The translations under genes and the position numbers were made by a program. The notes below the pieces were generated by a model that worked only from the letters and a program-made list of their open reading frames with translations, searched no databases and was not told the origin of the DNA. Positions 1 to 32,000 of a DNA stretch of 32,000 nucleotides are shown here, piece by piece. Source of the stretch: Mucisphaera calidilacus. GTDB lineage: Bacteria > Planctomycetota > Phycisphaerae > Phycisphaerales > Phycisphaeraceae. The stretch lies in NCBI RefSeq assembly GCF_007748075.1, contig NZ_CP036280.1, positions 420,001 through 452,000 of the forward strand, in the 5' to 3' direction. Every line of letters starts with the position of its first letter. Within the stretch, counting starts at the first letter, position 1.

Positions 1-702
1 GCTGCCGCTCAGCGTCCAGAAGAAGTTGTCGTTGTCATCGAATGCGAGCCCGCCACTCACGTAGCTGCTCAGCGAGGCGTCGCCCACGATGCCCTGCAAC
101 TCCGCCTTGGTCAGGAAGACCGACAACGCGCCCTCGGTGGTGACCTTGATCACCTGGTCAGAACGATCCTCGTAGAGGTACATGTTGCCCGCGGCATCAA
201 ACGTGGATTCGCCACGGACCTGCAACTCCGTCAGCCCCGTCAGGGCCAGGATGTCCGTCGCCGTGATGAGTGTCGAGAGGTCACCGGTCGTGGTGTCGGC
301 ACGGTAGATAGCGTCGGTCGACTGGTCGAGAAACTGCAGGCTGCTGCCTAGAACCCGCGAGCGGCTCCCGGGCAGGATCGAGCTGTTCCCGGTGTAGGCC
401 AGCCAGTCTGCCGCAGAGACAAGCGTCGTCTTGACCGGGCTGTCGTCGAGGCTCTCGAGCTTCGTAATCTGCATGTCGAACGTCGGCGTGATACCGCTCT
501 CGACGTCACGCAGGATGAAGTAGCCGCTGTCGCCGGCGAAGGTGTGTGTCGACGCGTAATTGAAGTTCGAGGCCGTGCGGATACTGCCGATACTCCAAAG
601 CGTGTCGTAGTTGGCCTCGGCCGACTGCGACGGCAGCAGGCACGCCAACGCGAGCAGCAGTGATCCGAGTGTCAGGCGGTTGCGGTGTGTGTGGGTGAGC
701 AT
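1..702 (-). CDS. Secreted repeat protein of unknown function; the C-terminus lies beyond the left window edge (N-terminal ~234 aa present)
   Basis: Absent from the ORF track because it has no stop in the window. The minus-strand frame is open from 708 down to 1. The context GGGAGG-ATGATGATG (SD at 709-714) gives three in-frame ATGs at 708, 705 and 702; the third has a 6-nt spacer. The translation M(MM)LTHTHRNRLTLGSLLLALACLLPSQSAEA/NYDTLW... has a classic n-h-c signal peptide. The mature part shows ~35-50 aa repeats. Confidence 0.7.
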   Translation of the reverse strand, partial: MLTHTHRNRLTLGSLLLALACLLPSQSAEANYDTLWSIGSIRTASNFNYASTHTFAGDSGYFILRDVESGITPTFDMQITKLESLDDSPVKTTLVSAADWLAYTGNSSILPGSRSRVLGSSLQFLDQSTDAIYRADTTTGDLSTLITATDILALTGLTELQVRGESTFDAAGNMYLYEDRSDQVIKVTTEGALSVFLTKAELQGIVGDASLSSYVSGGLAFDDNDNFFWTLSGS

Positions 703-708
703 CATCAT

Positions 709-889
709 CCTCCCAGCAAAATAAAAGTAATTCCAAGCCTCTCTGACCGGCTCGAAACAGGCCATGCCTCCGTACCTGACAAGCTATCAGTATGCGGTGT
801 ACGCGGCCGTCATGTCGACAGAATTATGACATGATAATTGCATCTTAATAGCACAATATTAAACAATGATCGATGTTCCGTCAATGTCA
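709..889. promoter_or_regulatory. AT-rich intergenic island: 3' end of the giant-gene operon and probable promoter of the downstream secreted-protein gene
   Basis: Positions 822-889 are about 29% G+C by my count (20/68), in an otherwise GC-rich window. Small inverted repeats are present: ATGACAT 826-832 / ATGTCAT 884-890, CATGTC 811-816 / GACATG 829-834, and the palindrome TGTCGACA at 813-820. No clear GC-rich hairpin plus T-tract terminator is visible. Confidence 0.4.
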
Positions 890-3800
890 TTATGGATGCG
901 ATGACGCCTCTTGCCAACGCCCGTAATGCGGATAATCCATCGGGCGAATCACCTTGCCGCCGATTCGCAAGGACGTAAAACGACTGGGAGGCAGCACGCC
1001 GGCCTCGGCCATCTCAAGACTGAGCCGCTCAGACCGTTCGGGCCTGATCTCCCGGGCCGCATCGATGACGTACAGCCAGTCGCTCGAAGGCTGCGCGGGC
1101 CTGAGTGCCTCAGCGAAGGAAAGGGCCGATTCTGCCAGCGAGGCCGTCGGGCTGACGTGCCGCTGAATCGACGTCGACAGCAGGCAGGCAAGCCGCAAAC
1201 GGCTAGGTTCGCCCCCACGAACGGGCTGATCCGGATCAGCAAGCCGATCTAGAAGCAGGGTTCCCAGCTGCTCCGTGGCAGCCGGAGGCAGAGCATGCAA
1301 CAGCAACTCGGGATCTGCGGGCAGCACGCGAGGGTGTGTGCTGTTGAGCAAACGCCCCAAACGCTCCTCCACCACCTCCCATTCGCCCCGAAGGGTCGCG
1401 AGCCGGGTCTCCAGACGCAGGAGTTCTGAGGCGGCCAACGAGGCAGATGCGATCTCGGTCCAGCGGCCGATCTGATCAAGCAGTTGCTGCTGCCTGTCCG
1501 GTGTCAAAGCGGCTGCATGATCAGAAAGCAGCCTAAGGAGGGTCGACGACGGCACATCGACCGGCGTAGGTTGCAGGATCATCCCCAAGTCATGGGTATC
1601 GATCGGCTCGGGCACAGAGATCACCCTCGGCGTCAACCCTGCCCGCTGACGCGCGAGTAACCAGCGTTTGAGTAATTCAGCCCGCTCGGGCCTGTTCAGC
1701 GGGAGGACCTTCAGCAGCTGAGCGATCCGAGCGTCATCCGGTGCGTTGCTCGCTCGCCCCAGCCATGCGGCCAGCGACTCGCCAGCCGCAGCATCCGGGG
1801 TTTCCAGCCTCGACGCCGTGGCAGCAAGCAACCGCAGGTCAAGCAGGTCCGGCTCGTCCTGCTGAGCGATGCGCGCGGTGAGTTCTTCCACGAGTTCTTG
1901 GGTCCGTCCCGCTGCAACGGCCGCGTCGGCCAGGCCCTCGATCAGCCCCGGGACATCGTTGCGGTCCGGCGTCGCCGTCGAGAGCCGCGCCTGGTACAGC
2001 CTGTAAGCAAAGGGCTGAGGCGCCAGCTCTTCCCAGAGTGTTCTGCGTTCAGAAAGTCGCTCCGCCACATCCTGCCGATAGCCCACGATGCCGCCCGGTG
2101 TGGGGGATGACCACATACGCGGGGTGTAGAACCGTCGTTCAAGCTGCGTCTGGTTCAGGTACTGCAGCAACCGCTGTTCCGCAGACTGATGCTGACCGAG
2201 CGACGCACGCAAGGGCAGCGCCTCGATCGCCCCGAGGGTGCGTTCGTCGATCGAGGCGATCTGAAGCGCTCGCTCAGGCGACCCGAGCTGTTGCAACGCC
2301 TGACTCAGCGGGCGGGCCGTCTGCTGCTGAATCACCGACCGGTCATCACGAAGCGGCCAGAGCACATCCGCCATCGCCGGGAACCGATGTGTCTGCATCA
2401 GCAGATCAACCAGCCAGTTGCGCACAACCGGTTCGCCGGACACGCGTGCAAAGGCCTCGAGTGCAAGCTCCGCAGCAGAGGTCTCCATGCCCACGCCAGC
2501 GGCGGCCATGCTCGCCATCAGCAGCTCGTTGACAGCCGCCAGCCCCTGAGCGCGTCGGAGCTCCAGTTGATCCAGCCAGTCGCCAACGTCTGCCCGCAGC
2601 AACAGCGGCTGAGCGGCTTCCGCCAACGCGACCTGATCGGTCGTCAGCGTTGTCTGTGTGGCGAGTTGCCGCATCGCGTCCCTGGCCAGTTGGCTCGCCC
2701 TCGTCAATCGCTCTCGCCCGCCCGCCGCATGACACGCCTGCGCATGGATCACCATCACTGCAGGCTGCTCGGGGTGAAGCCCCAGAAGCGTTCCGCTCAT
2801 GGCCATCGCCAGCTCGGCACCCGCCGGCTGCTCCGACCATCCGCCCCGGCTCAGCATTGTGTAGGGACGAAACTTGTCGAGGGTCGGGACAGGTGTCCGC
2901 TCCACCAGATCGCTGAGGGTGTCACGCAGCGCGGGTGTCGGCACGCCGGCGATCCCCGCCGCGACCGCACGCAGCAGAGACCACCGCTCGGACGGGTCGC
3001 GACGCTCCCAGGCAAGCTCAAGGATGGAGCCTGCCTGCTGCTGACCGAGCAGGTTGATCATCGCGACCAAACGATGCGCAGGCACATCGTCTCTCGTCAC
3101 CGCGTCGATCAACCACCCGGGCATCCTCTCATCACGACCGGCATCCACACTCTGCCACGAACGCGTACGAAGCCAGGCAAGCACCCACGAGGCTTCCTGC
3201 CCCTGTTCCGCGACGTGGCGCAGACGATCGATGACACTCCGCTGATCGGCAGGCTCCAACGCGTGCCATCCGAGCGCCATCAGTTGCCTGAACCGCGCCT
3301 CACTCCGCTGTGCCGCCCGGTCATCCAGGAGGCTCTCGAGACCCGACAGGGTTGCCCGGGCGGTCAGATCCCGCCGCTGCGTTGCCAGTCCCAGCAACGC
3401 GGCACGAACAGCGTGCTCGGTATCCCACGCCGTCGAATCTTCCGTGAGTCGCTCCAGTCGGCGCTCGGTCTCCGCCTTGTCACCCTGCCGGAGTGCCTGT
3501 TCCGATAGGAGCAGGGCGGTTTCGCGCGTGTCTTCCGCGAGTACTACCTCAGACGGATGGAAGGCATGACGCATCCGCTCGATCCGAGCGGTAACCGTTT
3601 CGCTCTCGGCGAACGTCGCGATCAGAACCTCATCGCCGGACCGCGACGCCTCGGCTTGGTTCATCGCCAGAGCGGCAAAGCGCAGGGCATCCGTCGCGTA
3701 CAGCCACCGGGGGAATCGGTCGGCGCGGTCACCCGCCTGGTACAAGCCGGTGCTCAGATCGCCAGCCTGTTCAGCGAGTCGTTGGAACTCGCGAAGCGCA

Positions 3801-6800
3801 CGAGCCCGGTCAGGTTCGTTCAGCGAACAGAAGATCGCCCCCTCGACACATGGCCCGAAATAGGTCTGAATCTCACTGAGATCGCCGGCCACCCGCCGAC
3901 GACGCGTGGAGAGCAGATTGGGTCGCGGCTCATCGCTCGCACGGATCGGCATCCGCGCGAGGAGCACACCGACAGCATCGATGAAGCAACGCTGGGCCTC
4001 CTCCCACCGCCCCAGCTGGGTGTAGAGCGAGCCTTGCCGGTAGAGGAGGCTGACGTCGTCGGGCCGGATCAGCAACAGTTCCTGAATCAGCCGCTGCGCC
4101 ACCTCGGGACGCAGATTCTTCTCGTAACGCTTCGCCACCTGGGGGACGACGTTGTGCTTCTCGCCGAACTGGATCGCACGCTGAAAAGCCCGGTCCGCCG
4201 CACGCTCGTCATGGCGATCCAGGAGCATGTCGCCCAGATCGATCATCACCTGAGGGGGTACGGCATACCCCGTCGCGATCAGGCTCTGTCCGTACACCGC
4301 CGCGAGCCGCGAACGCCCGAGCGCTCGTGACCGCTCGACGCCCTCGCGCAGGAGCGTCGCCGAGCGATCGCCCGCCGCGATCAGCATCGGATTGATCCAG
4401 GACAACGCTGACTCCGTGTCCCCCAACGCCTCGTGCAGATCAACGACCGATCTGAGCAGGTAGGCACGATCAGGATGCTTCGCGGCACGCACCGTCGCGT
4501 AGCGCAACGCCACCTCCAGCAGCGCAGGCGGCGCGTCGAGATTGAGCAGCCCGTCCACACCCACGAGAAACAGGTCATCTTCCTCGGCCTGATCGACGAT
4601 CCGCAGCAGACGCGTGATGGCCTGCTGGCCTCGGCCCGCATCCTGCATCGCCCGGCCCCACAGCAGCCACAGCTCCACCTGCTGCGGGTCTTTCAGGAGC
4701 GTCAGACGGTAACGGTCGGCAGCAGAACCACTGTCGCCAAGCATCGCAAGGATGCCGGCAGCCAGCTCGTTGAGCCGCGCGGGCGGCAGCTCGCCCAAGA
4801 CACCGATCTGCTCGATGGCGTGGCGGGCCGTGTAGAGATCGCCTCGCTCGGCCGCAATCACGGTGCGTTGCTGCCAGTAATCGAGCGCCCGATCAGGATC
4901 GATCGCGATGAGCTGACCGAGCATGTCGTCGGCCAGACGAAGCCGACCGGTCTTGAGATACAGCTCGATGAGCTTCTCTCGAGCCGCTTCGGCGTCGTCG
5001 CCATCATCGGCCGGTGCCAACAGCACTTCCGTGGCCGACACCGGGTCATCGATACGCGCATACAGCGCGACCAGCATGCTCCGGGCTGCACGGTCCTGTG
5101 GGTTGTCATGAACCCGCGACTCCATATCAACGGCCAGACTGCCCAGCTCGGCGGTCTGGGCGGACAGCTCGAGCAGCTGCTGCTCGGCACGCTGACGCAG
5201 GGCCGGCGTCAAGGCGTTCTCCCACAGGTCCAGCCAGATCGCGCGCGCCCGCTCCGGCTGATCGCGCTGCGTGTGCAGCCACGCCAGATACGGGCCCAGC
5301 CTTTGCGCCGAAGCTCGATCAGAACCCTGCCCGAGTCGTTCAGAGAGCAGATCGATGGCCCGGTCCGGCTGGCCGATCTCGATATAAGCATCAGCCAGTC
5401 GTCGCGCGTCGCCATCATCCCCGACCAGGCCCGCGAGTCCGTCAAGGGTCTCCAGCGCCCGGGCCAGACTGCTGTGCTGCGCCTGGTGAGTCGCCCGGGT
5501 CAGTCCCACCCGCAGGCGATCCTTATCGCTGCCCTGATCGGCCAGCAATAAGATCGCCTCGGCAGCATCGTGACAGCCCGAGGCGTCAGCGGCTTCGGCG
5601 CACCAGAGCCGCTCGGAGAGCCCGCGAGCCTGACGGGCCGCCTCAAGAAACGCCTCGGCAGCCAGGTCACGCCTGCCATCGAGTGCCAGCACCTGGCCGA
5701 GACAGGCCTGCCAGAGACTCGAGCCCTGCTCAAGGGCGAGTTGCTCGATCGCCCGGATCGCAGTCCCTCGCGCTTCGGGGGCGTTGGCGACCGCAAACAA
5801 CTCGCGACGGAGCATGTTCGCGTCGTGACGCAGAACGCCCTGATCCGAGGGCCGAGCTGCCTCCGCGATCAGATCAATGACCTCGCTCGACTGTCCGGTC
5901 TGTCGCAGCAATGTGATCAGCGGCCAGAAGCGCTCAGACGGGATCGGACGCTGAACCAGCCAGTGCTTGATCAGTTCCCCTTCACGCCCCGACTCAACGG
6001 CGACCTGAAACTGCATCAGCGCAACAGACTGACGATCACGACGCCGCTCAGCGTGCTGCTCCGCGCGACGCAGCACCTCCATCGCCACGCTCGGGTTGCC
6101 GGCCCGACGCTCAACCTCCGCGAGCGTCATCAGATCCTGCGCCCCGGGTGTTTCCAGATCGTTCAGCAGGCCGATGGCACGGCCGTGATGGCCACGAAAG
6201 GCCAGGTAATGACCGACCCAGCGACGACCCGCCTCGTCGGGCAAGGTGATCGCGTCCTCCGCGGGATAAGACTGCGTTTCCGGCGACAACGCATACAGGT
6301 GCAGGAGCAGAGCCGTCCGCTCCTCCGGCGCTGCTTTCGCCAAGGCCTCCTCAAGGACCATGCCCGCCTCTTCAGGACGACCCGTTGCCTGAAGATGCCG
6401 CGCGAGGATGGTCAACTCAGCCACACCCGCCTCGCCAAGCCGACGGGCTTCCAGAGCGAGATCGATGCATCGCCCGGACAACCCGGCCTCGTCGGCCAGC
6501 GCGATGGCGATGTGCCGCTCTCCCGAAACCACCAGGCGCACGATCTGCTCATCGAGATCCAGATCATTCTCCAGCGAATCGATCAGCACCTGCTCCGCGC
6601 GTTCAAGAGTCGCCTCGGCGCGAGCACCCTCAGGCATCGAGTCAGCGATTACGCCCGATGTCAACATGCAGCAAATCAACGCCGACGGCACAACGCTGCC
6701 AGCCCTCTCACGCGCAACGAGTGAACGCAGCCTGCCCGGGAGGCTGAACCGGCGTATCGCCAACTCGCTCAGAACACCCAGCCACGCGAGAACCATCAAC

Positions 6801-9121
6801 CACAGCGTCGGATCCACGACACGCCATGGCGTGGGCGCGACGTCTGCCGAGGCCGGCGACGTGATGACCTGTTCGTGGGCCATCCTGCCGGGATGCTCCT
6901 CCATCCACAGACCCGCCACACCCAGCGGCTCCGCGCCCGGGGTCAGGGCTTCGAGCCTGAACGAACCGGTACGCCCGACCAGCAGGCGGCCGCTCCAGCG
7001 TCCGGGGCTCATCACATCCGGGATAGTCTGGCTGATGATCCGGCCCTCCCGATCCAGGCACCGCAGGATCAACGCGTCGTCGGCCGGCAGTGGTTTACCC
7101 CCGGTCCACCTGAGGTCACAGGACAGCCCCAACTCGACGCGTGTCGTATCGATGGCGATGCGCCGCTGCAGCTGCGGGGCCGCGAGCGAACTCATCCATT
7201 GACGCAGCCAGCGAGCCGTCTCGTCACGCTCATAGACGGAGTTGGCCAGCGGTCCGGTCAGCGATCCGGCCCAGACACCGGCACGCCCTCGCCCGTAACG
7301 CCAGTGCACCGCGAGCGGTTGATGACCGTCGATCGTCGCGCTGATGTGCCCCGTCGGCTTCTTCTCAAGACGCATCGCGTCCTCAGGATTAACCGGGGCC
7401 GTCAAGCCGATCGGCCTGCTGCCGCTGCCTCGAAACTGTGCCTGACTCTCTGATCCGCCTGGCGGGCTCTGCATCTGCTCGTCGATCTGCTTGAGGACGA
7501 TCTCGGGCAGGCGGAACCGGTCGGGTGCCTGGTAGGCGTGGCCGCCTCCCCACTGCGCGAGCGAGGTCAGGAACTGCGAGTGCTGCGCGGGACCGACAAG
7601 GACCGTCGACGTCGTGATCCCCGCCCGCCGCATCCGCTCGATCTTCTCGCGGAACGGCCCGGTCTCCACACCGCCATCCGTCAGGATCAGGACGTGCTTG
7701 AAACGCGTGCGCGTGTTCAGCAACGCGTAGTAAGCCTCGTCGACCGCGGGCAGGATGATCGTCCCGCCCCCGGGCGTCAGACGGTGAAGCCCACGCTTGA
7801 TCTCGATCTGATTCGACGCCGGCTGAAGCGGTGCGGCCCAACGCCTGGAGCCGTAAAACTCGACGATCCCGACACGGTCATGAGGCATCAGGCGACGGAT
7901 GGCGAACTCCGCAACCTGCTTGGCCAGTGGCATCCGAGCGCCACCCATACTCCCGCTGGTGTCAATGATGATGACAAGGGAAACACTCGGATCACGCTGC
8001 TCGATCGTCTGACGGTCGTAGGCCGGCAGCACCCCGGCCAGCGGGTCACGGCGTCCCGGCAGACCCTCCGGCCCGGCCAGCGCCAGCAGCCCCACGCCGT
8101 CACGCGCCGCTTCGGCCAGAACCGCCTGCGTCTGAGCACCCTGCCCGCTCAGCACAACGACAAGCTGTACCTGCTTCAGCGACGACGCGGTCAGGCCCTC
8201 TGCCCGCCTGCCCGTGACAAGCGCCGAGGCGCCCCAAAGCGAGCGCAGCCGGTCGACGCTGTCGGCGATGGCCTCCGCCTGATCGGCATGACCGACAACC
8301 GAGATCCGCATCGGCTCGAGTACCACCATCGCAGCGCGGGCTTCTCGCTGGATGTTGCCCCGCACGTCGACGTGCTCCGCGGCCAGCACATACAACCCCG
8401 GCCGTTCCGGTGCCGTCAGTCGAACCGGGAACGAGGCTCGTTCAGGCACCAGAGTCACAGAACGCCGCGTCTCATCGACGCCCTCCACACGCACAAGAAG
8501 CTCATCCCCCTCCGACACACCGCCATCAAACATGGCGCTGACCACAATCTCGGAACCGGGCAGGGCGTTGTTCGGCGTATCGAGAACCAGCCTCAATGCC
8601 TCTCCTGCAGAATCCCCATACCCACGCAATCGGATACCCTCGGCCGGCAGGCGATGGAGCGACAGATCAAGACCCGCTATCCAGTTCTCGGGCATCCAGA
8701 GTTCGGACGCGCCCGGCGGCAGCAACGCCGATGCAACCGCAAGCACGTCGCCAGGACGTTCACGCCCGAAGGCGGTTGTCCCGTCATCACCCCCAGGCGG
8801 GCGGCTCCAGTTCCAGCGCGAAGCAGGCTCAATCCTTAAGTCTCCCTCCGCGACAGTAACCCTGATCGACGGCTCTGAGGGAATCTCGGCCGCGTCAGAG
8901 CCCGTCGTGAGAATGACCGCAGAGGAAACAGCCGTCTCCGCAGCAAGCCACCTCGGCCCCGCCGCCGCGAGCGCTAACGCGAGGATCACCACGCATCGAA
9001 CGATCAGCAGCAGAACCGGCCTGATCCGCCAGCGTTGCGATGACCCGCGTCGCCACCACCACGCAGCAGGCAAGGCGCTCAGCAGCAGCAGACACAACCA
9101 GACGGGGGCAGCCAACCACAT
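890..9121 (-). CDS. Giant (2743 aa) membrane protein: BatA_N-like double-TM anchor, VWA domain with complete MIDAS, third TM helix, then ~1950-aa TPR-like helical repeat region
   Basis: Uninterrupted 8.2-kb ORF. N-terminus MWLAAPVWLCLLLLSALPAAWWWRR...VLLLIVRCVVILALALAAAGP gives two TM helices. The VWA domain reads VSLVIIIDTSGSMGG (DTSGS at 7949-7963)...TPGGGT...VLILTDGG. A TM helix TLWLMVLAWLGVLSELAIRRF lies at ~6746-6816. The remainder is Leu/Ala/Arg/Glu-rich with TPR-type segments, e.g. YLKTGRLRLADDMLGQLIAIDPDRALDYW. The start lies 1 nt after the stop of the upstream gene (TGAGATG). Confidence 0.9.
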   Translation of the reverse strand: MWLAAPVWLCLLLLSALPAAWWWRRGSSQRWRIRPVLLLIVRCVVILALALAAAGPRWLAAETAVSSAVILTTGSDAAEIPSEPSIRVTVAEGDLRIEPASRWNWSRPPGGDDGTTAFGRERPGDVLAVASALLPPGASELWMPENWIAGLDLSLHRLPAEGIRLRGYGDSAGEALRLVLDTPNNALPGSEIVVSAMFDGGVSEGDELLVRVEGVDETRRSVTLVPERASFPVRLTAPERPGLYVLAAEHVDVRGNIQREARAAMVVLEPMRISVVGHADQAEAIADSVDRLRSLWGASALVTGRRAEGLTASSLKQVQLVVVLSGQGAQTQAVLAEAARDGVGLLALAGPEGLPGRRDPLAGVLPAYDRQTIEQRDPSVSLVIIIDTSGSMGGARMPLAKQVAEFAIRRLMPHDRVGIVEFYGSRRWAAPLQPASNQIEIKRGLHRLTPGGGTIILPAVDEAYYALLNTRTRFKHVLILTDGGVETGPFREKIERMRRAGITTSTVLVGPAQHSQFLTSLAQWGGGHAYQAPDRFRLPEIVLKQIDEQMQSPPGGSESQAQFRGSGSRPIGLTAPVNPEDAMRLEKKPTGHISATIDGHQPLAVHWRYGRGRAGVWAGSLTGPLANSVYERDETARWLRQWMSSLAAPQLQRRIAIDTTRVELGLSCDLRWTGGKPLPADDALILRCLDREGRIISQTIPDVMSPGRWSGRLLVGRTGSFRLEALTPGAEPLGVAGLWMEEHPGRMAHEQVITSPASADVAPTPWRVVDPTLWLMVLAWLGVLSELAIRRFSLPGRLRSLVARERAGSVVPSALICCMLTSGVIADSMPEGARAEATLERAEQVLIDSLENDLDLDEQIVRLVVSGERHIAIALADEAGLSGRCIDLALEARRLGEAGVAELTILARHLQATGRPEEAGMVLEEALAKAAPEERTALLLHLYALSPETQSYPAEDAITLPDEAGRRWVGHYLAFRGHHGRAIGLLNDLETPGAQDLMTLAEVERRAGNPSVAMEVLRRAEQHAERRRDRQSVALMQFQVAVESGREGELIKHWLVQRPIPSERFWPLITLLRQTGQSSEVIDLIAEAARPSDQGVLRHDANMLRRELFAVANAPEARGTAIRAIEQLALEQGSSLWQACLGQVLALDGRRDLAAEAFLEAARQARGLSERLWCAEAADASGCHDAAEAILLLADQGSDKDRLRVGLTRATHQAQHSSLARALETLDGLAGLVGDDGDARRLADAYIEIGQPDRAIDLLSERLGQGSDRASAQRLGPYLAWLHTQRDQPERARAIWLDLWENALTPALRQRAEQQLLELSAQTAELGSLAVDMESRVHDNPQDRAARSMLVALYARIDDPVSATEVLLAPADDGDDAEAAREKLIELYLKTGRLRLADDMLGQLIAIDPDRALDYWQQRTVIAAERGDLYTARHAIEQIGVLGELPPARLNELAAGILAMLGDSGSAADRYRLTLLKDPQQVELWLLWGRAMQDAGRGQQAITRLLRIVDQAEEDDLFLVGVDGLLNLDAPPALLEVALRYATVRAAKHPDRAYLLRSVVDLHEALGDTESALSWINPMLIAAGDRSATLLREGVERSRALGRSRLAAVYGQSLIATGYAVPPQVMIDLGDMLLDRHDERAADRAFQRAIQFGEKHNVVPQVAKRYEKNLRPEVAQRLIQELLLIRPDDVSLLYRQGSLYTQLGRWEEAQRCFIDAVGVLLARMPIRASDEPRPNLLSTRRRRVAGDLSEIQTYFGPCVEGAIFCSLNEPDRARALREFQRLAEQAGDLSTGLYQAGDRADRFPRWLYATDALRFAALAMNQAEASRSGDEVLIATFAESETVTARIERMRHAFHPSEVVLAEDTRETALLLSEQALRQGDKAETERRLERLTEDSTAWDTEHAVRAALLGLATQRRDLTARATLSGLESLLDDRAAQRSEARFRQLMALGWHALEPADQRSVIDRLRHVAEQGQEASWVLAWLRTRSWQSVDAGRDERMPGWLIDAVTRDDVPAHRLVAMINLLGQQQAGSILELAWERRDPSERWSLLRAVAAGIAGVPTPALRDTLSDLVERTPVPTLDKFRPYTMLSRGGWSEQPAGAELAMAMSGTLLGLHPEQPAVMVIHAQACHAAGGRERLTRASQLARDAMRQLATQTTLTTDQVALAEAAQPLLLRADVGDWLDQLELRRAQGLAAVNELLMASMAAAGVGMETSAAELALEAFARVSGEPVVRNWLVDLLMQTHRFPAMADVLWPLRDDRSVIQQQTARPLSQALQQLGSPERALQIASIDERTLGAIEALPLRASLGQHQSAEQRLLQYLNQTQLERRFYTPRMWSSPTPGGIVGYRQDVAERLSERRTLWEELAPQPFAYRLYQARLSTATPDRNDVPGLIEGLADAAVAAGRTQELVEELTARIAQQDEPDLLDLRLLAATASRLETPDAAAGESLAAWLGRASNAPDDARIAQLLKVLPLNRPERAELLKRWLLARQRAGLTPRVISVPEPIDTHDLGMILQPTPVDVPSSTLLRLLSDHAAALTPDRQQQLLDQIGRWTEIASASLAASELLRLETRLATLRGEWEVVEERLGRLLNSTHPRVLPADPELLLHALPPAATEQLGTLLLDRLADPDQPVRGGEPSRLRLACLLSTSIQRHVSPTASLAESALSFAEALRPAQPSSDWLYVIDAAREIRPERSERLSLEMAEAGVLPPSRFTSLRIGGKVIRPMDYPHYGRWQEASSHP

Positions 9122-9122
9122 C

Positions 9123-10805
9123 TCAGGCGATCCGCCCTTTCTCGTAGAGCCACCACCCGACCGCAGCCAGAGCCAGCGTGATCGCCACCAACCATGGCCG
9201 TGTACTCAGGCTCCAGCCCCGATCCTCCGGAGTCGTCGCGAAAGCAGAGTCGGACGCACGATCGAGCAGATTCGAGACCGCCGGTGAACCGGGAGCCGTC
9301 AACGCGTTATGACCTCGGGCGACGGGCTGCTCCCGCCACCAGACCGCATCATCGTGCGCACGCTCTGTCGAGAGTGTGACTGGCTCCGGCCCCAGTTCCA
9401 GCAGATCGGAGACCGCACGGCTGAGCATGACCGCGAAACCACCACTGGCGTAAGCGGAGGTCTCCGCCGAGAACCACGCCTCGTGCAGCATCAGGCCTGG
9501 CGACGAATCTCCCGTGCCCGAAACCCACGCGAGCGGCACAGCGTCCAGCATGACCCCGGCCTGCTCAGGCGTCGCTCCATCAGCAGCGGTCAGGCTCGCG
9601 GGCAGCCAGACATCATCGAAGTCGAGGTCTTCGGCCCAGCCCACGCCCAACGCCCTGATCAGACCCGTGGATTCCTGGTCTGACGATGACACGGGCACAA
9701 CCTCGATCCGTGCACGCCTTGCCGCAGGATCATCACCGCCCGTGCTCAGCCGAGTCTGACCGTTGCCGACTGCCCGATCCGTTTCCTCAACGACACACCC
9801 CGCCGCAAGCAGCGCAAGACGCAGCGCGTCGGGCACATCCGGCCCAGGCGAAGCGGTGATCACCGGTCTGTTTGGCAGAGTGAACGCAAGTGTGTTGTCC
9901 GCTTCCACGCCATCGCCGGGCATCTCAACCCTCACTGCAAGACCCTGCCCGACCGCGGGTAGTTCGAGTTCGCGCGTGAAGACAGCACCACCCTCCGACG
10001 CGGCAATGACCTCCTCCAGCAACACCGCGCCATCAGCAACATCGGTCACCGTCAGACGCAGCGAGCCCGGATCCGTCAGCCACGAGCCGACACGCACAGC
10101 AAGCGTCCCCCGCTGGCCAAGAGGTCGATCAGCCTGCCACCGGGCGCTGATAATCGCTGCGTTGCTGCGTCGCTCGCCGTAGGGACGCACCGTCACGACT
10201 CCCGACAACGCCAGGCTCGATGCGGCATCACGCCAGCGATCCCCGGCGGGTGTCACCACGACGATCTGTGCATCCATGCCGAGCATCCGCCGGACACGTT
10301 CGGCCAGACGCAGCGAGGGACCCGCCGGCGACACAGAGTCGGCGGGAAGTGAACGCAGGCGACGCAGCGCACGCCCGTCCACCTCGCCGGGTCCTCGGAT
10401 CAGCCGAGGCGTCGGTGCCGCCGCGATCATCGCCAACGCGCTGTTATGGGTCGGCATGGACGCCAGGACAGCCTCTTCAAGACCTCCCGCCGCGTCAGCG
10501 GGAACACCGTTGTCAATGACGATCACCACCGGCCGGGTCTCAGAACCGGACCAGATCGGGCCGGCCAACGCCAGCCCGCTGAGCAGCAGTGCGGCCAGCA
10601 GCAGCGCAAGACTCAGCCACTGCGCCGGGCGACCCATCAGAGACCGGCCGTCGACCGCGGCCGACGCCTCAGCCCAGAAGAGTGTGGTCGCCACACGAAG
10701 ACGACGAGGACGCGGCCGCAGCAGGTGCAACACCATCAGCAGGCTTGCCGCTGCCGCCACGAAGCTCAGCACCACGCCCCACGGCACGCCGGTCCACAGC
10801 CACAT
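9123..10805 (-). CDS. BatA_N (N-terminal double-transmembrane domain) protein with a C-terminal TM anchor and a VWA-like core lacking MIDAS
   Basis: N-terminus VVLSFVAAAASLLMVLHLLRPRPRRLRVATTLFW...WLSLALLLAALLLSGLALAGPIW matches the aerotolerance-regulator N-terminal / TIGR02226-type pattern. RPVVIVIDNGV sits where a VWA DxSxS would be. The C-terminal TM is WLVAITLALAAVGWWLY. Its ATG overlaps the DUF58 stop by 1 nt (TGATG at 10803-10807). Confidence 0.8.
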   Translation of the reverse strand: MWLWTGVPWGVVLSFVAAAASLLMVLHLLRPRPRRLRVATTLFWAEASAAVDGRSLMGRPAQWLSLALLLAALLLSGLALAGPIWSGSETRPVVIVIDNGVPADAAGGLEEAVLASMPTHNSALAMIAAAPTPRLIRGPGEVDGRALRRLRSLPADSVSPAGPSLRLAERVRRMLGMDAQIVVVTPAGDRWRDAASSLALSGVVTVRPYGERRSNAAIISARWQADRPLGQRGTLAVRVGSWLTDPGSLRLTVTDVADGAVLLEEVIAASEGGAVFTRELELPAVGQGLAVRVEMPGDGVEADNTLAFTLPNRPVITASPGPDVPDALRLALLAAGCVVEETDRAVGNGQTRLSTGGDDPAARRARIEVVPVSSSDQESTGLIRALGVGWAEDLDFDDVWLPASLTAADGATPEQAGVMLDAVPLAWVSGTGDSSPGLMLHEAWFSAETSAYASGGFAVMLSRAVSDLLELGPEPVTLSTERAHDDAVWWREQPVARGHNALTAPGSPAVSNLLDRASDSAFATTPEDRGWSLSTRPWLVAITLALAAVGWWLYEKGRIA

Positions 10806-11722
10806 CAGCGCACTCCCGCAGCAACAGCGCCGAATTGGAGTCTGCCCGGGCCAGCCAGACGCCCCAGCTGCGTCAGCACCGATCGGTCCGCGTCCAGCGT
10901 GATACGCCTGCCCATGACCGCGCGAGCCGCCGCCTGCATCGAGCGATCGAATCGGCCGTAGGCATCGCGGTAGGCACGCATCATCACCGCCGAGGCATGA
11001 ACGTACAGACGCTCCGCGGTCTCGCAGTCCTCGACCTCGACCGATCCCTCAACACCCGGGTCACGATCCGAAGCCCGTGTCAGCTGGATCAACGCGGGCA
11101 GGTGCCCCGTCTCCTTGATCGCCGGCACCCAGTCGTCAACCCCCGCGGGATCAAAGAAATCCGAGATCACCACCATCAGCAAACGCGGGTGCCCCGCCCG
11201 CCGAACCGCATCGAACACCGGTGAAAGCCGCGTCTGGGCACCCTGCTTCGCTCGCCAGCCCGAGACGCTGTGGGCGAGATCCGAGAGACGCGCACGCGAG
11301 TTCGCGGCCACCGGTGCGCCAAGCAGTCTGCCATCGGCGAAGGGCTGGACATGCACTCGGTTGAGTTCTTCAAGCCCCGCTGCCGCGATGGCCACAGCGG
11401 CCTGCTGACCCGCGAGCAGGCGCGGAGAAGCCTCGAAACCCATCGAAGCGCTGCAGTCCAGCAGGATCAGAACCCCCAGCTGGTGCGACTCGTCGTACAG
11501 GCGGATGAACAGGCGACCGCTGCGCTGATACAGCGGCCAGTCGATCCGCCGCGGGTCGTCGCCCGTCACGTACGGCCGGTGATCGCGGTAGTCCAGGCCC
11601 AGCCCCTCCATCGGCGCCGGCGCCTCCGCCTTGCGCGGCAGAGGCCGCAGACCCAGCGCACCCAGGCGCAGCCTCCGACAGGCGCTGAGGAAACGCTCAT
11701 CGATCACGCCGGAATCAGGCAT
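10805..11722 (-). CDS. DUF58 domain protein (VWA-like partner of MoxR ATPases)
   Basis: GLDYRDHRPYVTGDDPRRIDWPLYQRSGRLFIRLYDESHQLGVLILLDCSASMGF is the DUF58 signature. I prefer the ATG at 11722 (MPDSGVIDERFL...), which overlaps the MoxR stop as ATGCCTGA (8 nt). The ORF-track start at 11800 would overlap MoxR by 86 nt. Confidence 0.88.
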   Translation of the reverse strand: MPDSGVIDERFLSACRRLRLGALGLRPLPRKAEAPAPMEGLGLDYRDHRPYVTGDDPRRIDWPLYQRSGRLFIRLYDESHQLGVLILLDCSASMGFEASPRLLAGQQAAVAIAAAGLEELNRVHVQPFADGRLLGAPVAANSRARLSDLAHSVSGWRAKQGAQTRLSPVFDAVRRAGHPRLLMVVISDFFDPAGVDDWVPAIKETGHLPALIQLTRASDRDPGVEGSVEVEDCETAERLYVHASAVMMRAYRDAYGRFDRSMQAAARAVMGRRITLDADRSVLTQLGRLAGPGRLQFGAVAAGVR

Positions 11723-12776
11723 CGAACGTGCTCTCGGAAACCGTCTCCAAAATCTCCCCGACCAGACCGTCGACGTCGTGGCCGTCGGCGAGAGCCTCAA
11801 AACGCAGGACCATCCGGTGCCTGAGCACCGGCAACGCGATCCGGCGCAGGTCGTGCACGCTCAACGTGAATCGGTTCTCCAGCAACGCCTGCACCTTGCC
11901 CATCAGCAACAACGCCTGCCCCGCTCGGGGGCTGGCCCCCATGCTGACGTAACGGTTGACGCGATCCGTCGCATAACGCGAGCCGGGCTGGGTCGCCATC
12001 ACCAGCCGCGTCGCGTAACTCAGGATCTGATCGCTGGCCGCAACCTGCCGCACCGTCCGCCGCATCTCCAGCAACCGCTCTCCCGAGCAGACGTGCCGGA
12101 TCTCGGGCATCGCCTCGCCGGTGGTCCGCTGCAGGATCGTCGCGTACTCGCCCTCCTGCGGGTAGTCGACCAGCAGCTTGACCATGAAACGATCGAGCTG
12201 GGCCTCGGGCAACGGGTACGTGCCCTCCTGCTCGATGGGGTTTTGTGTCGCCAGAACCATGAAGGGGTTGGGCAGGTCGATCGTGTCCTTGCCCAGCGAG
12301 ACCTGACGCTCCTGCATCGCCTGCAGCAGGGCCGACTGCGTCTTGGGCGTCGCACGGTTGATCTCGTCCGCCAGCAACAGGTGGGTCACGATCGGCCCCG
12401 GCTCCAGCTGGAGCTCGAGACCACCGCCCGGCTTCTCGATGATCGCGTGCGTGCCCGTGAGATCCGTAGGCATCAGGTCGGGCGTGAACTGAACCCGCGC
12501 AAAATCAAGGTCCACCACCTCACTCAGCGTCCGCACCAGCAGCGTCTTGCCCAGGCCCGGCACACCCTCGATCAGGATGTGGCCATCGGCCATCAGCGTC
12601 GAGAGCACCAGGCGCACAAGGTCCGCATGCCCGACAAACACCTTGCCGATCTCCGCTTCGATCGCCGTAAACGACGCGATGAACTGATCGACCTGCTCGG
12701 TGGCAAGCCGGGTGGCCTCGTCGGTGGTTGGTGAGAGATCCGATGAAGAAGGGCTACTGCTCATGGTCACAATCAT
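11715..12776 (-). CDS. MoxR-family AAA+ ATPase
   Basis: Walker A is GHILIEGVPGLGKTLL (~12543-12566). Walker B and sensor read HLLLADEINRATPKTQSALLQAMQERQVS. The downstream LPEAQLDRFMVKL and ASPRAGQALL motifs are typical of the MoxR/RavA-like family. The gene is followed by DUF58 in the canonical order. Confidence 0.95.
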   Translation of the reverse strand: MIVTMSSSPSSSDLSPTTDEATRLATEQVDQFIASFTAIEAEIGKVFVGHADLVRLVLSTLMADGHILIEGVPGLGKTLLVRTLSEVVDLDFARVQFTPDLMPTDLTGTHAIIEKPGGGLELQLEPGPIVTHLLLADEINRATPKTQSALLQAMQERQVSLGKDTIDLPNPFMVLATQNPIEQEGTYPLPEAQLDRFMVKLLVDYPQEGEYATILQRTTGEAMPEIRHVCSGERLLEMRRTVRQVAASDQILSYATRLVMATQPGSRYATDRVNRYVSMGASPRAGQALLLMGKVQALLENRFTLSVHDLRRIALPVLRHRMVLRFEALADGHDVDGLVGEILETVSESTFDA

Positions 12777-12787
12777 ATCTCAGGGGA

Positions 12788-14221
12788 TTACAGGCCGGAC
12801 GACGCACGCAGGGCCTCCAGGTATTCAAGCATGAAACGTGTCTCTCGCTCGAGTGGCGGCTTTCCGGGCGAGTCCTCCGGGCCCTCGGTAACCGCCATCG
12901 AAGCCGGATCGACACGCGACGGATCCAGCGGAGCCGCTTTCGCCTGCCGGTAAGTCCGCTTCACCGGGCCGGGTCGGGCTTGCCCCTCAACCAGCTCAGG
13001 CGTCGGCACGCCCAGCAGCATGGCAGATGTTCCTCGCGATTTTTTAACGGGCGTCGGGCCGCCACGCCCTGCGCCAGGCGGACCCTTGGGGCCGCTGATA
13101 CCCAGTTGCCGCGAGGGCGCAACATTCCGGTCCCTTGCCGACGGCTGCGTCCCCCCACGCTGCTGCTGATCCTGATCCGGGTCCTGATCCTCCTCGCCCG
13201 AATCGGCATCATCCAGCGCGGACACGTCGCCTGGCGTCGTCCGGATGCCATTCTTCCACGCGTGTGTCACACCAAACGACGACCCCTTGCTCTGACCACC
13301 CCCGGACGCCGCCGCACCCGCCGAGGCCGATCCCGCCGCCGGCCTGCGTTCCCGAGACGAGGCGGAGGACGAACGCTCCTGCTGCCGGTCAGCAGCACGC
13401 CGCGACCCCGGCGCGCTCGGGTCCGGGCTGCCCGTCGATGACGATGGACGAGCCGATGAATGAGCACCGGACCCGCCGGTCCGACCCACACCCGATGACG
13501 AGGCCTCCGCACGCTCATCGGCAGACATCACCGAAGACGACCCACGATCTCGCCGAGTCCCCGATGCCACACTCGGTTCCGCGGCCTGCCGCGCGGAACG
13601 AACCGGATCCAACCCCGCCCGTGGCAACGCCGATTCACCGGCCACCACCACAGCTCCGGACGTGTCGACAGCCGCAGAGGAGGAAACACCCTCCGGGACC
13701 CTTGAAGGCAAGGCCAGCAGCACCAGCGTCAACGCTAGCGCACCCAGCCCGAATCGCCAGGGGACCTTCAGCGGTTTCGGCCTGAGCCGAAAATCAGACA
13801 GACACACGAGTGTCTCCAGACCCCTCGCGACCGTCGCACGCTCGAAAAGCTGAAACGAACCTTCTCGCTCGAACTGCAGCGCACTGGCAAGGAGGTTGTG
13901 TGTCTCGGCCTGCGCGTCGACGCGCTCCGCGACCTCCGCAGCACACGGCCGACGCCTTGAAGCCAGCAGGCACCAGGCGATCCAGAACGTGACGACGATC
14001 ACAATCAGCAGCACACCAACCAGCGGGTCGGACGGTACCGCCGCGAGCGGCAGCGCCAGCAGCGGGACCACACTCGTCCGAACGATTCGGGCGACAGACC
14101 GTTGACGCTGATAGACCTCGCGCCACGGCTCCAGTGACGACTCGATCTCGCCGGGCAGTCGTCGATCGTGCGGAGCACTCAGGGACGGGTTGTCAGTTCG
14201 TTCAACGTCCATCGTTTCCAT
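12788..14221 (-). CDS. Membrane protein of unknown function with a long Ser/Gly/Ala/Arg/Asp-rich low-complexity C-terminal region
   Basis: TM helices are VVPLLALPLAAV...VGVLLIVIVVTFWIAWCLLA and FGLGALALTLVLLALP. About 270 aa of low complexity follow (…SSSGVGRTGGSGAHSSARPSSSTGSPDPS…GEEDQDPDQDQQQRGG…). It shares strand and spacing with the operon: its stop lies 11 nt before the MoxR ATG. The ATG at 14221 overlaps the upstream gene by 43 nt, so the exact start is uncertain. Confidence 0.65.
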   Translation of the reverse strand: METMDVERTDNPSLSAPHDRRLPGEIESSLEPWREVYQRQRSVARIVRTSVVPLLALPLAAVPSDPLVGVLLIVIVVTFWIAWCLLASRRRPCAAEVAERVDAQAETHNLLASALQFEREGSFQLFERATVARGLETLVCLSDFRLRPKPLKVPWRFGLGALALTLVLLALPSRVPEGVSSSAAVDTSGAVVVAGESALPRAGLDPVRSARQAAEPSVASGTRRDRGSSSVMSADERAEASSSGVGRTGGSGAHSSARPSSSTGSPDPSAPGSRRAADRQQERSSSASSRERRPAAGSASAGAAASGGGQSKGSSFGVTHAWKNGIRTTPGDVSALDDADSGEEDQDPDQDQQQRGGTQPSARDRNVAPSRQLGISGPKGPPGAGRGGPTPVKKSRGTSAMLLGVPTPELVEGQARPGPVKRTYRQAKAAPLDPSRVDPASMAVTEGPEDSPGKPPLERETRFMLEYLEALRASSGL

Positions 14222-16446
14222 CCCAGGCAGGACCCGTCAGCGTCCTCCCACACGGCAACCAACGCAGACACCCTCGAATCAATCGGATAAGGCATGTCCC
14301 CGGCAGACACGCCGTCCGACCTGTTCTCACGCCCGGTCGGAACGTTCCATCGCAGCACCGTTTCAGTCGACAAGGCCGAACCCGATTCTAGCGAGTCAGC
14401 CAGCGCGTACGTCTGCTCCGCACGCACCGGCCAGTCATGAAACGCCATCGATGACGCGCCCGGCACAAAAACCACCTGCTCCACGAGCAATAGCCTCAGC
14501 CTACCCCTGTCCGGTCGCGCTGACCGATCCAGTTCGACCTCAAAATCAAGCGCCTCCGGCCTGCTCGCGGCCTTGACCGCCAGCCAACTCAGGTCGTCCT
14601 GCTCCTGAGGCGCCTCGGCCCGCACCACTTCCGCAACGAGCTGTTCCAGCCACGCCTCACCACCGCGGTCTGCCGAGATCGCCACGGGTCGGCCATTGAT
14701 GAATACCTGGGGTCCCTCGGCATCACCCGGACGATCCGCACGACCAACCGACGCCGGACTAATCAGTGGCGGCTCGAAGTGATAAGCCACCAGTCCGAAC
14801 TGCGAGAACATCTGGCTCAGCGCCGACCAGCCCGCGAGCACCGGCTCTGACTCCGCCGCAGCCGCATCGATGAACAACTCAATCAGAGGCCGTGCCGACA
14901 CGGACAGCCGCTGCGCCGACGCCGGTCGCCTCCCGATGGTCTCGACCTGACCCTCGAGCAGCATCCGCATCTGGTGCGCGGTCAGACGCTCGTGCAACGC
15001 CGGGTCACCCTTCAGCCGCCGGAGCCCGTTGTACGCGCCGATCGGCGCTTCATCGGCCACCGCGCTCTGCGCGTAGCGCGACCACGCACGGACCGGCTGA
15101 TCGGTCACCTCGTACAGGCGGCCCAACCACAGGTTGATAAAGGGGTCCTGTGGCAGGCCGAACCGTGCCGCGATGAGCTGACGCCGGGCGCTCTCGTAAT
15201 CCCGACGCAGCAGAGCGATCAGCCCTCGTCGGGCCAGCACGTGGTGTACCGCGACACCGTCCAGATCGTCCCTCGTCCACGCCGCCGCCACCTCCAGCGC
15301 AGCCTCCGCCACGTCGTAAGCTCGTTCGGTCTCTCGGTCGAGTGCGATCGCGTCATCCGCCGCACGCACCAGCGCCATCGCCCGCCCGTTCACGGGCAGC
15401 GACGAGCCGAGCAGCGTGAAGGCACGCCGCGCAGCCGCAACATCCATCGGCCTCGCGTCGAGACGCATCCGGACCAGGGTCCTGCACGCCTGCTTGACCT
15501 CCGACTCGGGCAACCCGTTGCGGATCACCGCCTCGACCGCATCCGCATCGGCCCGCGATCGTGCCGCAAGATAAGCCTGCACAGCACCCGACGTCTCCGC
15601 CCGCGCACGCGGGATCAGAACCAGACGCTGGTTCGGCACGTCGATCACCAGGTCCATCTTCAGCAGCAGATCGGTGCCGAGATTGATGTCCGGCTTCGGG
15701 TCAGGCAGCACCGAGAAATCACTCGGCTCCAGCACCACGTAACGCGACAGGTTGATCCCCCCGACACTGACACGCTCCAGCTGACCATCCGGAACCCCCA
15801 GACGCTCCGCCGTGTTCACGTCGATGCGGCTGTTCCGTTCGCCGCTCGCCAACCGGATACGCAGTGACTCATCCCCGGGCCCCCGCGCCGTGATCCAGTA
15901 GCCGTAGCCCCGCGCCTCGAAATCGATCGCCGCGGAGGCCGCTCCCGCCTGCAAAGCACGCTCGAACACCTCAGCGCCCTGCCCGTGGACGATCTCCCCG
16001 GACACCAGCGAGAGACTTGTTACGCCACGAAACGCCGGCAGGCCCAGCACCGCCGCCGCGGGTATCTCGTCAAGCTCATGAGCGTTCTCGCTGCTGAAGG
16101 TCTCAATGGGCTCGAGCTCCACGGGAACCGCCGTGGTCGACGGCCACGAGAGATTCTGGCCCGGAAACGAGATCGCGACCTCCCCGGTGCCCGTCATCCC
16201 CAACGCCGCCGCGATCCGAGGATGGATCAACGCCGGCGCCCGCACGCCCACGTCAATCACCGCGTGGCTAGGGATACGCACGTCATCGACCCGCAATTCC
16301 ACCAGCACGCAGCCCATGCCGTCGATGGTCCTGATCACCAGACGCTCGGCCTGGGCCAACGCGGCCGACGGCAACACGCACAACACCAGACACACCACTC
16401 GCCACGCACACCACCGCCCGCTCCGAGATAGACGCTGCTTTGCCAT
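14179..16446 (-). CDS. Secreted protein: tandem retropepsin-like (clan AA) lobes with degenerate catalytic motifs, helical repeat region, and a C-terminal domain of unknown function
   Basis: I prefer the ATG at 16446 (MAKQRLSRSGRWCAWRVVCLVLCVLPSAALAQA/ERL, a signal peptide). Lobe 1 reads HAVIDVGVRAPALIHPRIAAALGM...AAVLGLPAF. Lobe 2 reads LRIRLASGERNSRIDVNTAERLGV...INLGTDLLLKMDLVIDVPNQRLVLI. Both follow the bacterial Asp_protease_2 pattern xxDTGAxxxxI...ILGxDxL, but with DVG and ASG in place of DTG. The middle is Ala/Arg-rich and helical. Confidence 0.75.
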   Translation of the reverse strand: MAKQRLSRSGRWCAWRVVCLVLCVLPSAALAQAERLVIRTIDGMGCVLVELRVDDVRIPSHAVIDVGVRAPALIHPRIAAALGMTGTGEVAISFPGQNLSWPSTTAVPVELEPIETFSSENAHELDEIPAAAVLGLPAFRGVTSLSLVSGEIVHGQGAEVFERALQAGAASAAIDFEARGYGYWITARGPGDESLRIRLASGERNSRIDVNTAERLGVPDGQLERVSVGGINLSRYVVLEPSDFSVLPDPKPDINLGTDLLLKMDLVIDVPNQRLVLIPRARAETSGAVQAYLAARSRADADAVEAVIRNGLPESEVKQACRTLVRMRLDARPMDVAAARRAFTLLGSSLPVNGRAMALVRAADDAIALDRETERAYDVAEAALEVAAAWTRDDLDGVAVHHVLARRGLIALLRRDYESARRQLIAARFGLPQDPFINLWLGRLYEVTDQPVRAWSRYAQSAVADEAPIGAYNGLRRLKGDPALHERLTAHQMRMLLEGQVETIGRRPASAQRLSVSARPLIELFIDAAAAESEPVLAGWSALSQMFSQFGLVAYHFEPPLISPASVGRADRPGDAEGPQVFINGRPVAISADRGGEAWLEQLVAEVVRAEAPQEQDDLSWLAVKAASRPEALDFEVELDRSARPDRGRLRLLLVEQVVFVPGASSMAFHDWPVRAEQTYALADSLESGSALSTETVLRWNVPTGRENRSDGVSAGDMPYPIDSRVSALVAVWEDADGSCLGWKRWTLNELTTRP

Positions 16447-16659
16447 CGACAGCCAGTCTAAACGTGTTCGTCGAACCGTTCTGCCGCACCCAGCCAAACG
16501 CCCGCAGACAACGAAAAACCGGCAGACTTTAACCCCTTGCGCTTTGCCTGCCTTCACTCACGCGAACAGCCCGAACGCACGGCAACGGATGTGTTCAACG
16601 TTTCTTGACTATAGGACCTTCCCCACCGATCTACGGACCTGTATACGGGAGCACGAGAA
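16447..16659. promoter_or_regulatory. Divergent intergenic region between the MoxR/VWA operon and the c-di-GMP cassette
   Basis: It separates two head-to-head operons. A TTGACT -35-like hexamer lies at 16605-16610. The direct repeat GGACCT occurs at 16614-16619 and 16635-16640 (21-bp spacing). GGGAG lies upstream of the ATG at 16660. No experimentally defined promoter consensus was applied. Confidence 0.35.
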
Positions 16660-18213
16660 ATGGCATCAAAACACCGAAAGATCTTATTAGCCGAGGATAA
16701 CGCCGATCACCAGCAGGTGCTGCTGCGGGCATTGACCCGTGATCGCGACTATATCCAGATGACCGTCGTCTCGAACGGTCAACAGCTACTAGCCGCCGCT
16801 CAACAAGAGGCCTTCGACTGCATCCTGATCGACTTCAACCTCGATCAGTGCTCCGCACCCGACGTAATCCCGCGACTCAACCAGCTCCAGGACCGCGTGC
16901 CCAAGATCGTGCTCTCGGCCAGCGATGATCAGCGTATCGTCGTCGAATCGATGCGCTGCGGCGTTAGCGACTTCCTGAACAAGGTCGAGGCGATCGAGCC
17001 CGGCGTGCTCTGGAGACGCGTCGAGAAGGCGATCGACGAAGCCGAACACCAGCAACGCGAACGACGAAAGGCCAACAGACGCCTCAGGATGCTCCGCAAG
17101 GAAGCCGAACTCGACGCCCTGACCGGACTCTACAACCGCAGGTTTACCGAGCGCTTCCTCAGCAAGGACCGACGCGGACAGGACCGCAGGGCCAACGCCT
17201 GCGTCGTGATGATCGACCTCGATAACTTCAAGACCATCAACGACACACTCGGTCACGACGCGGGCGACTCCGCCATCAGGCAGGCGGCTCGGATCATCAG
17301 AGAGCACACCCAGCCCAACGATATCGCCGCTCGTTGGGGCGGCGAAGAGTTCCTCGTCATCCGCTACGCACCCAGCCTCACCGATTCGTGGATCTGGGCC
17401 GACGAGCTGAGGCGAAAGATCAAGGACAAGATCGTCCTGCCGGCCCCCGCCAACGGGCTGACCGCGAGCATCGGCGTCGACTTCATCCCGACCTCCGACC
17501 TCTGCGAAGAAACCATCTCACGCGCCGACCGTGCGATGTATCACGCCAAAGACCACGGCCGTGACCGCGTCTCCACCTGGGCTATGGCCGTGACCGCATC
17601 CGAGGCCATGACCATCCAGTCGTACCCCAACCAGACCCCCAGGTCGCGCCTGCTCATGCTCCGCGACCGACTCCACGACTCACTCGGCGAGACCCAACTC
17701 GATCACACCGGGCTCCACGGACACCGTGTTCGGCAGATGGTCGAACGCATCGCGAGCCCCTTGATCACCGATCCCGCGATCGCCGAGGACCTCGCCCTCG
17801 CCGCCGAGTTCCACGACATCGGCAAGCTGGGCATCCCCGAAGAGCTTCTCGCCCTGCCGCGAGGCCTCACCGATGGCGAGCGAAGACTGATCAACGAGCA
17901 CGGCCGCTTCGGGAGCGAACTGCTCGAGATCTGTGGCGCATCCGAACGCGCCGTCCGGGCCGTCGCACGCCATCACGAATCATTCGTAGACGCCGTCACC
18001 ACCAGCATCAGCACGAACCGCTCCCCGTCGCTGGGCGGCATCATCGGCGTCTGCGACGCGGTGGTCACCATGCTCAGCGGACGCCCCTACGCGCAGGCCA
18101 AGACGCCCGTCGAGGTCATCACCGAACTCAAGGAACACCGCGGCGAGCAGTTCGACCCCATCATCGTCGACGCGATACGACTCTTTAACCACCAGATGCC
18201 GCTGGCGGCCTAG
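16660..18213 (+). CDS. Response regulator with REC-GGDEF-HD(GYP-type) architecture (diguanylate cyclase / c-di-GMP phosphodiesterase hybrid)
   Basis: REC reads KILLAEDNADH...CILIDFNL...IVLSASDD...FLNKV. GGDEF reads DALTGLYNRR...VVMIDLDNFKTINDTLGHDAGD...ARWGGEEFLV (GGEEF at 17338-17352). The HD domain reads HGHRVRQMV...AAEFHDIGKLGIPEELL (HD at 17812-17817)...NEHGRFG...ARHHESF...GRPYAQAKT. Confidence 0.95.
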   Translation: MASKHRKILLAEDNADHQQVLLRALTRDRDYIQMTVVSNGQQLLAAAQQEAFDCILIDFNLDQCSAPDVIPRLNQLQDRVPKIVLSASDDQRIVVESMRCGVSDFLNKVEAIEPGVLWRRVEKAIDEAEHQQRERRKANRRLRMLRKEAELDALTGLYNRRFTERFLSKDRRGQDRRANACVVMIDLDNFKTINDTLGHDAGDSAIRQAARIIREHTQPNDIAARWGGEEFLVIRYAPSLTDSWIWADELRRKIKDKIVLPAPANGLTASIGVDFIPTSDLCEETISRADRAMYHAKDHGRDRVSTWAMAVTASEAMTIQSYPNQTPRSRLLMLRDRLHDSLGETQLDHTGLHGHRVRQMVERIASPLITDPAIAEDLALAAEFHDIGKLGIPEELLALPRGLTDGERRLINEHGRFGSELLEICGASERAVRAVARHHESFVDAVTTSISTNRSPSLGGIIGVCDAVVTMLSGRPYAQAKTPVEVITELKEHRGEQFDPIIVDAIRLFNHQMPLAA

Positions 18214-18252
18214 CCACGGCGAACACAACCCTCCATCAACAGGAGCTACGCC

Positions 18253-18594
18253 ATGCACACAACAAACCAACGACAGAGTCAGCGCACCCGACCTTCGGCC
18301 CGATCCTCACGCTGCACCGTGAGAGGCAAGGGGCGCGAAGTCAAAGCCGTCATCACCGACTTCTCCGACACCGGGCTGGGCGTCCGGCTCCAACCCGAGA
18401 AGGCTCTGCACGTGGGCGACATCATTCAGGTCGCAGCACGCCCGCGAGACCTGCCCACCAAGGCACGCATCGTAAGGATCCACACGACGGCGCAGGACGA
18501 CCCACGACAGGCCATCATCGGATGCTCGTGGGCAAGCTCGAATGATCGACGTCAGCGACGTATGCACGGGCGGATGCGCCCCTGCCACGCCTGA
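18253..18594 (+). CDS. Small stand-alone PilZ domain protein (putative c-di-GMP receptor)
   Basis: RTRPSAR contains RxxxR, and DFSDTG (DxSxxG) follows about 17 aa downstream, the canonical PilZ spacing. The protein is 113 aa. AGGAG lies 7 nt upstream of the ATG. Confidence 0.8.
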   Translation: MHTTNQRQSQRTRPSARSSRCTVRGKGREVKAVITDFSDTGLGVRLQPEKALHVGDIIQVAARPRDLPTKARIVRIHTTAQDDPRQAIIGCSWASSNDRRQRRMHGRMRPCHA

Positions 18595-18634
18595 AGAACA
18601 CCATCAATCCCGCACACAACAGAGAGGAACCACC

Positions 18635-19009
18635 ATGAAAGACTATCTCCAGGATACGCGTCGCAGCACGCGGAAACGCAAGTCGTCCGCACTCTTCTGG
18701 AAGACGGCCGGCAGCAGCCGTGACTTCGACATGGCCTGGTTGCTCGAAGCCTCCGAAGTGGGCTGCGCCTTTGCCTGGCGAGGCGACGACCCGCCCAAAC
18801 GCGGGGAAAGGCTCCAGCTTCGTGTCGACTGTCTGGGCACCATCGACCAGCCGTCCGAAGCCATCGTCCGACGCGCCACCACCGTCCACGACGACCTGAC
18901 CGTGGTGAGCGTGGAGTTCCACAAGCACCTGCCCACAGCGCTGGCCAGTGTGAGGACCGATATCCGCATCGAGGCAACAAGCCCCGAAAAAGTCAGGCTA
19001 GCTGCCTAA
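18635..19009 (+). CDS. Small PilZ-like protein with a variant second motif
   Basis: I prefer the ATG at 18635 (MKDYLQDTRRSTRKR...), preceded by GAGAGGA. RRSTR supplies RxxxR, and EASEVG sits where D/NxSxxG is expected. The 18542 start in the ORF track would overlap the preceding gene. Confidence 0.6.
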   Translation: MKDYLQDTRRSTRKRKSSALFWKTAGSSRDFDMAWLLEASEVGCAFAWRGDDPPKRGERLQLRVDCLGTIDQPSEAIVRRATTVHDDLTVVSVEFHKHLPTALASVRTDIRIEATSPEKVRLAA

Positions 19010-19107
19010 ATCTCTGAATCAACCAATTCGCGTAGGTCAACTCGCGACACGGACGCTTTGTTGCCGATGACGTAACGGTCGTTGCTTAGGGGCAATGGAG
19101 CAGCGTG

Positions 19108-21102
19108 ATGAACCGCATCGCAACCCAGAACAGCGAGCCGTGCAGGCTACGCATGGCGCAGTACGAAGAAGACTGGATCGCCGCCGATCAGCACGCCTGC
19201 GATGCTCTGCTGCGCCTCGCACATCGACACTTCAAAGCACCCGCTGCTCTGATGATCGATTCCGGGCAGGGCGGTCAGAATCTGGCAGCCAGTGAAGGCA
19301 TCGATCTCAGCAATCCGGAACGCGAACGCGCCTTCTGTGAGTTGATGTCCCAGGCCGCCGAACTCACGGTGATCCCCGACGCCACGCAGGATCCGCGAAC
19401 CGCCTCCAACCCGCTCGTCGCCGCAGACCCCGGGGTCCGCTTCTACACCGGCATCAGTCTCCGACTCGATCACCCTCCAACCACTGGAACGCTCTGCATC
19501 CTCGACACACGGACCCGGCCATGGACCGACGACGACGAAGCCGCACTCGCCGACTTCGCAGGGCTGGCCGCCGAACACATCAACCGGATTCGTGAGGCCG
19601 AACGCCTGCACGATCAGAGCAGCAACCTCCGCGCGATCATCGACACCGTCCCGACGCGTATCTACCTCAAAGACCTAAACAACACGATCATCGACCTGAA
19701 TATCGCGGCCGCAACAGATCTCAAACACGATCGATCCGAAATCATCGGTCGCAACGTCAGGGAACTCTTCGCCGCCTCCGAAGAGCCCTCGGCTCTCACC
19801 GACGACCAATACGTACTCAATAGCGGCCAACCTCAGGTTGGCCTTGAAGAAGTCCGCGATGGAGGCCGGGGCGAAACGCAGATCATCCGTACCGACAAGT
19901 ACCCCATCCTGAACGAAGACGGACGCGTGCACCGCGTCGTGGTCCTGGCCACCGACGTTACCGATCAACGCGACATCGAACGCGAGCTGATGGAAACATC
20001 GCAGCGGCTCCAGCTCTCTATGCGTGGGGCCTGCCAGGGTGCCTGGGACCTCAACCTCGAGGACAACTCCGTTGTTTTCAACGACACCTGGTACACGATG
20101 CTCGGCTACGAGCCCGAAGAACTGCCGATGGCCTTCGAGACCTGGGAAAAACTCTCCCACCCCGAGGACCTCGCAGAGGCCGTCAGCAGGCTCAAGGCCC
20201 ACTGCGAGGGCAACACCGAGTACTACGACGCGTCCCTGCGGATGAAAACCAAACCAGGCGACTGGAAGTGGATCCGCACCACCGGACAGGTCGTCCGATG
20301 CGACCTCTCAGGCAAACCCACACGCGTCTCCGGCATGCACCTCGACGTCGATATCGCCAAGCGCGCCGAGCTTGAACTCGCCGAGAAAAACCAGCAGCTC
20401 GAACTGATCAACGCCGACCTCGAACGCTTCGTCTACTCCGCCTCCCACGACCTCAAATCACCCATCGTCACGATCCTCGGCTACTGCGGCTACATGCTCG
20501 AAGACATCGCAGACGGCCGGTACGACGAGGTTACCCGAGAGATCGAACGCGTCAGGCGTGCCGCGACGCGCATGAGAAACCATATCGACGACCTCCTCGC
20601 CGTCAGCCGAATCGGTGTCGACAGCGCGATTCTCGAGAAAGTCTCCGTCGCGCAGGTCCTCAACGAGGTCCTCACCGATCACGAGAGCCAGCTCGCCGAG
20701 GCCGGCATGACGCTCAAGTCCTACATCGAGGACGAGTTCATCCTCTGCAGCGAGATCCACATCCGGCAGGTCATGGAAAACCTGCTCTCCAACGCCATCC
20801 GGCACGGCCGGACAGGCAAGGACGATCAGATCACCTGCTGGATCGAGTCCACGCCCGATGAAGCGATCATCTGTGTGGAGGACCGCGGGCCGGGCGTCGA
20901 TCCGAAGCACGCGGAACGTATCTTCGGACTCTTCCAGAAACTCACCAACGACGGATCCAGCTCAGGCGTCGGCCTCTCCATCGTGCGCCGCGTCGCCGAG
21001 ATCTACGGCGGACGCGCCTGGGTCGAGCCAGGGCAGGAGGGCGGTGCTCGCTTCCGTGTCTCCTTCCCAAAGCAGCGCACAGACGCCCGTGATCAGGAGT
21101 GA
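19108..21102 (+). CDS. Soluble sensor histidine kinase: GAF - PAS - PAS/PAC - HisKA - HATPase_c
   Basis: No TM segment is present. GAF reads ...IPDATQDPRTASNPLVAADPGVRFYTGISL...GTLCILDTRTRPWTDDDEAAL. PAS1 starts at LRAIIDTVPTRIYLKD. PAS2 reads GAWDLNLEDNSVVFNDTWYTMLGYEPEEL...GDWKWIRTTGQVV. The H-box is FVYSASHDLKSPIVTILGY (His codon 20446-20448). The N, G1 and G2 boxes are NLLSNAIRHG, VEDRGPGVD and GSSSGVGLSIV. GGAG lies 7 nt upstream of the ATG at 19108; a GTG at 19105 is an alternative start. Confidence 0.95.
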   Translation: MNRIATQNSEPCRLRMAQYEEDWIAADQHACDALLRLAHRHFKAPAALMIDSGQGGQNLAASEGIDLSNPERERAFCELMSQAAELTVIPDATQDPRTASNPLVAADPGVRFYTGISLRLDHPPTTGTLCILDTRTRPWTDDDEAALADFAGLAAEHINRIREAERLHDQSSNLRAIIDTVPTRIYLKDLNNTIIDLNIAAATDLKHDRSEIIGRNVRELFAASEEPSALTDDQYVLNSGQPQVGLEEVRDGGRGETQIIRTDKYPILNEDGRVHRVVVLATDVTDQRDIERELMETSQRLQLSMRGACQGAWDLNLEDNSVVFNDTWYTMLGYEPEELPMAFETWEKLSHPEDLAEAVSRLKAHCEGNTEYYDASLRMKTKPGDWKWIRTTGQVVRCDLSGKPTRVSGMHLDVDIAKRAELELAEKNQQLELINADLERFVYSASHDLKSPIVTILGYCGYMLEDIADGRYDEVTREIERVRRAATRMRNHIDDLLAVSRIGVDSAILEKVSVAQVLNEVLTDHESQLAEAGMTLKSYIEDEFILCSEIHIRQVMENLLSNAIRHGRTGKDDQITCWIESTPDEAIICVEDRGPGVDPKHAERIFGLFQKLTNDGSSSGVGLSIVRRVAEIYGGRAWVEPGQEGGARFRVSFPKQRTDARDQE

Positions 21103-21105
21103 TGC

Positions 21106-21543
21106 ATGGACCGACACACGCAGCCGGTCCACTTCCTTCTCGTCGAGGACGATGAAGACCACGCCGACCTCATCGCCCGCGCCATGCGCGACAACCGCCT
21201 TTTCAACAAGATCACGCTCGTAACCGATGGGCAGGCCGCCATCGACTTCCTCCACCATAAACCACCCTACGAGGAGGCCGAACGCCCCGACATCATTCTT
21301 CTTGATATCCAGCTACCCATCCTCAGCGGCCACGAGGTCCTTGAGGCTATCAAGAGCGACCCCGACACCGCCACCATCCCGGTCGTCATCCTCTCAACCT
21401 CCGACAACGAGACCGACAGGCAGCAGGCTTATAAGTCCGGAGCCAACAGCTACCTCGTCAAACCTCTCGACTTCCAGAGCTTTCACCACCTCGTGAAACA
21501 CCTCAACCTCTACTGGGGCATCCTGAACCAGCCTCCGCGTTAA
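21106..21543 (+). CDS. Stand-alone CheY-like response regulator (REC only, Rcp1-like pattern)
   Basis: FLLVEDDEDHADL...PDIILLDIQLPILSGHEVLEAIKSD...IPVVILSTSDNETD...GANSYLVKP...LYWG. The start lies 3 nt after the kinase stop, with AGGAG upstream. Confidence 0.93.
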   Translation: MDRHTQPVHFLLVEDDEDHADLIARAMRDNRLFNKITLVTDGQAAIDFLHHKPPYEEAERPDIILLDIQLPILSGHEVLEAIKSDPDTATIPVVILSTSDNETDRQQAYKSGANSYLVKPLDFQSFHHLVKHLNLYWGILNQPPR

Positions 21544-21566
21544 AACAGGCAAAATCAGCCGCTGTG

Positions 21567-22937
21567 ATGGGGCTGAGCATGCGCGTGAATCAACACGACA
21601 CGCTAAACTTGTCGAGTCGACAGCACAGTTGTTCTGAGTCCGCACAGATGTTCAAGCACCCCCTCCTTAAAGATGACGGCGCACAGACCGACCGGCAGAC
21701 GCCTGTCGTCTGGAACACCCCCGAATCCGCCGCGGTCCTCCCCGATCAACCCGACCCCAGGCTGGCAGGTGCGCCAGCCCACGTCGGCCAGCTCTTCGCG
21801 ACCGCACTCGACGACATCCGCAGCAACTTCATCCAGATCGATGGCCAGAGCTATTTCGGCGCCGGCAAACTCTTCGGGCCCGTTGTCTACACCCGCGATA
21901 TCGCCTTTTCCGGGCTGCTCGGGCTCAACCGCCTCTATCCCCGGCTCATGGACGCCAGCCTCCGCTACACCCGCGAAGTCCGACGCAACATCGGCTGGAA
22001 AGTCCCTCGAAACAACGACCTCAGCCCACTCGGGCTCCCCGCCGAGACACTCGACTGCGACGAGACCGCCTTCATGAGGCGATTCCTGACCAACTCCTTC
22101 GCACGCCGAACCGACGACATCGTCTGGATCTGGGCCACACACGACCTCTACACGGCAAACCCCGACCTGGCCGACTGGGACTGGCTGCTCAACACCGGCG
22201 AGGAGTTCTTCAAGACCTTCTACCAACACCTTCACGACCGCAGCACCGGTCTCTATCGCGGACAGGCCAGCTTCATCGATATCCATTACAGCACCGACAA
22301 CCCCTCATCCGGCTACCCCCTCGACTGGCCTGTTCTCGACTGCATCAATATCTTCGCAGCCAGCACCAACGCCCTCTACGCCAAAGCCGCCGGGGCGCTC
22401 AGCGACGCCGCCACTAGACTCGGTAAGACCCAGGCCGCTCGGGCCTGGCTCGAGTGTTCTCAGCAGCTCGCCGCCAGCATCCGTGACCAGCTCATCCACG
22501 ATGACGGACGCGTCGCCTACTTCCTCCGACCCGACGGCACACGCGAGTCACGAACCGAGGCCCTCGGCGCCTCACTCTGCGTCCTCCTCGACGTCTTCGC
22601 CAGCGACAACGACGCCCGCCAGACACTCGACACGCTCGCGTGGAACGAGCACGGCCTCCCGCTTATTCAGCCGCCATGGGACAACGATCACTTCTACCAC
22701 AACCACGCCTCCTGGCCCTTCGTCGAAGCCTTCTACTGCAGAGCCGCCAGCAAGCTCGGGGACGCCGACGCCATCGACCGGGGCATCGCGCAGCTCATGA
22801 CCAGCTGCACCGACAACGGCACCTTCCACGAGGTCACCGACGTGCGCACCGGCGAACGCACCGGCTCCACCCGCCAGCTCTGGACAGCCTCCGCCTTCGC
22901 TGGCCTCTGCCTCGACCGCTACCCCCCACCCGAATGA
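21567..22937 (+). CDS. Putative cytoplasmic six-hairpin (alpha/alpha)6-barrel glycoside hydrolase; family not assigned
   Basis: No signal peptide. The pattern is typical of GH15/GH63/GDE-type barrels: ...VVYTRDIAFSGLLGLNRLYP...DDIVWIWATHDLY...GLYRGQASFID...STNALYAKAAGALSDAATRLG...HASWPFVEAFYCRAASKLGD...GTFHEVTDVRTGE...RQLWTASAFAG. The start is uncertain (GTG 21564, ATG 21567, 21579 or 21648). Confidence 0.6.
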   Translation: MGLSMRVNQHDTLNLSSRQHSCSESAQMFKHPLLKDDGAQTDRQTPVVWNTPESAAVLPDQPDPRLAGAPAHVGQLFATALDDIRSNFIQIDGQSYFGAGKLFGPVVYTRDIAFSGLLGLNRLYPRLMDASLRYTREVRRNIGWKVPRNNDLSPLGLPAETLDCDETAFMRRFLTNSFARRTDDIVWIWATHDLYTANPDLADWDWLLNTGEEFFKTFYQHLHDRSTGLYRGQASFIDIHYSTDNPSSGYPLDWPVLDCINIFAASTNALYAKAAGALSDAATRLGKTQAARAWLECSQQLAASIRDQLIHDDGRVAYFLRPDGTRESRTEALGASLCVLLDVFASDNDARQTLDTLAWNEHGLPLIQPPWDNDHFYHNHASWPFVEAFYCRAASKLGDADAIDRGIAQLMTSCTDNGTFHEVTDVRTGERTGSTRQLWTASAFAGLCLDRYPPPE

Positions 22938-23084
22938 ACGGCTGCAACCATCGCGGGAACGGTGTTCACCCAAGAGGCCGCCTGCCTGCCTGTAGGCACA
23001 GGCAATCTGTGATGGTCCGCCACACGCGTATCGACTACGATGATCACGCATACTCCCGCATCACACTCATTCAAGGATCACGAC

Positions 23085-24680
23085 ATGCCTACGCGTTCCA
23101 TCCACGTCCTGCTCATCGTCCTGGGCCTCTTCGCTCTGTCCGGCTGCACGTCCCAGTCCGCTGTCGAGAACGAAATCGATGTCGAGATCGGAACCGGTGC
23201 GCCCATGAACCCCGGTGTCTTCGCCGCCAACAACACCGTCTGCACACCCGCCAACCTGCCCGCCAGTGAATCCTTCCGCGAACTCGTCAAAGCCCTTGGC
23301 GTCACCGCCATGCGCTATCCCGGCGGCAGCACCGCTTCCTTCTTTGACTGGGAAACCGCACACTTCATCCCCGAACCCGAGATCACACGCATCTGGCGCC
23401 GGGAAACCAACTGGGTTGTTCAGAATCTCACCGAACCTGTATCCCGCATGCCCGTCGGGACCCTCTCACCCATGAACTTCGCCAACTTCACCCTGGCCAC
23501 CGGCATGACCGCACAGTGGGTGCCCAACGTCACGACACGGGCCGACAAGGTCGTGGGCATGTTCGAGCACCTCAAGCAGAATGGCGTTGACGTCAAGTAC
23601 GTCGAGATGGACAACGAAGCCTATTTCTGGAGCAACGAGTTCGGCATCGACGCCGCCTCGGGACGACGCTACGCCGACCGTGTCGCCGAGATCGCACCTC
23701 AGATCCGCGAGCTCTACCCCGACGTCCAGATCGGCATGGTCACACGCGAAGACGATCTCTTCGTCGCTCATCACTCCAAAGAGAAAGAAAAGACGGGCGA
23801 CGCACGCTTCGAGCACTGGAACGAGCACGTTCTCGCCGACCGCATGCTCGAACACTTCGATGCCATCATCCTCCACCACTACGTGATGCAGCGGAGCCGA
23901 CTCGACCCCTACGACAACGACACCGACCGCGCCGCCGCCTTCCTCGCTTTCCCGCAGGTCACGCTCGAGCGCGGTGCCGGGCTCATCCATGAACGCTACG
24001 GCGACATCCCCATGTGGATCACCGAGTACAACGTCATCGCCTACCACACGCCACGCGCCGGCAACAGCCCCTCCGACCAGTGGATGAACGCCACCAAGTA
24101 CTCCGCATGGAGCGCCCTCTACCAGGCCTCCTACTGGCTCACCGGTCTCTCCCGACCCGACGCCATCGGCATCCTCAACCACCACAGCATCAACAACATC
24201 GATATCGGCTGGGGCCTTGGTATCAACATATCCACCGAAGAAGTCGACCTCACCAGCTCCGGACAGCTCTTCGCTCACCTCGCCCACCTCGCCAAGGCAC
24301 ACGACACCATGCACCCCCTTCACTTCGAGAACGGGCCTGAGCTCGGCATCGCGATCGAAGACATCGAGACCGTCCCGGCCCTCTACGGCGCCGCCATGCA
24401 GTCCGAAGCCAAACAGACCCTCGTCATCATGAACCGAGGCAGCCAGAACCTCACCGTCGAAATCGATGCCGAGAGCAAGACCGCCGACGTGACCACCTAT
24501 CGCGCAGAGCAGCAGGTCGAGAAGTCGGTTCGCGTCCAGATCAACCACCCCGAACGAGCCTTCTGGGAACAGGGCCCCATGACCCCCGAACGCAACACCC
24601 TCAAGGCCGGCTTTATGCAGGACGACCTCAACGTCGATCTTCCCGCATGGTCACTCACCATCATCGAGATCGACCGCTGA
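23085..24680 (+). CDS. Lipoprotein, clan GH-A (TIM-barrel) glycoside hydrolase (GH51/GH79/GH39-like)
   Basis: I prefer the ATG at 23085, with AAGGA upstream. The signal peptide and lipobox read MPTRSIHVLLIVLGLFALSG/C. MRYPGGSTASFFDWE is the N-terminal strand motif. VEMDNEAYFW is the candidate acid/base NE, and PMWITEYNV is the candidate nucleophile TE-YN. Confidence 0.75.
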   Translation: MPTRSIHVLLIVLGLFALSGCTSQSAVENEIDVEIGTGAPMNPGVFAANNTVCTPANLPASESFRELVKALGVTAMRYPGGSTASFFDWETAHFIPEPEITRIWRRETNWVVQNLTEPVSRMPVGTLSPMNFANFTLATGMTAQWVPNVTTRADKVVGMFEHLKQNGVDVKYVEMDNEAYFWSNEFGIDAASGRRYADRVAEIAPQIRELYPDVQIGMVTREDDLFVAHHSKEKEKTGDARFEHWNEHVLADRMLEHFDAIILHHYVMQRSRLDPYDNDTDRAAAFLAFPQVTLERGAGLIHERYGDIPMWITEYNVIAYHTPRAGNSPSDQWMNATKYSAWSALYQASYWLTGLSRPDAIGILNHHSINNIDIGWGLGINISTEEVDLTSSGQLFAHLAHLAKAHDTMHPLHFENGPELGIAIEDIETVPALYGAAMQSEAKQTLVIMNRGSQNLTVEIDAESKTADVTTYRAEQQVEKSVRVQINHPERAFWEQGPMTPERNTLKAGFMQDDLNVDLPAWSLTIIEIDR

Positions 24681-24709
24681 CAGCAGCGATCGGCATCACC
24701 CGCTCCGGT

Positions 24710-27145
24710 CTACCGTGAAGCCGTAACCCTGCGGCCCATGATCAGCACGGGCAGCGCGATCGCAAGGGCGATGGAGGGTTCCGGGATGACGCCCTGATGC
24801 GACCGGCCGAAATTGGCGGCGAGGATGGAGAGGTCGAGTAGGTCGATGCTGAGGTCGTGATTGATATCGACGAATTCGGGTTGGGTGAGGGTGTCCCCGA
24901 AGCGTGACGCGAGGATGGAGAGGTCGAGCAGGTCGACGCTGTGGTCGAGGTTGATGTCGCCGGGGATGAGCAGAATGTCGGTGACGATGGCGAAGATGGC
25001 CTGGGTGGTGTAGCGGATGTTGACCGCGACGAATTCGCTGCGGACGTCGACGAAGCCGCCGAGGATGGGTGTCTGCGAGCTGATGAGGGGGATGGTTGAA
25101 CCGACGGCCGGGAGTTGTCCGGGCAGCAGGTTGAGGGTGAGCGTGCCGTCGAGGGAGACGCCCTGCGCAAAGAGCGTGTCGCCGGCGTCGGCGTGGAGGT
25201 CGAGGACGAGGTTGGCGGTGTCGAGCTGGGTGTAGACGCCGTCGAGTTGCAGGGAGCCGAGATGGTCCTGCTGCGCGATCTGCATGTCGCCGTGCGTGTT
25301 GGTGATGTCGGCCCGGAGGTAGCCGTCGACGCCCGCGGCCCAGGGGAGGTTGCTCTCAAGCGTCAGGTCGCGCAGCTCAAGGCCGTCATGGGTCTGCCGG
25401 ATGCCTTGATACTCGAGGGTGATGTCGTAGTCGCCCTTGAAAGCCCTGAGTGCGGCTTCTCCGTCAAGGTTGGTGGAGATGGTTTCGTCGGTCCACCACT
25501 GGTCGAGGACAAGGTCGCGGTAGGCCTGACCGTTGGGCTTGATGGACCCGTCGCTGCGGTAGAGTGCTGCGTCGGGTCGCCAGTGCGCGTCCTCACGGAA
25601 GCCCCATTGGGTGATGCCATCGATCGAGGGGTGGGCGAACGTGGCGGTGAGGAAGTCACGCGTGTAGTCGGCCTGAAGCTGCTCGTCGGTCGTCTCGAAG
25701 TCGAACTCGGTGACTTCGATGGAGAGGCCGTATTGGTCAAAGCGGTCGAGGATATCCCAGAGCTGCTCGGGGCCGGTAAGGGCGTCGGCGCGGAAGTGGC
25801 TCTGCAGGCCGATGCCCTGGATCGGGGTCCCCGCGTCGATGAGGCGCTCGACGGTGTCGGCGAGTTCCTGCTGCTCGGGGGAGTTGGTTTTGCCGCCTGA
25901 GGCGAGGATGTTGTATTCGTTGAGGAAGCGTGTCGCGTCGGGGACGGCCTGCGCGGCGGCGTGGAACCAGGTCTCGACCGCCTCGTCACCAAGGATATCC
26001 ATGAGATCACGGTTGGCGCGGACTTCGTTGACGACGTCCCAGGCGGCGACGCGGTCGCCTACCGTCGTGGCTTTCTCGGCGATGTGGTTGAGGACACTGG
26101 CGTCGAGTTCGAGGGCGATCTGCGCTTTGCGCTGCGAGGTGGTGGTGTGGTCGTTGTACTCGTCGATGAGCTGCACGACGGGCTCGGGGAGCCACTGGCG
26201 TCCGGGCCAGACGAAGGTGTGCCCACGAGCGGTCATGCCCTGCTGGTCCATCCAGTCCAGTGCCTCGATGGCCTGCGTGCGCACGAAATCGGGTCCCCAC
26301 TCGCCTTGCCACGCTTTCCACTGGAGGCTGGCTTCGATGGTGCCGGCGTTGAAGAGTTCGGCGGCAAGGTTGCGGTAGGGGTCTTGCTGCGGCGACGGGT
26401 CGTTGACGCGGTGGGCGGAGATCGCGCTGCCCCAGCGGAAGTCGTGGCGGGTCATCCTGACGTGCGCGTCGACGCCAACGAGCGGCGCTCCCGCGTCGGT
26501 GACGGTCAGGTGCAGGTCGCTCATGCGGTGCTGCCGGATCTGCTGTTCCGCGACGGCACGCCAGGCCGCGTCGGGTTCCGCTCCGGCGTAGGCGGGGGGC
26601 GGGTCGACGGTGGTGGAGAGTGCCAGACGGTCGAACTCGAGGTCGAAGGGGTCCGGGCCGTCATAATCGCCAAGGATCTGATAGCGGGTGATGTTGCCGA
26701 GGTCGATGTTGGACCAGTCGCCGATGCCTTCCTGGGGGGCCGCGAGCGTAGTGGTGCTGACGCGTTGCGTGGTCTGGCTGATCGGGTCGAGGGTGACGTT
26801 GTCGAAGTGCCACTTGGCGCTGATGTTGTTCTGGTCGATCAGTTCGAGGGTGAAGCGGTCGGTGCTGTTGGTGGGGCGTTGGCGGTAGTCAACGACGAAG
26901 CGCGCGTCGGTGTAGGCAGAGAGGTCGAGACTATCGAAGATCCCGACGCCACCCCACCCGTTGTGAGGGTCGGTGATGCGGACGGCTTGCGGGCCGGTGC
27001 TGTAGGAAAAGCCCTCGAAGCTGTAGTCGAAGCCGGTGCTGTTAAAGTCGTTGATGACCAGATCGGTCTGCGCGAGCGCATGCCCGGCGCAGGCCAGTAC
27101 CAGGCAGGCGGCGATCGGTGCGTGATGTCGGGTCTTACTCTTCAT
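24710..27145 (-). CDS. Secreted GH10 endo-1,4-beta-xylanase with an N-terminal beta-sandwich (CBM-like) module, C-terminal dockerin-type repeats and a PEP-CTERM anchor
   Basis: I prefer the ATG at 27145 (MKSKTRHHAPIAACLVLACAGHALA/Q signal peptide). GH10 motifs are GHTFVWPG, AWDVVNE (acid/base Glu codon 26025-26027), FLNEYNI, GIGLQSHF, IEVTEFDF (nucleophile Glu codon 25706-25708) and GITQWGF. The two dockerin loops are DINLDHSVDLLD and DINHDLSIDLLD. The C-terminus is VIPEPSIALAIALPVLIMGRR. Confidence 0.9.
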   Translation of the reverse strand: MKSKTRHHAPIAACLVLACAGHALAQTDLVINDFNSTGFDYSFEGFSYSTGPQAVRITDPHNGWGGVGIFDSLDLSAYTDARFVVDYRQRPTNSTDRFTLELIDQNNISAKWHFDNVTLDPISQTTQRVSTTTLAAPQEGIGDWSNIDLGNITRYQILGDYDGPDPFDLEFDRLALSTTVDPPPAYAGAEPDAAWRAVAEQQIRQHRMSDLHLTVTDAGAPLVGVDAHVRMTRHDFRWGSAISAHRVNDPSPQQDPYRNLAAELFNAGTIEASLQWKAWQGEWGPDFVRTQAIEALDWMDQQGMTARGHTFVWPGRQWLPEPVVQLIDEYNDHTTTSQRKAQIALELDASVLNHIAEKATTVGDRVAAWDVVNEVRANRDLMDILGDEAVETWFHAAAQAVPDATRFLNEYNILASGGKTNSPEQQELADTVERLIDAGTPIQGIGLQSHFRADALTGPEQLWDILDRFDQYGLSIEVTEFDFETTDEQLQADYTRDFLTATFAHPSIDGITQWGFREDAHWRPDAALYRSDGSIKPNGQAYRDLVLDQWWTDETISTNLDGEAALRAFKGDYDITLEYQGIRQTHDGLELRDLTLESNLPWAAGVDGYLRADITNTHGDMQIAQQDHLGSLQLDGVYTQLDTANLVLDLHADAGDTLFAQGVSLDGTLTLNLLPGQLPAVGSTIPLISSQTPILGGFVDVRSEFVAVNIRYTTQAIFAIVTDILLIPGDINLDHSVDLLDLSILASRFGDTLTQPEFVDINHDLSIDLLDLSILAANFGRSHQGVIPEPSIALAIALPVLIMGRRVTASR
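24713..24790 (-). other. PEP-CTERM sorting signal (Pro-Glu-Pro, hydrophobic helix, Arg cluster) at the C-terminus of the GH10 protein
   Basis: VIPEPSIALAIALPVLIMGRRVTASR-stop, with the PEP codons at ~24778-24786. Confidence 0.8.
24819..24959 (-). repeat. Two 51-bp direct repeats (90-bp period) encoding the duplicated dockerin Ca-binding segments
   Basis: 24819-24869 and 24909-24959 match at 45/51 positions by my alignment. They encode ...DINHDLSIDLLDLSILAA and ...DINLDHSVDLLDLSILAS. Confidence 0.8.
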
Positions 27146-28637
27146 TCGTTTCAACGTTGTCGGGCGTGGCGTCGGTCGTGATGGACTGGTACGCGCCGAT
27201 GTCCACGGGACGGTCGGGGTTACGCCAGGTCCCGACGCGGTCGGTGTGGAGCCGCCAGTCCAGCGATGCGGCACCGATGGCGGGTGAGCCGTGCCGCGGG
27301 ACAAGGGTGTGGCGGAGGAGCAAGCGGACCGCGAGCGGCTCGGCGACCTCGTCGGGGAGCGTCACGAAGCGAGGGTCTTCGTCGCGTGTGTTCTGGCCGT
27401 AGGTAAAGTCGGACTTGCCCGCCCCGTCCACGAGATTGTGGCCGGCTCGGAGACCGGTGGACTGATAGCCGCCGATGGCTCGCTCACCGGGGATCGGGAC
27501 GATAATGTTGTTGTAAACCGAGACGTTGTCGGCCCGCCCGAGTTCGATCTCGTTGGTGCTGTTCTCGCGTTGGCCGTTGTGGTAAAGAGTGTTGTGCACG
27601 ACGTCGACACGGTCACTCTCGTAGAGGTTGATGCCCCTGCCGCCGTTGAACATGCAGACGTTGTTGGCGATGAGGATGCGTCCGGAGTAGGGCTTGGTGT
27701 AGTCGTCCTCGATAATGCCCTGCGCGGTCTTGAGCGCGTCCATGATGATGCCGTTGCCGTCGGTGACCTTCTTCTGGATCCAGAAGGGCACAAGATTGTT
27801 GTTGTGGTGGCTGATGTTGTCCTTGACGACGGTTCGGTAGACGTCCTGTCGGTCGTCGTGGTTGTGACTCTCCCAGACGGAGATGCCGCTGCCGGCCCAC
27901 GGGGTGTAGAGGGAAGTCTTGTAGACGTGATTGTTCTCGATGAGCAGGTAGTCGGCGCGAGCGGTGGCGATCCCCCCGCCCGAGCAGTGATGGATAAAAT
28001 TGTCGCGGATGATGACATGGTGAGGCAGGTTCTGCTCGGTGTTCTCGACGCGGATGCCGACGCTGAAGAAGTGCGTCTGGCTGTGGTCGTCGCCCTTGAA
28101 GCCGGTGGCGTGGGCGAGGGCCTCTTCGGGGTCGACCTCGCGGCTGCGCCCGTCGAGCTCGAAACCCTCGATGACGATGTGGCTGGCGCCACGGATGGCG
28201 ATGCCCCGGAGACTGTTGAAGCGGATGAGCGGGCGTTCGCCCGGGTAATTGGCGTATCGGATCCATTGCTCCGGCGTGCCGGTGGTGGTGATGATGAGCG
28301 TGGCGTAGCTGTCCTGAGCGGAGTAGGTTCCGGCGCGGGCCAAAACGGTGTCGCCCGGCTGAGCGCGGTCGGCAGCCGCCTGCAGCGTGCGCAGCGGCCT
28401 GCCGAGGGTGCCGGGGTTGTTGTCGCTGCCGAGCGGGCTGACGTAGTAGGTTGTGCCGTTGAGCCCCTCGGCGCGGATGTCGTAGGGGAGTGGGGAGGAT
28501 GGTGCGTTTTCTGCGAATCGGGCGAGCGGCGCGTCATCGATCAACTGGGCAAGGCAGGGGGTGTGTCCCGCCAGCAACGCCATCAGGATGCCGATCAGGA
28601 GCGTGTGTGGTTGTGTGCTCGTGGCTCGTGTTTTCAT
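27135..28637 (-). CDS. Secreted right-handed parallel beta-helix repeat protein (pectate-lyase-fold; candidate polysaccharide lyase/hydrolase)
   Basis: Signal peptide MKTRATSTQPHTLLIGILMALLAGHTPCLA/Q. YYVSPLGSDNNPGTLGRPLRTLQAAADRAQPGDTVLARAGTY is the typical N-terminal cap. PbH1-type repeats follow (IIRDNFIHHCSGGGI, IENNHVYKT, VKDNISHHNNN, IANNVCMFNGGRGINL, VVHNTLYHNG, VYNNIIVP), and the C-terminus ends in VDIGAYQ. The stop overlaps the GH10 start by 11 nt. Confidence 0.85.
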   Translation of the reverse strand: MKTRATSTQPHTLLIGILMALLAGHTPCLAQLIDDAPLARFAENAPSSPLPYDIRAEGLNGTTYYVSPLGSDNNPGTLGRPLRTLQAAADRAQPGDTVLARAGTYSAQDSYATLIITTTGTPEQWIRYANYPGERPLIRFNSLRGIAIRGASHIVIEGFELDGRSREVDPEEALAHATGFKGDDHSQTHFFSVGIRVENTEQNLPHHVIIRDNFIHHCSGGGIATARADYLLIENNHVYKTSLYTPWAGSGISVWESHNHDDRQDVYRTVVKDNISHHNNNLVPFWIQKKVTDGNGIIMDALKTAQGIIEDDYTKPYSGRILIANNVCMFNGGRGINLYESDRVDVVHNTLYHNGQRENSTNEIELGRADNVSVYNNIIVPIPGERAIGGYQSTGLRAGHNLVDGAGKSDFTYGQNTRDEDPRFVTLPDEVAEPLAVRLLLRHTLVPRHGSPAIGAASLDWRLHTDRVGTWRNPDRPVDIGAYQSITTDATPDNVETNEE

Positions 28638-28697
28638 GGTTTAACTATACCCCGCGGCTCGTGATGATCGACCGCATTTCCTGATGTTTTGCGTCCA

Positions 28698-28798
28698 TCA
28701 TGAATATGTTCATGAACATGTTTAGTGCATTGCTGTGCTGAAATATCACCGAAACCACGAGGCATTCAGCCCTGCTTCGGCGTGTCATGATGTATGTT
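28698..28798. promoter_or_regulatory. Candidate operator sites in the divergent promoter between the beta-helix/GH10 operon and the symporter/esterase operon
   Basis: TCATGAATATGTT (28698-28710) and TCATGAACATGTT (28710-28722) are tandem. A third copy, TCATGATGTATGTT (28785-28798), has one extra base. The tandem pair contains the perfect 14-bp palindrome ATGTTCATGAACAT (28706-28719). The surrounding 28681-28750 is about 39% G+C by my count (27/70). Confidence 0.45.
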
Positions 28799-28915
28799 GT
28801 TTCAGGTCGACAGCCGATGGTTGGCGACCACTTCCAAGGCTGAATCACTGATGGCAAGCGACGCTGCGAGCCGGTCTGTCCTGGCGGCCGCAGCGCACTG
28901 CGGAGACTCGAACTC

Positions 28916-30337
28916 ATGCCCTCGATCACCAAGCCCGAAGACCGTGTGCCTCTGATTCAGAAGCTTGCTTATGGCGCGGGCGGTCCGATCGACGTCTGGT
29001 CGGTGTGGATTTTCCTGAGCCTCGTCTACCCGATCTTCAACATGGAGTTGAAGATGGACCCGCTGATGATCGGGGTGATCCTGCTGGTCTTCAGGCTCTG
29101 GGACGCGGTGTCGGACCCGATCATGGGCTACATCAGCGACAACACGCGGACGCGTTGGGGGCGTCGCCGGCCTTACCTGGTTGTCGGCGCCTTCCTGGTC
29201 GGCCTGACGTATCCGCTGATGTGGTGGGCGCCCCGTTCGTTCGGCGAGCAGGAGCTGTTCTGGTGGCTGATCATCACGGGCATCTTCTTCTACACCTGCT
29301 TCACCTTCTACAACATGCCCTATCAGAGTTTGTTGCTGGAGATGACCCCTGACTACAACGAACGGACGCGCGTGACGGGGGTTCGCGCGATCGTGAGCAA
29401 GTTCGCGGGGCTGGGCGTCGGCTGGGCCTGGTGGCTGACCCAGCGGGACGTGTTCCGCGACCCGGTGACGGGCGAGGTGGACGCGGTGGAGGCGATGCGT
29501 GTGATCAGCATCGGGATCGGGTTGATGATCCTGGTGCTGGGGATTCTGCCGGGCCTGCTGGTCAAGGAACGCTACTACGAGCACGGTTTCACGCGTCAAC
29601 AGAAGAAGGTCTCGCTCTGGCGCAGCCTGAGCGAGACGCTGTCGAACGTGCCGTTCCTGATCCTGATGGCGATCGCGACGCTCTACATGCTGGGCCTGAC
29701 GGTGGTTGATGCTCTGGGTAAATACATCGCGACCTACTACGTGCTGGGTGGTGACAAGGCCGAGGCGTCGACGTGGGACGGCCTCGGCGGGACGATCACC
29801 TTTATCACAGGGCTCGTGTCGATCCCGGTCTTCACTTCGATCGCGAGCCGGATCGGTAAGAACAAGGCATTGGGGATCGCGCTGGGCCTGGTGACACTCG
29901 GCACGGCGTCGTCCTGGTTTTTCTATATCCCGGATCAGCCGATGTGGATGATGCTCTACTACTTCACACGCGGCACCGGGACCGGCGCCATCTGGCTGCT
30001 GATCCCTTCCATCCAGGCTGATGTCGTGGACCACGACGAACTCCAGACCGGTGAGCGACGCGAGGGCGCCTTCGCCTCCATCTTCTCGTGGACCCTCAAG
30101 CTCGGACTGTCGCTGGCGTACGGGCTGTCGGGACCGATACTCGCGATGACCGGTTTTGACATCGAGTTGGAGTCCAATCAGGCAGAAGGCGTGATGCTGA
30201 ATCTCCGCCTTGCGTTCTGCCTGGTGCCGACAATCGCGATGCTGGTCACGGCCTACTTGCTCTATATCTTCCCGCTGACGCCGGCGCGGTCGGCAGAGAT
30301 CCGTGAGCAGCTCGAGGCTCGGCGTGGGAAGGTCTGA
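28916..30337 (+). CDS. GPH-family (glycoside-pentoside-hexuronide):cation symporter, MFS superfamily
   Basis: The N-terminal signature LLVFRLWDAVSDPIMGYISDNTRTRWGRRRPYLVVGA (D..DP..G..SD.T....GRRRP) is diagnostic of MelB/XylP/YicJ-type symporters. About 12 hydrophobic segments are present. GGAG lies 10 nt upstream of the ATG. Confidence 0.9.
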   Translation: MPSITKPEDRVPLIQKLAYGAGGPIDVWSVWIFLSLVYPIFNMELKMDPLMIGVILLVFRLWDAVSDPIMGYISDNTRTRWGRRRPYLVVGAFLVGLTYPLMWWAPRSFGEQELFWWLIITGIFFYTCFTFYNMPYQSLLLEMTPDYNERTRVTGVRAIVSKFAGLGVGWAWWLTQRDVFRDPVTGEVDAVEAMRVISIGIGLMILVLGILPGLLVKERYYEHGFTRQQKKVSLWRSLSETLSNVPFLILMAIATLYMLGLTVVDALGKYIATYYVLGGDKAEASTWDGLGGTITFITGLVSIPVFTSIASRIGKNKALGIALGLVTLGTASSWFFYIPDQPMWMMLYYFTRGTGTGAIWLLIPSIQADVVDHDELQTGERREGAFASIFSWTLKLGLSLAYGLSGPILAMTGFDIELESNQAEGVMLNLRLAFCLVPTIAMLVTAYLLYIFPLTPARSAEIREQLEARRGKV

Positions 30338-30347
30338 CTCGACGACG

Positions 30348-31049
30348 ATGTTTGAGGTTGACGGCGTACGACTGGCGGCCCGTTGGCTGGGCCGCCGCGA
30401 GCAACCCGCAGACGCTCGTCTGTTGTTCGCGGTTCACGGAACGGGCGGTTGCGGGGACGAACTCATGGCGGAGCTGAGACCGTCGCTGGATGTGATCGAG
30501 CGTCCAACGCTGGTGGTTTGCCCGAGTTTCGAGACGCCTTATCAGTACCTCGTGGATGATCTCGGGACACGCGTTTCGGGGTTGATGTCGGGGCTGCGTG
30601 AACGCTTTGACCTGGCCGCGGGGAGCGTGCTGTTCGGTTTCTCGGGAGGCGCGCAGTTCGTGCACCGGTACGCCTTGCGTTACCCCGATGGCGTCTCGGG
30701 GTGTGTGGCGTTGGCCGCGGGTTGCTGGACGCTGCTGTCGGGGCAGGCGATCGGGATGCAGGTGGACGAGGGGTGGTTTGAGCGGACGCCCTGGTCTATG
30801 CCGGAGGTGCTGCGGTCGAGGGATCACGCCGTGAGGCTGACCGATCGGCATCGTTCGACGTATTGGGTGGTCGGTTGTGGCTCGGAGGACCACCCGAGTC
30901 GGATCGAGAGCGCGGAGCGTTTCAGGAAGTCGCTGGTCGGCGCGGGACTGCTCGCCAAAGGGTGCACGTGGTCGGGCGGGCACGACCTGCCCGGAGCAGA
31001 GCACCTCGGACCTGTGCTGAAACAGGTGCTGAGCGACGCCTGTCAGTAG
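30348..31049 (+). CDS. Alpha/beta-hydrolase fold esterase (carbohydrate esterase / PHB-depolymerase-like)
   Basis: I prefer the ATG at 30348, 10 nt after the symporter stop. LLFAVHGTGG is the oxyanion region, GFSGGAQF the GxSxG nucleophile elbow, WVVGCGSEDH the candidate acid and WSGGHDL the candidate His. Confidence 0.7.
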   Translation: MFEVDGVRLAARWLGRREQPADARLLFAVHGTGGCGDELMAELRPSLDVIERPTLVVCPSFETPYQYLVDDLGTRVSGLMSGLRERFDLAAGSVLFGFSGGAQFVHRYALRYPDGVSGCVALAAGCWTLLSGQAIGMQVDEGWFERTPWSMPEVLRSRDHAVRLTDRHRSTYWVVGCGSEDHPSRIESAERFRKSLVGAGLLAKGCTWSGGHDLPGAEHLGPVLKQVLSDACQ

Positions 31050-32000
31050 GGCCAGACGCGTGGGGCGGGACGCTCTTTCTCCAGAAGCCGGAGCGCGAGG
31101 CGATGCCGCATCGCAGCAAGTGTTTCACGAGCGTCGGGATCCCGGCTGATGTCGTGGTACTCGCCGTGCTCCGCGTTCACGTCGTAGAGCTCCTCGCTGC
31201 CGTCGCGGTGGAGCAGATAACGGTGATTACGGGTGCGGAGGTGTTTCCACTCGGCGTCTTCGCAGAGCGCGGATTCGCTGGGGTCCGATTCGGCGGGGTG
31301 CCGTTGCAGGAGGCTGAGTCGTGAGCAGCCTTCGGCCTGCGGCGGAGTCGGGACGGCGAGCCAGTCGGTGATGGTCGGAAAGATGTCGACGGCTTCGATG
31401 ATGGTGTCAACGGCGGACGGTCCCGGAGCGACGCCCGGGCCGGCCATGATGCAGGGGACACGGAGAACGCAGTCGGGTGCCGGGTACCCCTTGCCCCAGC
31501 GAAGGTGCTCTCCCAGAAACTCGCCGTGGTCGCTGGTGAAGATCACCAGTGTGTTGTCGCTGAGGCCCCCGGCGTCGAGGGCATCGATGATCTGTCCGAC
31601 GTAGTGGTCGACCTCGCTGATCATGGCGTAGTAGCCGCGCATCGCCTGCACGAGGTAGTCGTCGTCCCAGCCGCGTGCTTTTCGTTCGGCGTCCTCGGCT
31701 TCCGGGAAGCAGGGGGGGGTGATGGACCGGTCGGCGTAGAGATCGAGGAAGCGCTGGGGCGCGACGAGCGGGCTGTGGGGGTTGTAGAAGCTGCTGATGC
31801 AGAAGAAGGGTTCGCGGTCGCTGGCGCGTCGCCGGAGGTAATCGATGGAACGTTCGGCGACGAACGCGCTGTGGGTGGAATCGTCAGACCCCTCGTAGAC
31901 GCGTGTGCGGTAGGGGTCGAGGTTCTCCGGGTGTCGGATGCCGTCGTCCTGACCCAAGACACGCTGCCACGCCTCCCAGGCCGGCGGGTGCGCAACCTGC
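31043..32000 (-). CDS. Sulfatase (arylsulfatase family), C-terminal part; the N-terminus with the Cys/Ser-x-P-x-R motif lies beyond the right edge
   Basis: IFTSDHGEFLGEHLRWGKGY, RVPCIMAGPG and DIFPTITDWLAVP are the conserved C-terminal sulfatase blocks. The frame stays open from the listed TTG (31957) through position 32000, so the ORF-track start is an artefact of the window edge. Confidence 0.85.
   Translation of the reverse strand, partial: QVAHPPAWEAWQRVLGQDDGIRHPENLDPYRTRVYEGSDDSTHSAFVAERSIDYLRRRASDREPFFCISSFYNPHSPLVAPQRFLDLYADRSITPPCFPEAEDAERKARGWDDDYLVQAMRGYYAMISEVDHYVGQIIDALDAGGLSDNTLVIFTSDHGEFLGEHLRWGKGYPAPDCVLRVPCIMAGPGVAPGPSAVDTIIEAVDIFPTITDWLAVPTPPQAEGCSRLSLLQRHPAESDPSESALCEDAEWKHLRTRNHRYLLHRDGSEELYDVNAEHGEYHDISRDPDARETLAAMRHRLALRLLEKERPAPRVWPY

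Follow-up and report, generated by a model that had tools for sequence, protein, structure and literature searches.

A giant VWA–TPR fusion protein of Mucisphaera calidilacus within a conserved MoxR/DUF58 gene cluster of Planctomycetota

In the window, a stretch of 32,000 nt from the genome of Mucisphaera calidilacus, we found a giant ORF that joins in one reading frame the two genes closing a cluster of six or seven genes, which is widespread in the Planctomycetota. The first half of its product is a membrane-anchored protein with a von Willebrand factor A (VWA) domain, the second half an alpha-solenoid of the tetratricopeptide repeat (TPR) type. Judged from the sequences, both of these large parts most likely face the periplasm. 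A fused VWA/TPR pair with both halves in the periplasm, acting as a MoxR/DUF58-dependent envelope scaffold, explains the locus best as a whole, and we consider it reasonably probable.

Gene cluster and occurrence of fused and split forms

The giant, MoxR and DUF58 genes belong to one tightly packed string with abutting or overlapping genes. In coordinates of the window, the ORF and its partners are:

890..9121, reverse strand: whole ORF, 2743 aa, 300.9 kDa, VWA membrane protein fused to a TPR solenoid
9123..10805, reverse strand: 560-aa operon partner, two transmembrane (TM) helices at the N-terminus and one at the C-terminus
10805..11800, reverse strand: operon partner, DUF58 protein (Pfam, E 1.8e-23)
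11715..12776, reverse strand: operon partner, MoxR AAA+ ATPase (AAA_3; Pfam, E 5.4e-60)
12788..14221, reverse strand: 477-aa operon partner, containing hydrophobic stretches and low-complexity sequence, no known family
14179..16557, reverse strand: 792-aa operon partner, N-terminus resembling a signal peptide, no known family

The general order of the cluster is an exported protein of ~800 aa, a membrane protein of ~500 aa, MoxR, DUF58, a membrane protein of ~560 aa, the VWA protein and the giant TPR protein. The association with a MoxR ATPase, proposed from the sequence of the window alone, turned out to be a conserved gene neighbourhood: the MoxR/DUF58 arrangement is kept in 7 other loci, i.e. 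in every homologous locus examined, and five other loci have orthologues of all five upstream genes in an identical arrangement. The position of the 477-aa and 792-aa partners is likewise conserved across homologous loci, and VWA and TPR were always last in the cluster in the loci examined. The 560-aa partner shows a sub-threshold match to BatA_N (19 bits, cut-off 25.9).

An exhaustive search with the helical core of the giant among 1.84 billion cluster representatives yielded 412 matches. All listed matches that could be assigned have either the fused or the stand-alone architecture, the rest being fragments; the fusion is present in 134 of 348 retrieved cluster-representative proteins. At the level of species, the core occurs in at least 203 species-representative genomes, and the 80 that were listed are nearly all Planctomycetota. 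Of these 80, 37 are fused; in 36 the VWA gene stands by itself immediately upstream, five lie at a contig edge and two are unresolved. Conversely, all four stand-alone VWA proteins examined have a helical protein of 2134–2280 aa directly downstream in the same cluster. The original prediction did not recognise the size and fusion as a known architecture and proposed a survey of orthologues for split and fused versions. Both exist, the split form being equally common, so that the fusion is no singularity. On a neighbour-joining tree we counted at least about 9 switches between the two states, which suggests that fusion is functionally neutral. The similar numbers of species with either form argue that the VWA and TPR proteins would act as a 1:1 pair.

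As predicted, the ORF is one unbroken reading frame. Its product is 100% identical to the NCBI entry "VWA domain-containing protein [Mucisphaera calidilacus]" from a contig of 3,486,541 bp, and three orthologues of 2738–2750 aa align with it across 99–100% of the length (47–49% identity), all of which speaks strongly against a frameshift or an error of assembly. The split versions of other species could be taken to indicate that an error has joined two genes here, a reading to which we give practically no credence: the sequence is the same as in the 3.49-Mb genome record, the fused cluster and species representatives include Mb-scale contigs, and the junction is conserved and collinear. Rfam and tRNA scans revealed no RNA genes in the window. 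In the species description of M. calidilacus, the sole giant gene mentioned is another one (13,493 aa).

Searches of Pfam, NCBIfam and the literature brought up neither a curated family nor a publication with this architecture, and literature on MoxR/DUF58 in Planctomycetes or Planctopirus yielded no description of the cluster. We take the cluster for a version of the Bat/MoxR envelope system that runs through the phylum and is so far uncharacterised.

Domain structure of the two halves

The VWA half (aa 1–791) comprises the following elements:

8957..9115, reverse strand: double N-terminal membrane anchor, TM1 aa 3–21 and TM2 aa 35–55 (hydropathy, AF2)
8597..8956, reverse strand: first alpha/beta domain, aa 56–175, degenerate in M. 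calidilacus (AF2 confidence low)
8291..8593, reverse strand: beta-sandwich domain, aa 177–277 (AF2, pLDDT about 80–93)
8027..8287, reverse strand: alpha/beta (flavodoxin-like) region, aa 279–365 (AF2 model)
7499..7984, reverse strand: VWA domain, aa 380–541, with intact MIDAS, D387-T-S389-G-S391, T454, D482 (Pfam, alignments, Foldseek)
7172..7447, reverse strand: beta/alpha region downstream of VWA, aa 559–650 (AF2; PF07090 matches in homologues)
6902..7159, reverse strand: second beta-sandwich, aa 655–740 (AF2)
6749..6811, reverse strand: TM3, aa 771–791, ending in the invariant RR790–791 (hydropathy, alignments, AF2)

The VWA domain is matched by Pfam PF00092 at aa 382–541 (E 5e-15; 56.6 bits, cut-off 23.8), and the MIDAS residues D387, S389, S391, T454 and D482 are invariant in alignments of 57 and 64 homologues. 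With its metal-site residues complete, the domain is predicted to be MIDAS-competent. A Foldseek comparison of the AF2 model placed it close to BatB (3ibs) and the B. fragilis structure 4jdu (TM-scores 0.65–0.66), and a sequence search of the PDB with the VWA part gave generic VWA matches only (BchD 2x31, E 1e-5). The first alpha/beta domain has TTGSD at aa 72–76, versus a D-x-S-x-S motif in homologues (kept in 53/64 and 33/57).

The regions flanking the VWA domain seem to belong together. Homologues match the GATase1_like family (PF07090) only at profile positions ~171–245 of 247, C-terminal of the VWA domain; the 2743-aa protein itself has no Pfam match to this family. Because just the C-terminal third of the profile is matched, downstream of VWA, the VWA domain looks inserted into a GATase1_like fold. 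The AF2 alpha/beta regions aa 279–365 and 559–650 are compatible with one such split fold, and, going by the PF07090 matches in homologues, aa 279–365 would probably represent its N-terminal half.

Hydropathy finds the N-terminal hydrophobic helices at aa 1–21 and 35–55, and AF2 models helices at 6–25 and 33–54. The loop between TM1 and TM2 (aa 22–34) is Arg-rich, with five R and no acidic residues. The layout originally proposed for this half thus largely stood: a double-TM N-terminus, ~320 aa of beta-rich and flavodoxin-like sequence, a VWA domain with intact MIDAS, and a third TM (put at about aa 768–792, refined to 771–791 by hydropathy and AF2). Since Pfam BatA_N (PF07584) has no match in the 2743-aa protein at E <= 0.1, the label "Bat-type membrane anchor" stands for no more than a resemblance; eight stand-alone VWA homologues have no BatA_N match at E <= 0.01 either.

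The helical repeat half (aa 827–2743) was subdivided as follows:

3047..6643, reverse strand: TPR-type alpha-solenoid, aa 827–2025, high-confidence model (AF2, Foldseek)
3962..6121, reverse strand: conserved helical core within it, aa 1001–1720 (homologue alignments, core searches)
1922..3046, reverse strand: continuation of the repeat region, aa 2026–2400 (hhalign)
893..1921, reverse strand: C-terminal ~340 aa, aa 2401–2743, poorly conserved (alignment, hhalign)

AF2 models aa 826–2025 as all helix (about 66 helices; pLDDT 87.2, pTM 0.73), and the top Foldseek matches of this segment are TPR scaffolds. At the sequence level the relationship is faint: Pfam TPR matches are weak and scattered over aa ~990–1717, and the best PDB match of the helical part is no better than E 0.017. 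The helical core carries family motifs at aa ~1513–1528 (EEDDLFLVGVDGLLNL, in general form DDLFxVxVDGLLN) and at aa ~1621–1630 (VPPQVMIDLG). Internal repeat homology detected by hhalign (probability 98%) reaches aa ~2400; for example, aa 2026–2400 align with aa 1001–1360 at a probability of 91.7% (E 7.6e-7). Of the ~1950 aa announced as TPR-like, the portion up to aa 2025 is accordingly backed by the AF2/Foldseek solenoid and that up to aa ~2400 by internal repeats, but aa 2401–2743 revealed no similarity to TPR or anything else.

The junction and membrane topology

Between the two halves lie two short elements:

6704..6748, reverse strand: Arg-rich loop, aa 792–806, predicted cytoplasmic (junction comparison of fused and split forms)
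6644..6703, reverse strand: fourth hydrophobic segment, aa 807–826, AGSVVPSALICCMLTSGVIA (hydropathy, comparison with split orthologues)

The fourth hydrophobic segment was overlooked in the original count of three TM helices. Its Kyte-Doolittle value is 1.80 versus 1.71 for TM3, both being only moderately hydrophobic. Where it stands, split orthologues have their N-terminal signal peptides. In the split species, the VWA protein terminates just past TM3 (97 of 103 end a median of 11 aa past the RR), and the TPR protein opens with a Sec signal peptide. Of 69 complete stand-alone helical proteins, 57 satisfy a strict heuristic for signal peptides, and about 66 are signal-peptide-like by eye. In 132 of 134 fused homologues, the RR is followed by a loop and, a median of 12 aa on, by a second hydrophobic core. 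The loop is strongly positive (mean K+R 4.0 vs D+E 0.29) and the region C-terminal of the fourth segment acidic. In M. calidilacus, the loop aa 792–806 combines what the split forms have in two places, the C-terminal tail of the VWA protein and the signal-peptide n-region of the TPR protein. Signal-peptide features are recognizable throughout aa 792–826, with an n-region RFSLPGRLRSLVARERAG, an h-region (Kyte-Doolittle 1.8) and a c-region V-I-A↓D, which is a possible signal-peptidase site at about aa 826. A permissive signal-peptidase pattern did not discriminate (132 observed vs 115 expected in fused homologues), and an A-Q adjacency test was used in its place. The A-Q dipeptide past the hydrophobic core is ~2.3-fold above shuffles in both the fused (73 vs 32 expected) and the split set (32 vs 13.4). 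By position and sequence features, the fourth segment is what remains, inside the fused chain, of a Sec signal peptide.

Our topology proposal draws on the hydropathy profile and the positive-inside rule, together with the comparison to homologous split proteins. Residues 1–806 would constitute an inner-membrane protein with its N-terminus outside, in which TM1 leads to the cytoplasmic Arg-rich loop and TM2 back across the membrane. There follows a predicted periplasmic module of ~715 aa, consisting of two beta-sandwiches and the GATase1-like fold that bears the MIDAS-competent VWA domain. TM3 would take the chain back into the cytoplasm and, behind the short loop rich in Arg, export would restart at aa 807–826, the signal peptide kept from the time when the TPR gene was separate. 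The TPR solenoid of ~1900 aa and 212 kDa would then reside in the periplasm, either tethered via the fourth segment or freed by signal peptidase. It is because the fourth segment follows TM3 and equals the Sec signal peptide of the split TPR protein that we place both halves in the periplasm; export of the TPR partner also follows from the finding that signal-peptide-bearing split forms are about as common as fused ones.

With three TM helices, the original prediction had put the VWA module on one side of the inner membrane and the repeats on the other, with one face contacting cytoplasmic MoxR, which would turn the protein into a trans-membrane coupling device. TM1, TM2 and TM3 are indeed real, the fourth segment of M. 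calidilacus is of moderate hydrophobicity and has P, S, T, G and C among its residues, AF2 offers no confident structure for it (pLDDT < 50 across aa 808–830), and a cytoplasmic solenoid would be an obvious contact surface for MoxR/DUF58. We nevertheless regard opposite faces as improbable in view of the Sec signal peptides of separately encoded solenoids, the near-universal fourth segment of the fused homologues with its positive loop before and acidic region after, and the retained A-Q signature of the c-region. What becomes of the fourth segment after export is a separate matter. If signal peptidase I cut after V-I-A, the giant would be a polyprotein yielding two chains, a VWA anchor with four TMs and, free in the periplasm, the 212-kDa solenoid, as in the split species. 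The small residues at −3/−1 (V-I-A before D here, V-N-A before A or S in the three closest orthologues), the equal A-Q enrichment in fused and split sets and the repeated interconversion of the two forms point in this direction. On the other hand, internal signal peptides behind a TM hairpin are not always within reach of signal peptidase, and the broad cleavage pattern lacks significant enrichment, so we treat cleavage as a possibility of lesser probability. An extended version combines the cleaved internal signal peptide with a Planctomycetota-specific periplasmic scaffold made up of the VWA receptor, the free solenoid and the four partners without family, the assembly of which MoxR/DUF58 would control via the cytoplasmic loop with the invariant RR; this we consider rather unlikely.

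Proposed role and comparison with known systems

In the preferred reading, with both halves periplasmic, the VWA MIDAS and the solenoid would form an inner-membrane-anchored periplasmic scaffold for protein-protein contacts that acts on the cell envelope. MoxR and DUF58, from the cytoplasm, would be needed to assemble or remodel this scaffold, as has been suggested for the Bat and cmd operons. The weak point of this proposal is that a periplasmic placement of both halves does not explain how cytoplasmic MoxR/DUF58 reach them. For the Bat-type protein BB0173, a periplasmic orientation of the VWA domain was demonstrated experimentally (PMC5700661).

The planctomycete cluster shares several traits with the Bat operon and its spirochaete homologues: MoxR (AAA_3) and DUF58 encoded upstream, membrane proteins that combine two N-terminal TM helices with a MIDAS-bearing VWA domain, a VWA fold like that of the BatB crystal structures, and a TPR component (BatC/BatE). 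Fusions are also known there, namely batB-batC (VWA-TPR) in Leptospira biflexa; joined bat coding regions are likewise reported from Borrelia burgdorferi, Spirochaeta thermophila and Francisella tularensis (PMC3557215). Differences from Bat are that the planctomycete VWA domain sits within the ~715-aa module of two beta-sandwiches and a GATase1-like fold, that the TPR part of ~1900 aa has a conserved core of its own, found essentially in Planctomycetota only among the species listed, and that two conserved upstream genes of no known family are added. The curated BatA model (NCBIfam NF047508) scored 19.3 bits, with a cut-off of 380, and BatD and BatE (SH3) components had no Pfam or NCBIfam match on the six cluster proteins. 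In Rhizobium leguminosarum, RL3499–RL3502 (cmdA–D) form a MoxR-led "broadly conserved operon" with domains conserved in bat loci, and their mutants are cited as showing cell-envelope and morphology defects (PMC5700661). These cited phenotypes are our reason to suggest an envelope role for the planctomycete cluster. In that account, a giant TPR component such as that of the planctomycete cluster is not reported for cmdA–D.

MoxR-VWA "ternary" conflict systems, as in multicellular bacteria, are present in planctomycetes as well (PMC7159879), and the MoxR protein of the window also matches PF20030 (bpMoxR, E 8.5e-14). Assignment of the cluster to such a defence system is nonetheless very improbable. 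AAA_3 is the far stronger match, the search turned up neither a beta-propeller nor an effector nor any other defence domain, PADLOC gave no relevant match, and Pfam detected none of the third components of ternary systems (VMAP, iSTAND, FtsH-like, beta-propeller) on the cluster proteins. The synteny of the cluster and its breadth in the Planctomycetota fit a housekeeping function.

To our knowledge, MoxR-DUF58-VWA (Bat/cmd) clusters are widespread but have no agreed function or mechanism. That the same two proteins are fused in roughly as many species as they are separate provides a natural experiment on topology. The cluster further adds four families devoid of annotation, the helical core and the ~800-, ~500- and ~560-aa partners, in the species-representative genomes counted above. 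Planctomycetota have an enlarged, remodelled periplasm and an unusual envelope. A periplasmic solenoid of ~1900 residues would be a plausible structural element of this periplasm, and offers cell biology a specific gene. The sequences establish the gene fusion, the synteny, the folds of the domains and the descent of the fourth segment from a signal peptide; from these we infer the topology, the binding partners and the role at the envelope. No concept is overturned here.

The best structural matches of aa 826–2025 are eukaryotic TPR scaffolds: the IFT-A subunit TTC21B/IFT139, Ski3, Ctr9, the TPR domain of OGT, and Naa15 (Foldseek E 2e-12 to 1e-6). They have the helix-turn-helix solenoid in common with the giant and serve as platforms for protein-protein interaction, as the giant may do. 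TM-scores are low (0.11–0.24), however, identity is 10–16%, and the giant is bacterial and predicted to be periplasmic. The likeness is one of fold class and not of homology.

The giant ORF and its gene cluster

The minus-strand ORF at 890..9121 (the "giant") runs over 2743 aa as a single frame without interruption; the NCBI entry 'VWA domain-containing protein [Mucisphaera calidilacus]' on a 3,486,541-bp contig matches its product at 100% identity (M. calidilacus belongs to the Phycisphaerae, Planctomycetota; PMC8882080). Three orthologues of 2738-2750 aa align with 47-49% identity over 99-100% of the giant, and its reading frame is therefore under selection; judged by these comparisons, the ORF is very unlikely to be an assembly artefact. 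ORF calls, Pfam and the orthologues thus bear out the sequence features of the original prediction, a 2743-aa uninterrupted ORF with a VWA domain. The features of the cluster and its flank referred to here are:

890-9121, minus strand: giant ORF, N-terminal VWA membrane module followed by a TPR-type solenoid
10805-11800, minus strand: DUF58 ORF as called mechanically, with a TTG start and an 86-nt overlap with the MoxR gene
12788-16557, minus strand: two upstream cluster genes without a Pfam, NCBIfam or PADLOC family
16660-21102, plus strand, divergent from the cluster: response regulator with GGDEF and HD(-GYP-like) domains, followed by a GAF-PAS-PAS histidine kinase

In all loci examined the cluster begins with genes for proteins of about 800 aa, about 500 aa, MoxR, DUF58 and about 560 aa. 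The last position is in every locus occupied either by a giant or by a VWA gene followed by a helical gene of 2134-2280 aa. In the giant gene, two neighbouring and functionally linked genes are fused, and the link to MoxR and DUF58 is kept across the Planctomycetota loci examined. Each of the five upstream genes of the window is orthologous to its positional counterpart in five other loci (BLASTP). The 792-aa upstream protein has a signal-peptide-like start, the 477-aa protein combines hydrophobic segments with a long Ser/Ala/Gly/Arg-rich stretch, and five other loci have orthologues of both genes in syntenic positions. Alignments of homologues begin at aa 31-37, which makes the Met at aa 27 the probable true start of DUF58. 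An extra conserved gene of ~350 aa without a family lies ahead of the cluster in five homologous loci (L003, L005, L006, L007 and L008; positions ~570-2090) and is absent from the window.

Domain organisation of the giant

For the N-terminal module (aa 1-830), an AF2 model built with 63 stand-alone homologues as input (pLDDT 76, pTM 0.65) gave the following segments.

Segments of the N-terminal module of the giant (minus strand) in the AF2 model
aa 6-25 and 33-54: two N-terminal helices (TM1, TM2)
aa 56-175: alpha/beta domain, poorly predicted (low AF2 confidence)
aa 177-277: beta-sandwich
aa 279-365: alpha/beta region
aa 380-540: VWA domain
aa 559-650: beta/alpha region
aa 655-740: second beta-sandwich
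aa 772-791: helix (TM3)

Pfam places the VWA domain at aa 382-541 (E 5e-15). Its MIDAS site is complete: D387, S389, S391, T454 and D482 do not vary among the aligned homologues (57 fused, 64 stand-alone). Foldseek retrieved generic VWA structures (TM about 0.65), including BatB of B. thetaiotaomicron (3ibs) and an aerotolerance-related protein of B. fragilis (4jdu). In homologues, PF07090 (GATase1_like) matches with the last third of its profile only (positions ~171-245), C-terminal to the VWA domain, which therefore looks inserted into a GATase1-like fold (aa 279-650, window 7172-8287). This agrees with an earlier impression of a flavodoxin-like part. A D-x-S-x-S motif is found in the first domain past TM2 in 53/64 stand-alone and 33/57 fused homologues; the giant reads TTGSD at this position (aa 72-76, window 8894-8908), and this first MIDAS-like site seems to have been lost in M. 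calidilacus.

Past the membrane region, Pfam yielded weak and scattered TPR matches from aa ~990 to ~1717. The AF2 model of aa 826-2025 is confident (pLDDT 87.2, pTM 0.73) and all-helical, with about 66 helices of mostly about 10-18 residues connected by short turns. Its best Foldseek matches were long TPR scaffolds (IFT-A complex, 8bbg_D and relatives, Ski3, Ctr9, the OGT TPR domain and Naa15; E 2e-12 to 1e-6), with low TM-scores, as flexible solenoids would give. Profile-profile comparison detected internal homology between aa 1001-1360 and aa 1361-1720 (probability 98%) and a continuation of the repeats through aa 2026-2400 (91.7%), and no similarity to anything for the last ~340 aa. The proposed TPR-like character therefore applies to some 1570 of the 1917 residues past the membrane region and not for those last ~340. 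Comparison with 119 homologues (phmmer) delineated a pair of conserved, collinear cores (aa ~300-650 and ~1000-1720), the second carrying near-invariant motifs such as DDLFxVxVDGLLN and VPPQVxxDLG; the solenoid of the giant is thus not a generic one.

Junction and membrane topology

According to the original prediction, which counted three helices, the VWA module and the solenoid lie on opposite faces of the membrane. This is not supported, as there is a fourth hydrophobic segment at aa 807-826, with a Kyte-Doolittle value of 1.80 vs 1.71 for TM3 (19 residues). In 97/103 split VWA proteins the C-terminus lies a median of 11 residues past the RR of TM3, and the split helical protein starts with a classical Sec signal peptide (e.g. 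MTMLRDQSRTWIVVLGLFAVAASSPLNVVFA followed by KKDK); 57/69 complete split helical proteins pass a strict signal-peptide heuristic and about 66/69 are signal-peptide-like by eye. In 132/134 fused proteins TM3 and an invariant RR lead into a loop, and a second hydrophobic core lies 12 residues (median) past the RR. The loop is rich in positive charge (mean K+R 4.0 vs D+E 0.29), and the 30 residues past the second core are net acidic. The fused proteins combine the split elements, TM3 end and signal peptide, in one chain. Past the hydrophobic core, the dipeptide A-Q is about 2.3-fold more frequent than in shuffles, both in fused (73 vs 32 expected) and in split proteins (32 vs 13.4 expected). At this position the giant reads V-I-A followed by D, its three closest orthologues V-N-A followed by A or S.

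We infer that VWA module and solenoid are both periplasmic, because of the positive-inside rule, because the fourth segment is homologous to true signal peptides, and because experiments on the Bat-type protein BB0173 place its VWA domain in the periplasm (PMC5700661). Of the giant, no more than two short Arg-rich loops would then be cytoplasmic, and the one at the invariant RR790-791 is a candidate contact for a cytoplasmic ATPase. The partner of the VWA protein is a predicted exported TPR solenoid.

Distribution and relation to Bat-type systems

In 1.84 billion cluster representatives, searched exhaustively with the helical core (aa 1001-1720), 412 proteins matched at E <= 1e-3, 192 of them at E <= 1e-30. 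Assignable matches fell into two architectures, proteins of 2600-3300 aa with the core at about residue 1000 and proteins of 2000-2500 aa with the core at about residue 230. Among 348 proteins retrieved, 134 combined VWA and helical core, 92 were helical only and 122 VWA-only (about 830 aa). When each GTDB species was represented by one genome, 203 genomes encoded the core, and the best 80 of these 203 were nearly all Planctomycetota (Phycisphaerae, Sedimentisphaerales, Pirellulales, Planctomycetales, Brocadiaceae, Rohdeia mirabilis). A few core-carrying MAGs are labelled Verrucomicrobiales, Verrucomicrobiia, Proteobacteria or Paracoccaceae (L040, L053, L060, L061, L074, L083); the bins or labels may be wrong, or the core may really occur outside the Planctomycetota. 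VWA module and solenoid core are distinct families, essentially confined to Planctomycetota in the sampling used.

The fusion, initially taken as an undescribed architecture, is common: besides the 134/348 proteins, 37 of the loci in the best 80 of 203 genomes are fused, 36 have a separate VWA ORF directly upstream, 5 lie at a contig end and 2 are unresolved. In a neighbour-joining tree of the core, which needs at least about 9 fused/split changes, the nearest neighbour has the same architecture for 181/190 proteins. The near-equal frequency of fused and split forms and their repeated interconversion argue for VWA and solenoid as a stoichiometric pair.

The nearest described system is the Bat operon with its spirochaete relatives, which shares MoxR, DUF58, double-TM VWA proteins and TPR proteins with the cluster. 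Fusions are documented there as well, batB-batC in L. biflexa and bat coding regions in Borrelia, Spirochaeta and Francisella (PMC3557215). In sequence, however, Bat membership fails: Pfam gave no BatA_N match in the giant at E <= 0.1, the Leptospira BatA model of NCBIfam scored 19 bits (cut-off 380), NCBIfam held no specific family for the giant, and the cluster has neither BatD nor BatE. A MoxR-VWA conflict system was rejected, as the cluster lacks a third component or effector and gave no match in PADLOC. Our literature search found no description of the cluster, which is an uncharacterised variant of the Bat-like kind of system, widespread in one phylum. The finding holds no conceptual surprise; it offers a clean hypothesis on topology and pairing, open to testing, for a class of operons that is enigmatic, and points to possible internal processing of a bacterial fusion protein.

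According to our proposal, the VWA module would anchor the solenoid on the outer side of the inner membrane, either covalently via the fourth segment or through non-covalent, MIDAS-mediated binding after signal-peptidase cleavage. The giant, the 560-aa double-TM paralogue-like protein and the two upstream proteins without a family may together form a periplasmic scaffold acting on the envelope, which the cytoplasmic MoxR/DUF58 pair may help to assemble or remodel. MoxR ATPases have been proposed to help dedicated complexes mature in a chaperone-like manner, as noted in PMC3893208, and envelope defects are mentioned for R. leguminosarum RL3499-RL3502 mutants (cited in PMC5700661).

Two-component genes, as found divergent from the cluster in the window, also lie near it in several homologous loci. 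Downstream of the giant, window 1-890 has a lower G+C (0.586) and four sigma70-like matches on the minus strand vs 0.4 expected; it contains no terminator-like site, and Rfam and tRNA scans were negative. Among all called genes (window 890-31957), coding-strand GC skew is positive in all six cluster genes (+0.08 to +0.18) and negative in all nine neighbouring genes on either strand (-0.07 to -0.24), and the plus-strand skew changes sign at the convergent gene boundary 24680/24710.

Follow-up and report, generated by a model that had tools for sequence, protein, structure and literature searches.

A conserved six-gene MoxR-DUF58-BatA-type cassette in Mucisphaera calidilacus and related Planctomycetota

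Gene organization of the locus

A stretch of 32,000 nucleotides from Mucisphaera calidilacus (NZ_CP036280.1:420001-452000; the window) was analyzed. ORF listing, translation and direct reading of the junctions identified six in-frame genes at positions 890-16446, all on the minus strand, on which all features within the genes are given below. The genes encode a secreted protein of 755 aa (g1, 14179-16446), a membrane protein of 477 aa (g2, 12788-14221; 474 aa with the NCBI start), a MoxR-type AAA+ ATPase of 353 aa (g3, 11715-12776), a DUF58 protein of 305 aa (g4, 10805-11722), a BatA-type inner-membrane protein of 560 aa (g5, 9123-10805), and a fusion protein of 2743 aa with a VWA domain and a giant TPR region (g6, 890-9121). 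A GC3 of 0.70-0.86 in each of the six supports their being coding. The initial annotation gave g1 a length of 792 aa, which was corrected to 755 aa by counting from the ATG at 16446. The longer figure is that of the maximal GTG ORF, extending to 16557, and the 755-aa product is identical to an NCBI hypothetical protein of M. calidilacus.

Direct reading of the sequence reproduced all five gene junctions as first described. g1 and g2 overlap by 43 nt (14179-14221), g2 and g3 are separated by 11 nt (12777-12787), g3 and g4 share an 8-nt overlap (ATGCCTGA, 11715-11722), g4 and g5 overlap by 1 nt (TGATG, 10805), and a 1-nt gap lies between g5 and g6 (TGAGATG, 9122). The NCBI start of g2 is the second ATG (14212), which gives 474 aa and reduces the g1/g2 overlap to 34 nt. 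The junctions were compared with gene calls in orthologous loci at 37-58% identity. The 8-nt overlap of MoxR and DUF58 was kept in 4/4 loci, as was a gap of 1-3 nt between g5 and g6, and the g1/g2 overlap was 4-7 nt in three loci. The packing is therefore not due to chance, as loci this diverged retain the same geometry.

There were no promoter-like sites within the block 890-16446, and terminator-like sites were not enriched in it (7 found, 8.3 expected from shuffled sequence). The 213-nt region 5' of g1 (16447..16659, unstranded), between g1 and a divergent response-regulator/GGDEF/HD-GYP gene, is the presumed operon promoter region; it contained no sigma-70-like site and had no match in Rfam. 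The divergent neighbor was not kept in the five related loci found with g1. The six genes form a single conserved cassette and very probably one operon. Overlapping or closely spaced gene ends speak for their co-transcription and for coupled translation, but the stoichiometric co-expression originally read from the packing is not supported by it.

Synteny across related loci

Gene neighborhoods were compared in 85 loci, five recovered with g1 and 80 with the pattern GRGGP[TS]xxKK from the g2 tail. g1 was located upstream of g2 in 43/43 loci with enough flank, and MoxR followed g2 in 68/71. DUF58, g5, g6N and g6C (the N- and C-terminal parts of g6) were in the expected order in 46/49, 36/39, 30/30 and 25/25 loci, respectively. 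The order of g1, g2 and MoxR held down to about 20% g1 identity amid unrelated flanks, and the flanking genes varied from locus to locus. This comparison bore out the proposal that the six genes are a conserved unit. The cassette was broken in a few loci (L098, L164 and L143). Locus L002 carried g1, g2, g5 and g6 and had no MoxR or DUF58, so that genes for the periplasmic set can occur with no ATPase gene next to them. The cassette is conserved across many Planctomycetota, where it was found in Mucisphaera and in the few relatives that have names, these being MAGs labelled Planctomycetota.

Architecture of the leading proteins g1 and g2

g1 had no match in Pfam or NCBIfam. It comprises a Sec-type signal peptide (aa 1-31), a bilobal pepsin-like domain (aa ~34-280), TPR-like helices (aa ~287-497), and a thioredoxin fold with a beta-sandwich (aa ~520-750). 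In the AF2 model (pLDDT 73.7), the N-terminal region (15607..16347) looks like two retropepsin-like lobes. The best PDB matches in Foldseek were renin and plasmepsin (E~1e-5), with low TM-scores of 0.24-0.30, so this fold is assigned from a medium-confidence model. Lobe 1 has D65-V-G67 at a position that is D/E-[LIVFY]-[G/E/D] throughout the family, with D-T/S-G in no member, while lobe 2 has N-S in the clade of the window versus D-T/S in most relatives. The C-terminal region (14197..14889) was modelled as a thioredoxin fold with an Ig-like beta-sandwich (pLDDT 81.5, pTM 0.84), and its best match was HBP35 (5y1a; E 3.4e-7, TM 0.51), with AAAESEP in place of CxxC. Weak Pfam matches to Omp28, DSBA and DUF1223 were found in some family members. 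Model, structure search and family motif comparison supported the description of g1, which does resemble a secreted dead protease with helical repeats, and showed that both of its enzyme-like folds lack the canonical catalytic motifs.

Hydropathy and positive-inside analysis of g2 predicted a TM hairpin with a cytoplasmic helical loop of ~65 aa, a third TM segment and a long periplasmic tail rich in Ser, Ala, Gly and Pro. With cut-offs of E<=1e-3 and E<=1e-30, the g2 family numbered 1,046 and 243 representatives, respectively, and its full-length members make up at least 243 clusters when grouped at 50% identity. The N-terminal membrane module (aa 1-171, 13709..14221; motif VAExLDxRxxTxNRIATAL.F) is common to MoxR-linked proteins of other phyla. 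With an iterated HMM, it was found adjoining MoxR in 16/80 unrelated MoxR loci, directly upstream in 13, from Verrucomicrobiota, Acidobacteriota, Chloroflexota, Myxococcota, Actinomycetota and Paenibacillus; none of these proteins was matched by a model in Pfam or NCBIfam. Both leading genes had been considered atypical. This holds for g1, the truly lineage-specific part of the cassette, but not for g2. Likewise, the tail of ~270 aa that had been called low-complexity is of that composition, but it ends, after an acidic stretch, in a nearly invariant motif of ~70 aa (aa 352-418, 12968..13168; QQQRGGxQPxxRDRNxAPSRxLxISGxxGPPGxGRGGPTPxKKSRGT..LGVPxPxxVxG), whose columns were invariant or near-invariant in alignments of 11 and 37 sequences.

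The MoxR-DUF58-BatA core and the g6 fusion

The MoxR-DUF58-BatA_N-type-VWA core was confirmed by domain matches (AAA_3 5e-60, DUF58 2e-23, VWA 5e-15). g3 matched AAA_3 (5.4e-60) and AAA_lid_2 (8e-14), with Walker A GVPGLGKT and Walker B LLADEINR, and had no hydrophobic segment. g4, a VWA-like MoxR partner, matched DUF58 (1.8e-23), has an intact MIDAS (DCSAS, of the form DxSxS) and had no TM segment. g3 and g4 are predicted to be the only cytoplasmic proteins of the cassette, as they lack TM segments. g5 begins with a double-TM anchor (aa 11-29 and 64-82) and an Arg-rich cytoplasmic loop. Its match to Pfam BatA (E 0.002, 19 bits) is under the cut-off of 25.9; proteins matched by the g5 profile have significant hits to BatA (4e-11) and VWA_2 (3e-10), and the L002 orthologue has VWA_2 (3e-12) at the corresponding position. 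The VWA-like domain of g5, predicted to be periplasmic, has a decayed MIDAS (DNGVP). A C-terminal hydrophobic segment, below the hydropathy threshold and read from the sequence, is likely present.

The N-terminal part of g6 (aa 1-~800, 6722..9121) is a separate gene in many relatives. It contains a double-TM anchor (aa 1-19 and 36-54), a predicted periplasmic stretch that holds a VWA domain (aa 382-541; Pfam VWA 5e-15, VWA_2 2e-13) with an intact MIDAS (DTSGS) and a GATase1-like region, and TM3 (aa 771-789) followed by RRFSLPGRLR. The closest PDB sequence to the VWA domain was BchD (1e-5). The g6N profile alignment spans VWA and GATase1_like (PF07090) of proteins from two other loci (L025 and L036). 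The C-terminal part (aa ~826-2743, 893..6646) is a helical/TPR region of ~1,900 aa with several TPR Pfam matches at aa 990-1717 and PEP_TPR_lipo (1e-6). It is fused to g6N in the clade of the window, and is a separate secreted gene in 14/25 relatives. Where the genes are split, g6N ends in a TM segment and RRR, and g6C starts with a classic Sec signal peptide in 10/11 inspected cases; the g6C profile showed colinearity. Judged by these split counterparts, g6 is, as initially proposed, a giant fusion, shown to join a membrane-anchored VWA/GATase1-like protein to a Sec-secreted TPR protein of ~1,900 aa. The hydrophobic segment at the fusion point (aa 807-825, 6647..6703) would be the vestigial signal peptide of the once-separate TPR protein, now TM4. 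Since split relatives carry a separate secreted g6C, the TPR region of the fused protein is also predicted to be periplasmic. The predicted topology puts g1, the tail of g2, the giant TPR region and the VWA domains in both g5 and g6 on the periplasmic side. Towards the cytoplasm, the membrane proteins would offer sizeable handles only in the helical loop conserved in g2 and in the BatA_N loops, rich in Arg, that g5 and g6 carry.

Comparison with known systems

The Bat (Bacteroides aerotolerance) operon and its spirochaete homologues contain moxR, DUF58 and batA-batE (bb0170-bb0176 in Borrelia, batABD in Leptospira). The cassette shares with them a MoxR-proper AAA+ ATPase directly followed by DUF58, inner-membrane proteins that combine a BatA_N double-TM anchor with a VWA/MIDAS domain in the periplasm, a TPR-containing partner, and the fusion of components in some lineages (PMC5700661, PMC3557215). 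The cassette differs in that BatD and SH3 domains were not detected in the domain search, its TPR partner is ~1,900 aa versus a few hundred, one VWA domain has a decayed MIDAS, and a GATase1-like region follows the second. It also has two leading genes: g1, which Bat operons lack, and g2, whose membrane-protein product carries a low-complexity tail.

A five-gene core in the same order, namely a g2N-like gene, MoxR, DUF58, BatA_N+VWA_2 (600-690 aa) and VWA+GATase1_like (920-1,020 aa), was found in Paenibacillus, Chloroflexota, Myxococcales, Dormibacterota, Limisphaerales and Acidimicrobiia, for example in Paenibacillus sp. L3-i20 (L025), Chloroflexota (L036) and Myxococcales (L020). Homology to the g2 N-terminal module, g5 and g6N was at profile level, and profiles from the cassette detected no g1 and no giant TPR gene in these loci. 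The tails of their g2-like proteins are longer, of coiled-coil or low-complexity type, and have no GRGGPTPxKK, and their g5-like proteins have an intact MIDAS, in contrast to g5. Given how widespread this core is, the phrase "undescribed machine" was overstated: what sets this cassette apart is g1, the motif in the tail of g2, and the giant TPR partner in the periplasm.

The C-terminal 250 aa of g1 share a thioredoxin fold and beta-sandwich with HBP35 of Porphyromonas gingivalis, and the N-terminal 250 aa resemble the bilobal fold of pepsin-family aspartic proteases. Identity is ~10%; unlike them, g1 has no CxxC, no D-T/S-G in either lobe, and TPR repeats between the two modules. Vanderlinde et al. 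in 2011 reportedly found envelope-integrity and morphology defects after mutation of RL3499-RL3502 in Rhizobium leguminosarum. We take this to be a broadly conserved, envelope-linked MoxR/DUF58/BatA_N-type membrane-protein operon, likened by description, and it has four genes only, compared with six here. Arc2 of Pseudomonas aeruginosa (PA4317-PA4323), likened by description, is an uncharacterized cluster that includes a MoxR-like ATPase as well as a VWA protein. Its phenotype is protection of the envelope, namely defense against the pore-forming toxin ColA (PMC8926400). It belongs to a different phylum, and no giant TPR protein or pseudo-protease is described there.

Possible function of the cassette

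We give roughly even chances to a reading in which a single conserved cassette uses ATP to assemble or remodel a scaffold in the periplasm that serves to maintain the envelope. A MoxR hexamer, acting through the VWA-like adaptor DUF58, would spend ATP engaging the cytoplasmic loops of g2, g5 and g6, by which a scaffold anchored in the inner membrane would be assembled or remodelled. Within this scaffold, the TPR array, the VWA domain of g6 with its MIDAS, and the clefts of g1, which would bind substrates without catalysis, would hold on to partner proteins or to the end of the g2 tail, which is conserved and rich in Gly, Pro and Arg. In Acidimicrobiia, g5 and g6N are fused into one protein; this and the g6N+g6C fusion imply physical association of those components. 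A periplasmic complex has been proposed for Bat proteins (PMC3557215), and experiments in Borrelia placed BatA-type BB0173 in the inner membrane and its VWA domain in the periplasm (PMC5700661).

An apparatus for the surface, matrix or adhesion, in which the VWA/MIDAS domains and the TPR giant serve attachment or the export or organization of extracellular polymer and MoxR matures the adhesin, seems unlikely. VWA/MIDAS domains are classic adhesion modules, the related BB0172 of Borrelia reportedly binds integrin as an outer-membrane protein (PMC5700661), and Mucisphaera grows as a viscous colloid (PMC8882080). A CsgG-family gene (L004 and L005) or a PEP-CTERM-domain gene (L002 and L003) lies upstream of the cassette in some loci, but these neighbors are not kept across the family and are missing from the window. 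Moreover, TM segments at both the N- and the C-terminus are predicted to anchor g5 and g6N in the inner membrane, and the cassette contains no secretion-system or outer-membrane component.

We regard as very improbable an NTP-dependent conflict or defense system akin to the MoxR-vWA-beta-propeller ternary systems, with VWA/TPR proteins as invader sensors and g1 as effector protease. Giant TPR/VWA proteins and proteases are common in those systems, and Pfam bpMoxR matches g3 (8.5e-14), but g3 is far closer to AAA_3 (MoxR proper, 5e-60). Beta-propeller and effector domains are missing from the cassette, the catalytic motifs of a protease are missing from g1, and PADLOC gave one marginal match only, to the P-loop. 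The genes occur as a stable block in single copy, their order is strictly kept, the large domains are predicted to be periplasmic, and the variability and island context typical of defense loci are largely absent. Equally little credence is given to a dedicated chaperone for cofactor insertion or activation of one metalloenzyme, as in CbbQ-CbbO, NorQ-NorD, CoxD-CoxE and BchI-BchD. Characterized MoxR+VWA pairs do act in this way (summarized in PMC8926400), and BchD, the closest PDB sequence to the g6 VWA domain, belongs to the Mg-chelatase. However, there is no candidate target enzyme in the cassette or its conserved flanks, the VWA proteins are membrane-anchored with predicted periplasmic domains, and the GATase1-like, thioredoxin-like and pepsin-like modules show no evidence of catalysis. 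That the six genes are mere neighbors, with g1 and g2 unrelated in function to the MoxR core and junctions tightened by genome compaction, would fit the coding density of 91.7% (PMC8882080) and the three broken loci, but is scarcely credible and effectively refuted by synteny (g1-g2 43/43, MoxR 68/71, ~20% g1 identity, unrelated flanks) and by the junction geometry kept in orthologous loci.

Two observations count against the reading of a remodelled periplasmic scaffold: deletion of the bat genes in Leptospira gave no phenotype (PMC3557215), and locus L002 has the periplasmic set but neither MoxR nor DUF58. Rather than a new type of system, the cassette is a lineage-specific enlargement of the MoxR/DUF58/BatA-type envelope operons, such as Bat of Bacteroides and spirochaetes and Arc2 of Pseudomonas, which are widespread and still poorly understood, and by analogy with these its physiological role is likely to be envelope maintenance or stress protection rather than a specific enzymatic pathway.

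Organization of the Gene Cassette

Six consecutive genes were found on the minus strand of the window, which belongs to Mucisphaera calidilacus (Phycisphaerae, Planctomycetota), by ORF listing and translation, as the initial annotation had described: g1 (14179-16446), g2 (12788-14221), g3 (11715-12776), g4 (10805-11722), g5 (9123-10805) and g6 (890-9121). Direct reading of the five junctions returned exactly those reported before: a 43-nt overlap (g1/g2), an 11-nt gap (g2/g3), an 8-nt overlap ATGCCTGA (g3/g4), a 1-nt overlap TGATG (g4/g5) and a 1-nt gap TGAGATG (g5/g6). The length of 792 aa given for the g1 product had to be corrected to 755 aa, counted from the ATG at 16446; 792 aa is the maximal GTG ORF, reaching 16557. 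From this ATG, g1 opens with a Sec-type signal peptide (MAKQRLSRSGRWCAWRVVCLVLCVLPSAALAQA), and the 755-aa product was 100% identical to an NCBI hypothetical protein of Mucisphaera calidilacus. The NCBI start of g2 is the second ATG (474 aa), with which the overlap of g1 and g2 would be 34 nt. GC3 was 0.70-0.86 across g1 to g6, supporting that all six genes are coding.

An 18-kb scan showed no promoter-like sites within the block from g1 to g6, and terminator-like hairpins in the block were not commoner than in shuffled sequence. The overlapping and abutting genes argue for co-transcription and translational coupling only, and the stoichiometric co-expression that had been read from the tight packing does not follow from them. 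All four sigma-70-like promoter matches of the scan were located in an AT-rich stretch after the g6 stop (780-917). Beyond it, the minus strand carries a gene for a secreted protein (MMMLTHTHRNRLTLGSLLLALACLLPSQSAEA...; 1-~760) that runs off the window. The stretch with these matches and this gene suggest that the operon ends at g6.

Divergent from the operon, on the plus strand, lie genes for a response-regulator/GGDEF/HD-GYP protein (16660-18213) and a GAF-PAS-PAS histidine kinase (19105-21102); the former is not kept beside the cassette in related loci. We looked for a riboswitch or another RNA element 5' of g1, beside the GGDEF/HD-GYP gene, and rejected it, as this region had no Rfam match. 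No tRNA gene was found in the window. Further along, the minus strand encodes a GH10 xylanase-family protein with a C-terminal type I dockerin (24710-27304; dockerin 4e-6) and a right-handed beta-helix protein (27135-28637), whose ORFs overlap by ~170 nt as listed. Plus-strand GC skew was negative to ~24.7 kb and positive beyond, regardless of gene orientation. The six operon genes had a coding-strand skew at third codon positions of +0.19 to +0.38; the corresponding range was -0.37 to -0.56 in the plus-strand genes (16660-24680) and -0.12 to -0.48 in the minus-strand genes (24710-31957). The switch in this origin-polarity skew at ~24680-24710 fell within the 30-nt gap between convergent genes and is possibly an inversion breakpoint.

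Conservation of the Cassette

A word-indexed search returned seven homologues of g1, and five of their contigs were inspected. On all five, g1 was followed by g2 and the rest of the cassette, and the flanks were mutually unrelated. One of them, L002 (10001-22493), lacked MoxR and DUF58, its g1 (37% identity), g2, g5 and giant g6 having neither gene between them and its g5 keeping a VWA_2 domain that looks intact; in another, L004, g2 had been shortened by the gene caller and the full ORF was present. Two close relatives have a CsgG-family gene upstream of g1 in the same orientation (L004:8022-9089 and L005:8034-9077), and two more distant ones have a divergent upstream gene for a 355-aa PEP-CTERM-domain protein (L002:8795-9862 and L003:8749-9816). 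Such neighbours would fit an adhesion or matrix apparatus, but they are not conserved, and this explanation is less well supported.

A profile search with a 28-member g1 alignment retrieved only the original seven proteins and one fragment, so the range of taxa assigned to g1 is drawn from metagenomic loci and a few named cluster members. A full HMMER profile search with g2 retrieved 1,046 representatives at E<=1e-3, 243 of them at E<=1e-30, mostly of ~500 aa and matching end to end, so that the g2 family is far larger than the word-indexed search suggested. An organism name was attached to two of the ten g2-family clusters looked up, and both were Planctomycetota MAGs (labelled Planctomycetota or Planctomycetes bacterium).

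A scan of metagenomes for GRGGP[TS]xxKK, the invariant g2 motif, yielded 80 loci, which were annotated with profiles from the window and its orthologues and counted only where the flank was long enough. g1 was upstream of g2 in 43 of 43 such loci and MoxR followed g2 in 68 of 71, so that the synteny of the two leading genes with the MoxR core, by which the initial annotation had proposed to judge its operon, was kept. DUF58, g5, the N-terminal part of g6 and the C-terminal part of g6 were present in 46/49, 36/39, 30/30 and 25/25 loci with room, respectively. Among these motif-found loci, the identity of g1 to that of the window drops to ~20%. The 8-nt overlap of MoxR and DUF58 was kept in four of four gene-called orthologous loci, as was a gap of 1-3 nt before g6. 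The conserved order and junction geometry indicate that the cassette is a conserved functional unit; it is real, strongly conserved and operon-like.

The cassette was broken after g2 or after DUF58 in L098, L164 and L143. A conserved secreted protein of ~350 aa without a Pfam match was encoded just upstream of g1 on the same strand in 17 loci (L102:5409-6497, L118:5996-7072, L150:4963-6081 and 14 others). The window lacks this protein, which occurs mostly in loci with g6 split in two and may be a further member of the cassette.

Domains of the Core Proteins

g3 encodes a MoxR-proper AAA+ ATPase, matching AAA_3 at 5.4e-60 (201 bits against a cut-off of 27) and AAA_lid_2 at 8e-14, and Walker A and B motifs were read in its sequence. 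Immediately downstream of moxR, g4 matched DUF58 at 1.8e-23 (83 bits against a cut-off of 23.4). A conflict system of the MoxR-vWA-beta-propeller ternary type would also contain a MoxR ATPase, and g3 did match bpMoxR, but only at 8.5e-14 versus 5e-60 for AAA_3. The cassette proteins contained no propeller or effector domain, and PADLOC was negative apart from one marginal P-loop match. This explanation is less well supported, and a defence-system identity was rejected on the PADLOC result.

The direct Pfam BatA match of g5 was below threshold (19 bits against 25.9); its profile matched proteins with significant BatA (4e-11) plus VWA_2. g5 and g6 each have a double-TM N-terminus with an Arg-rich loop, and g6 contains a VWA domain at aa 382-541 (5e-15). 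The Bat-like order of a BatA_N double-TM segment followed by VWA is thus found in the cassette. As read from the sequence, the MIDAS is intact in g6 (DTSGS...GGT...TDGG) and g4 (DCSAS) and decayed in g5 (DNGVP); the g5-like proteins of other phyla read DASASM here. The TPR partner of Bat-like operons (BatC/BatE-like) is matched by several TPR models in g6 at aa 990-1717, with which no SH3 domain was found. Unlike in Bat operons, no BatD model matched any of the six cassette proteins (E<=0.01). BLASTP showed no significant pairwise similarity between g5 and the first 840 aa of g6; we claim a shared architecture and not a recent paralogy. g5 had no sequence relatives in the PDB.

Widespread Core and Lineage-Specific Parts

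To this cassette we compared an out-group of 80 MoxR loci from many phyla, all at <=56% identity among the matches listed, Mucisphaera's relatives not being among them. The g1 profile had no match in these 80 listed loci, while the g2 profile matched some of them via its N-terminal 170 residues only. In this membrane module (g2N, aa 1-171), a cytoplasmic helical loop with VAExLDxRxxTxNRIATAL.F lies between a TM hairpin and a third TM. An iterated g2N profile matched at least 16 of the 80 listed loci, among them loci of Limisphaerales, Blastocatellia, Anaerolineae and other Chloroflexota, Kofleriaceae, Acidimicrobiia, Binatia and Paenibacillus. The match was the ORF directly upstream of MoxR in 13 (L006, L008, L014, L021, L023, L025, L036, L050, L052, L054, L059, L070 and L083) and lay elsewhere in the locus in L039, L048 and L074. 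A g2N-like module thus adjoins MoxR-DUF58 in at least six phyla, including that of Paenibacillus. Across phyla, its cytoplasmic helix, set between the TM hairpin and the third TM, has the pattern [VA]A[RE]x[ILV][DE]x6[ND][RA][LI]x[TS]A[LV], and the module is followed by long tails of coiled-coil or low-complexity type. Neither these out-group proteins nor g1 and g2 themselves had a match in Pfam or NCBIfam, and the g2 family profile had no sequence relatives in the PDB. A DUF4175/TIGR02302-type identity of g2 was dropped, as it was absent from the Pfam and NCBIfam matches of g2 and its distant relatives.

Often, the next genes in the same out-group loci encode DUF58, then a BatA_N+VWA_2 protein (600-690 aa) matching the g5 profile, and then a VWA+GATase1_like protein (920-1,020 aa) matching the profile of the g6 N-terminal part (g6N); in Acidimicrobiia, the g5-like and g6N-like proteins are fused. 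These loci point to a widespread five-gene core of g2-like, MoxR, DUF58, g5-like and g6N-like components. Both leading genes had been regarded as atypical; g2 is instead a divergent member of a common un-named component. What sets the planctomycete family apart in these profile comparisons is g1, together with the C-terminal motif that g2 conserves and the giant TPR protein.

Predicted Folds of g1

The AF2 model of g1 (pLDDT 73.7) has a beta-rich region at aa 34-280 and TPR-like helices at aa 287-497, followed by an alpha/beta domain and a beta-sandwich. In Foldseek against the PDB, renin, plasmepsins and other pepsin-family proteases ranked first (E 9e-6 to 1e-4, probability 1.0), with TM of only 0.24-0.30 and rmsd of ~12 A on a region with pLDDT 60-85. 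The sequence contains duplicated retropepsin-like motifs, D-x-G ... h-h-G-x-x-h. The catalytic D-T/S-G was not found in either pepsin lobe of g1: lobe 1 reads D-V-G in the window, with D/E-[LIVFY]-[GED] and never D-T/S-G across the family, and lobe 2 has N-S in the window clade. These residues make a canonical aspartic protease unlikely.

The last 251 aa, modelled separately (pLDDT 81.5, pTM 0.84), matched best HBP35 of P. gingivalis (5y1a; E 3.4e-7, TMq 0.51, 275 columns), and the model has the HBP35-type arrangement of a thioredoxin fold plus a beta-sandwich. Some g1 family members gave weak Omp28, DSBA and DUF1223 matches. A redox-active CxxC was absent from g1, its position reading AAAESEP (window LIELFIDAAAAESEP), and close homologues had no Cys pair there. 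As modelled, g1 is a protein of two enzyme folds without catalytic motifs, joined by TPRs, the pepsin fold being assigned with moderate confidence. The folds and missing motifs agree with its earlier description as a pseudo-protease/helical-repeat protein.

The Giant Protein and Membrane Topology

The proposal that g6 is a fusion was confirmed by two separate genes in 14 of 25 informative loci. In these, the first gene ends in a TM helix and RRR, and a classic Sec signal peptide heads the second in 10 of 11 inspected. At the same point, g6 of the window has, in this order, TM3 (aa 771-789), RRFSLPGRLRSLVARER and a hydrophobic stretch (aa 807-825). We read this stretch as a putative vestigial signal peptide, and the profile of the C-terminal TPR part (g6C) aligns colinearly from it onward. 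Given the split-gene signal peptides, the TM helix with RRR and the colinear profile, the TPR region of ~1,900 aa is most likely periplasmic.

By hydropathy and the positive-inside rule, the Arg-rich loop in each BatA_N hairpin (g5 and g6) was predicted to be cytoplasmic and the large domains that follow periplasmic, which agrees with the topology established by experiment for BB0173, a BatA-type protein of Borrelia (PMC5700661). For g2, a cytoplasmic 65-aa TM2-TM3 loop and a periplasmic 300-aa tail were predicted. g1 was predicted to be secreted, and only MoxR and DUF58 lacked hydrophobic segments.

Proposed Mechanism and Role

From the conserved cassette, its homologies, the fusions and splits and the predicted topology, we infer a mechanism in which MoxR, with the VWA-like adaptor DUF58, would work on the cytoplasmic side and engage the g2 loop and the BatA_N loops, the only cytoplasmic handles that would be available. 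This action would assemble or remodel a periplasmic scaffold anchored in the inner membrane, composed of the VWA domains of g5 and g6, the TPR giant, g1 and the g2 tail. A cofactor-insertion chaperone is less well supported, as no client enzyme is present, and mere adjacency of the six genes is refuted by their synteny.

MoxR-DUF58-BatA/VWA operons occur in many bacterial phyla, and earlier work ties them to aerotolerance, virulence, envelope integrity and protection from membrane-damaging toxins; a link to envelope integrity is reported for the R. leguminosarum RL3499-3502 operon. Arc2 protects P. aeruginosa from a pore-forming toxin (PMC8926400). For Bat proteins, a periplasmic complex has been proposed, although a deletion in Leptospira had no phenotype (PMC3557215). 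By analogy, the role of the cassette is likely envelope maintenance or protection.

It is also conceivable, though improbable, that the cassette is a Planctomycetota-specific, ATP-powered trans-membrane coupling device, in which cytoplasmic MoxR/DUF58 would pull on the conserved g2 loop and the BatA_N loops and pass conformational work through the inner membrane to a periplasmic megacomplex of two VWA anchors, the ~1,900-aa TPR scaffold and a secreted protein of two inactivated enzyme folds, g1, clamping the invariant Gly/Pro/Arg-rich tip of the g2 tail. If true, this would be an envelope-organising machine without a described counterpart and the first mechanistic handle on the whole MoxR-DUF58-BatA class.

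The literature found by full-text search on Bat, MoxR and VWA operons covers Bacteroidota, spirochaetes and Pseudomonas and does not describe the planctomycete cassette, nor does the Mucisphaera species description mention it (PMC8882080). The cassette is an uncharacterised variant of the known MoxR-DUF58-BatA class and introduces no new principle; its main value lies in the constraints that it places on the mechanism of this class. With nearly all of its mass predicted to be periplasmic and the ATPase cytoplasmic, the coupling site is narrowed to the g2 loop and the BatA_N loops. The fusions and splits (g5+g6N and g6N+g6C) point to components that probably touch, and the g2 N-terminus emerges as a recurrent, previously unmodelled partner of MoxR-DUF58 across phyla. 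Strain Pan265 is in pure culture, which makes these predictions testable in principle.
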